A stretch of 64,000 nt of DNA, taken from Raillietiella orientalis (taxonomy: Eukaryota). Positions within the stretch are counted from its first letter, which is position 1. The number at the start of each line of letters is the position of its first letter. The position numbers and the translations under genes are program-made. The stretch is from positions 2,108,001-2,172,000 of the forward strand of contig JAYWIR010000017.1 of NCBI GenBank assembly GCA_036172245.1, written 5' to 3'. This document shows, in pieces, positions 1 through 64,000 of the stretch. The notes below the pieces were generated by a model. That model was given only the letters and a program-made list of their open reading frames with translations. It did not search any database and was not told the DNA's origin.

Positions 1-1651
1 AAACATGTTGTTATCTCTCCATGTGTACATTGATGCTAGCCGATTCAAATCAGGGAAACTGTGTGCATTTTTGTCTGTACGCATCACTATGAATTGCCAG
101 ATGTACTCAGTTTGTTATGAAGATCAGTGTTTCAACATCAACGTATACCTATTGCTATTGACAACGAAATTGGAATATTATGTATATTGATATATACATA
201 GGTATGCGTCGTATAGATGTATTGATACGCAATTGTGTGCATGCTCCTCGAACAACACAAACATACATATAAACATGTATCCATATATATGTATCTGTTG
301 ATCATGTTATATTTGTAGATAAGTCCACACCCAAGCTCCCATTCTGTTGAGAAAATGTGTTCATTCCTGTGAACTTGCATGATGATGTTCACTTAAGTAT
401 TAAAGAATATATATTTATTCATATATATACGTGTGTGTGTATTCAGCAGTGTCCCCAGTGAGCAAACAGCGAATCCAGTGAAAAGTGACGGACACAAGCG
501 GGGGGTGCGCTGCGGTCGGATAGAGTCCGTTGCCTATCGCACACGGACTCTACCTGCCAATATCGATTGATCCGTCATTTGGTGAAGATTCCTATCGGTA
601 TCCAACCAGACCCAATGGAATGTTCTCGCTTTTTGTTCTTGACGGTGCGAATTTCGAAAGAGAGTCTCGATTTGCTCGAAGCAGTGGGCGAAGGAGAAGG
701 AAGGCCGTAGCAACACCGTCTATGCACAGCGCTGAGGTAGATGCGAATCGCCCGATATTTCATCCACGAGACTGTCTTTCGGCGTTCCCATCTGGGAATT
801 TGTACCACGGAAGCACAAAATCTCCCAAATTTCAACCAATCTGGAAACTCATTCAGGCTTCTCTTTCCTAAGCGGTATGGGAGAAGAGCGCGTATGTTGC
901 AACGACTCCAGAAGCAGCGTGGTTTCCACAAGTTTCGGGATGGCGGTTTGACACTCATAGCAGAACGTATGGCTCTTGAAGATCATGAAACATTGGCGAG
1001 GACAGAACCAAAGCCTGGTAGGCTCCGGCTGTGGAAGTTTCGTTGCACAGAGGGATTCCTCATTTTCAAGTCCTTTTACCCTTTGAACGGGGGATCAATG
1101 GGAGTCGTGATTTCTTTGCGAGCGGGTGCAGCAAAACCCCTCGAGCTGCAAACTTTGCAAGAGGAACATGAAACCAAACTTCGTGTCGGATCCTTGCAAC
1201 AGCGACCAGGAAACAGAATTCTGCTTTCGTCGTCTTATCCTTGTCGAAAAGTACGTTCGCTCTCGTCTGCACCCGATGGGTGACGAGCGGAACCGCAACT
1301 CTGCCAGTACGCCAGCATAAGCGAAGAGAGGTGGCCTGAGGACATGCCAGGCGCAAGAAACCGTTTCTCCCTGATCGGAGCAGGCCGATGGCCGCTTACG
1401 TTCTGATGACCACCTCTCTTCTCCGTTTGGTTGTTCCTCTGATTCGAGGATGCGCAGCGGATTCGAGCGCGGTTCTCGTTGCACGCGACACGGGCAAGAA
1501 CATGGCTCCGGTGCTGGCTGCTTCATTGGACCTGCGAAGTTCCCGGAGGACAGCGAAGTGAACATTGAAAACGCATTCGGCATCGCAATATGCGGTGACA
1601 TTGCGTTTTCCTCCTCCCCTTCACCCACCTCATCGAACAAGGAACGAAACC

Positions 1652-4600
1652 ATGGAAACGTTGCTGCGTACAGGATCGCATTCGAAATCCAAAATCTTCA
1701 GAGTAAAGATGCGAAGAGACTACGGCGTTGCGCTGCGGCGTTTAAGGCACAGAATCGACGGACTCCTCGACTCGCTGAAGAACGGTTGCCTCAGTGGGAA
1801 GCAGAAAGTTGCTTCGGTTATTGCGGACCAACAGCGCAGGGTGAACAAAACCCGTGCATTTAAAAAGAGGCTGGCAGCGAATTTGTACCACTACGGAAAC
1901 GTGGCAAGCGACATCAAGAAGGAGTGGCAGAGCGCCGGATGCACGCCAACACCCCGAATGGTGTCCAGGCTGCTATCGGTGCACCGATGGATCGTGAAGG
2001 CGGTGGAGGTAAGAACGCAGCGCCCATGCGCAGCATGGTCGTGCGTCGTCGCGCAAAGCAACGAGCGATGGGGTGCAAGGGTGGTGAGCAAGTGACGCCG
2101 CCGCTTCTGAAATTCTCCCGCTTTTGCGCCTCAGGACTTCGTGGCCATTTTGCCGGAGAGCGACAAGCAGGAATGCTTGTCGTTCTCCGTGCGTCAGCTG
2201 ATCACCCTGATCAGGGAGGTGTCGGGCTTAGCACTGGATATGGGCCTGGACAACGATGGCGAAGAAGGGACGAACAACGAGAACATCCTAGGAATACGGG
2301 TAAGGAGCGCGGAGCGCGTGGGCGTTTTGCACTGCTAACGTCTGTGTTTTCGTGGTGCGGCCGCAGGACAGCACGCTGATCGTCGCGGAGGACGACTTCG
2401 TGACTTCGGTAAGGGCAGACTGGGAGGGAGGTAAGCGGCGCGGGGTGGGAATTTTTGCTTTTAGATGAGCGAGTGGTCGTCGTGGGATGCGCAGGAGGAG
2501 ATGGCGGGGGGCCATCTGCCGACGCGCGTGCCCGACGACGCGAACGGCATGAGGCTGCTGCGGGACCTGTGCTCTCTGCTGAGGACGCAGCAGCAGTGCA
2601 GGAAGTTGTTGGAATGCTTGGATGCGGAAACCATTTGGATGCTCGTGTACAGCGTGTGCGACCTGGATGCTGCCCAGGTCAAGGGACTGGTGGAGCGAAT
2701 GATCGAAAATCCGGACGTGATTCTGGAGGTGCTGGGGAACGTGAACGGCCAGCTGAGGGCCGCTCTCGAAGAGAGGAGCAGGAGGGCAGAAGCGGTTCTG
2801 CAGCCTCTGGAACGCCTGAAGCATGAAATAAGATCCCTGTTTTCTCTTCGGGTGGACGAGCAGCGAATGCGGCAGCGTAGCTTTGTACGCGACAGCGAGG
2901 ACTTGCTGACGATTGTGCGCTTCCTCTACGGCGGGGAGGAGAGGGCGCAACGCGTGTGCGAAGATCTGGAAGGCGACTTCCGAAGCTGGAAGAAGTTTCT
3001 GAGGAGCATTCTGTCCTTGGATATGAACCTGATCGGCCGCATCCTGGAAGAAAACGCGAGGCTGAGGGCTGGCAAAGCAACAGCATCCGAAGCAACAGCA
3101 GCGGAGAAGGAGGAAGCTTGGGTTTGTGGCAGCTGTTGGAACGGGAAGCCGGAGGCCGCAGGAAAGAAGCATGCGGGACTGGAAAAGGCGAGAGGTTTGC
3201 AGAAGGTACGTGAACGGGACCGCTCCGCGGCACGTGCGAGTGGGCGTTCGGAGACCGGTCCGGTGTTCGTAAGCGCTTCCAGGAAAACGGGATGGCCTGG
3301 ATCAAAGTGGGCTGCCGCCAGAACCGGGTCATCGTGTTCCGGTGGAAGAGCGAACTAGCAGAGAGAGACTGGGAGAAAGTGAGGGGGGCCGCGGTTTGCG
3401 CGGACGCCCCCGTCGGAGAGCCGTGCGCGTCGTCGTCGTCGTTGGGGACGCTCGCGCGCCATCGGGGCTGTTGCGCTCCCGTCGGCGCGTGAGGGAGCGG
3501 GAAAGGAAGAAAAAAGCAAATGGCCCTGTGTGGCGATGAATTTGGGGCACGGTAGGACGCAGGGAGATGGTGGGTGAGTGGCGGAGGGCGCCGTGACTTC
3601 CCGTGTCTTCCACGAAGAAAGCTTGCCGTTCCCTTCGTCGCGGGACGCCCGGGTGGTCAACTGGCCCGCTGGGACAAAACCTGAACTCTTGGAACTTTTC
3701 GCAGGAAAATACGCAGGAGGAGCGCCAGCAGTGCAACGCCGCGCCCGTCTGCCAGATGCGCGAGCGACCCCATCACCCGCTGGCGTACGCCAGGACTCGA
3801 CGGTCGCAGGAGGTTGGTGCCGAGCTTGCTGCGAGGAGAACCAGCGTGCTGGTGAGGCCGTGGTATATTCGCACCGGGCACTCCGCCATGCTTTGCAGAA
3901 CATCCTGCAGGTCGAGTCGGGGGACTTGACGCAGGATTGGCTGACGAGGGTGCGCGCGCTCATCGGCAAGCTGCTGGAGCACGCGACGAAGAGAGCAGAA
4001 ACGATGTCAGCCAGCCCGCCCGCTTGTTCGGCCCTTTCGCCGGCAGGCCGTCCGCAACTTGAGCTTGGCAGGGTGAAGGAAGGAGGCGCCGTAGAGAAGA
4101 CGATCCGGCACGACAGCCCCGGGAACGCCCGGCTGACGGCGCAGCCGTTCTTGGAGTCTGCCGTGCACACGTGTGCCGCCGAGGGACCACCACCTGCGCA
4201 GGACGTAATGCTCGGCAGGGAAGAAGACGCTTACGGCGCGGGCTCGGAACGCGCGCGCGCGTGCCTTCTCTCGGCGCTCGAGTGCGTCAACTCTGCGCGT
4301 GCGCGCTCGGTCGCTGGCTCGTGCTCACCCCCTGCCTGCCTGCGTCCGTCACATCCCCTTCCCCTCTTACTTGCAGACGGGTGGTTGCGTGCTGACCCAG
4401 GCCTCCGACAGCTGCCTGCGCAGGTGAGCGAAGAAACCGAGCGCCCGTTCGCGCGCTCCCTGGCACCGCGCAGCGGATCGTTGCACGTTGCGCTCGTCTT
4501 TTGCTGCTCTCGTGTTCCTCAGGGTGGACGACGTGAGGAAGGTGTTTGGTGACGTCGGACGGAGGCGCGAAGAGCAAGACGCACGTGGGAGGTGAGAGGG

Positions 4601-5211
4601 GAGCCGGTGCACGGGAGCGAGGGACGCTTGGATCCGGGGTGGATGGAAGGGGAAGAGCAGGAGGCGGTTCCCCCGGGTGGTCAGAATTCGCGCGGGAGAC
4701 GAATTTGCGCGGTGGTTCCGCAGGTTTCGCTCGCAAGACACGCAACCTCCTCCGACGCCCGAAGTTTCCCGCACGCTGCTGGCGGACGGCGGCCATGCGG
4801 CGGACGGGACGCAGGTGAGGCTCGCTTTCCCAGGTAGTGGCGCCGACAGCCGGCCAGCGCCGCTGCCGCGTTCCCTCCTCCCGCCATTCACGGTCCCGCT
4901 TCGTTCCAGCTCTCCTGCGATGCCGGTCGGCTGCCAGGAGAACGAAGCGCGATGCGAGTGAGCAGAGCGCCCGGCACCGTCGGGGGCGGCTCGAGCTGAA
5001 CCACTTGTGGCGCGCGTGTCCGTTGCAGGAGCGGCATGAAGCAGTTGCTCACCAGCCTGGCCATCCACGTAGACGGCATGCAGTGGAGCGTCAGCGGGCA
5101 GTTTTCGGCATGCTGAGCACGGCTTCGGCGTCGGCGGTCGGCTGCGGCGGGGCCGACTTCAGGCGTCGTGGGCCGAAAACACTCTCCCACGCACCCGACT
5201 CCAAGAATAAA
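1652..5211 (+). CDS. Multi-exon gene of unknown function (GC-rich, including its introns)
   Basis: Frame-consistent phase-0 GT-AG introns join the ORF pieces: 2009 (or 2084)-2134, 2300-2366 (CTAAC branch-like motif ~2335), 2409-2464 and 3206-3282, with a further donor at 3379. Additional GTGAG...CAG introns lie near 4424-4522, 4815-4909 and 4958-5029, and there is an AATAAA at ~5206. The protein looks helical (METLLRTG...DFVAILPESDKQECL...MSEWSSWDAQEE...ENGMAWIKVGCRQNRVIVFRW) with no recognised domain. The start codon and the 3' exons are uncertain. Confidence 0.6.
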
Positions 5212-5249
5212 AGAGTTGCTTATTGCGTCTGCGTAATGGAAACCGCGGC

Positions 5250-7140
5250 CCGGCTCGGTGCAGGGGGCGATGGCACCAACAGGAACGTGCGTAACGGAAG
5301 GCGAGCAGAGCCATGAGGACACCAACCGTCCAGGATGCCTTTTGGCATTTGCACGCAGCCACGCACGCTCGCAACTGGTTGCAGCACTCCTGCGATCGGT
5401 TGGCCATCCAGAAACGACATTCTTTCATGTGTATCCACCACTTTCTGCGGGATTCTCGCGCGCCCTCGGTGCGTGGCGATCCGCTGCTGCGTCCACGCTC
5501 CTGTCGTGTCGAATTCTCGTCACGACGTCTCCACTTCGGTGCAGTATTGAATCACACGTGTTCGCAGCTGCAAAATTCCGCCCTCATCGATCCCTGCGAG
5601 TCGGATGCGATCCAGGTCGGAAAAGCGAATTCCGGAAACAGCGAGCTGCTTCACATTTCCGCACGATCCTTCGTCTCCGTAAGGGTTTTTGCGACTACTG
5701 TAGCAGTTTTTCCTGCAATTCAGATGGTTCTAAAGTGATGCTCTCGTAGGCTGGATGCTGCGTGATAGAACTTTCATTCCAATAAAATGGAATTGTCACA
5801 TTGTAGAGATGGAACCAGAATCACCTGCCAAGCATAAGCGCGAATTTCCGTGTTTCTTACAGGCAAGCATTTTTCGCTGGTCAAGGGAAACACCGAAACG
5901 CGGATCGTTGGTCCGTGCTGTTTGCGAGGGAAGATCGATTCGCTGCATACTACATGGATCCGTTTTTCTTCTGAATTGCAGCATGGCAATGGGGGGAACT
6001 TCACAATGCTATTTCACTAGAAAAGAACAAACGAGCCCCAAAAAATTCCGTCTCCCGAATAGAAACTGAAATCGCAGCACTATCCTGAGACTTATCTACC
6101 TCTGAGTCTCCCCACGGGCACGATCTCTCAGAAGGGAAAACGGACTCCATAACCTCAGCGCTGCACATGAACTCCCTTTGCGAGTCGAACTGGGACTGGT
6201 AACTGGCTTCATAAGCACACTCTCTCCATGACAATAGGAGGAACGCACGCAGGCTTCCTGGAACCGAACAACAAGATTCGGATTGGTATCCAAAGCCTTC
6301 TTCATGATGCCGTGGAGAACGGTTTCAGGAAAACGAATAGCTAAGAGAACTTCCATGCACTCCCTGCTCTTTTGTCCCTTTATTTTTTACGAACAAATCG
6401 ATGCTGCCATCTGTTTGCATCATGCAAATAATCGTAAATTTGCACGTAATCCGGGAACTTTGCTTTCACAGCTCGCTCTTTGGACACAATCAGTGTCCAA
6501 AGAGCTGGACGTTCCTGGTCGCTGACATCGACAAGTTCCCATTCCAGTCAAACATTTGAATGCACTATCCTTCAATCAGAGACAGGGGAGGAATCCACGC
6601 TCAAAAGAAGGAAGGAAGAATCATATGCACGTTCTTTCGACAACTTACGACAACTTTTCGTCTTTTGTGCCAACGGCTACCAAGTTCAAAGAAGAACTAC
6701 GACCTGGCTGCTGTGGCGCAACCAATCGCTGGGCGCGTAGAGGATTGTGACAAGCAGTTCCGAAGAAGCAGCCCACTCTACTTTCCACATCGAAACGGCA
6801 CTCTGCACGAATGAATTCAACAAGCAGGCCACCCCACACGGAGGCACTGTACCATTCTGTCAGTAGAGCTTTCCATCCGCACATCTCTAGATATCCTTCA
6901 CTCCCTGCTGGCAGATCTGGTGAGTCTCCTGGAGCAGAGCATGGTCGAAAGGGCGCAAGGTTTTCGTTGCCGCACTCATCTTCTTATCGTGGTCGACATT
7001 TCAACAGGCGACGTACAAGCGGAGAGAAGAGGCGAGGTTACGCGTCATGGCATGGAGCAAGACAGTGAAGGACCCGCCTCATTCATGGGCGACTGGGTCA
7101 TGGCCACAGCGGGTGCTGTCAGGCGTTCCATGCATTCATG
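5250..7140 (+). mobile_element. Highly decayed L1/Tx1-like ORF2 (APE endonuclease plus RT) remnant
   Basis: Degenerate motifs appear in the expected order across shifting frames: TFFHVYPP, RGDP, NSDG, KWNCHIV, RRLPGT...GLVSKAFF, ICLHHANNRKFAR...VPGR, RRSSPLYF, LLADLVSLL, HFNRRRT and SFMG. These parallel the better-preserved ORF2 at 59916-62760. Confidence 0.45.
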
Positions 7141-7149
7141 CCCGCTGAG

Positions 7150-8300
7150 ATGGCGCTAGCGGCTGCATCCCTCCTTGGAGGTGTCGCGAGAGGCCAATTC
7201 CATGTTCTCTTGCCTTACCTTTTCCATAGCTTCCCGCTTTCGGTTCTTAGACTTGCTCCCTTTGTTCCGGCCCTCCTCGGGGGTCTCCGGTTTGAATCGC
7301 TACCTGTGCCGCGCCCGAATGTTTGTAGACCAACCAGCATCATCTTGCAGGAGAAACTCAGAACCCAACGACGCAGTGGCGTCAGTGTCTGCCGGAGTAT
7401 TCGAACCTGCAACGCATGGTGCCACGCGCGGAAGCCGCAACCACAAAGCCTCCAGAAGCTGGCTTCGAGACTTGCTCCCTCGTGCGACGGATGGAGCATT
7501 GCCTCCGGCAGCAACGGAGTCCAACTCTTAAGAGTCAGGAGCTTGCGATTTGCAGCTTCCCTTTTGTTGCCATAGCAACGCTTTCGTGTAGTGGCGTCCT
7601 CGGTTGCGCTTACTGGCGCACTATTTGAGGACGCGACCGCAGGTGCGATATAGTTGCCAGTCGAGTGCAACCTCGCATTTCCTCAAGGGCGGTGCAGAAC
7701 GACGCACCACCTGGTCTTTGCCTGAGATAGACGCGCTTTTCTCCTTTTTCGTGTATGGAGTTTGTTTCTTGCTTATTAGGAGCAGCTCGCCACGACGCTC
7801 GCTCTTTGCCTTCCAGGCCACCTCAATCATTTCCAGGGGAGATTCTTGCTTCTGAAGAGGCCTTTTTTAACGGGAAGGTCGCGTCGCGGGTCACGGTTTG
7901 TTTGCTGTTAAGGCAAGAAGCCTTTGCTGCGAGTGCAGAGCACGCCCCCCGTATGTGCCTAAGTTGCTTGTAGCCTCTGCACTCAATCTTCGGGCAGCTC
8001 CTCTTGAGGTGACCCGCTTCGCCTCACTCGCCGCAAACTTTGAACTTTCCCACAAACCGGAGTTCGACGTTTGTTCCGTCGATCTCCAGTTCATGGGGAT
8101 TTTTTTCCGTTTTGGCGGAAACGCGCGCCGCAGCAAACCCGTTGTACGTGGATGAGAAACTCTTCCAAAGATTCCCTCTTCGCAAAAGGACGTGCACGCT
8201 GGTGTGGTCCTCCAGAGCCGCAATCACATCGCCGTCGGACATGCCCGACTGGATGTTTTTCAAATGGAGGACGAAAGACCGATTTTCCGTGAAAAGGAAA
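7150..8300 (-). mobile_element. Tx1/L1-type ORF1 (gag-like, two CCHC zinc knuckles), pseudogenised
   Basis: Reads NIQSGMSDGDVIAALE...YNGFAAARV...PHELEIDGTNVELRFVG, then VCGE*GEAGHLKRSC and ECRGYKQLRHIRGAC. These are CX2CX4HX4C knuckles with the second Cys mutated to a stop and to Tyr. A basic low-complexity tail follows. Confidence 0.75.
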
Positions 8301-8916
8301 ACTCTGCGGCCTCCAAATGCTCAACTGTGTACGAAAAAGACACTGGGTGAGTTCTGACCTTTTGCAGTTCACTTCCTAGCGTTCGTTCCCTATCAGCAGT
8401 ATAAGGGTCTTCAGGTCTTCCTCGCTTTTCCCAATCCCTAGAAGGATGGGTAAATTTATTTTCCATTCATACTACAAAACGCATTTACTTCAACAGAGGG
8501 CACGGATTTACTAAATTTTTTCTCTGTTGGATGTTCATTTCACTTCTTTGGGTCACTGCACTACACTAAGGTTTTGCACTAGGGGAGACTGGGCGCTGGG
8601 TGTGCTTGGACGATGGCATCAATCCTTTTCAGGATGTAGTGGTACGTCCAGGACAAACCTCTTCCACAATTCCTGATACCGATCTCCCTTTGGATAATTC
8701 TTTTCAGGATTCTCAGGGGAGATGTGGCTATCCTAGCGTTCCTCATCTTCCACTTTTGTATAAGGATGGAGGTGAATAGGGCGATGGTCGTTCTGAACAT
8801 GGGACTGTAACATCTGCAGTTCGCTGGAACATCGCGGCCAGGATTTCCATCTTTTTGTTGTTTGGAAACTCTATGACCCACTTCAAGGTTTGCCATTCTT
8901 GGTGCATTGTAGGATA
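7677..8916. repeat. Left arm of a long inverted repeat (partner 62761-64000)
   Basis: Reverse complement of 62761-64000. The paired ORFs translate identically and their coordinates always sum to 71677 (e.g. 8579..8896 and 62781..63098). Identity stops at 8916/62761. Confidence 0.97.
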
Positions 8917-9270
8917 GGTCAAGACGTGAAGTCTTGTATTCACGTCAGCACATGCTCTGCAATCCTCTTCTGTTCGATTGCCCGTCCAATGTTTCATTCT
9001 GGAACCACTCAGCATTGCTCCGTAGTAGAACATTAGGAGGTCATCTTGGGTGTCTGGCTGCAGGCCACTCCTTCAGAGAGTCTTTCCTGTCGCCAACGTG
9101 TTGACGATTTCTCTCCCGTAGCTATTGGCAGCTTCCTGGAGGGCATCAATGTCTTGATCGTCCCCACATATGAAATGATGGTTTTTCTTGTTCATCCTGG
9201 ACCACGCGTAGTTGCTGTGGTTCTTCCACACTTGACACGTCCTGTGAGTGAACCTTCCCCTCACCATCTC
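8545..9270 (-). mobile_element. Decayed apurinic-endonuclease domain of a non-LTR retrotransposon
   Basis: Motifs in order with frameshifts and stops: DIDALQEA (DIxxLQET-like), LHVLTYP, EILAAMF, WTYHYILKRIDAI (TY...RID) and CSDP (SDH-like). Confidence 0.55.
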
Positions 9271-9339
9271 GATGTACCTGAGGACGCAGAAGTGGTGGTA
9301 GTAGCCACCGCGTCTCTGCTGCTTTATTCTTAGGGTAAC

Positions 9340-11500
9340 TCTGGACCGGGGGGGAAGGCCAAGGAGGAGGAGCCGTGTCAGGAGCCCTTGCAGTCGCAGT
9401 CGATTTGCGTAAAGCTTTCGACTGCGTCGACCAGGAACTCCTGCTGGAGATCCTGGGATGCATGGGATTTCCCATTCTAGCCTATCTGCTCTCTTGTTGG
9501 CGCTTTGCGCTTATAAATATTTTAGTTTCAGCGGCCGGCACTTGTATGGCGTGCCGGTTTGGCGCGGCACAAGGCAGGGTTACAACCTGAGCCCCTTGCT
9601 CTTCAGCATCTATTTCGAATTGGTGCTGAGAGCATACAGGGAGACTCTGGCAACCCTGCCAAGCTCGTGTCCTGGCACGCCGGCCGTGTCGTTCTATGTA
9701 GACGATCTTCTGCTGCTGCTCCCCGGGTCCACCCCGGCTTCTGCTCTCGAGTTCTTCGAGTTGCTCAGCCGCAGGACAGGCCTGGAGGTGAGTAGGGCTA
9801 AGTCGTTCATTATAGCTACGGATGCGCCGCGGGCAAGACGGTCGGACTTGATTCGCTTGGGGATCCCCATGGGCGGATACTTGAAGTACCTTGACGTTCC
9901 GTTAAGGGACTTCTAAACTGCAGAAGTCTGGTCCAACCGGTTCCAAAAGGTGGAGTAGGCGATCGGCTCGTTCCGGGACAGAAAGTTTTACTTGCAGGAA
10001 CGGGTCGCGGTGTGGGACGCTTTCGTGGCTCCCCTCCTTCGTCCCCTATTTTTTGTTTGCCCTACTCCACCCCAAATAAAGACTAGGACGATGAATATCC
10101 TGAGAAAAGCCCTCAAGGGCTCACGGAGGTCCTGCGTCCGACTTAAAGACTTTTGCGTCCCACGCAGTGATGGTGGACTCGGCCTTCTGACAGTGGAGCA
10201 CATGGAGCGATAGCTCCGCATTCGCAAACTCGCCCTTGCAGCGAGATTATGTACAACATGGCGCGTTCCCTCACGCCTCCTCGCCAATGGAGCGACCAAC
10301 TGCAATAGGTTCATATCGATCCTTGAGGCTAAGGATCTCAGTCTGAACCATTGTGGTTTTCAGCTGCGTGAGGTGATTGCCCTGGTGAGAAAGAATACGT
10401 AGATTTCCTTCCTCCCGCGAACTGCACTACCTGACTTCAGGAGTTTCCGCGTGAGCTAAGATCAGTGGCTCCGGCGACTCGGACTACTCATGCCTCCTTA
10501 GAGGCAGGTACGCTGGACAGCCCCTGCAAGAGACTGTTTCGAACCCACGGAAACTTCTGTGGGCTTCATTTACCCCCTTGACCCTCTTAAGGAACGCTAG
10601 GGACAGCCAGAAAGAGGCATCGTGAGAAGTGTCCTGCTTCATCGGCAGGAAAAATAGGCAGGAAAATATCGTTAAAAAAGTGAACAACTCGGGAACTAGC
10701 GGATGCTGCAACCCCGAGTGTCCCGCCTAAAGGACTTGTGCTCTGGGGCGATCTGCTCGGCCCAGCGCACTTTACCTCCAGAGGAGGTGAAGTGGCCCCC
10801 AGCGCGTTGGGATAATGGCACCCTCTCCGTGGAGTGGCAAGAGACGGCGTTGCCCGTGTTGCATTGGAGACTCCTTTGCAGAGCACGCCTCTCTCACTGG
10901 ACACTAGGGAGCGTGGATGCCAGTTGTGCAGGCTGCGGGGAAAGGGAAACCTTTCCCCACCTGCTAATCCAGTGTGTCGCCCTCCGCCCTATGTGGAATC
11001 GACTGTCGTCGATCCCAAACATTCCGGTCGGCGACCCGAAGAACATTTTCCTTCGCCTCCTGATGCGGGACGCCTTGCCAGCAGCCGCGTGTGTAGCAGT
11101 TCTCTGCTGCATACACAGCATCCTCGCCAAATGATCTGCATTAATGCGAGGCCACAACAGCCGGAATGCCATTCACTGGGCGGCCATTTCCATGGAGAAG
11201 GTTTCTCGATGGGGCCGGCTACGAACTTTAAGACTAGCACTTGTCCTTATCCAAAACTGGATGCAGAGGACCACCTGCAGCGAGCAGTGATCCCTTCCCT
11301 GCCCTCCCCTTCCTGGAAAACATTGCCCTCCGGAGGTAGAGCAAGGAAAAGGAAGAAAGCAGAACAGCAAGAGGAGTTTCCATGCAGCGTCATAGCAGAA
11401 ACAAGTTCGTCTTGCAGGAGTGGGTTTCCATGTGTAAAACTCTTGTTGTCCCCCTCCTCCGCCCCTTATTTTTTTTTTCCGCCCCCTCATTCGGTAGAGA
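9340..11500 (+). mobile_element. 5'-truncated L1/Tx1-like ORF2 (RT plus zf-RVT), frameshifted
   Basis: AVDLRKAFDCVD, RGTRQGYNLSPLLF, FYVDD, GLEVSRAKS, YLKYLDVP, DGGLGL and CAGCGERETFPHLLIQC, with several stops and frameshifts. A pyrimidine/T-rich 3' UTR-like tract lies at ~11440-11490. Confidence 0.9.
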
Positions 11501-11899
11501 TCCGGGAGCAGAGCCTCCTACGAAAAGCTTTATGAAGAGCTGAAAGGTCTCGGATACTCCTGAAAGACTTTGTGGCCTCCTAAGGAAATCCTTTGGGGCT
11601 CTTCAATTTCCTGGAGGCGAGTAGTGTCTTGATGGAGCCGTGTCAGAATGCTGGCTTAGACATCCTAACACCGTGGAAAAGCGAACTGTAAATACAGTTT
11701 CGAATGCTTCACTGTGAGGGAAGTTGTAGACTTTTCCGTGGTGTGCGTCCTCGTTTTTCATTCTTCGAGGTTGTGGCAGTAGTGGAGGACTCATCGCCAC
11801 GATCTCCTTGCTAATACAGGATACGTGTATTTGACTTTTCGCTACGGCAAACTGCCTTGATCCTAAAAGTGTACTCTTGGATTTTCTGCCGTCCAATAA

Positions 11900-12250
11900 A
11901 CTAAGAAGCTTGAAGGCAAGAAACGTTTGTCTCCTGGGCTTCAACAACGTTGCAGTTGACGCAGAAATACTGTTTTCCTCCCACAATTCTTCCTCTGAGA
12001 GCTATTCTGCAGGATTTAAAGAAGTCCGTTCGTCTGGCTATCACACCCCCTGTAGCATTGCTGTCCGCGATGATGACATACAATGACAATTGTCTACCGG
12101 CGGAATGGGAAATTTGCATCATTGCTGAAAGTAGTAAACACCTGAGCGGCTGGGAGACGAGCGAGCTAGTCGGCGCCGTCACTCCGCGTCGTTGAGCAAA
12201 GGGACTGCTTCGGTGGAGCAAGCTGTTAAATGCGCCCTCCCAAGAACTTG
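11900..12250 (+). mobile_element. Short internal ORF2 fragment of the same L1/Tx1-like family
   Basis: VRLAITPPVALLSAMMTYNDNCLPAEWEICIIAESSKHLSGWETSELV...KGLLRWS is homologous to 12340-12540 and to 60440-60640 on the minus strand. Confidence 0.7.
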
Positions 12251-12279
12251 CTGGTATATGTAAACCCAATGTCGAACTT

Positions 12280-13273
12280 CATTGCGTGCACCTTTCCCCA
12301 TTGTGTCCGGCGGAAGATGTGTTGCAGGATCAGGACAAGTGGACTCGCCTGGCCGCCACACCCCTCGCTGCAGCGCTGTCTGCCCTAAGGGCAAGAGATG
12401 ACAGTTGCCTACCGGCGGGGTGGGAGGTCGGCTGCACGATCGCAGGAGCAACCCGACCCATGGGCGGCTGGAGGACTAGGGAGCTGGCAGACACCGCCAT
12501 GCCTCGCAACATCCCGAAGGAACTCCTTCGGTGGAGCGAAGTGAGCCCTTCTTGAGTGTGCCCCCCGAAGAAATTGTGGTCACTTCCGCGTGCGTGAACA
12601 TTTCTGCGTTCCCCCTTCCAAGGAAGCAGGACGTGCTCTTGCTGGTGCAATGAGGCTTCCATTGCAACCAGCGTAACAACATTGTTTTCGGGGGGTTGTA
12701 GAAGATGCGGAGCAGCGGAAACGCCCCCGCATCTGCTTTCCGACTGCAGTGCCCTCCAAGGACTGTGGCGGAGGCTGGCTTCAGCTCTCCTGCACCTGGG
12801 GGACACCGCAAAGATTTTGCTGCGCCGCTTCTTCACTCCAGGCGGCCTGTCGTTGGGTGCGGTTGTCGCAACGACCTGTTGCATCCGCACCATCGATACG
12901 GCCTACCTCCAGCTGGAGGGGCAGACGATTTTTCGAGAGGTCACCGGTTTAGCCGACGACAGCATGGAGACGGCTGCCAAGTGGTCGTATCTTCCAGAAG
13001 TAAGAAAGGAGATCTCCGGCATCCAACCCCAGTTCTGAAAAAAAGGAATGGCCGAAGGAATGCCAGACTGTTATCAACTTCCCCCCCTCCTCATATTTTT
13101 ATTTATATTTTTTTTATATATGTATTTGTGGTCCCCTCCCTCCCGTTCCGGACTTTTGGTTTTACTGACCTCTGTGTCGGGGAGCCCTCCCTTCGATCTT
13201 CTGTACCTTTTGTCTGGAAACTTTGTTCCCAGATAGTTTAGAGATAAAGGCCCCGGCGCACCCGGGTGAAAAA
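12280..13273 (+). mobile_element. 5'-truncated L1/Tx1-like 3' end (zf-RVT, ORF2 stop, 3' UTR, terminal hairpin)
   Basis: CRRCGAAETPPHLLSDC...SMETAAKWSYLPEVRKEISGIQPQF* (stop at 13038), then a T-rich UTR ending GATAAAGGCCCCGGCGCACCCGGGTGAAAAA. Confidence 0.88.
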
Positions 13274-14904
13274 CAGTTTCCAACTGTAAGGTTGAGAATT
13301 CTCTTGCACCACTTCGAGAGTCACTAAGCTCCAAGACGAGCAAACTAGTGTACTCCACTCCATGGCTTGGGGAGAAGAGACTATTTTGTTGAAGCGACTA
13401 TTTTCAGAGCATGTCCCTGAACAACTTGCGATGCCTCCTCTTTTAGTGAACAGTTTGGTGCTAACTCTTCAGGGGAGGTAGGTGGTGATATACACCTACA
13501 CCTCGTTCCCGGGGGAACTACATTCTAGAACTGTTCCAAGTGCAAGAGGATCGAATCGTTTTGACATGTGTTGATGGATCTCCAGGAATAGTGAGTGGCA
13601 GACACCAGTAGCAGCTTTGTCACATTCGCAAAGCAGCTACAAAAAATTACTGAGGCGGCAATTCAGCGCACAAGTTGGAGTTTCTGTAAAAGCTTTGACA
13701 ACGACGATATTTTGCATCCTCTCGATCGTGAATGCCCACCATTTGTTAAACTGTCGAAAGCAGAGACGAGAGGTGACAATCATCTTCATGAAGGCTGCTG
13801 CTATGTGGTGAATATCTAAGTAAATATTAAATATTCGTAAAATTCTGAATGTTTTGGCTTCAGTGACAACTGTTGGAAGACAGTTCTTGCCAAGTACTCT
13901 TTCGATGCAACTTTTAACAACTTTCTGTTGGTACATGGGATTGGCTTTTCCCAAGCATGCCTTCCCTGGTGAAGTCATAAATGTACATCTATCGATACGA
14001 GAACGCGCTTAAAGCTTGGGTACACAGCAAAACTGCCAGCACTAGCGATGGGGGATTCTTTCCATGAATTCGTAATGCGCAGGTTCTATAGGCCAGCAAT
14101 GACGTCCATTGATCTTGTAGAAGATTAGCAGCAATCAAAGGAAAAAATTAAACGAAAAGTGCAAAAGAAAAAGCATGGATGCTTAAGCGTAACTCTTTCA
14201 AAATAAGGTGTCACACAAAATTTCGATCGAGATCTGTTTAGCATCAAGGAGGCATTAATAAAATCGAGAAACAAAAAGTAGAAACGCATTATGCACTTGA
14301 AATCGCTCCTTGCTTGAGAAAACGAAGGGGACGCGACTTTCAATTAGCAGTTCGGCAAGTGATCCTTAGTTTTCATCGCATGCTGCGAATGTCATTTAGT
14401 TGTGTTCATGGAGCACCACAAGGAAAATGATGCCAAACAGTGCTCAGGAAACCATAACGAAGGACAGTATCTTCAGTGAACACGATTTATTGCAAATCCA
14501 CCTGTAGCTGAATAGAACGCATGAAACATCAAATGCATGGTTTTCATATGTGGAGACAGTCAGGAAAACTCGAAGTAAAGAAATGACTGGCAGATACGTT
14601 ATCTTGTGAAAGGATCACTTTATTTCCAGATGCATTTTATATTCGTCTTCAGAAGGCACAGCAACTGAGGAAGCTCCTGGAATAGAATCAATAAATTTTC
14701 GAGACTTCGGATTGCAACTTTCGCTGGCATCTTCCACTGTTCCGAACTTTTGGAGAAATTTGCACGCGCGATTTCAGTTTTTGTCCTAGTCATCCATAAT
14801 ATGCCTGCTTATCCGAATGGTTTTCTGGAAATCGAGTATCTAGAAGCTCGACGTGAAAAACACAAAACCGTTCGTCAAAATGGCAATCTAGGAAACCTCC
14901 GCGC

Positions 14905-14978
14905 TTAGGAGGCATCGAGTGCAAGTCTCATGCATCTGTGTATACGTCGAAGCAGTTTCTCATTTCTTCGAAGCTCTT
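14905..14978 (-). CDS. Candidate terminal exon, short basic cytoplasmic tail
   Basis: TTCTAG acceptor with phase-1 entry gives EELRRNEKLLRRIHRCMRLALDAS*. AATAAA occurs on the minus strand at ~14620 and ~14486-14491. Confidence 0.5.
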
Positions 14979-17900
14979 CTAGAAGTAGCACGCAAGCAGA
15001 ATTCAAGAATACTGATATATTATTCGTATACTGCTTTTCCGCACTAAAACGCACATTGAAACGAGTCAGGCTGCGTTTCGGCTTCGATCTAGGGATCCAT
15101 AAAGAAAGCAAATACTCAGGCACAAATATAAAATGATTTCATATTGAACACCAAATATTATTACAGTAATAGAGCGCTAACAGCTAATATAGTTGCATGT
15201 TTGCTGTTAAAACTGCTTCGAGTATGTCTTGCATTTCTCCGAAAGCACGTCTCATTTCAGTGAAAAAGGTGCTAAAATGGAAGCAAAGAAAAACCAAACT
15301 AACCTCTGATAATGTTGCACCACAGAACGCCTGTCGCCAACATAATTAAAACAAGTGCAAAGAGAATAAGGATTATCATCGTAAATGTATCCAAACCTAA
15401 AAATGAGAAGGTCTTCAGAGATAAGTTTCCAAGATAAGCTGCCGAAGTATTCTGAAAGGTCATGTAAAGCACGGTTTCTCAGTGATCCATATTGGATATG
15501 CAAGAAATTTCGAGGAATTCGGGATTATTTTAGATTGTTCGACTTACTCCATTTTCTTCTTTCGCATAACGACCCGTAGTATTCCTTAGGACAAGTACAG
15601 TTTACTTGACTTTTGAATTTCACCTCACACTTGCCACCATTCATACATGGACATCCTAAAGCAAAAAAAAAAAAGTAATCTTTCGGAGTTGTGGAACAGT
15701 CAGAGCTCTCCACATTAGCGATTTTTTTTTTGTGAAACTTATGATCTGTGATTTTTGCATCCATTCACACTTTCAACAAGCGATATGTGGAAAGAGTTTC
15801 CATTTGCAAGTTGGATCAGTCTTTTTCTTTATTCATCCTCAAGAAACCTGCAGTCAAAAGGCGTCCAGGATTTTTCTTTTGTGTTCGTTGTTATGGATGC
15901 AAACACAGACACTTAGTTCTGCCATAGTGAAACTTACTGCACACAAAGAATCCTGTACTTTCATCCTTCAAGCAATAGTGCTGGCATTCTGATGTTTTAC
16001 CACATCCACAGCCATCCGGAAGAGGTTCTCGATGACACTGAACTAAGAAGAGGTTTATCGTTTAATAGGTGAAAGCAATCTACCGGGGAAATTATTACCG
16101 CACTTTCTGAAACCTGTTGCAAACGTCACTAAACAGGAACGACTAACACACTGATCGTTCGTCATGCAAGCACACCTATCAGGACGATGTAATCCCAAGC
16201 ATAAACCTAACATCGGTGAGCAACCAATCAAAATTATAAAACTTTCTTTTTTTCAAAAGCATTGCTAAAACTGTGCTCTTAAGAAAGCTTGAGTTTACTG
16301 AGATAATGAAGCCTGAAGAATGGGCGTCTATGAATTTTACCGAAACAGTGAATTTGATCAAAATGTGCTTCAACTCTTTGATTGCTCACAAATTTTAACT
16401 ACATCATTTATCACTTTATAATGAATGGAGAAGGGCTTAATTTTCGATGCGTTTACCTCTAGGAAGACTAATATAGACTGCATACGCCCTTTTCAGAAAT
16501 AGAAGCAAAGTGCATCCACTATTGTTCAATTATACGCATAATGAAAGACAGAATCGAGATCTCCCTCAAACGGCTTCGTGTATAAGTGGCGAAGTTTTGA
16601 AAGATATGAGAATGATAGCGATCAATAAGACTCAATAGGGAATTTGAATTCCGTTAGATCCACAAACAGAGCTTTACTTTGAAATGATTCCTCTTGAAAA
16701 TGTCGAGTCCGAAAAAGCTAAATGCAAACGTACTTACTCGGATCACATAGTCCTTTGATGCAGTGATGAAAACAATCCCCATCCTCATCACAAGGGCATC
16801 CTGTGGGCTTCGGGATAACAGTGCAGTCCTCTGCAAGTTGTCTTTTGTCTCAATTCTCATAGCTTTAGGTTAACAATTTTACAAGTATGAGTTCTCCGAA
16901 TTGCTTATCTAGAGTAGTGGATTTGCAAAACCACTGCTTTGTACTTCTCTCGTGTTATTCGAGCTGTAGTTCGAAGCTTGCATTTATATACAAAACTCAA
17001 CTCGTGGTTGCAAAATTTTATTCGAAAAGTATCGTCGTATGCACATAATATAGTCAAGGCAAATGATAGCATAGCGAACCGAAGGTCTACACTTCGTATT
17101 TTGAATACCTTGCTTTAATTGAGGGTTCTCTCTACAATCTAGCTTGGGTGTTCCGAATTCCCAAATTCAAGTTCCCCAATTCCGAATTCTTCACGTTCGT
17201 GAAGTACAAGCTGGAAATTCTACAAACAGTGCTGCAATAACAAAACGAGAGACGCAGATTGGCAAAACAAATTGTTTGCACAGCTCACAACGATATGTGA
17301 ATTGCAAAAAACTCCAGAACGGAAGATACTTGTGACTAGGAGCAGACCATCATCAAATCACTGCACTCTGCTGAATTAGAACTTGATCCATATTCACGAT
17401 TGGCACTTTCGCAGTTTTTCCATCTGAATTATCAGGATCGCTCTAATTACTGACTGTCAAACTGAACCTCCAAGAAAGCGAAAAAGAAGCACAATTCTCC
17501 TTTAAATTAGAGAAAGATCCAAGCAAGCTGGTAGAAGCCGTGTCCAAGCACAATGAAGAAGCAATCGGAATGAACCATAATCTAGTCATTTTTATGAGTT
17601 TAGTAATGATCGCTAATTCTGCTAAAAAAATGCTAGTCACAATGAAAGTCACAAGGCACGAGATCTCAATTTCAGTCTCGAATTGTAAACGTAATTCATC
17701 ATTGAGAGCTCCTACTGAAATAACGAACGGTTTCCTTATTGTCTAAGTGTCTTCGAAAAATGAAGGAAGAGAAGTCTTCCTTCATTTGTAGAAACGAGAA
17801 AAAGAAAAAGCAATTTCGCTGCAGCGATGCGCCGACAAGAATAACTCTGCAAAATATCTGTTTCCGTTTGATCTTCGTTGACCTAGTTTGTTGAGGTCAA

Positions 17901-20900
17901 AGGATCTCACCGCAAGTTCCCGTTTTCTCGTTACATTTCATCCATCTCAGACACTGGAAGTCATTCGAGCATGGGCATCCTTCCGCTAGGAATCCAGACA
18001 AAGACTTCCCGATTGCAAAGCAATACTCTGAAATATGCAATCATACGCTTTCCTGTGAAAACTCAAGTTTTGGGGAGCGACAGATCATTGCTTTTCTTAG
18101 TGGACTGTTGAAAACAACAAATGGATATGCACCCTACCTGCACAACTCAAGCCTTTCGCAGACTCACTTGGAACACATTTTCCGGAGAAGCATTGATCCG
18201 GTGTCGTGCAAGGGCAGCCACTCGGCCGCCACTTGCGTTTGGAACATCCGGAGTCTGCAATTAGTTATCGAAGGATGTTTAATTACACTCACAAAGTTGG
18301 AATGAAAAACATGCACCCAAACGCCACTTTAAATATACATGTGTTTTCGAATGCATACCAATGTGAAAACTGGCTCAGAAAGATTCTTAGAGGAATGCAA
18401 GCAGCAACTATGTTTCCGGAAATGCATCTAAAGCTTGTTTCCTTTCAGATCGTAGATCCACGCATTAATTTTCGGATATAAAAGAAGTCGAAACAGAATT
18501 TGAAGAATCGCAGGAGCAACATAAGCCCAGAATCTCTCACAATACCTGTGCAGCGGCGTCTTCTGCAATGGTCTTGGCAATGCGCATTGGAGGAACATGG
18601 GCACCCAGGAAGTCGGGGAGCAACATCGCAATTCACTGGAATTATTGGGGAAAAGTTGGCGAAAACAATCAAGTGACTCTTTTATGTTTGCAGAAGAGAA
18701 AACTGAGAAAAAAATGTACCACATATTTTCTTCCAGAGTTTTCGCCCGCATACGTTGTGTTTACAGTCTTTGGGAGAACTGCATTTACAAAAAGGAGGTT
18801 TCATAGGCACACTACATTTTGGATCTGCAACATCGCATATGAATTATATTGTCAGCCATGATCGCAAAATCGTTGCTTCTCCCCATTTGGTTAAGTGAGA
18901 CGAAATCAAGAGAATCGTGAGTTGCAAGAAACAAAATTTATCTACGGCATGGGAAACTATACACAGAAAGAGACAATTCTTGGAATTTAAAAGAGAAAAA
19001 AGAGGTATCAAAATGGGAAACATTCATATCAACACGATGAGAAATCTATGAAAGTAGCAGAGCTGATAGAAACTTAAGTAGAGAGTAGTAAGGAGTGATT
19101 CACGCGAAAATTTTTTAGTCTTCCAGAGACTTCTGACAGTTGTTCTGTGCATCTGAATACTGTAGCTGCATCGCAGACATAGTCGAACTACTCACAACAT
19201 GTTCCGAATACTGATTTTGGTAATAGTTTCACACAAGAATCGGAAGCACACTCTGCACTTGATATACAGGCGCAACCAGCTTCTTTTCTGCTGGAACAGT
19301 TGGCTAAGATACAAAATGAGAAATAATTTTCTGTGGTAAACACATGGATCACATTTCCAAGATTTTTTGCTGCCTTCATATCAGCGTGTACCTTTACCCC
19401 CGCAACTCAGAAACCCTGTTTCTCTGTTTCCTTCGCAGATGTTGAAGCATTCTTCTGGAGAGGAACATGCACACCCATCCGGATAAGGTGGGAGACAACC
19501 TATAGAGTTCTGTAATCGCTCAGCTCGAACGAAATAAATTCTACCGCATGCTGTCCCGCTGCAAAACTTTTCTTCACATTCGTCGTGATGCGTGCAAGGA
19601 CATCCAGGAGGTTTTGCTTGCTGCTCACAAATTCCTAAACAAGACGTGATTTCGGATTTCCGAACAAAGTGGGAAAAAGGAAATGTAAATTCAAAACATA
19701 GAATGTACATAAGTTAGCACAACCTCCATCGCAAAGGTATCCTTTTGCATGGATTATGCAAGCAGAGCACCCAGGATTACAAGGACAACCACCACCTCGG
19801 GGACATGCTAAACACATCAGCTTTTGAGAATACAGAAAGATTCATTCAGTACCGGTGCATTTCTTGAGGTCATCGAAAACTGCAAGGCAATCTTTGTCTC
19901 CACAATCTTTCGAGGTGTCGCAGGGACAGCCCTCAGTGTTTCCATGTAAGCATTCCTTCTGAAACGCTGAATATACGCTTTCTGAAGTAGTTGATCACGA
20001 GGAATAAACCTTCCATACCACACGTCCCGTTTAAACATAATGACTTTAGACAGTGACTGGGATGTGCACACCTACACGTGGGCGGTTTCACTGCCATCAT
20101 TGTACACGAGTCTGATTTAAAAGGTAGTATGAATCGAAAGTCCTGACGGTGTACTGACTGTCATCCAGAGAGCAAAAGCTCTCGATGCATCGCAAACCCA
20201 GGCAAGAATCAGGTTTATCGCATGGACAGAAGGGACTGAAAGGTGATTTCTTGCAGTCTCCTACAAACAGAGTTTGAGCGTAGTGTCTTATAGAAATTGA
20301 GTATGTAAAAGAAATACGAAGCTGAAAGATTTCATTAGTTTCTATTGAAAAGTGCTCACGACACTAGAATGGTTTGGGATCAAAATGGAACAAAAGATTT
20401 TAAATGCAGATTACTTCTTACCGCAGTAACTAAGTCCCTTAAGAGTTACACATGTATGTTTACACCATTTTTCTTTGTCGTAGCACGAACATCCTGGAGC
20501 TCCAGTGAATTTGCAGAGCGTGTCTAAAAGACATAATTCGAGGATCTGATTTTCTCTGCGTGAAAACGCGTGTGCTCTTCAGGTTCGAAAGATTGCAATA
20601 GCAAGCGTGAATCCAGCACTTTGCGCGCTTCAAATTCATGACTTAAGAAGGCATGTGGTTTACAAACTGTTCAATGAATGCATTTGCTCAAGAACGCTTG
20701 CTTTTTATCGTTGTTGAAAGCGAGTGGAATCAAATTCGCTCTCTCTTACCTGGAGTGCACTTCAGTTCGCTCAGATTGCATACTCCTTCACACTGCCGAG
20801 AGTTGCTGCAATAGCAACCAGGGATGAATGCGTATTTGCATGTTTCTAAATCTCGTGTAAACAACATGAAGAGAACAAAAGAAACTAACGGCAGTAACAA

Positions 20901-23900
20901 CTGCTGCAAATGCTTCCTTCGAGACAGTCTCTATCCTCCCTGCAGTTGCATCGTGACTTGCCACACTTTTTGGAAGCAGTAACTGTAAGGGAGATTTTTT
21001 TATTCAGAAACAAACAAGAGAAATCATTGTCAGTTTCCGCAATAGCTATGAATTTTGCACATTTTCCATGTTTAATGCAAAGAGCATGCATGCAGTTTGG
21101 ACTTTTCAGAGTCATCTTATCAGATCATTAGCTTTCCGCATATCATCATCGAAACAGTGAGCATTTGTTCATGTTTCTAACAAGAAGTCCGACTGAACAG
21201 GAGAAAACCCAAGAACGGATTACGAGGTTGCAGAAAACAAATTGTTAGGAAAAGCGTTGCCCTCAAAAAATTCTAATCACTTACCACATTTCGCTTTGTA
21301 GCATACTCCACAAGCACATTGAGAGTGCTCAGAACAGTAACATTCTGGGGGAAATGGAGGATTTGGTGGGCATACCGAGAGACCTAGAATATAATATCTT
21401 TTGTCATGCTTTCACACCCTAGCTCTAACAAGAAACGAGTGCTTCGTTAAAAAACACCAGTCCGCAGTGATGGGTGGAAGTTGGTGTGTTACTTGCTGTA
21501 ACGTTTGCCTTTCCATATCTAGCGTTGATGAGTGCTTGAATTCTTCAAATTTCATTTATGATATATAAACATTTTGTTTGTTATATTTCTAAAGTTGTTT
21601 CACAGACAAAGAAGAATATCCGCTTCTTTGTGCTTGCTAATACTCAAACGAAGGAAACGAATTGTTGGATAGAGCGTTGCTTTGAGATCAGTTCACGTGT
21701 TAGGATCGTCAGCGTGCATGACGTCTTACATTTACAAGCAAAAACTCTTTAATAATGAATTAAATTACTGGACTTGAAATAGTTTGTGGTCACATGGAAG
21801 ATGAAAATCATTGGTATCATCAAGAATAATCTTCGAGTACTCACTGCATATTCCTTCTAAGCATCTCAAGGATTTCTCACAGTCCTCATGCCTTTCGCAT
21901 TGGCAATATTTGTTGCGATTTCTTCCGCGGCAAACGTCTAAGGATATTTTTTTTATTCGAAAGACAAATGTTTAAGGCGGTATTAGAAGGATGAAAGAAC
22001 CGAATGGATGAATTGAAAGATTAAAAAAAAATTCTACCACAAATTTCATTGATACATGTTCCACTTGCACATTGGAAACTGGATTTGCAAGAACAGTATG
22101 GGAATGATGGGTTGATGGTACAGGCATCATCTTCACAGTGGAATTCGATAACTCAGTTTATGCCTCTAATGAATGCTTACCGCAAACCCCGCTGAAGTCA
22201 TCGTAGTATCTGCAAATCAGTTTCCCCACGCAGCTTGAGGGAACTGAGCATGGACAGTATCTTGGTGCAGGGTACACACACTTTGCTAAATGGAGAACTC
22301 GTTTATTTGATTCTTCTGATCAGCATGTAGAATACCACAAGAGCAGTCTACGTCACACCGATTGGGATGAGGACAGAGGCATGTGCTCCCCGTTGATTTG
22401 CATGCAGCAGATGGTACTTGCAAAACAATAATTACAATCAAATGCAAATCAAGAAAAAACGATTTTTCCTAAATGATTACCGTAAGAGAATTACGAAAAA
22501 GGGTTTGTCATAGTTTGGAAACGAAAAGTCCACGCCAATTCAGATATTAGTAAATACACATTAATAATTTGAATACATATTAAATTAATTAATAATAAGG
22601 GGAAGATTTGAGGAATACAGAGTGGGAAAAAAATGCTGAAGGCATTTCTGAAACATGAGTGATTGTGAAAGATTCAAAGGTGCACAAAATCGGTGCCTAG
22701 AAACATGGCGATGATGTGAAAGACCCCGACGTCAGCAAGCCGTATCAAAATAAAAAATCCGAGCTGTTGAGACTACGTGTAATCAGCTTGTCTGAAATCA
22801 TGAATCAATTTTTGCAGGTGGACTGTTGAAATTACTGCATATATGCAGTGAGCTATATGAAATGAGCAGAATCCGTATTGGTCTCATTATGGTCTCAGTT
22901 TATCGAATTTCTATTTTCCAAGCCTAAAGTTTATTTGCAAATTACAAATTGAATCTGAAAGTTCGTAACCAAAGGATACTTACCACATATTCCTTTCGTA
23001 ATAGTCCTTACACAGGAATAACTTGCGGGACATGACTTTCCTGCTTCCAGAAACTTCCCGGAGGAGCAGTAGTTAACTGGAAAGAACAGAGCATCGTTTT
23101 CAATTCCGATTATTCGCTTGTATGGCCGAAAATTCTTCCGAAACAAAATTACAGGGCATGAGAGCAATGCGGGATGTGTACTTGAAGGAAAAAAGTATTT
23201 GCATACAACGGTCCAAGCAAACCGTTGTATGCAACGGTCCAAGCAAACTGAGATACTTTATCAATCACTGAACGAACTGCAGTTTACTGTTCGTCGGAAG
23301 TATACTTCATTCTTACAATCACAATAGTCGTCCCAAGGGTTCTCAGAGATTTCTCGAAATAACAAGTTACTAGCATTGCAGATTCATTCGTAACAACCCA
23401 GTAACTGTAAGGTGGTCCTTTTTAATGCAGATATTTATGTAGAAAAAAATCAAATTTTGAGAACAGTAATCTTACTGCAAGTTGCTGCTATTGCATCACA
23501 TCTTCCCTGACAATCATCAGGAACAGCACATGCACAGTTTGTTTCTCCTATTTCATTCGGGCAGGGAGCTATCACACAATTGAAATTAAAATGTGATTTA
23601 CAACACATTGCATCCTTTGATACATTCAAAGCTTACATTCAAACACTCATAAGCAAAAGTACTGCTTTTTTCACACTAAAAGCAAACAGTCAATATTTTG
23701 CATTTATCTAGAAACCTGTGGAATGCAATTTCTTTTTCATACTCAGTCACCAGTATATTATTACAAATTCCTTGAAACGATTTTCCCTTTCCGATGTGAA
23801 TTTCCGATTCCTACATTTACGACGCATTATTTATTGTCTCATTTACTGAAAGATGAAGTGTTTTGAAAGCAGTGTGTTTGCGCAATTCATTCGTCAAGTT

Positions 23901-26900
23901 TTCATCATAATGCAACCAAAAACGACACAATTAAGATGTATGAAAAATGAATGAGTGGAATTCTTTAAAAGTGGCAACCTATGCTGACTTTTGGACTTAG
24001 TTTGATCGTGAAACTCGCCCATTACCAGAAGGATATGTTCTTATATATCCCACGGGAGACTGACCATACCGCAACGACCGAATACGGAAAAGTTATCAAG
24101 CTTTTCCACCTTCCAGATAAAGCAAGAACGAGTAGGATTGCTTTACCAGCGAAAGCAGATCTTAGAAGTTTCATGTCCTGGACATGCTGCTGCTGAGAGG
24201 AATGGAAAGTTTGTCCATCAGAGTCGGTATACTTGTAGCTTGTAATTGGAGGAATATCAGTCATCGCAGATTCGAGACACGCAAATATTCGATATTGCAT
24301 ACATGCTGTATTAATTTCGGTTTTGTATAACGTTCAATAATAGCGAACACAAAGGTGACATGAATTGTTTTCACGATCAGGGATACAAACTTATCGAAAC
24401 GAAACCAATTCGGGTTGGTAAAATGAATAAAACTCTTCTTGTAGAATGCGTCCTCCATCTCAACGTAAGAACGTCAGTTTGAGCAGCTGGTCGTACAGTT
24501 TATTTCAGGCAGACAGTCCGTTCGTTCTGATCTCAGAAAATTTTCAAATCTATCCTTTCAAAAAGGCCTCGATTAAGCTGAAGCTATATTCATGTGCATC
24601 AGGTAAGTTACCGAGATCGAACACTTCGTAAAGGAATCAGTTACAACTCACTGCAAAATCCATTGTAACACACTCCGCTTGCACAGTCTGTAGGTGATTT
24701 GCATCTGCAGAGAGAGAAACGCGGAGTTTTTCGACAGTCTGGAACTAAGAGACAGCGATTCATGGGATAGCTTTTCAATACTATCGAGTTTCTCATCATG
24801 ACAACTTTAACACTATTTGCAATCACTGTATGGGAATATTTTTGTAATATTTTTGTGAATATTTGTGAATATTACTTACATTAAGAGTGTATAAACGCTC
24901 TTAGCCAGATTTCTTCCAATAGAGTAATTACAAATATTGAAGAGTTGGCAACAACAACAAAAAAAACGAAAAAAAAATTTCTTCCGTCAATGGAATGTGA
25001 CAGATGAATTTAGAAAGCTTACCGCAAACCTTATTTTTGCATATGAGAGCTCTACCGCATTCGGAAGATCGGCTGCAAGAGCATCCTCTGTATTTATTCG
25101 TCTTTGTGCACCAGGCTGAAATTGGTCTTTCTTACTCAAAACACAAAACCATGAGCTCATGGTTTTCCAAATGCCTCATTACCAGATCATTACCTAACTC
25201 TCCTTTCTTTTTTTCATTCTATAAATTCATTCATGAGATGTAAGTATCCCTTTACGAACAGGAATACATGATATCAGTTGCGAGAAAAGGGATAAGACGA
25301 AATGCGCAAGCGAAGCATCATACCTAGGAACGGTACATGTTTTCACGGTGTATGCTGATACGTCTTTACATTTCGGTTTTTGTCTAGTACTTTGTTTGTT
25401 GTCTATATAATAATTTACAATGGCAGATGATGGCATTCCATCAGAGCTTTTGAGAACACAAATTTATAAATCTGCGACGGTTTCCGCGTGCACTAAGAAC
25501 ACAAATAAATCAAACTCATTCCATAGAGTCGATGATTCGAAGATCACACATCCGCACGAAGCAAGGAGTCTCCATGGAGTAGAACGCTAAAACTTTCTCT
25601 TGCATGCCAAGAAAGGAAATCTTTAATACAGCCCATTTGTTTCATCCCTTTTTTTAAATAAAAAAAAAAAGGAAGAGATGAACAAATCTCTCGGTGCCGT
25701 GAAGAAGCCTAGCAATACAAATGCTGCAATTGCGAATTACTGATTAATTTTGTACTCAACACAGCAGGCATCGAAGCATAAGAAGCTTTTGAATGTAATC
25801 CAAACACCTCCGAGAGCCACCATATCTACACAATGGAAAACCACAAAACAGTCCGTATACTAGTATGGCGATGAGGAATCTCTAGACTGTGATTCATCAA
25901 AGCATTTCGTGAGTAAAGAGTAGCATAAACAAACGAATTCCTGCCTTGTTTTAGTGACTAAATGTTTAACCGAGCTCTGGTTCCTTTGCAGCGTTTAACC
26001 GATTTGCCTGTAATCCATGGTAACTTCCTGTGATGCTTTTCGAACAAGCTCACTGCAGAATATGATATGCATAACTTGAGCAAATACTCCGATGACCAGT
26101 TGGGCTCTCAAATGTATCAGATTATTACTCTTCCTTTATTGCTAGATATTGAAAGAAAACTCCGAAAAGCATATCACTCTGCTCTTGCTCTCGAGACGTC
26201 AAAGGGGTCCTCTAACAACGAAACCAGGATCGACCCACAAGAAACAAAGAAGCGACAAAGCCAGTTCCGAACACAAAGACGTCGCAATTTTTCTTTCAAT
26301 CAAGCGGTGTTTATACAGAGTTCCTTGCCATTCTGACAATACTAAAAAGATACTATAGCAATTATTGTAGTAGTATCGAAAACGATAACCGCAGTTTGAG
26401 TCAATAGGATAATTCCGTTTCGCTCACGCATGCTTGCAGATGAATTCATGGTCACTATACAGGAAAGCTAGAGCATTACTGCCCTAATACGAATGAAGTA
26501 ATTTGACACAAAAGCAGTTTTCTCTTCTCGAGTTCAGGGTAAAGTAAACTTGATTAGTAAACTATATAAAAAGTAAACTTGCATTTGTAATTGCAAAGCT
26601 AATACTGACCACATATGTTTCTTTTGCACTCTCCATTTCGGCAGTCAGTATTCGAGGAGCAACGACATCCAGGAGATTTGAGTGAGGAATCGCAATCTGG
26701 AACTATGAAAAACAGACATCTAGCGATGTCGTGGAAGCTTATTTAACACACAGCAGATAGTACACTCAAAAAAAAAAAAAAAAAAAATGAATTTGTGGAA
26801 ATCAAGCCAAAACATTTTGACTTTTTTTTTTTTTGTTCTTCCTGGATCAGACGGAATTCCTTTCCTTGTGAGGTCTGTATTTATCATCATTTTTGAGCAG

Positions 26901-29900
26901 ATACATTGTATTGACTTATTAAAATAGAGTGAGAAAAGTGAGAAAAATGCCATTCGGAAAAAGGATGAGACCATACCGCAAACATGCGTGTCTGAATCAC
27001 AGGTGAATGGGTGTCTACAGTCTCCAGGCAGGAAACAGTCACAGTTTACATCTCGACCTCTTCCCGAACAAGTGGCTGAAATTCCAAGAATTTCTTTGAT
27101 TCCTTCCGAATTTCATGAAAACTTAACTTTGGTTGACGAAATTTCCGCTCACGTACAAAAACAAGACAATTGCAGAAAAGCGATTGAAAATTCACTTTTG
27201 AATTTTATGAAATTCTTGATTAAATGAATGGATTTCTTATTTGATGGGAAAAACATATAAGAAGAGTTTGAGCTTACTGCATCTTCCATGCTTGCACATG
27301 TGAGAAGAGCAATCTTCTGAAAATGAGCAGGGACAAGAAGGTGCACCGTACCGTGGGAAAGTGGGGCATTTTACTTTAGGATACACTGAAAATAAAGGCT
27401 TCTATCACAAATTATTGCAATTGGATAATCTGTATGATCTGAAAAGGAACAAGTTTGCACCTGGACTCAACACGACTACAAACACTATCAAGACTATTGT
27501 TTCCTTTAACATCCTTGAAATTTCAGTCCAAATTATGCTACGGGAGCTACATTCTATTTTAGAATTGTATGGAAGGAATAGAACCAAGCACTTTCAGCGA
27601 TTTTGTATTTTCATCTGTAACAGTTGTGTTTCACCTTCATCTGCTTTTAGGAAAGCACATCATGTATGCTCCAGTACTAATGATGGTCTTGCATGGATAA
27701 TAAAGCTCCTGTATTGCAAACACTAATGCAGCTTTAAAAGATTATTTCATGGAAACTCAGAAAGCTCTGTATATGCTACGTTTTGGATGAATTCCGAATG
27801 CCCTATGATGTAGAGAAGGCAGCCGAAAAATGGCAGCATTTAGTGCAATATGCTACCCCGATTTCAATCGAATCGCCTATAACTGTCTGAAGAGAAATTA
27901 GCAATCAATTCACATCAAACAAAAACTGTAGCAAAAACCATGAATTTGTTGACTTTGTCGCTACAGATTGAGGTTTGTAGATTCATTTCTGAGGCTTTAA
28001 AAATTCTTGAATGCTTTCCGGGTATTTGCATCTTAAGATAGACCTCATAGAAGTACCTCATAGAAGATTCCGTAAATTTGTTAAAATAACATTTTACTTT
28101 AAACCGAGGAACTTGCAAATGCAGTGAAGGAACAATTCGAGGAGACAGTTGGAAAGCATGAAAATCTTGCAGAAGCTGTTACCTCTTCAAGTTGCCAAAG
28201 TTTAAAGGAAAGGAAGAGCATTTGCTGAGATATGAATTTCTGATTCGTTCAAACAGGATTCGCGAGTTTCGAATTGAAAATTGATTTGCATTCTTCGATA
28301 ACTGGAAATTTGCAAGGACACTGAGAGAACAGAAAGACACGAAAACACGTAAGAGGTCATCTGTTCTTTCACATACCTACTCGGAACAGAATCACGATTA
28401 GGAAAGCAAGTCGGAAACCTAATATGAATCTGAGATGGGTCAGTTTCCTTGAGACATCGGATAAGCTATCGCCTATCTATCAGAAACGAGCAGATAGTCT
28501 TTGCTTGCCGGAATGCAGATTTTTGCTAAGTGAAAGGTATTTTTCTCTTCAAAAGACGCAGCAAAGAAATATCTTCAGGAAAAACGCTACCTCTCTGTAC
28601 CCTCACATTTCAATTTGTTTGCAATCCTCTGCAATGTTTCTCTCTGTACCTATGCTTGATTGCAGTATCCTTTAGTGAATGACATACTCGAAAGAGATTG
28701 GTATCCGTTTCATCTGTGGCACAAAAATCATGAATCTTGCTTCTCTTTTATAATGACGTTTGTTCTCAAAAAGGATTCCTTCTCAAAAACCATTATTTCA
28801 CAGCTCTTAATCCAAGTTCAGAGGATTTTACACATCTTGAAGTAACTTTCCAAAATTTTCTCCTAAAACGACTGTAACGAATCCAAGCGAGACTTGCTAA
28901 TTCAGCAATCACAATTTTGAAATGATTGTGAACAACTGCAATTGCGATTGGCGCAACACTGACGCCGACGTTTTTGCTTCGTCTCAAAATGCCTTTACTG
29001 AAATGAGTACTTACTGCATAATTTTTCCTTGCATTCTAATTCCGAGACACATTTTTTTCCATTGCAGGGACAGTACACAGACACCGACGATTTTTCACAT
29101 TGTGGCCGTGTTTCTAAAATCAAAACATCTGTTTTTATTTTTTTTTTTTAAAAAAAAAAAAAGAAAACTTTCTTTCCAGTACTTTCAAGTAATTAAAAAT
29201 AATGCAGTAAATTTCGGGACCAATATGAGTCTGGTGATTTTATTATTGAATTGAATGCGCTCTTCACGCTCTAAAGCACCCGTATTGATAAGTGCTATGA
29301 TCAGACAAATGTAATATATGTAACCATTTTCTCTAACCACAAAATCCTGAAGCACATGTCAGATCTTCCGCACAATCCATGTTGGACAGACATGGGCAAT
29401 GTTCGGCACCACGATAATCGTTGCAAGTCTCTGAAAAAAATTGCAGCAATCTCATGTAGTTCTCGGACGTGACTGTTCCAAATGCTTTCGCACGCGAGTT
29501 TTAGAGGGTCGGAGAACAGTGAATTGAAGGGGGGGGAAAAAGAAACATCAAGCTTTCACATAATTTCACATGAAGAATTCTTGCTTCTGAAGAATGCATA
29601 TTATCGAAGTATTCTTTGATATCATGAATACACTAGCAGGTCATAGACTCCTGTAGAAAGTTTTGTTTTGTAGGAAATCAGATGACACTAAAAGTAACGG
29701 ATATTAATAAGTTCAACAAATGCGTTCGTGTTCAGCAGCTTCCGAATTAAATTCTCCGAAAGATCTCATTCTTCACGGGATTTCTGTGGGGCTTTAGCAA
29801 ACCTACAAATCTCATTCAACAGGAATCCTGTTTCCCACTCATTACTCAAATCATTTGGAAAGAGAATACTACGTGAATTATCTTTTGTACTTAAAAAGAT

Positions 29901-32900
29901 TACGAAATTTGTGTTCAGAAACGCTTCGCTATCATACTGAAGGCGTTCTCAATATACTTACGGCACAATCCGCGTTCACAGGTCAAACTGTCACATTCAC
30001 TATTGCGTTTGCAAGTACAACCAACAGGTTTGATCGTCTGGCTGCAATCAAGATCTGAAACACACAAGTCCCAGATCTGAAAGTCGGAAGAAATGTTGAT
30101 TTCCAAGCTCTCCTCTCTCAACGATGCATGATGCATTCGCACGGAAAGTGTGTTGAGAGATTACTTTAGGATTACTTGAGGAGATTAAACAAAAAGAAAA
30201 GACCAATGCACCAGTAGGATTCCAGTGTTCGTAACGATTTGAGGATTCTCATTAAATTAACATTCGAACTCGAAAATAACTTTTTGCACAGAAAAAGTGC
30301 AAAAAAAAGTGTGGGCAAAGAAGTGTTTTCACTGTTTCAAGGAAGAAATAAACAAAAAAAAATCCTTCCCCATGCGATGATTCCATTTCCACAGTTTTAT
30401 TTCTGATCGTTCGGGAACAGAATCTCAATGCTCCATTTTCATTTCGATGTGGCATTTGTGTGCTTGCATCATCGAAAATATGCTAAACTGTTGCTGCAAA
30501 ACTTTCTGCAATCCCCTGTTGAAGGGGTACTCACTCCAATAGACACCTGCAAATAGCTTTGAACGTATTTGCTCAGCTTGGATTTGCTTTGGCAGCGTTC
30601 ATGTAATACATGTACATGCAGCACTCCTCGAATGCAGGAAGTCAGGGAATTAAGAAACTATCAAGAGAACTCTTGATAGTTTTTTCGATAACTTTATTTA
30701 TTTTCTTTTTTCTTTTATTATTTCTTTTAGGACTTTGTTTTCTTTTCAAGTACCAACGTATAGGAAAAGTGAGGAATCTGCTTCATTATTTCAATTGCAA
30801 GTACCTGAGATACTTTTCGAGCAGAATTCCTTTGTCTCTTTTAGTTTCTTTTCATAACAGGTGGGGTCCTTCTATCCTTTGGTAATTGCTCTTGATGAAA
30901 GGAGCACTACTTTATTTTTGTCACTGCTCACTATTAGAGAGACATTTCAAGAAAAGCAGTCGAATGGAAGCACGCTGATTTTTCTTACTCATTTCACGTT
31001 CTAACAAAAGGAAGTTCTGGTGATAAATATTTTCTACTCATCTCTGGATTCGAATGAAAAGGAAGAGTTATGAAAAACCGATCTGATTTGACTTGAATCG
31101 ATCAGTATTTCTTTTTTGTATCAGTCTTGTTTGTGGATGGTTCTGATGTGAAATATTAAAGCAACACAGGATCAAACTCTTGCTATATTGCCTTCCGAGA
31201 CTTCTGCTTGATGCTGCGTTTGCCTAAATTCGAAGAAAAAAGAGAGGTATATTTTCACTGAAGCTTTGTTCTCAGTAGTTGAAGAGCTCGAAGCTCTTGT
31301 TTCAGAAAAATTTCCAATTTAGAAAGCAGCTTTTTTACCAGCAGTATTGAGGTGGATGAAAAAATTTGAAGACTGAGAAGGGGGAGGAAATTCAAAAAAA
31401 AAACAACAAATTCCAGATAACAAGTTTTCGTAATTTTCAATGCAATAGCATCCCCACTCGTTGTTAAATATTATCTCCGATGCTTATTTGATATTTATAT
31501 CATGTGAATATTTCGTGACTTTATTCGATCTCTTCGAGTGTTGGTCTGTTGCTGGAATCGAAGTACACTTTTCTCTTTTCCCTTCTCGTTGAATGTTACC
31601 ACATCAAAACCCTTGTACTGAGCGAAACTACATAAGTAATTTCTCATCGAACATTTGCTTGGCCAATTCGCTTCAACGAATTACACTAGTATTCCGATTT
31701 TTGCAGTTCGCAAATATATGAAGGTCTTCAGAGAAACGGGAATTCAGAATGTGGCCTCAATTTGCGTCCTCAAGATTTCGAGAGTGCGAAACAAAGCAAA
31801 CGAAGACTCCGTTTATCATTTGCATTCCGTCTCCATAAGAGAGTTCTACCTTTCCGGTGGTTTTCGTTTAACGCTTCATTTCGTTAAGGAACTGAACTTG
31901 AGCTACCGGTTCCCTTTGTCAAATTATTGAATGAATTTTTATCTTTCATGTTATGCTTAAATAAAACAAATACCTGATGTAACAATTGAGAGACTGTGTG
32001 TACTAAATAGAAAAAAATCATCCAACTACACAAGTCACATTGGACAGCTCAATTTACGTACTTCTGAACATCAAAGTCAAGCATTCAAGATGGACCGAAC
32101 ACTCACACATAGAAAACGTTATTTACCGCATTTGGAAAGCTCAGAACATTTATATCGAGGTGCGCAGGGACAAGGACAATTGATCTTCCCCGAAGAAGGA
32201 ATACAGGCATCTGCAATACATAAGAAAACCAATTCTCATTTTCGTATATAAACTGCCGACACACTTTCAGTATTTCAAATTAAAAATGCAAGTATGTTGA
32301 GTTAGCAAAAAACATGCTTATGATTTGTGTCGCAATGCAATTCAAGCGTATTGAGATTTAACAGAAAAATAATTAACCTGTGTTCGAGAAAAAAAATAAA
32401 AAAATATCAAGAGGAATATAATAGCTTAAACAGCAAAAAGATTTTGTTTATACATTACGCAAACACATATTAGTCTCGAAGAATTTATGTGCTTTAAGGA
32501 GTTGAAAATCAGTTAAAAGACAAATGCCAATTAATTTTGCTCCCAATTCAGACATTGTCAGTAACAAATCCGAAGTACAGTAATGTCTCATTATGAGATG
32601 CCATTATCAAGAGTAATGTCTCAGTTTCGTTTTGTGAGTTCCATTATGGAAATACAAAATCATCGAGACAAACTCAAAAAGGAAGAAAAAAGCAGTTCTC
32701 CGATGTCACACAAACGAAGGAATCATTTCTTCGTGGCATAAGAGGACAAATGTAAAGAAATCAGAAAACGTACCACATTTTCTTGCAGTACACAAATTTA
32801 TAGCACAGTCATCAGGACTCCAGCATGGACAAGACGGTTTCAAGGGTTTTGCAGTACAAATGACCTCTGGTTGAAGAAAAAAAAAAAAACTCATACAGAT

Positions 32901-35900
32901 GAAATTTCATAAAAGCCAAAAGATACACCAAAGCGATGCACGTACTTATGTCTTTCATTTTGGCAGCGTCAACATCGCAAAAATGGCAAAAAAATTAGAA
33001 CTTACTACAGAATCCTTCCACACAACCGTGATAGGATTCACAGTCCACATCGGTGGCACATTTCCTTGGATTATCTGAAATTTAATACGAAACAAAACAC
33101 TATGCTATCCAATCAGTGGAAAACGATCATCTCTTTGATATTGTGGATAACTATCAAGCATGTTTATGACAAATGTGAATGGTAGGAAACGAATCAGCTA
33201 CATCAAAAAGATTGAAAATGTGGCTCAGCAATAACTTTTGATAAAACTGGTCTTTAAAATATAAAAAAATTATCAAGCCGTCTTGAGGAGCATGTACTAA
33301 AAACTGCTAGTCGGTGCTGATTTGCCACTCCTTTCTTTTGTTCAACTTTGTTAGGAAACAGCTATGCATTACTCAGATGTAGGTCGGCAGCCATTACAAT
33401 GGAAGGACAGCTTCGGTTCCGTTTATTTTCGATAAATTATCAAACAGAAAGAGCGGTAGTAAGAAAGGGAATTCAGTAAACCTGACTTTTTCGGCGTTCC
33501 GCAGTTTCGTCTATTGAGTAGCGAGGGCCCAACACTATCGCGAACATCCATCGCTTCATGAATACGAAGTTAGAGCAAGTAGATTGCTGCATGTTCACGA
33601 GACAAAATTAATGCAGCGATTTTTCGTTTGTCAAACTCCTAAATTTGAACCTAGAGCCTCCTCGAAGAATTCATGAGCTTCACGAATAGGATTACACCTG
33701 CTTTGACATGAATTCCCCCAAATATTAGCGGCATTCCAATAAACGAGTGAGATCGAATGACAAATCGAATATTTGGCCAGTGGAAAATTTCCAGTTCAAA
33801 CTTACGAAACTTGATACGAACTACCACAAAATCTTCATACATGCCGAGTTAATGCGAAATGTTTCAGTGTGCACACCATAATCAGTAATAGTTTTTATTT
33901 ATACAACCAATAAGACAGAAGAGTGGAGTTTAAACAAGAAATTCCAGATGTACTTCTGGGCTAGAGGACTTGTCTGTTGGCAATCTCAGCTGAACAACTT
34001 CTGAGTTCTTGAATAATAAAAATCATTCTCTTCATACATCTACAAAACTTTTTTTTGGTAAACTCTTATCTGGCTAAATATACAGCTGAGAATCGACCTT
34101 TTGTTTATCATCAGATATTCCGTTGTTTAGTTATCGTATTGGATAAAGCACTTGCTCATTTAGAATAGAATATTTTTCAAAATCAAGTGTGTGATACGAA
34201 GAAAGCTTTTATTTTTGTGACCGAGCAAGCAGAGCTTGATCAGTACGTCCTGTTTCTTCTTTCAAGGCACTTACCACATATCCGTTCTGTGCAACTTTTA
34301 CTTTCACACCAAACAGAGGTGCTGCATGGACAGCCTGGATACCGGGGCAACCTCTCGCAGTTCAGCGCTACAATCAGAGAGCATGAGTTCGCAAATAGAT
34401 CTTTAGCATGCAACTCATATTTGTTCAAAAGAAAAACATCCTGTTTATATTTTCTCGAAACATCTTACCACAAACTTGACCTGTACATGCTAATCGATGA
34501 GCACATTCCTTAGGAAAAGCACATGGGCAGCCTGCTGGTTTGGAATCGACCGAACAATCAACTAAGGCATAGAGAATAGAAATTGAGATTATTTTTTCAG
34601 TGTTACCAGCTTTCGAATTCAAGTTGACGTTTCAAATTTCTAAAATTTCAACGAGAACGTGTAGTTTTAGTGATTCCATGTTATTGTTTCATTACAGATT
34701 CTACTTCCACGAGCTCGGGTTGATTCCACGAAAACCAACCCATGCATTGAACAATCAACATGCGATCTTCCAGCGTGTTTCATCGTCCAAGCGATGCAAT
34801 GTTAGTATAGTGAAAAATGTCTTTATGAAGTCTATAAAGTGCTGAAGATTCCTAGCCTGATCAATACTTTCGCATCACCGATTACAGTACTCATGTCTAC
34901 ATTCAAGTTGATTGAATTAAAATAGGGAAGCACAACTAGAAACTCAAGAAACTTCACATGAGCAAGAGATCATAGAATTGGATTTTCAAATAGGAACCAC
35001 TCGATTCGCGAATAGAGAATATGCTGCGGCAACGGGAATGAGAAACCGCAGTGCCCTTGCCATACGTCTCAAAGATTCGAATTGAAATGCTTTCTAGAAT
35101 TCAACAACGGACACTTATCATACTGATCCAGAAACTCAAAATCTGACTACTTTTAGAAGGTTCAAACTCCTCTTCGAGAGCAACATGGTTCTTTATACTG
35201 AAGCCTCAATAGATAATTTTGAAAATGTAGCTGAATGAGAATGCTCTCCACGACAAATGCCTGTATTGTGGGGTCTTGCCTGCTTTGGATGACAATTTGC
35301 AACTTGTTTCAGTTACTGAAGGAAAAATACTAATTTGCCTTTAAGGGAAACAAACACCAGCTGTTTTAGGGCTCTTAATAGCGATCATTACGAATCAGTC
35401 CTAGTTATGCGTGTTACACATGGACATTCGTGGACATTTCTTGTATGACCAGCAAAGTTAGTAGCGAAATAAAATAATCTTTAGAAATCTGCATAAAACC
35501 CATCAATAAGAACTTGGGCATAATGAGTGAATTGCTGCAAATAAGAGCTATTAGAAAGTGTTGTTTCCGTTATGCGAAACTACTAGGAGAAAGAGCATTG
35601 CTAATGGGTTCACTAATTTCATTTTGATGGTTTCGGTACACATATACGGAAAGAATACCAGTGAGGAATTTTTTTGAACTTTTCATGAATAAGCATGACT
35701 TGAAAAGGATTTCTGTTTTTGGTCGAAATTGACTTGCCATCTGCAACATTGAAATGAACTTACTACAAACTTTATTTAAGCACATTCCACTTGTGCAGTT
35801 ATCGCCAGACAGGCACGTGCACCCTTCGGGCCGCTTATCACTTGGACAAATTAAATCTTCCCAAAATTTGGCGTGTTTTCATTCATCGACTTACCGCAGA

Positions 35901-38900
35901 TTTTATTCAAGCACTTGTATGGATACGTACACGTAGCATCCCCAAAACATGGGCATCTGTATTCTCCTGGAGTGGATGTGCAATGTTCTTTAAAAGGAGA
36001 ATTTGCGAAAATAATCATCGATTTCTGAGAATGCATTTACCACATACTCCTTTGAATCCGCATTCCAAACCATCAATACACGTAACATTTCCTGAACACG
36101 GGCAATTATATCCAACCTTTTTAGATCCCGAACATCCTAGAATTCATAAAATATTATGAATGTGACATGAATACATGATATGAAAAGATATGGATGTTTT
36201 GAATGTGAATATAAAAAACGTGTCCAAGCAGATCTGGACGAATGCATTCATTTTCTGTAGAGTTTTCAAAAGAACGGAGCTTTCTGTGTGATTCCCAGGC
36301 AAAATGTTTTATCAGAATGTCATGATTGCTATGAAACTAGGAAAGTGAATTATTCTTAGTCTGTAGGAAGCGATAATGTATTATACGTAACCGTAGTCTT
36401 AGAAATGGGTTCTTGTTTCATGGAATCAGCAGAAGAACTGAAATATGCTGAGAATACTGACCTGGTATCCCTGGTTCTGGACCTAAAATAAAAAATTTAA
36501 GATGAAAAAAAATGAAAGCTTCCGCAAAACCACATACGTGACAAACATTTGAGCTATGTAAATAGACTTTCATTTAGTTCTCTGCGCGAATGTAATCATG
36601 TTCTCGTAGTTTGAAACCATTCCAGGTAATATCTAAGGCTGTCGAAAATTGAGAGTTATCAGAACGCGTTTTTTTTATCACTTATGAGAACAAAATGCAT
36701 AATTTACACAATGCTGAGCGTATGCAAGAGCAATGTTGTTTGTGAGATTTTTTGATACTCACTCGAACTTTATACTATTACTATTACATTCATATAATAT
36801 CATGGAGTGGAAGCAAAATGATAGTTACAGGTCTCTTTTTCGCATCTGTTATTCGATGCACAGCAACCTTTACATTCGTTTCCTTTAGTCTTCGAACATG
36901 CACAGTTTTCATCTTTAAGTAGTTGTTGCTCGCAAGGCACATCTCCCTTAGGTTCTAGAAACAAAGGAACAAAACGTTTAGTGACTACAGATTTTTGCGA
37001 TGGACAGACATGTGAACGTGACATATTATTGCATAAATCCTAGCATGCCATAATCTTATAGTGAATCTTCGTGTAATGAAAGCGCAACAGAAGCACTGCT
37101 TGTAAAAAAGAATTCACCGAAACATAAGCATTCACTTGACTCGCTTGGGAGTCCCTGATAAGTTGCCCACTAAATCCGACAAATACTCGGAGTGATGGCA
37201 AAAATTAACGGTCGCAGCTTGCTCTGCTCACTAGCCCAGATGCTCATTAATAGCTCAGATACGTGAGTGGTATTGCAGTTAAAACTAGCAATACTGTTGC
37301 CGAGATTGGAAGTAATTCGGATGAGTGCAAATGAGAGGGATGGATGTTTCTTTCGTAATGGAAAGAGGGAAGCAAAAAAGTACATAATTCAAATAAACGA
37401 TTGTTTATGAAAGATTGTTTATCATATTACAATTGTTTATCATAAATCAAAAGTGTTTAGTATTGTACCCTGTAATAAGGAGAAGAAAGAAAGAAGTTCG
37501 TGAATTAAGTACAAAGTGGTGTAGGGGAGTCGAGACCGTACAGCTGTCTGCAGTTAGGAAACGCAAGGGACGAGATTTCAGTACCAGCTTTGTAAGCATA
37601 AATAACATCGCCTGCGCAGAAGAGAGCTTTTTTGAACGCACAGGTAAAAAGGATCTGGAATCGATGAAAATGGATTGATTCTGGAATGGTAAAACTCAAA
37701 AGAAGTAAAATTTTCTGATGAATATCCGAATTCATCTGAAGTGGTTGCCAGAATAGGATTCAAGCTGGGCATACAGATTGTGTGAATATAAGATATCAGA
37801 AGCATTTTCCTTACCTGAAGGGCATCCACACTTATAAACATCGAAATGAATACAAAATTTTCTGATGTAAGTTGACAATGACAACACGGCCTGTCCCTGC
37901 AAACGTAGCATTACTGAAATAAAGTATAAGGGTAAGTTATCGGCTTGCACTGCTAGTATGTTTCTCAATTGCATTTGATTGCAAAGAACTGGTATGTATT
38001 CGAAGGTTGACAAAAATTCTCACGGTCCAGCATCAACGAAATTTGTTTCACAATGTTTTTCAATGAACCTGGACAAATTCGTGGGTGTAAACATAGAAAG
38101 AGGGGCTGGAGCTTATGAAGTTTCTCGATCTTATGGGTTTTCTTATGCGTTTCCCGGAGATAGTTTTAGATTATTCATTACAATGAAATCTTCTGTGATT
38201 AGAGTTCAACACTCTGATGAATTTTAAAAGGAATCACACCGTTGTATAAAAACAGTATTCATATTATAAAGATGTGTATTAGGAGAAAAAAAAACCAACA
38301 CCAAGTTTCGTACTGAATTTTTCTTTTACGTGCCAGATCCAGTGGTTGTGAGACACTTCGTTTCACATGAATTTGCAGCCAGTTGTGTGCATAACACTGA
38401 ATTTTCTGTAACCGCTAGCCTTTTGCAATAATAACAGCACCCAACCTTTATAACCATATCCTTCTGTTATGTACAGAGGATTTTCAAAAGCAAACGACGT
38501 TGCTGTTCTGATTATGCAAAATTTCCATTCAAAAACTTTTCAATGCCAACTACTTAAACATATGTCACAATTTCATATTGATTACGTAACCGAGACAAAA
38601 AATGTTTTCAGCGGAATTAGGCAAAAAATAAAACTAATTGAATATTAAAATATTTCGTGAAGAGTATCTGCAACTCCTGGAACCGATTTCTTCAGTTTTA
38701 CCGTGAATGCTTCTCGATTCGACCGTAAAATTGCCTTTCATCTTATTAGATTCTTCCTTTCCGATTTTTTTCTTCCTGTCTTTCAGTGTCCACAATCTGG
38801 TTGATACCTTGCGTACTTTCTTGGAAACAGCGTAGAGCACAGCTTTCTGTCCTCTTTTTCTCATTTGCATGCAAAAGGCTAGAGACATTAACACAGTAGA

Positions 38901-41900
38901 ATGGCAGCCACCTACTTGAAGATTTATGAGTGCATCATGATATTCCTTGCTATTAAGATGTAAAAAAAGCCGTCCATATTGAGCAAGAAAGAAATGAGTC
39001 AATAAGTAACTTATTTGGCCTAAGAGCTTTTGTTTGCGAAATTTTTTCTGGTTTCAGCTTTTAGGATTTGTCTTCAGAATGAAGTTACGATCTCAATTTC
39101 CAATTTACCAATCATAATCAAACAACAAACTTTTGTTGTTCATGAGATGCTTTAGTGGAATCTTAACCATAGTCTTTAGATACTTGTAATACAGATTCCA
39201 ATAAAATCATCTATTTGTTGAGTGTTTGAATGGAACAAGATGCACAGGCTTACGAGTTTGGGGATTATGTGGTTGGATTTGTTTTAGTTAGTATCCTTTA
39301 ATCGGCACTTGCTCAGCAAGGCTCCTCTAATGAGATACAGAATCGTGAGAAAACTGCTCTGCTCTAGTCTGCTTACAGTAGCCAAAAAATTTCATTCACT
39401 GTTTTCTTTCTTTTCACCTGTTACACACTGCAAAGAAGTTTATGATTTTGTGGTTTCCTTGAAGTGACCAGTGTCAAATATGTATACATACATACATACA
39501 TATATATACATATATATATTTCATATAAAGTTTCTGCATACTCTCGTGGCTTAATCTGAGCAATGAGCTCGTATTCACACTTATCCATTATTTTTATTAT
39601 AAGTCACATGAAACAGCACCTCCTACAAGTGCAACTCATGTTTGATCTGGAAGTCACTCTTTAATCCACTGGTATTTTATCCCTGTGAAAGCTCATTTCC
39701 ATTTCCAAGCTGCACAAAATCGTCATCTGCCAACAGTGATTCCAGATAGATGTTTCATCTACATTGAAGGCCAAATTTTTTTCCTTATTTTTTGGGGTCA
39801 GAGAAGAAGGAAGGGGTTCTAAGCTTCAGAGCTTGCTCTGAGCTCCTTTTTTTTTTCTTCTCTCATCTATTTATGCATTTAGAAAGAGAATTTTCTCTAT
39901 AATGACCTTTTCCTATGGAAATTCTCCCTATCATATTAATAGCATTTTGTAATGGAATGCGATGGAAAATCGAAAAGGTAGAAAGCAGTAGGAAAACCTA
40001 ATTAATTTACGAGAATCTTAGCAGGCTGGTCCTCTGCGTATGCACAACAATCTTTTCAAATGTTCGTGTGTACTTTCCGAAATGAGGGAAGAGTTAAGAA
40101 GTGGTTCTTTTCTGAAACATGCTTCCATGCATACGCTTTCAAACTAGGGTCGCGAATTCTTAGATGGACTTCCAATAAAAGCAGATCGAATCTATTTCCT
40201 TGTTTTGGAGCGGTGGTGAATGCATTTATTTTTCCGAATCAGTACTCTGATTCCACTGCTTCTATGAACACAAGTAGTGATTGTGTAATTATTCGTCACA
40301 AGTCTTTATGAGAACAGAACTGCTTTGACAGACATGTCAAGATAACAGCAGACTACTTTCCAAGACATGAGCGCGAACGTTTGCCATTTTCGAAGTGCCC
40401 TTACCTTGTTCACCACTTTTGTTCCCACAGACTACATAATGATTGTCCACCTCTTTATCCAGTTTCTCCAAAGAAATGGATTGAGTCGAGAAGCATGCCA
40501 TGGTTTCATTAAGTCCGGCAGCCATTTCTGCTTCTATGAATTTGATTCTAAAATAATAAAGGATGCCTTTTTAAGTTCTGCTCAATTCGCTTTCTATGAT
40601 TTGTTTAATCGGAGCAACAGATCATTTATTCTTTTTAACCCTCAGAGTTCCGAACTTCTCCTCGAAATGGCGTACACCACAAATTTGGTTTTAAGAGTAC
40701 ACACTTAGAATGTGACTACCGATGTGGACGTAAACTTTATTTTGCGATCATGAAGCTTTTATGACTTGAAAATTGCAATATGCGATGCCATTCAGTGAAC
40801 AGGCATTGATTTCTCTTTAGAGAATTCACTTACAATAGTAACTCCTATACTTTGGTCGCTTATTCTATGATATTTTAGATATGATTGTATTCAATTTAAT
40901 TAACCGCCTTCTGGATGAAAAACAGGATAAAGACCTGAATTTTAAATTGATTTAGCAACAAGGGTAGTTATATTCGATCTTCAACGTTACATTAAGAATG
41001 CATAAAATAAAAATTTCATCGAAAGCAAAAAAAAGCACGCTCATTGCAATACAGCACCACTTAGCTAGCGTCCAATATTTTCACAGCATTTGATCAAGCA
41101 TTTATTCGCTAACGAGTTTTTTGAGCTCTAAATACAATGTACATTTAGCAACAGTATTGTATATACGTTTCCTACAATGAATTCTGCCTTTTATAAAAAT
41201 TGCAGTACTTCCTAATTATGATAATATGCTGATTCAGTTTTCCATTGATAATGAAATCAGTATTCACATTAACAATAGCCGAAGAATATCTGAGCAGTGG
41301 GGAACCGGTTACATTTGGCAGGCAATATTCCAAATGTTAGCGAGGTTAGCTGCACTTTTCTTCAGACGACTCTGGAGTACTTATCATACTTACTCATAGG
41401 AACGAATCAAAGCGGGAGACCCACAGTTTAATTTACTTTAAAATACAGAATTCCTATATGCCTACTTCAGATGTATAAACTTCTATCTACCTGACAGAGC
41501 ATGTGTCTTTAGGAAGCACCAAGGAATACAGACATGGTTTGTAGCAACTTTCGGACTCGTCGGATTTTGCTTCCCATTTCACAAATTCATGGCAATCACT
41601 TTTAAATGAAATCTCATCTTCTTTGTAGCATTCCATATCATCTGTAGAATACCATTATTTATTATTCATTTCGCAAAAATGGATACTCCTTACATGATAA
41701 AGTGAATTTCCTTGACACACCCTTCAATCCTTGATCGTTTTGTGCCGTACAGTAATAAGTTTTGTTAAAGAGATCTGTGAGACGGCCACTTATTCTCAAG
41801 TAAAGAGGTGATTCTTCAGCTCTACGATAATCGTTAGTTAAAAAGGGTGCACTCAAGCAGCTTCGTAGTCAAGAGCTTGTATCTTACGTGTGAGGAATCA

Positions 41901-44900
41901 TCAAGGCATTTTTATCTGTTCCAAAACTAGCGCTGAAAGGTGAATCAGAACTCACAGTACAAAATAACTTTGTGTCCCAACTCTTCATTTGTGGAGGAAA
42001 TATTATCTTGACTTTGGGTTCGACTGGAAATAAGAAAGTAAAATTTTCAATGCTCATAGTTTTTATAATTCCGTCTAAACCCGTAAGTCTTTGATTCTAG
42101 AATGAAAGAGCTCAGCCACAAAAAAGCTTCTAATGGGGATCCATGATTTGATCACTTGATAGGAAACCTAAACTGCAAAGATTACCACACAATACGAAGC
42201 CAGAAAAAGACACGAATAAATGAGCACCGGTTCATGAGAACAATCATCCTATTTCTTATGAAAGTTATCAAAAGTCTCTGGATTACGTAGATTATCTTGA
42301 GAACATGTTTAACAGTGGTGTTCAGAATTCTTGAGTAGTGACAAGGAGAAAATAGCAAATTTCTGTAAACATTCATTCTAGAGTGGAGATACTGTTTTTC
42401 TTTCACAAACCCACTACAGACAATGAAAGGGAAGAAAGTAGATAAATGAGGAAAGAAATTTAGCTTGCATATTGCCAGCATGTAGAGAATCTCAACTCTA
42501 CTCTGGATAAACAAGAATGGAGTTGCTTTGTTTTTGCAAATTGCACACGGTGATTAATTGGAAATGTATTGCGAGGAATGTATTAATGAAGCAATAAAAC
42601 AAATACTAGACACATCTGTCACTCTTCTGCACGATAATGTCCTTTAGGTTTAATTTTTACAGGCTAGAAATCTGAAGAAACCCCGTCAATTTACACAGAC
42701 TATTCGTACACGAAATACACGAGCATTCTCTCGCTTCGAGTGTCTTTGTGATTTCACTTATCCAATGAGAAAACCATTTTCCAGGTACTTTTTCCTTGTC
42801 AGTAAAAGTATGCGTCAAATGATGCGGTTCAGAACTGACATAATGGTATGGAAGCGCAGTTCACAGCAGACTATATGTCCACTGACGTAGCTACTGAGCG
42901 GATACAATACTTTTTCTCTATTCTACACCAATCGCGTAAGATCACTGTCGATTTTTCGTTTCTCAGGAATAATTACTCTGCTTTATTCTGGAAGAGTGAA
43001 TTCTCGCGGTGTTGGGTCTATAGTTTTAGTGGAGCTTTTTAGAAAGAGAAAGCTTTGCCTTCAGAGGACCCAGGCGCTGAGATGTCTGTGTAATCGTCTT
43101 TGAACAGCCGGTGCTTTAATTAACCTACTCATTTCGAATGCTCACAACACTCTTGCGTTTCTTAGGAATTTTCTCGGCTGAAAACTGACGATATTTAGCG
43201 GCAGAGTATTCTCGATTCATTTCCTAGCCAAACGATCAGAGAAGGTTTTACGTACATGAATGGAAGTATATTGGTTTGCATGAAATATGTTTCATGAGAG
43301 AGATCTATTCGACACAATTATTAAATCACTTTCATCATCTCTATTCTGTTAGCAGGCAATAATGATCTTTCCAAATTAGCAAATATTTCATTGTAAGTGC
43401 AAAATAGGAGATCCGAATCAGAATTGAGATAGAAGATTGGATTTTTTTAAAAGTAGTAAAGAGTTTCTCTGATGCGATACAACGCGTAGTTAGCGAATCA
43501 ATTTCCAGATCGTTTGAAGATCTCAACAGAGCAAATCATCGAAACCTATCGGTTACATTGCCTTGCAGCGCTTCCTCAATCAACACCAGAGAACACCCTA
43601 TAATCGGATTCTAAAGATGATAAATAAAGAACGAACTGCAGTGAAATTTCTGCTCGGAAGAAGCAATCACTCAAATCAATTGATTTGATGCATCTGGACT
43701 GAACACTTACAGAATAAAATATGCCTGTTGAACCTCTAATACCGAGTGTTAGAATTCGTAGTATGAAAACACCTTGAAATTTTCCAAAATTGAAATCAAA
43801 GTCAAAATCCGAACTAATTTTTCCATATCGCCCTAATCGTTAAGGACCAAAGTTTTCCAGAAGCTTCAAATCATAATGATCTCTAGCAGTAAATAATATG
43901 GTAAGAATCAGCAACATCTGTTTCAGTCTGTTGAAAAGGTGACCATTTTTGAAAGAAGTTGCAGTCATATTGGAACCAAACATATTGATGAATATTTTAG
44001 AAATATGTTGGAATTTCAGAAAAAAAGGTCCTATCACTAAAGGAAAAATGCGTGAAGGTAGCTTAGAAGAAGTAGTCTTTGAAACAGGATTGAATCACGC
44101 ATCTCAGAGTCAGTAAGTTGCCTGGTCCTGATATGGAAAACTAATCTTAAAATGATTTTGTTCCATTGAGATCAAATCTAACATCTAAGAATACAGATGC
44201 TAATTAAAGCATCCAAAACTAAAGTAAGTATGTCTCCTAGACATTTAGGAAACAGAAATTATCTTGAAATTTCATAGAAAGCATTGCCTGAATTCTTACG
44301 TTTGTGAGGGATAATGCGTATGGGAGTTTCCGCTTGTCGTACAAATGGTATGCCTCCAGAAGTAAACCCTTTGACCTACAGAAACAGCAATAGAAACATT
44401 TCTTTCCTCACTTCCTTCCGATTTTCATTTCAACTGAAAAGTAAGAAAAAGTACCTTAACGTAACCATAGTCGATTATGACACCACCAATGATGTAGAGT
44501 TCATAAGCAGAGTCTTTGGAGGGATTTGCTATCTCCACTCTTAAAACACCATCTCGGTCATAGATTTCAACCGAAGAAATCGATCTGACAGTATCAAATG
44601 GAGTTGCATAGAGAAAATAATGCAAGTTGGTCATTCCTAGTAACAGACGAGTTGCTGTTTAGTTTAACTTCCTTAAATTTCCACATTTCATTTGCTATTT
44701 ACATTTTTTTTTGAAATATTCACCGAAAGGTTGATTTTTTTGATTCATCACGCATGCAGTTAGAAACAAAAGCCTACACGGGGATTACCTTTGCTAAATT
44801 TCTAGATAATTAGGAACTAATGTGTCATAACGCATAATGACAAACTTGAGTCGATGATTGTTTGTTGTATTTGCATACTAAAGAAATAAATAGAAAAGCA

Positions 44901-47900
44901 CTTTCTATGGCATCTGGGTCTCAGAGGAACACGTCATGCATACAAACAACAGTGGATAGGTGAAACAGAAATTCAGCTTCTCAAATTCATTGAACGCTTT
45001 CGCACATATTTCTTGAATATGAAGGTAAAAAGTTGATTCGTAAAAGCATGCACATCAATAAACAACTTTACTTCAGATGCATCATGAAGATTACCTGAAT
45101 TTTTTCATTCAAATAACAACCATTAAAAATGCGATATCGACACACCACATATTTTTCATTGAAGCAATCAATAACAGAAGCATGGCTGAGTATTTCCTTG
45201 ATTTTAATTGTTGTCCATTTCTTAGTGTAAATTTGAGAATGATCCCTGATCTCTGAAAATGATCCACAGTGGGTTCTTTGCTCCTTTGCTACAGATGTCT
45301 ACTCTGTATGCAAAAATACGATAAATATGCAATTAAATCAAATGTCAGTTCATTATCAACATGGACCATACGGAGCAATGGAAATATTTCTTTATAGCAG
45401 AAAGTCTGTATTTTCTTTCTATACCTTTGTGCACAAAATCCCTACCATCAGTAGTCATAGCACGTTAGTGGCACGTTAAAATTTTCTTCCACAAACATGT
45501 TAGTGGAAGTTTCAAAAGCCCGATCTAAGCCGTGCTCCTGCTGGAACATACATTTCTTAATTATTTGAAAATAGATTGCCTTGTTTTAAAAGCACATTCA
45601 ATTCGGTTCTTGCTATTTGTGACTACCAGAAAACTGCATTTTTATCACAGAATTTTCTTCTGATTTTTCAAATAAAACATTGTATTTTCTGTGTCGAAAA
45701 TTTTTTGTCTATTTTATGGATTATTGTATCTGTAATTCTTAGAAATCATGAGTTTAAAGACGAGTGATTGTGCACAATGAAACTAACAGAGATCACAGAT
45801 ACTACTTCAGCTATTTTGATTAGCGCAACCAATGGTGAAAACTTTTCATTTGGAGACAATTTTCTATAAAATAGACATGATTTTCGACAAAAAAAAATAC
45901 AATGCTTTATTTGAAAAATCAGAAGAAAATTCTGTGATCAAAATGCGATGGATGATGAAAAATAGAGCTAGAAATTTATACTGCAGACACAACCAGTTTG
46001 ATGTGCTTTAGCAATTTACTCGTTCTAAAATATCATATTCTTCTCCAATAAACTGTTGTAATATGAGATCTGCAAGTTTCCAATCTAATAAGGCTACCCA
46101 ACTCTAAAGATGAATCAAGTTAACATGTAATCCTTATCGAACAGGAAAATTTCTCACTCTGTAGGCCAAAAGATCTCAGTACTGTTGCCGGAATCCCTTA
46201 AGAGTGTGCTCTCATATTCAATTAACACGGTGTAACACTTGCCAAACTTTTGATAGGGTCTGAAATGACCTTATGTCTAGTCTCATTCGTCGAAATGTTG
46301 CGCATAGCTTTCGAATTTCCCACATCATGCTGAAATGTGAGGAATTCTTCTCTAGCAAACCAACTGACTTATTGATTTGAAAAATAATTATTTTCTTCTC
46401 AGGAGAACATTCTTTTCGTCACGCATCATCATTATGAATCATCCGTTTCCTCTGTGACCCTGTGAATTGACAGCATTTTTTAATTCATTTCCAGATATCG
46501 ATTGTGTCTTAAAGCTTGAGAGAAATGAATGCAAAAAAGTGAATACGCTATTACTTCCAGTCCATGCTTGCAATCTTGTCTCACACTTGCTGACTTTAAA
46601 ACTCCAACTCACGTTTGCTTTTGGTATTTTTTGCAGTGTCTTTTGAGAATTCTTCATGAAAACCGCCACAAATATGGAACCCGTCAACTTCCTTTTGCTG
46701 AAAGTAATAGCGTATTCTACAGAGAAATCAATCTCACTACTGGTTTCCTGATCACTTCGATACATAGTGATGATTCATTCAGTCCATATCCTAGTTTGTT
46801 TTAGTTATGGTTAATGAAAAACTAATATTTCCCCATTTTTGCTGCTCGATATGCACTCTTAGCATTGTATGTATGTGAACAGGGAGAATTCTGCACTTTT
46901 ATGGAAATCATTGTTATTGCATCTCGTATGTAATTCAGCAATCAGAGATTTCTTCAGTAGCAGAGATATCCCACGGAGCTCGCTTTTTGACTTTCAAAAT
47001 AATAGCAGTTTTTCTGTTGGAATTCTAATGCACAAATTTGATTAGAATACATTCTAATGCATTCCAATCAAAGTTGAGTTTTCCATGGCGTTGAGTTTTC
47101 GCATAAAAATTCTAAGTATTTTCTTTTCATTTGAGGAGAGGCAAATACATCATTCATTCAACATATCTATAAAAAGCAATAGAAGCACTTATTGAGTCTT
47201 GGCTTCAAAGGAAGGAGCACACTACGAAATAGCGTTCGTCTATTTCATACCTGTGGGAAGATAAGGAAGGGCATCAGTGAATCGAATGGGCGAATGTCCA
47301 AATCCTCCATCCATCTCCAGCCCTCCAGTTCCTCTGACTTGCAAGTAACACATCATAGATGCATAAGTGTGCGCTACAATTGTATGCGTTCCAACCTCTG
47401 GTTTTCGTTCAGTGTGCAGAATTTTTCCATCTATAGTTGTCCAACGGTGGTTGAAAAAAACTGGGGTATGATATGTGATAGCAAACTTGGGCATGACTAA
47501 GTTTATATTCCCAACATCAACATGAGAAGAAACGATTGTGGTGCATGATAAAACGAATGTGTAGTTTTGAATGGTTTCGTCAAGATCGAAAGAAAAGGTT
47601 TTCCGTTCGGTGTTTACTTCGTAGTGGAGTAAATCTGAATACAAATGAGGGTGAACGACGTAATCGTGGAGAAACTAAAAACATGCAGACATAATCAGTG
47701 TAAACATAAGTATCATATCATCATCATACATATAAAAAATCTCAGAAACAATGAGAATTGATTTCATCGATTCAAGTTTGTTTTTCAATAGAGATTCATT
47801 TGGCAATATTTTTTGCATTCTTCATAGTACACTGCGCGATGCAAACATGGACTCAGTTGCAAGATTCTCAGGTGTTTGTTTATAAAAAAAAATAAAAAAC

Positions 47901-50900
47901 AAAGATCCATTTTAAAATGAATTAGCTTCTGATCATTTTAAAAAACATACTAACTATCAAGATTCCTCAATGAATTCATGAACACCACTATCGAAAAAAA
48001 GCAAATAACAATATCAAATTAAAGAGCGAAATTACTAACGATATCCTCTTGTCTTTGTCAAACAGCATTCATCATTAAAATATAAATGATCTCAAGTTGT
48101 AATAAACGCTATATTGTGATTCCTCAGCTAATGCTGCATTACAAGCATTTGTGTAGTCTTTTTTTTTTCTAGGAATGTGGACGTTTGTATTCACTCCTTT
48201 TTCTCAGCCCTAGATTCTTTTCTGACGTTATTGTTTATCACAGTTTCATGCTCTCCAGTTTCTTCTGAGATCTCCAAATACGAGACTTATGTGTTCTATT
48301 ACAAAAGCAGAGATCTTCCGTTTGAAATGCAAATGAAATTGAAGTAAGGAATTTCCATTTCAATTTAACCATTCACTGCATGAAGCTGTAAAGAATAACG
48401 GGAAACTGCTGGACTCAAACTCAATCACTTCACGGCACTGAGCTGATGCCTTCTTCACCTGAAAACAATTAGCAAAAACAAGGTAAACTAGAACACAAGA
48501 AAACTAAGAATAATCAAGAGCGAGCATAATTATGTAAGTGTTTTATCACTACTTGCTATTTGTAATTCTTGATATCCATAGTTAAAAAATATTTTGATTG
48601 CGGCAAAATGCCATCAGCGTTTATATTTTCATCAAACAAAAATATTTTCCACCTCATGTAGAATTTCTTTCTTCGTATGTTTTCGGCTTCACTTTCCATT
48701 TGATATTGTATCAGAAAGCTTCGTGACTTTCTGTAATTACTTCCTCTATGTTACTAACCTGATTCTCGCATTTTCCTACTTGAATGCATCCCGCACATAT
48801 TCATTCCAACTCGTATCTGTTGTACTTGGTGTGTTCCTTGAGCTTGCTTCCACAGGTGTAAAGACCATGCTGTTCAAGTGCACTCAGCGTTTCAAACATA
48901 TTCGCATCTAATTCTGAATGATTTATAATTGAAGCTAAACAACGTTTGTGAAATTATCACAATCACCCCATTCCAAGCTACTTTTCTGCATTTTCTGGTT
49001 AGCACTTCATTTTCAAGCTCATGGGTCACATATCAAAGGTCATTTTCACTTAAAAAATCGGCGGTGGCTACAGTCTGAAGAGGTCTAAAGAGTTTGTGTG
49101 AGTAACGTCTTCTGGAATAGGACTTTAATAAATATGTTCAATATGTTTACTCGTTGTTTTCAGCCTCATTTGTTAATATCATTCTATCACTGCACACGCG
49201 TACAAACGGATTACTTAGGATCCTCGTTTCAAGGAATCTATTTGCTCATGCATAATTTCTAACTCGATCTGATTGTGTTACAAGTTGAACAAGCACGATT
49301 CGATGCTGACAGCTGCACATCTGTATCTGGTAATTTTGTCAGTAGACATCGAAACCATTTCTAGTCGAATCAATTTCATCTATTAGCCTTCGTTTAAGCG
49401 TTACTTCTTCCCGATTTTATGAACTGAAGCTCTCATTTTCATAATGAACTTTTTCGTATTACGTCTGTTTGCTACTCTGTCGTCTGAGTCAATATGCAAG
49501 TTTCACGAATTCAATTGCAAAAATAATATCGAAGACGTCGCATCCGCATTCATGTGATTTTTGAGACTGCATTAACAACTGAAAAAAAAAAAAACAAGCT
49601 TCATTCTCATATTCTTACAATATTGATTCCATTTGCATTCCTGTAGACCCTTCTTTGAACAAAAATACATGTCCTTAAAACTAATCGAAATTCTGAAAAC
49701 AAGAAACGTGCTGCGTTAGCCTGACGCTTTGTTTTAAATTTTTAAGATGTTCACGATATTGTTCACGACATTTTTACCGTGCTCCTATCTGTAATTATTA
49801 GTCTCTTCTTTATATACAAGAAATACTTCGTCAATATACTATGAATCATGGACTCAGAAGAACAAATTCATGAATCTGGTGTTACGTCTGTTCATAATGT
49901 ACTCAACACGTAATTTCATTTGAAAACTCATTCCTTCAGAGCACGTTTGATGCCATATTATGAAAGTAACTCCAGACGATCAGGAAAATGATTCTTTCCG
50001 AGCTTTCATTTGTGAATGGTCTCAAAAAATGTGGACAGACACAAGGACAAGAAAAACCAATCCTTATTTCGAGACAGTCAAAAACTAAATCTCAAACTCC
50101 TTTTTCTTGGACGTATTATTAGGATTATGAAACAGAAAAATGATGGCCGAATTGTGCCGAGTTAAAGTTGCAATTTCAATCTCTTGGATTTAACGCCAGC
50201 AAGGAAAAAAAAAGTACGTCAGCCAAATACTGGAATAATAATTTCAGTGAATATGCAAGAAAATGACTTTTGTTCTACATGAAAACTTTCATTATAAAAA
50301 GAGTCTAAAATTTCTTCATCAGAATTGTGAAGAAAACTCTTACTCTGAGTTGCTTGTCTCTTCTGGGATCAAATACTATTACCATAGAGGTTGTGGAACG
50401 CAGGATGTCATGAGTCAGTTCACTATAGCTTGCCAGTTCGATGAACATATGTACGTAAAGATACTGAAATCCAAGAAATATTAAAAGTGAATGTCAATAA
50501 TATAAGAAGGATCCAATATTAAATACAATAAGTGACATATCACCGAGTACCCAGTAAGCTCATAATTTAGCACATTTATAACTACTTTGTCCCATTGTTT
50601 ATGCAACGTCAATATTGATGATCAGAAGAGAAAATGAATCATTACGATATAATCATTCATGGAAAAGGATTTTATAAGACTGCCCCTGTAATTCATAGAA
50701 AAATCATCCGTACAGTCAGTCATGAAAGTCCCGAGAAAATAATCATTTGCATACATCCCTATTTGCATTTGCGTTCAATGCAGAAATCCTGCATTAAAAA
50801 ATGAGCACAGGTCAAATGGTTAACGAATACGTGTTGACGAATCAGAATAAAATATACACGTATGTTTCCATTGGTTTGATCCAATATTTAGGATTGTAAG

Positions 50901-53900
50901 AGTCTACGTGTAATATATTTGGCTCCAAATATAAATTATCAAATGATGGAAAATCACTTCAGACATATTAGAGAAAATATAAATAGTCTAATTAATCTGG
51001 TAGGATCTGGAAATAACTGGAATTCGGATAAGTATGAGTTACAAGATCAGAGAAGTGTGTTGAAATGAACGTGAAACCAATTTGAATCCATATTGCGAAG
51101 GGCAAGAGAAGAAAGAGGAAAACATATGAAGCACGGAAAGTCAGGTGAACAATCTATTCAAGCAAGCGTTTTGTTCAGAAATCCATGCTTTCCATGCTTC
51201 ATCAAAGAACTCACGTATTCAAGTACAGAAATTCCTACACTATCAGTAGATTCTGTTAAACGAGGAAACCGACGTCTATAAGCATGCATTATGAGGAAAG
51301 ATTCTCCGTTTGATGCAAAAACAGCTTTGTTCCCTGTGTCTTACATTGCATGCATCGTTTTCGTTATCCAATATAGTATGCTATCCTGAAAAAAAAAAAT
51401 ATATTGATGAAAACCTTGCTGTTGACTTAAACGGTAAGATTGGCAGCTTCTCTCTAATACACTCTGGAAATAACTGCCTGAAATTGGAATGACATTACCT
51501 ACAGCACACAACTGAAATCTACGACAATTTATTAAACATAAAGGTGCACAAAAACTGATAAGTGTCGTTGAAACTGAGAATATTTGAAGTGCCATTTTGT
51601 TCATCCACCACTAACTGACAAGTGTGTACTGAGAGGCATGAAATTCATCAAATCAAGCAATCAATTGTCACATATCAGAACCAACTTGATTTGACACATC
51701 ATAAGTACAGAAAACATAGGACCATGGAAGATGCTTCAAAAACCGATGTGCAATTGCAGGGCTTGATTGATTATGCGTAAGTATAAAATAATTCCAAATG
51801 AACAGAATTTTTACTTGCCTGTCTCGAACTATTTCTCTACACTTTTATTTCTGGAAACAGTCGTAGTTTTTGAAATATAAATTATGTCTGCGTTAAACAT
51901 GAAAGCATTTTATCTTTGTTTCTTCTGACGAGGATTGCTATGCATACAATATTTATACTGCTTTCGAGTGATATCAAATATTTGCAACCACGTTCTACCC
52001 TGTTATCGTTACGAGAGGTGCTTTATCGATTTAAATAATATTTTTCACTGAGGTGCTTTCACTATATTAGTTTATTGCATTTTATCTACCTTTATTTTCC
52101 ATTCCAATGATTCTTTTATGATTCTCGTTACAAGATACTCGTACTTGCTAGATGCATCAGAGAATATTATGATAAAAGACCTAAAAAGCCACAATGTCAG
52201 CCACTATGTTTCAAAATTATCAAATTTTGCAAAAGATACTATTTCGTTGATCGCAAATGCGGTAGTTAACACGAAATGCATGTAAATGCAAAATGGAGGA
52301 ATCTACAACATGAATGAGCGGATTATCTGTACTCAAAAAAGACTACCTTAATTGCAATTGCATTTTCTCTAGAGATCTACTCTTTTATATTACAAGCAAT
52401 GTTGCTTCCGATTTAGCAGATGACCTGTAATTTAACATAATCATCAAAATGCAAGAAAATCCCAGGAAAAAACTTTTTGCCACGAAGAAAAAGGAATGTT
52501 TCTATCTGTTTTCAAGATATGAAACCTATTCTTGAATAATTTCTTCTCTTGATTAACTTTCACTGATAAGAAAGTTTCAAACTACGTTTGTTGTGTTACC
52601 ATGGGGAGTTAATTATGTTCAACCAATTCCATTCCCTAAAAAAGGTCTTCACAAAAATTCTGAATCTTATTCGCTATAGGAACAACATTCATGGCATGTT
52701 TACTTTCATCACGAAAGTAATTAATCGTTTTTTCAGATCCAATTGTTCAAAGTGCATTCTTCGGAATTTTGAGTTTGTGTTTAATGCAATCGCTAACTTT
52801 ATTCTCAAAGTTGACCAGGGAGTAGTCATGTATAAGTAGTGAACCAGTAAATAGTCTTTGCTTTCTTGAAGTTTCTTTCCAGAGATGTGGGTATCAGTTT
52901 TGGGTGCTCTCCCTCGTGCTACCACCGAAGTATACATATGGTTTGTTCTCCTTGCCTGCACCATTTTCCAGGACATGCTTGTAAAAGTGTTTTTAATGTT
53001 TCACAGTTCTTAAGCTCTTTCTGTGTATTATTTTTGCAGAAAGGTGAACTCACTTATAATAGATGCCAATCAACCTAACCTTTCTTCTGCTGAGACAAGC
53101 GTTTCAATATGATGCTGTTTTCCTGCATGGCATTCTCTAATTCTCTTCCAGTAGGAGTGGCGGCTCTTACTTCTACGTTTGGATTTAGAATCACCGATTG
53201 CTACTTTTTTCCTGCATTCTGAAACTTCATATCCAAATTCCCGGATGAACATTCTACAATTTTGTACTGTTTGGCGGACCTCAACTAAGTCCAATTTTTT
53301 GTCATCTGTTGGCGACAAAAATTATTCTGGGATTTCAAAAACCTTCTACACCTTGCTTTGAACACACACATATATGGTGCAGAGTATTTTTATAGAGGAA
53401 TCCGTTTTCTACCATGTCGACTTTGAATTCTCTTCACAGTGAATTGCTGTCTTTTCAGATTCCATATTACGGACAGCCGACACATTATGCATTATTCAGG
53501 CTGAAAATATTGCCGCATATATAATTTTGCAACTCTTAAATTTTGAAATGATCTCTCATTTGATAACCTAACTTTTAAAGGTCAAAAAATGCAGTTGCGC
53601 AGTTTTGTTTTTTTTCGGTATCAAATGTGCCCCCCAAAATTCCATGTGCTCCTTCGTAGGAAAACAGTCTAAAAAAATATTTCGCCATTGGTGTTTCGTA
53701 TTTTTTCATAAGAATAAAGTGTTTCTTGTTAAGAAATTCATTCTCGGCTGGTGGCACACCATACAGTCTCTCGTTTCTCTCGTTACATTTAAATCCTTGC
53801 GTTTCTTCAAGATGGCACTTTTCTGAATTTACAATATGCAGCACCCTTCTACGAAAAGGGTGTGGTTTTCATATGGAGGGGAAAGTATTTGTCAGCATTC

Positions 53901-56900
53901 CTCTTAATCAAAAATATATTTATCTTTGTATTTTGCCCATTACATCCATTAGGGCGTTCTATGCATATGTCGTCTCCATTTTCTCTGATGCATTGCAATC
54001 ATCTGAAACATCCAATTGCCTAGAGGCCACACTCTTGCTGATTCTGCTAAATAAATCTCGCACAATCGAAAAACATAACGGCTTCCATCTGCAACAACCT
54101 GACAATTGGGTGTTCCCATGAAAACTTCATTCAGTTACCTCAGTTATGGAGTGGCACACTAGATAGATCAAGACATCTTATTATCAGTAGTTTGTTCTAT
54201 CATATCAGTAGATGAAGACAACGTAACTCAATGTTTTGATCTTTAGGAAACCCTTGGTGTCTGTAAACCACAGGAGCAAGCTACAATCTCTCGTAAATGA
54301 CCATCGCACAAGCATAAGCCCTGATATAAATGTGATGCTTCCATCAAAACTATAACAATGATTGAGAACATGCGCTCTTGAAATTCAAATATCAAGAAAT
54401 TCCTAATTTCGAAACGATCGATTAATAGGATTATCCATTGAATTTCTTGAGTGTTGTTTCAAGTTGCTTCAAGAGTTTCAAAGCGCATAAACACAGGAGA
54501 AACTGATACAGACCTTCGTTGTACCATATTAAGTGCAACTCCCACCAAAGTGTGATACATTGTTTCTGGATTATCAGGTCCTCCATGTGTAATTTCCAGT
54601 ATGACAGGCAGTATTTTCCGTAGATCTTCACTTCTGTCGGCTACTCCAACTAAACACAAAAAAATAAAGTTTGCACGTTTGTAGTGTGCACTTGAATTAC
54701 TAGCTGCTGAATTTGCAGAACCTTGTGCTCTGTACTTGTGTGGAAGTTGTCTGATGAAACGAGAAGTTTTATGGATAAAAAACCTTATTAAAATCTGGAG
54801 CAAGGGTTCCTCCAGAAGAACAAGATTTCCGAACCTACTAATGCGATTCAATGAAGATTTCCAATGAACGCATGACAAAAACGATTTAAGTCAACGCATC
54901 ATGAAACATTTTCTATTTGCACGCAATCTTCCTTAAGTCAGGTTTTGAGGTTCTTGAATTCAGTTTCAAAGAAAAATCTCTTTTTTACTCTTGCAAGCTT
55001 TTCTTTGACTGCAGTCTTTGATCGCCAATGAATTAGCAGTGCATGCAGTTCGAATAGATTTACCCATAAAACGGAAACAGCGATTCAAGGTGATTTTGAC
55101 GCTTTCGACTACCGATTGATTTCTCCTTTTCTTATGTGAGCTGAAGAAATATATGTATGAAACCATATCTTACAGAACGGTAATAAGACATTTGTGGTGT
55201 CAGCAGTAATTGCTCTCATCACCATCAGTTTTGCATAGACTTTAATAGTATCTCAAAAGATCTGAGAGTCGGATGCTATTGTACGGCTGGGCATTCTTCC
55301 TCCCTCTGACTCTTTTGAGTTCGTCATCCGTTTCGTGAGACTTCACAATCCACTTGCAGTTTATTCTTAATTGTATGTCTCAGTATGGATTCACTAAACT
55401 TCTAGCGAATGAGGCATTCTCGTTCGCTAGAAGAACTAGAAAATCGCTAGAAATCTAGTTCGTTCGTTCGTAATCCGAGCTAACTTCACGATTTCAAGTG
55501 AGCTCGAATTCTAAACAGTGTCTGCGATCCTCGAATGCTCTCGAGATTTCTACAAAAAAACAAACCGCATAATGACTCTTTGACATGACAGTTGGAAATC
55601 GCATTTCCTTTAGTACTGGTGATGATGCGAAGGAAACACAGAAATGAATGCATAAGCTGTTATTTCTTAATAGACCTTGTATATCTCATGGATATTGTCG
55701 ATAGAATAGATCCAAATTCAAAGAAACCAGATGAAAAACACTTTCCTTCCCCGACGGATTGTATCTTCGACATTATAGAAATGATTCGCTACACTGTCTC
55801 AAGTGAGGTGTCCTCTTGAAGTTTCTGTGGAACGTGATTCTTGATGTTGCAAAACAATCCTCCACAAAATGTGAAAGCAAGAAGCTGAGGACAATTCCTA
55901 GGCTGTACCAAAATCAACATAAAAATTGTGAGAATAACAGCGCACAGCTTTTAGTATGCCTGGTTTTTCGACGTAACATCGAAGATTCATGTTAAAAAGG
56001 AAATTATCATAGAAAATCCCCAGTTGCATCACCTGTTCAGTGATGCTCACTACGTTCTTGATAACGGTCTGCATATTTTCGTTCACACTATTATTGTCCC
56101 GAAACTGCATAGCCATCTGAAAAGACTTTATCCTGGTTCACTCTCAGTGGAGCATTTTAAAAATGGCCTTCAAAAATTACCACAGAAACAGAGGGATGGA
56201 ACAGAACCTATGGGAAACAGTTATTGTAGCGTGCAGGCTCCAACAAGCTCTGTACAGTTTTGAAATTTTACTTTTACAGAGATCCTTTTATATAAGTGCT
56301 GAAGGGTTGCCAAACAAACATTCGGTTTGCTTATTGTGTGAGAGATGTGCGATGGTTTGAAAGGAAGAAGAAAAGAATTCGGGATTAAGCTATTCTGCCC
56401 AAATGTGATTTCGACCTTTTCAGCATTGAATATTTCGTTCTTCTTGTACCAAACCAAATGAATTTGATCTTGATCTTATTATTCCAAATTCAGAAAACGA
56501 TAGAAACAAATGGATTTCTTCAGTCATTTGTTACATCCATGAGCTCATTTACTTTAATTGGTTTGCTGCCGCTGCACTTTGGTTAAAATTCATGTGATTA
56601 AATCTAGGTTGCTCTCACATTTTCGATACAAAACACAGTAAGCGATCCTTACATCTATGATCTGCACATCTGATGTAGATTACACATCAGCTATGTAAAT
56701 AGAAGTGGAAGCACTTGTTTTATAGGAATTGATATCTTGTGTTCTTGATCTGAATAGAAGACTTCAAAATCTAAATCGCTTGAAAGTTTCCACTATGTCT
56801 TCGGCAGTTGAATACGTGACAACGAATAATGTTTCAAGTCATCTGTTATAACAGTACTCACAATTCAATGGTAAAAAATGCAAACATTTCTACAAGAAGT

Positions 56901-57543
56901 TTTTCCACTTCAAAAAATCGGAAGCATCTCAGATACACATTAACGAAAATGCTTCCGATTTCTACAGAAGGTACAGGAAGTAATACACAATAATATACAC
57001 GGGTGGTTTCCAGAAGGTCACTTCGTTGGAACGCTCCCGTCTTGAACGACCATCATCAGCTTTCGTTTGCTGCTGACGTTTCAATCTTGCAAATATAAGC
57101 AAACTCCTGTGGAAACTTACGAGCAAAAATTTGTCTTTGAGAATGAGGTGCTGAATGATCCCGAATGCAAACCATTTCATACTCACTTCTTGGCTGTACA
57201 TCGTAGTCGATATCGGAATATCCGATGAGAAAGAAAGGATAGAACGTCCCTTCATGCACAGTATTCACAGCGGTAAAAGTATCATATGCCGTGTTTATGG
57301 CATACTGTGCACTAAATAACATGGAATTGGATATATCAATCATCATGCCAAATGTCTTATATCCCCTTCTTTCGTTAGTGAATGTTCTGTCATATTCTAA
57401 ATCAAAGTAACTCATATTATATGGTACGATACACCATGCAGATGACAATTCCATTGATGACAGTATTAGCGTCAAAATGACAAAGCACTCCTAGAAAAAG
57501 AGGTTTACTCAAAACTGAATGCAGGTTACTGTACTGTACACAT
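14905..57543 (-). CDS. Proposed single gene model: hemicentin/VWA7-like head, Ig domain, ~39 Cys-rich modules, EGF and TM (type I membrane protein). 5' exons are lesioned.
   Basis: A continuous minus-strand series of GT-AG exons, detailed in the entries below. Phases are consistent within 47674-41491 and within 37169-14905. The link across 41490-37170 is plausible but not fully resolved, so two genes remain possible. Confidence 0.6.
15304..15396 (-). CDS. Transmembrane-helix exon
   Basis: 93-nt phase 1-1 exon (TTAG...GTTAGT) encoding SLDTFTMIILILFALVLIMLATGVLWCNIIR. Confidence 0.85.
15548..15655 (-). CDS. EGF-like domain exon
   Basis: 108-nt phase 1-1 exon encoding CPCMNGGKCEVKFKSQVNCTCPKEYYGSLCERRKW (canonical CxNGGxC...CxC...YxGxxCE). 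Confidence 0.9.
15938..18637 (-). CDS. Six Cys-rich module exons
   Basis: Approximate exons: 15938-16042 QCHREPLPDGCGCGKTSECQHYC; 16098-16206 LCLGLHRPDRCACMTNDQCVSRSC; 16738-16830 DCTVIPKPTGCPCDEDGDCFHHCIKGLC; 17911-18027 LAEGCPCSNDFQCLRWMKCNEKTGTC; 18138-18254 CSKRKWRPSGCPCTTPDQCFSGKC; 18548-18637 NCDVAPRLPGCPCSSNAHCQDHCRRRRC. Confidence 0.88.
17330..17423 (-). pseudogene. Decayed Cys-module exon
   Basis: After a TTCAG acceptor the module frame is shifted and reads NCESANREYGSSSNSAECSDLMMVCS*. The GCxC core is lost and there is an in-frame stop. Confidence 0.55.
19196..23568 (-). CDS. Dense cluster of 17 Cys-rich module exons
   Basis: Lower exon boundaries at about 19196, 19391, 19545, 19708, 19853, 20019, 20160, 20422, 20751, 20890, 21285, 21845, 22038, 22181, 22336, 22984 and 23476. 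Examples: ICEQQAKPPGCPCTHHDECEEKFCSGTAC, DACTINPSFPYCSCKSSFQCASGTCINEIC, VCRGRNRNKYCQCERHEDCEKSLRCLEGIC. All are phase 1-1 and several introns are only ~43-55 nt. Confidence 0.9.
24652..30054 (-). CDS. Seven Cys-rich module exons
   Basis: Lower boundaries at about 24652, 25024, 26611, 26978, 27279, 29337 and 29961. Examples: PDCRKTPRFSLCRCKSPTDCASGVCYNGFC, PDCDSSLKSPGCRCSSNTDCRNGECKRNIC, LDCSQTIKPVGCTCKRNSECDSLTCERGLC. Confidence 0.88.
32127..36954 (-). CDS. Nine Cys-rich module exons plus a 21-nt microexon
   Basis: About 32127, 32774, 33006 (4-Cys variant), 34275, 34469, 35764-35856, 35895-35987, 36041-36136 and 36830-36954. Examples: LICPSDKRPEGCTCLSGDNCTSGMCLNKVC, LNCERLPRYPGCPCSTSVWCESKSCTERIC. 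Microexon 36462-36482 encodes PEPGIP, and intron 35857-35894 is 38 nt. Confidence 0.88.
37118..41641 (-). CDS. Linker exons between the Ig domain and the module array (Cys-containing, partly PAN/WSC-like)
   Basis: 41491-41641 DMECYKEDEISFKSDCHEFVKWEAK...CYKPCLYSLVLPKDTCSV; ~41395-41435 KLNCGSPALIRSY; ~38330-38405 NSVLCTQLAANSCETKCLTTTGSG; 37118-37169 WATYQGLPSESSECLCF, which ends in phase 1 and fits the first module. Phases between these exons are not fully reconciled. Confidence 0.45.
38650..39200 (-). mobile_element. Possible piggyBac-like C-terminal remnant
   Basis: KAVLYAVSKKVRKVSTRLW weakly resembles the RCxVCSKKxxRKETR motif seen at 58100-58160. Heavily decayed. Confidence 0.25.
39600..40800 (-). 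mobile_element. pogo/Tigger-like DDE transposase remnant
   Basis: AFNVDETSIW...FHRDKIPVD*RVT at ~39650-39772 resembles FNxDETGLxW...KxRxT. IGSPSKNSRP at ~40150-40175 resembles IGKSxxPR. Fragmented. Confidence 0.4.
41694..42023 (-). CDS. Immunoglobulin (I-set-like) domain, two exons (41888-42023, 41694-41821)
   Basis: EPKVKIIFPPQMKSWDTKLFCTVSSDSPFSASFG...PLYLRISGRLTDLFNKTYYCTAQNDQG. It has the YxCxAxN motif and resembles the first hemicentin Ig domain as I recall it (PKV...CSVDSxxPFxxSF). Confidence 0.85.
44300..47674 (-). CDS. Hemicentin/VWA7-like post-VWA region, three exons (47251-47674, 44455-44636, 44300-44375)
   Basis: Phase-consistent exons encode DLLHYEVNTERKTFSFDLDETIQNYTFVLS...RKPEVGTHTI...QVRGTGGLEMDGGFGHSP...LPTG, MTNLHYFLY...SVEIYDRDG and VKGFTSGGIPFVRQ. 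These match the recalled hemicentin pattern PEAGxWTV...GF...P..G...VxG...G..FxR. Confidence 0.8.
45636..45946. mobile_element. MITE-like element with ~80-bp imperfect terminal inverted repeats
   Basis: 45636-45718 (GCATTTTTATCACAGAATTTTCTTCTGATTTTTCAAATAAAACATTGTATTTT...) is near reverse-complementary to 45865-45946. No TSD was identified. Confidence 0.75.
52600..53400 (-). mobile_element. hAT-like transposase C-terminal remnant
   Basis: TLRIKLAIALNTNSKFRRMHFEQLDLKK resembles the hAT dimerisation motif (LRIxLTxPxTxxxxERxFSxL). Upstream is KLDLVEVRQTVQNC. Decayed. Confidence 0.35.
53945..54280 (-). pseudogene. Two lesioned VWA exons (54139-54280 and ~53945-54040)
   Basis: SLLLWFTD is followed by a 5-nt insertion before GFPKDQNIELRCLHLLI, then a duplicated tract with stops before DVLIYLVCHSITE. 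The next exon, PLGNWMFQMIA...ENGDDICIERP, is shifted by a ~7-nt insertion. Confidence 0.7.
54514..57543 (-). CDS. Signal peptide and N-terminal half of a hemicentin-type VWA domain (exons ~57535-57543, 57187-57490, 54514-54649)
   Basis: MCT|ECFVILTLILSSMELSSA (signal-like), then KTFGMMIDISNSM (MIDAS DxSxS), YPFFLIGYSD, EDLRKILPVILEITHGGPDNPETMYHTLVGVAL (GGGDxPE-like). Splice phases are consistent. Confidence 0.82.
55750..56500 (-). mobile_element. hAT (Buster/SPIN-like) transposase remnant
   Basis: ENMQTVIKNVVSIT...GIFYDNFL...KAVRCYS resembles VMxxVIKIVNFI...LFxxFL...EVRWLS. Decayed. Confidence 0.35.
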
Positions 57544-57559
57544 TTCGAATCTGCACATA

Positions 57560-57850
57560 TAAAGACACGAATGCAAACGTTTGGATGTCTTTACGAAACG
57601 GATGCTGGAACATTCGCACAGGCTAAGAGTAACACGGACGACGCGTGAGCGAAAGCGGGTAAAGTAACAATGGAAAACAAATGAGCGAATAATGCTGTAC
57701 GCAACAATAAGGCTCAATTAGGCCAGCATCAAATCACGAATGGCGGCTTGCGAAGCGACGGACGAGCGGAAAAACGAACTCCGGTGCCAATCCGGTGACC
57801 TCAAGACCCCCACAAGAGTCTTGAGGTCAAACCCCGACCTGTTGAGCGAG
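57560..57850 (-). promoter_or_regulatory. Putative promoter / 5' region of the VWA gene
   Basis: A CpG-richer patch immediately upstream of the proposed ATG (57543). It contains ATGGCGGC (~57740) and a 12-bp perfect inverted repeat (57796-57829). Confidence 0.3.
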
Positions 57851-57859
57851 TCATTCTTT

Positions 57860-58920
57860 TTTCCAAAGTGCACCCGTGGGTGCATGGATTAGAATTGGCG
57901 AAAACGAATACATACGTCAAAAGTACAGCAAATGCATCTATTGTAGGAAAAAGGAAAAAAAATATTCATAAAAGTTTCCTGATTGCACGGAAAAAAAGAA
58001 AATTGATACATAGGAAGAATGAAAACCCCATGAGAAATCAATCTGATTTTGCAGTATGATTTGGTTCAAAGCAAGATGCGACACAAAGTGACACCTCACA
58101 GTTTCAACAACATCGCGTTTCCTTACGCATGCCCTTTTTTGAACACACGATACATCTTCGCGATGCACTATCTTTTGATGATGTAAATGGTATACAATTT
58201 GGAAAATGTGTTCCGATGACACGTGTGGCCTGGCAATTGCAGATGGTGGATCAGCTGTCACAGTTTCTTGAGCTGAAGATTCCTCAATAATTTGTTCAAT
58301 GCTTTCGAGCAAAAAATGGAACCGATTCAATCTTCCATTTTTTTTTTGTATAATAAATAGAAATACAAGCGCACAGCGTCTATATATTCCTGTAACACTT
58401 TTTTAACTCTTTCTTGCCAGCGCATGTGCTGCAATTATACCTTCGCTTCTGTCCACTCCATCCATTTTTTTTTTTTCCCATAATCAAACACCACTTCAAG
58501 CTTTCTTTTCACAATACCTCGTTCCTCTGTTTCCAACATTCTTTTCATCTGCATTGGTGGCATGTAATCTACTGGGGAACAGTACAAGTTCCTTCTGTCC
58601 CGCCACTTCAATAACATTCTTTTGTTGTTATATTTTGCAATGTACTGATCTTTCTTTGGAGAAGCTCTATTCATATCTTCAGGAATGCCAAATCTCTGCT
58701 GTCGCATTGTACCAATAATGTTTTACAAGTATATGTTTTCCGTGCGAGTTCTTTACTTGTGTACCATTTATCCAAATAAAATTGATATCCCTGAGCTCAT
58801 AGATCACGAGAAAGTTGAAGAACGATGCGAGTCGCTGTCTTATATTGAGGATAATTTTGACGATGTTCTATATTCTTGCCCATGTATGCACAGAAATTCC
58901 AAATCTGTTGACAATGTCAA
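57860..58920 (-). mobile_element. piggyBac transposase remnant (C-terminal half)
   Basis: YLDKWYTSKELA (DNFYTS-like), GTMRQQRFGIP, LLKWRDRRNL, KLEVVFDY and the C-terminal Cys-rich domain RRCIVCSKKGMRKETRCC*NCEVSLCVASCFEPNH. It has frameshifts, a subterminal palindrome TGCACCC-GT-GGGTGCA at ~57869, and its 5' part is cut off by the L1 fragment. Confidence 0.88.
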
Positions 58921-58924
58921 AAAC

Positions 58925-59572
58925 GAGGGAAGCGAACCAGCGGCGTCATCCGTCATCGAGGCCGTGCTCGATGACGTCGTCTCCGAGCGAGCGGCGAAAG
59001 AGCTGGCTGCCTCGTTGCAGCCGGCCCCTTCCAAGGCTAGCAAGAAGGCCGTCAGGCGTCCGGCTTCCACCCAGGAGTCGGTCACTTCCGACCCCGAGGC
59101 GGAGGCCGGAAACGCAGCTTCCATCTCCGCGGTACCCCGCAGGAAGGCTGGACGAAAGTCCACCAAACCTCGGAAGATCGTCTTCCCCGTCGAAGGGGAA
59201 GAGATGGCTTCCGGAAGCGAGGGAGCCATGAGCGTGGGAGAATCGCGGGACTCGTCGCCCGAGAGACTCCCACTCTCGGACACGGAGGGGATGGAGGAGG
59301 TGGAGGACGAACAGGTGCCCCAGGTGCCTGAGGAGGCAGAAACCCCCATGGCCATCTCACCCGCCTCAGAAGAGGCGGGTTCCCCCACACCGTCATCTTC
59401 CCAGCAGTAATGCCGGGAATCTCCTCCCGCCGTCGTCTGCGCATCGCCGTTTGGAACGTAAACGGCATGACAGACGCCGGCAGGAGACGAGACATGGCCG
59501 CCCTTCTAGGATCGTTCCACCTTGCGCTGCTGCAGGAGATCCATGTGGTCTCTGCAGAACAAGAGCAGGAGA
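58925..59572 (+). mobile_element. L1/Tx1-like fragment: ORF1 C-terminus plus ORF2 endonuclease N-terminus
   Basis: Low-complexity ORF1 tail ending at TAA 59408-59410, overlapping ATG 59410. ORF2 begins MPGISSRRRLRIAVWNVNG...LALLQEIH (APE motifs WNVNG and LQE). Interrupted at ~59572. Confidence 0.88.
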
Positions 59573-62500
59573 TTTCTCACCCGGTCACGCCGGGGCGTTT
59601 ATTTCATATACCGTAAACAAAGAACAATTATATAAAATAAACCACTTGGGAACCATGCTCCCAACCCACTGAACAACCGACTGAACAAGGATCAAGAGAA
59701 GACTGCTGGCACACAGGCCAGAATAAGTCTTGGAAACGGTGTGTGGGGACGGGGAACACAAACAAAGAAAAACAAAAGAAAAAAAAAATCAATGGGGGAC
59801 GCCGGGACAAGGGTCTTTTGGATCGCTCTGGTAGGCACCGGGATAAAAGTAATGCCACCGGCATTTTAGCAGAGCGAGCGGGGAAGGGGTATGGGTGGGC
59901 TACAGGTCGCAGTGGTCACCGGATTACGCCGTTCTTAAAAATCTGTAAGCCGGCGATGTCCTCTTTCACCTCGTCACGAAGATGAAACCATCTAGCAGCC
60001 TTTTCCATGGATTCTGCTGCAAACCGGTGAGCCTCCCTTCGCTGCGTTGACAACTCCAGGGCGTAGCGGACCTTCACGATGGAGCGAATGCAACACACGG
60101 TTGCGACAATCGCGCATACCGAAAATCCATTCCTCCTGAAGAAGCGCCGCAGCACATCAATGGCGGTGCCTCCTTGCGGCAGGATGGCTGAAATCAGCCT
60201 TCCCCACAGTTCACGGGGGTCACCGCAGTCCAGCAAGAGGTGCGGAAAGGACTCGATCTTTCCGCAGCTCAAACAGTTTCGCGAAGCAGCTTCCCCGGAA
60301 ACGATGCTTCGCTGCCGATTACAGTGGAATCCCCAGTGTAAAAAGAGCAGCACATCTTGTTTCCACTTTAAGGGGAACACGGAGCTGTCCAAACAAACGG
60401 GGGGAACCACTATCTCTCCGGGGGGTACACTTAAATGTTCACTCCACCGAAGCAGGCCCTTCGCCCGATTACGAGGAGTGGCAGAATCCACCAGCTCCTT
60501 TGTCGTCCAGCCGCCTAGGAGCTTACTGTCTCCCGCTATTGTGTAGGAGAACTCTTATTTCGCCGGTAGGCAACTGTCGTTGCTTGCCCTGAGGGCAGAC
60601 AGCGCTGCGGCAAGTGGTGTGGCGGCCAGACGATCCGACTTCTTGTCCTACATGACTTCGTCCATTGGATGACTGAGGAGAAGTCTCAGGCATCGAAGAT
60701 ATTCCGGGCGCGTTAATTCGGAAGCTGTCCACGATGAAAAAGATTCCTGCCGCCATGCATTAATGTTCATGGGATGGCAGGAGATCCAACTTTGGGCTTC
60801 CGGCAGAGAGGACAGCTGCCTCAGCGGGAAGCCAAATCCTATTCCGGTGTGCCGAAAGTGGGGCAGTAACGGAAGCAGTCCCTCGCTTCCCGTGCAGCGC
60901 CTTAGTATAAGGAGTGCGGGTAAGCACCACGGCGTACACCACAGCTTGACACAGAGCCGCAGCATACGAAACTGCACCTGCAGCCCGATGCTGTTTATGT
61001 CGAGGATGCCCAAGCCTGTACTGACGCGACGCCACCAAGTCTTTAAGTCTTGCGCGTGATCTTGCAGTGCCCCACAACGCTTTGCGTAGAAGGCACTGCG
61101 CCCAGACTTTGACTTCCTGGGGGGGTGGGCAAACAAAAAACAGGGGGCGGAGGAGGGGAGCAACGAAGGTGTTCCAGATGCTGGCCCATTCCGGCAAGAC
61201 GAACTCGCCTCCTGAGAACGGGCCAAGTGCACGGTCTGCCTTCCGAAGGCAGTCTGACCACGCTTCTGAGATGCAGAAGTCGCCCAGCGGCACGCCAAGG
61301 TACCTCAGGTACCTGCCCGTGGGGATCCCCAGGCGGATCCAGTCGGACTGCCCCTCCCACGTCGCTCCCACCGGAACAACCATGCACTTGCTCCTGTTGA
61401 CGCTTACGCCCGCACCGCGACGGATCAACTCAAAGAAATCTTCAAGCGACGCCGCCGGGGTGGACATGGGCAACAGGAGAAGCAGGTCGTCGGCATAGGC
61501 TGCCACGGCCGGCGTACCTGGACAGGAGCTCGGCAGGTTGGCTAGCGTCAGCCTGTAAACCTCCAGCAACAATTCAAAATAGATGCTGAAGAGCAGCGGG
61601 CTTAAGCTATCGCATTGCCTAATTCCTCGCTGTACCGGCATGCCGTACATGCGACAGCCACTGAAAACAATGGATGTAATCGCGTGGCGCCAGCAGGAGC
61701 GCAAGTACGCCAACAGGGATGCCGGGAGACCCAGACGTTCCAAGAGCTCAAGAAGAAGCTTTTGGTTCACGCAATCGAAAGCTTTGTGCAAATCGACTGC
61801 AACCGCCAAGGCCCCCGGGGTTTCCCTTTGCGACCCGCGCCTCCGTCGGTGGGAGATCGAAGGCGTCGCTTCCGCAAGACGATCCATCGCCACGCGATGC
61901 TGCAATTGCAGCCATGTGCGGATGAAGAAGAGATTCGCGTCCAAGGACCGCCCGGGAACAGCGTAGGTATGTTCCGGACTTACCAAAGACTCCGCGATCC
62001 TCCCCATCCGCGCCACCCAAAGTTTCGAGAACAACTTGACGTCCGAATTCATTAATGTGATCGGACGCCAATTGTTCAGTTGGCGCAAATCTCCGCCTTT
62101 CGGCAGGAGACGAGCCTTCGCTGAGCGAAACGAGGCGGGGACATCGCCCGCGTCTCGCATCAGCGACGAGAGTTGGAGCACCAGGGGGATGAGTTCCGCC
62201 GCGAAGCACTGGAAGAACTTCGCAGGCAGACCATCCTCACCTGGCGCCCTGCGCTTCTTGAGGCTCGCTATGGCGGAAGACACCTCTTCCGCCGTGAAGG
62301 GCAAGTCAAGAGTGGCGCGTTCCTCCTCGTCGACCGCAGGGGAATCCGCCGGCAGAAGCAGCTCCGAGAGACTGCGTTCCGTCGGCTCCCAACGGGAGTA
62401 GTAGCGCTTCAGAAGGCGGCGAACGTCGGCCGCGCCCGAGCACTCCAGGCCCTGGTCATCGAGCAGACAAGCCGCTCCTGACTGCCAGACCTGGCGCTCG

Positions 62501-62760
62501 GCCTTGGCCTTGTACTCCGCAAGGTACCGGACGTCCGGGCATCGGGAGAATTGGCGGGCCTGCAGAAACTCTCTGCTGCTGGCCACACCTTCTCCGAAGC
62601 CACGGGGAAGCAGGCTCAAGGGGAACCGGCTGCAGAACTCGAGGACCGATCTTTTCAGATCGTCCCAGTCCACGAGCCCCCGAACGGTCAAGCTCCGGAG
62701 ATGCCGGCGGAGGTGCTCCACAGCCACCGGATTTCTCAACCAGTCGGCCGGCAACCTCCA
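59573..62760 (-). mobile_element. 5'-truncated L1/Tx1-like element: RT, zf-RVT and 3' UTR
   Basis: WRLPADWL, RRAPGEDG, WRPITLMNSDVKLF, VPGR, DLHKAFD, GIRQCDSLSPLLF, YADD (61486-61497), YLG and CLSCGKIESFPHLLLDC. Frameshifts lie near 61025 and 60650, the stop is at 59916, and the element ends AATAAACGCCCCGGCGTGACCGGGTGAGAAA. There is no endonuclease domain. Confidence 0.93.
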
Positions 62761-64000
62761 TATCCTACAATGCACCAAGAATGGCAAACCTTGAAGTGGG
62801 TCATAGAGTTTCCAAACAACAAAAAGATGGAAATCCTGGCCGCGATGTTCCAGCGAACTGCAGATGTTACAGTCCCATGTTCAGAACGACCATCGCCCTA
62901 TTCACCTCCATCCTTATACAAAAGTGGAAGATGAGGAACGCTAGGATAGCCACATCTCCCCTGAGAATCCTGAAAAGAATTATCCAAAGGGAGATCGGTA
63001 TCAGGAATTGTGGAAGAGGTTTGTCCTGGACGTACCACTACATCCTGAAAAGGATTGATGCCATCGTCCAAGCACACCCAGCGCCCAGTCTCCCCTAGTG
63101 CAAAACCTTAGTGTAGTGCAGTGACCCAAAGAAGTGAAATGAACATCCAACAGAGAAAAAATTTAGTAAATCCGTGCCCTCTGTTGAAGTAAATGCGTTT
63201 TGTAGTATGAATGGAAAATAAATTTACCCATCCTTCTAGGGATTGGGAAAAGCGAGGAAGACCTGAAGACCCTTATACTGCTGATAGGGAACGAACGCTA
63301 GGAAGTGAACTGCAAAAGGTCAGAACTCACCCAGTGTCTTTTTCGTACACAGTTGAGCATTTGGAGGCCGCAGAGTTTTCCTTTTCACGGAAAATCGGTC
63401 TTTCGTCCTCCATTTGAAAAACATCCAGTCGGGCATGTCCGACGGCGATGTGATTGCGGCTCTGGAGGACCACACCAGCGTGCACGTCCTTTTGCGAAGA
63501 GGGAATCTTTGGAAGAGTTTCTCATCCACGTACAACGGGTTTGCTGCGGCGCGCGTTTCCGCCAAAACGGAAAAAAATCCCCATGAACTGGAGATCGACG
63601 GAACAAACGTCGAACTCCGGTTTGTGGGAAAGTTCAAAGTTTGCGGCGAGTGAGGCGAAGCGGGTCACCTCAAGAGGAGCTGCCCGAAGATTGAGTGCAG
63701 AGGCTACAAGCAACTTAGGCACATACGGGGGGCGTGCTCTGCACTCGCAGCAAAGGCTTCTTGCCTTAACAGCAAACAAACCGTGACCCGCGACGCGACC
63801 TTCCCGTTAAAAAAGGCCTCTTCAGAAGCAAGAATCTCCCCTGGAAATGATTGAGGTGGCCTGGAAGGCAAAGAGCGAGCGTCGTGGCGAGCTGCTCCTA
63901 ATAAGCAAGAAACAAACTCCATACACGAAAAAGGAGAAAAGCGCGTCTATCTCAGGCAAAGACCAGGTGGTGCGTCGTTCTGCACCGCCCTTGAGGAAAT
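62761..64000. repeat. Right arm of the long inverted repeat (partner 7677-8916); contains decayed APE and ORF1 zinc-knuckle fragments on the plus strand
   Basis: Apparently identical to the reverse complement of 7677-8916, including the TGA in the first knuckle (63651-63653). It runs off the end of the window. Confidence 0.97.

Follow-up and report, generated by a model that had tools for sequence, protein, structure and literature searches.

The window analysed is a 64,000-nt stretch of the Raillietiella orientalis genome (assembly GCA_036172245.1, contig JAYWIR010000017.1, positions 2,108,001-2,172,000), and all positions given here are those of the window. An AT-rich block at 14-58 kb, with a sharp shift in GC content at its edges and a perfect 1,240-bp inverted repeat on both flanks, carries on the minus strand the parts of a hemicentin-like head and of a Cys-rich stalk. 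An Rfam scan gave no match. The parts listed in an earlier note on this DNA are all present, on one strand and in the order given; the union of head and stalk in one protein is unproven. In the direction of the minus strand the features are:

57535..57558, minus strand, candidate first coding exon: ATG 57558 (second ATG 57543), phase-0 donor ACA/GTACAG, then a 44-nt candidate intron
57187..57490, minus strand, exon 1b (phase 0 to 1): hydrophobic signal-peptide-like core FVILTLILSS, then the first part of the VWA domain, including the MIDAS motif DISNS
54514..54649, minus strand, VWA exon 2 (phase 1 to 2): GGPDNPE
52090..52180, minus strand, VWA exon 3' (phase 2 to 0): SFIIIFSDASS, the beta-4 strand and MIDAS Asp
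51215..51385, minus strand, tentative exons 4'a (51385-51345) and 4'b (51275-51215), model only, with a 69-nt intron between them
47251..47674, minus strand, GBD_Hemicentin-like exon of 141 codons (phase 0 to 1)
44455..44636, minus strand, further head exon, beta-rich: acceptor phase 1, donor uncertain
41694..42023, minus strand, Ig-like domain split between two exons: phase 1 to 2 for 42023-41888, phase 2 to 1 for 41821-41694
41491..41641, minus strand, Cys-rich linker exon with 5 Cys (phase 1 to 2)
40414..40547, minus strand, candidate bridging exon (phase 2 to 1): acceptor in the top 3.0% and donor in the top 3.5% of sites
37815..37913, minus strand, candidate phase 1-1 exon ending in half a module (C-x7-C-x-C): acceptor score 8.1, donor score 7.3
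36829..36954, minus strand, M0, variant first module (phase 1-1)
36462..36482, minus strand, mini-exon of 21 nt (PEPGIP): acceptor top 0.2%, donor top 3.1%
15938..36136, minus strand, module array M1-M37, one phase 1-1 exon each
Within the array, minus strand, M28 and M29, probably one exon
33074-33006, 23076-22984 and from 19807, minus strand, three likely extra variant exons within the array
15548..15655, minus strand, EGF-like exon adjoining the membrane, with visible six-Cys EGF spacing
15304..15396, minus strand, transmembrane helix exon, by hydropathy
15066..15088, minus strand, last coding exon: DRSRNAA and stop TGA (15068-15066)

The stalk consists of 41 GT-AG exons (36954-15066, minus strand) that form a frame of 4,040 nt and 1,345 aa without an internal stop. 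This frame holds ~40 six-Cys modules of the pattern C-x9-C-x-C-x5-C-x3-5-C-x5-13-C, and 239 Cys. A regular expression for the module core finds 37 matches on the minus strand, at 36104-15972, and none on the plus strand. One more minus-strand match, at 60982, falls outside the gene. An HMM of 17 modules returns 32 minus-strand matches of 13.8-42.9 bits, compared with a best plus-strand score of 10.0 bits. Nearly every module is its own exon, and all modules are bordered by an AG acceptor and a GT donor, both in phase 1. The copies are old, with a mean column identity of 23%, and a search for a tandem DNA repeat in the module array found none. Judged from the sequence, this layout of one phase 1-1 exon per module fits growth by exon duplication and shuffling. 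Two boundaries differ from those proposed earlier. The first stalk exon, previously drawn as 36954-36830, ends at 36829 and also needs the mini-exon 36482-36462 ahead of M1 (joining M0 directly to M1 gives a TGA), and coding ends at 15066 instead of 14905. A coding score based on codon usage mostly reflected Cys and had no discriminating power, and AlphaFold2 run on the module alignment gave a poor model (pLDDT 60).

Within the same 1,345-aa open frame the array is followed, as had been proposed, by one EGF-like exon, a transmembrane helix and a short basic tail. The EGF exon matches Pfam EGF (PF00008) with E=4.8e-4 and 20.8 bits, which is below the gathering cut-off of 21.5. The transmembrane exon reaches a Kyte-Doolittle 19-residue mean of 3.07, where the next best segment in the stalk reaches 1.05. 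Read from the only fitting AG acceptor, the tail exon has 7 codons before its stop. The cytoplasmic tail is basic and 11 residues long (NIIRDRSRNAA), with no recognisable signalling motif and no NPxY. For a type I topology the transmembrane helix is clear, and the putative signal peptide depends both on the 44-nt candidate intron and on a single gene comprising head and stalk.

No Pfam family matches the six-Cys module. None of the 37 module ORFs matches the EB module, Dickkopf_N or DUF7107 (PF01683, PF04706 and PF23416; Pfam, E<=0.05), and the modules have no Pfam EGF match. A homologue search with the module alignment, over target proteins of up to 2,000 aa, returned nothing; a longer orthologue would escape such a search. 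When 1.84 billion proteins were searched with a module profile, only 10 matched, all weakly. The EB, Dickkopf_N and DUF7107 families are borne only by the outside proteins that this profile retrieved. Proteins filed there carry repeats like the second half of the module (C3-x5-C4-x4-C5-x5-C6), whereas the window module has an extra N-terminal C1...C2-x-C3 part. The full spacing of the window module, C-x9-C-x-C-x5-C-x4-C-x5-C, is found in 8 units of P0002 (473 aa, metagenome) and in 3 units of P0005 (a protist transcriptome fragment), and P0009 has a repeat with the same C-x-C form. These three proteins resemble the module weakly, with E=1.3e-8 to 3.3e-4 calculated for the whole library. Unlike the window protein they are short, and they have neither a VWA head nor any Pfam family. 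An hhalign comparison of the module alignment (A1) with the outside repeats, at ~95% probability, was discarded as circular, the units having been picked with the same profile.

The head begins with parts that had been described earlier as a signal peptide and a VWA domain with a MIDAS. The MIDAS part of that description stands: a strict MIDAS-like pattern has a single match among 95,150 six-frame residues, at the site named earlier in exon 1b, and the pattern GG.D.PE likewise has one, in exon 2. The signal peptide is less secure, with a start at ATG 57543 or 57558 requiring the 44-nt candidate intron, the donor of which is weak (top 22% of GT sites). Exon 1b has an acceptor in the top 2.4%, a donor in the top 2.0% and an 11-residue hydropathy mean of 2.51. 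Exons 1b, 2 and 3' join in phase, and they carry the motifs DISNS, GGPDNPE and FSDASS, with all three MIDAS motif positions present. In the spliced exons the spacing from the MIDAS Asp to the GG is 72 residues, compared with 69-72 in 30 segments of VWA_4 (PF25106, of the GGGDxPE type), which we take to be the hemicentin-type VWA family. The three exons align collinearly with positions 17-132 of 195 in a custom VWA_4 profile (9.4 bits, E=0.07 over 2,067 targets), and exon 3' accounts for the extension of this match from 17-102 and for the rise in score from 7.0 bits. None of 3,000 shuffles reaches the score of the spliced exons, a test that is optimistic because the exons were partly chosen by motif. 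An earlier candidate for the third exon (from 54349, WFTDTKG) was dropped, as it has no usable donor and did not extend the profile match. The nearest Atlas clusters to exon 1b by protein language model all belong to the VWA clan (0.76-0.83), and are a lead only. A homologue search with exon 1 among proteins of up to 2,000 aa returned nothing, and a PDB sequence search with it returned nothing useful.

Further along the head, the 47-kb exon ranks first among 2,067 window ORFs against a custom GBD_Hemicentin profile (6.2 bits, E=0.88), and 0 of 3,000 shuffles reach its score; this profile, like that for VWA_4, was built from one bacterial phylum only. Its Atlas similarities of 0.85 and 0.84 are to clusters carrying PF23560, again as a lead only. 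AlphaFold2 on this exon alone gives an all-beta but poor model (pLDDT 42), a homologue search over proteins of up to 2,000 aa found nothing, and a PDB sequence search found nothing useful. No convincing phase 0-to-1 exon was found between 44455 and 42023, and the 44.5-kb exon may instead be spliced from a phase-1 donor inside it. The single Ig domain proposed earlier is recovered as one Ig-like domain whose two exons join in phase, with a Cys...YYC pattern and 47 residues between both Cys. Its second exon matches Pfam Ig_2 at E=0.071 (13.8 bits), below the cut-off, and exon-trimmed pieces match Ig_2 at E=0.07-0.12. Among the 150+49 ORFs scanned with Pfam, no other one matches an Ig family. The linker exon 41641-41491 of the earlier description has AG/GT borders, with its acceptor in the top 5.2% and its donor in the top 7.0% of sites.

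The assignment of the head to a hemicentin/VWA7-type cassette is, on sequence grounds, moderately to weakly supported because of the motif spacing, the custom VWA_4 and GBD profiles, the shuffles, the rank test and the two language-model leads. Set against these, Pfam VWA, VWA_4, GBD_Hemicentin and Ig have no match at E<=0.1 on the 150 head-side ORFs, and among exon-trimmed head pieces Ig_2 is the sole Pfam match and is not significant. Searches of the head against hemicentin and VWA7 (Pfam, PDB sequences and homologue searches) likewise gave no match, an outcome close to what the earlier note itself had named as speaking against its reading.

The head could also be a decaying or non-functional gene copy beside a stalk that is the only working gene, although this is improbable. 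Read straight through, the 51.3-kb segment contains an in-frame TAA at 51343-51341, in an exon-like stretch that is open otherwise and is bordered by a strong acceptor and the donor GTGAGT. Poor scores for several splice donors of the head, and its lack of a significant Pfam match, would also suit decay. However, the TAA is bypassed by the 69-nt intron in a path that stays open through 8 exons (421 aa) between the ATG and 44455. The MIDAS motifs have kept their sequence and spacing, and the frame runs in phase and without a stop through the Ig and linker exons. A reassigned genetic code for this TAA was rejected because the 1,345 stalk codons have no in-frame stop under the standard code. That the whole pattern is due to chance or to an assembly artefact, with no gene present, is very improbable. 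The inverted repeat and the GC shift at the block edges could hint at assembly problems, but 37 regular-expression matches against none on the opposite strand, together with 41 consecutive in-phase GT-AG exons, effectively refute such an explanation for the stalk.

The relation between head and stalk is a closer question. The junction proposed in the earlier note joins 41491 (phase 2) to 36954 (phase 1) and is out of frame; it is the junction on which the single-protein reading rested. Omitting the linker exon creates a TAA. Both observations agree with an arrangement of two genes, to which roughly a one-in-three likelihood is given: a secreted VWA7-like gene (signal peptide, VWA, GBD, Ig and a Cys-rich end) that stops at TAG 41488-41486, followed by a separate type I stalk protein with its own start exon. 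If left unspliced, the linker exon ends in SVR followed by this TAG, a stop two codons past its donor, and an ATTAAA lies ~55 nt further, although such a hexamer is, by estimate, expected by chance in DNA this AT-rich. VWA7 is a short secreted protein with a VWA, GBD and Ig-like head, and is not known to have a Cys-module stalk or a transmembrane helix; under the two-gene reading the window head taken alone would resemble it. Candidate start codons for the stalk exist at 37911 and 37735, the latter weakly signal-peptide-like, and the homologue searches (proteins of up to 2,000 aa) gave no orthologue linking both halves. However, the 4.5-kb gap yielded no first exon of 40 codons or fewer that looks like a signal peptide and could splice to M0, where ~1.3 would be expected from control introns (0.29 per kb). 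A convincing signal-peptide exon for a separate stalk protein is missing. The linker donor is usable, within the top 7% of GT sites, and the well-scoring candidate exon 40547-40414 would restore the frame between head and stalk. This exon has no Pfam match, and control introns, over 23.6 kb, contain three phase 2-to-1 candidates as well. In further agreement with one gene, both parts lie on the same strand and the gap is comparable in size to the long introns of the head (2.3-3.5 kb). An exon-chain dynamic programme was overfitted with micro-exons and yielded many in-frame paths, which are not taken as evidence because such paths are cheap by chance.

Hemicentins (him-4 / HMCN1, HMCN2) begin with a signal peptide, a vWA domain, a hemicentin motif and Ig modules, and are described as secreted matrix proteins of the fibulin family with approximately fifty Ig modules (PMC3707829). 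The window may resemble them in its VWA_4-like motifs, which are followed by a GBD_Hemicentin-like exon and an Ig-like domain. It differs in having one Ig-like domain instead of approximately fifty and, if this is one gene, a single EGF-like exon and a membrane anchor in place of the EGF/fibulin-type C-terminus, without a transmembrane helix, of canonical hemicentins. No fibulin-type C-terminus was found by Pfam in the window ORFs.

MUP-4 and MUA-3 of C. elegans are matrix receptors that span the membrane. They carry one vWFA domain, numerous unusual EGF-like repeats with six Cys (28 in MUP-4) and, adjoining the transmembrane helix, one canonical EGF; in MUP-4 there are also two SEA modules, and its cytoplasmic domain is large and filaggrin-like (PMC2150763). 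The window shares their general plan, in which a VWA domain is combined with an extended array of six-Cys repeats, a membrane-proximal EGF and a transmembrane helix. In the same description the vWFA of MUP-4 apparently follows the EGF repeats, whereas the VWA of the window is an N-terminal head. The window has an 11-residue tail and repeats that are not EGF by Pfam, so that the likeness to MUP-4 is one of layout only. SEA modules have no Pfam match on the scanned window ORFs.

Integrin beta subunits have a MIDAS-bearing VWA-like head, a Cys-rich stalk of four eight-Cys I-EGF repeats, one transmembrane helix and a short tail with an NPxY motif. The window protein would work along similar lines, and the Atlas cluster nearest to exon 1 is Integrin_beta (0.83), as a lead only. 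The window protein differs in its stalk of ~40 six-Cys modules and its tail that lacks NPxY, and Integrin_beta has no Pfam match on the head-side ORFs.

For head and stalk as one very large gene, of ~53-56 exons and ~1,950-2,050 aa, encoding a type I membrane adhesion receptor, the chances are judged to be even. It is slightly more doubtful whether the resulting protein of ~2,000 aa represents a new class of matrix receptor, in which an ancient hemicentin/VWA7 head (VWA, GBD and Ig) was grafted by phase-1 exon shuffling onto a six-Cys stalk of at least 40 copies, ending in an EGF, a transmembrane helix and a minimal tail. The phase 1-1 module exons fit the earlier proposal of a receptor built by exon shuffling; the junction of that proposal breaks the frame, and the replacement of an Ig stalk that it invokes is a putative historical step. 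In a single protein, one or more additional exons would connect the head to the stalk, with 40547-40414 as the best candidate. The VWA head would bind ligand via its metal site, and ~120 disulfides would stiffen the stalk as a spacer holding the head far from the membrane. Such a protein would anchor and not signal, because its tail has no recognisable signalling motif. If this is true, the receptor would work, by analogy, like an integrin beta subunit or MUP-4 made from different building parts. Its overall kind is already known from modular matrix receptors such as MUP-4 and MUA-3, of which this layout is a new variant.

Because the obvious junction breaks the frame, gene annotators should ask for transcript support before accepting an ab initio model that bridges the 4.5-kb gap between head and stalk. 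Whether there is one gene or two, the stalk defines a six-Cys module that has no name in the family libraries and is very rare in public proteins, and the module profile (alignment A1) could be used to annotate other genomes. If head and stalk are one protein, a matrix head usual on secreted hemicentins would have been redeployed on a membrane receptor, and the locus would be a clean case of receptor invention via exon shuffling.

The stalk is a serial array of six-cysteine modules (M0–M37) that is real and robust. The core pattern C-x-C-x(4–6)-C-x(3–7)-C has 37 matches on the minus strand between 36104 and 15972, an additional minus-strand match outside the gene (60982), and none on the plus strand of the window. 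Trained on 17 full units, an HMM finds 32 minus-strand matches (13.8–42.9 bits), compared with a plus-strand best of 10.0 bits. Every unit is flanked by an AG acceptor, placed one or two residues ahead of its first cysteine, and a GT donor right after the sixth, both always in phase 1. The alignment of the stalk modules (A1, 36 units) has the consensus C1-x9-C2-x-C3-x5-C4-x(3–5)-C5-x(5–13)-C6, with a mean column identity of 23%. Tandem Repeats Finder detects no DNA repeat in the array, and the module copies are therefore old.

The exons of the stalk model are as follows.

36954–36829, minus strand: M0, joined in the model
36482–36462, minus strand: 21-nt mini-exon, with splice sites among the best of the locus
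M1–M37, minus strand: joined between the mini-exon and the EGF-like exon
15655–15548, minus strand: EGF-like exon, joined in the model
15396–15304, minus strand: transmembrane (TM) exon, by hydropathy
15088–15066, minus strand: last exon, with the only fitting acceptor

The model comprises 41 exons (4,040 nt) and encodes 1,345 aa with 239 cysteines and no internal stops. The mini-exon is required because direct joining of M0 to M1 gives TGA. Only 21 bases, in frame, lie between M28 and M29, which are probably a single exon. Three further variant modules, each with good splice sites, probably represent extra exons (33074–33006, 23076–22984 and one from 19807). Several introns are only 37–56 nt long (e.g. 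35894–35857, 20889–20852 and 20018–19982), and the same gene contains introns of 1–2 kb.

The EGF-like exon that precedes the TM exon reaches 20.8 bits, below the Pfam EGF cut-off of 21.5. Hydropathy averaged over 19 residues is 3.07 in the TM exon, compared with 1.05 for the next highest stretch of the stalk. Starting the last exon at 15088 gives the tail DRSRNAA and a TGA stop at 15068–15066, and the cytoplasmic part is therefore 11 residues. The end at 14905 claimed in the earlier note lies in a different frame.

No module ORF has a Pfam match at E ≤ 0.05. The A1 profile matched 10 of 1,835,955,588 representative proteins at E ≤ 0.001, the best at 5.7e-11 (58.4 bits). That library therefore contains neither the window's array, whose score would be much higher, nor any close relative. 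Three matches (P0002, P0005 and P0009) have the C-x-C form and no Pfam family. P0002, a metagenomic protein of 473 aa with a hydrophobic N-terminus and eight six-cysteine units uninterrupted in coding, is the only outside protein among the profile matches to show the full module serially; P0005, from a protist transcriptome, has three units. Five other matches cover the C3–C6 half only, with EB module, Dickkopf_N or DUF7107 as their Pfam classes. Together with the lack of Pfam matches, these half-module matches make the module a six-cysteine variant on a widespread four-cysteine core, outside named families. The AlphaFold2 model of A1 (pLDDT 60) is too low in confidence for use.

The head is described by the following exons, of which the first three join successively in phase.

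57490–57187, minus strand: exon 1b, phase 0 to 1, containing DISNS
54649–54514, minus strand: exon 2, phase 1 to 2, containing GGPDNPE
52180–52090, minus strand: exon 3', phase 2 to 0, containing FSDASS
47674–47251, minus strand: 47-kb exon, GBD_Hemicentin-like, named beforehand in the earlier note

The head is probably of the hemicentin/VWA7 type. Among 95,150 six-frame residues there is a single match to the strict MIDAS pattern and a single one to GG.D.PE. The MIDAS aspartate and the GG motif are 72 residues apart in the spliced product, and 69–72 apart in 30 VWA_4 segments. Profiles were built from 31 bacterial VWA_4 and 7 GBD_Hemicentin segments taken via Pfam-based genome searches. The spliced VWA exons align collinearly to positions 17–132 of 195 in the VWA_4 profile (9.4 bits, E = 0.07, 2,067 targets), a score reached by none of 3,000 shuffles, although motif content partly guided the choice of exons, which makes this test optimistic. 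Against the GBD profile, the best of 2,067 ORFs in the window is the 47-kb exon (6.2 bits, E = 0.88), which also scores above all 3,000 shuffles. As a lead, a protein atlas places this exon nearest clusters with GBD_Hemicentin (0.85, 0.84), and exon 1 nearest VWA-clan clusters (0.76–0.83). A Cys...YYC domain results from joining the two Ig exons, whose shared boundary is in phase 2. While motif spacing, these profiles and the shuffles thus favor the hemicentin-type head proposed earlier, standard searches do not. At E ≤ 0.1, no VWA, GBD or Ig family is matched by any of the 150 ORFs that span 38 aa or more in the 34.7–58.5 kb region, and exon-trimmed head pieces yield a single family, Ig_2, in the second Ig exon (E = 0.12 and 0.071). 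PDB sequence searches with exon 1 and the 47-kb exon were empty, as were homologue searches with these exons and the module alignment among proteins of up to 2,000 aa. Integrin beta and VWA7 are further systems for comparison.

An open path of 421 aa in eight GT-AG exons leads from the ATG at 57558 to 44455. The path depends on an exon of 41 nt and an intron of 69 nt, because an in-frame TAA is otherwise included. This TAA (51341–51343) is the single one inside an otherwise open exon-like segment (51385–51215) whose acceptor is T-rich and whose donor is GTGAGT. It could reflect a nonsense allele or an error of sequencing, or could simply lie in an intron. A 93-bp inverted repeat (45636–45727 and 45856–45946, 87% identity) lies within a head intron.

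The direct junction from 41491 to M0 proposed in the earlier note does not hold, as the cysteine-rich linker exon (41641–41491) ends in phase 2 and M0 starts in phase 1; leaving out the linker exon creates a TAA. A candidate exon at 40547–40414 (phase 2 to 1) restores the frame, with an acceptor in the top 3.0% and a donor in the top 3.5%, and 37913–37815 (phase 1-1), with a half module at its end, may also be part of the gene. However, control introns contain three candidates of the 2 to 1 type in 23.6 kb, and in-frame paths are easy to find by exon-chain search. We put the chance that head and stalk would form one gene, joined across this gap, at about even. It is possible, more tentatively, that they are two genes. 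If left unspliced, the linker exon would reach a stop after two further codons with ATTAAA beyond, and one weak, longer signal-peptide-like start candidate lies at 37735, both of which count for separate genes. However, no start exon of 40 codons or fewer that resembles a signal peptide and could feed M0 occurs in the gap (~1.3 expected from control introns), which counts for one gene. That the head is instead decaying seems unlikely. Fusion of head and stalk into one gene is plausible.

Every head and stalk feature of this eukaryotic window is on the minus strand, inside an AT-rich block (~14–58 kb, 34–42% G+C) that shifts sharply to flanks of 48–62% (1–14000 and 58000–64000). A 1,240-bp inverted repeat of 100% identity (62761–64000 and 7677–8916) brackets the entire block and reaches the window end; it may stem from a single element present as two young copies, from gene conversion or from faulty assembly. 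On the minus strand, 60760–62880 is open for 706 aa and encodes a reverse transcriptase domain (RVT_1, E = 1.3e-17), and a related frame, judged by eye only, lies at 9413–9916 (plus) in the left flank. These are G+C-rich LINE-like elements either side of the AT-rich gene. Directly upstream of the head, on the opposite strand, 58649–59410 (plus) is an acidic, Ser/Pro-rich open frame of 253 aa.

According to PMC3707829, hemicentins are secreted members of the fibulin family in which a signal peptide, a vWA and a hemicentin motif precede about fifty Ig modules. The window shares this head order but lacks the Ig array and C-terminal end. By layout, the nearest known kind is MUP-4/MUA-3 of C. elegans (PMC2150763). 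In contrast to these, the window has no SEA modules, has 11 residues in place of a long tail, and carries a different repeat. The locus is a real, unusual modular gene region, and its stalk and module are new in detail.
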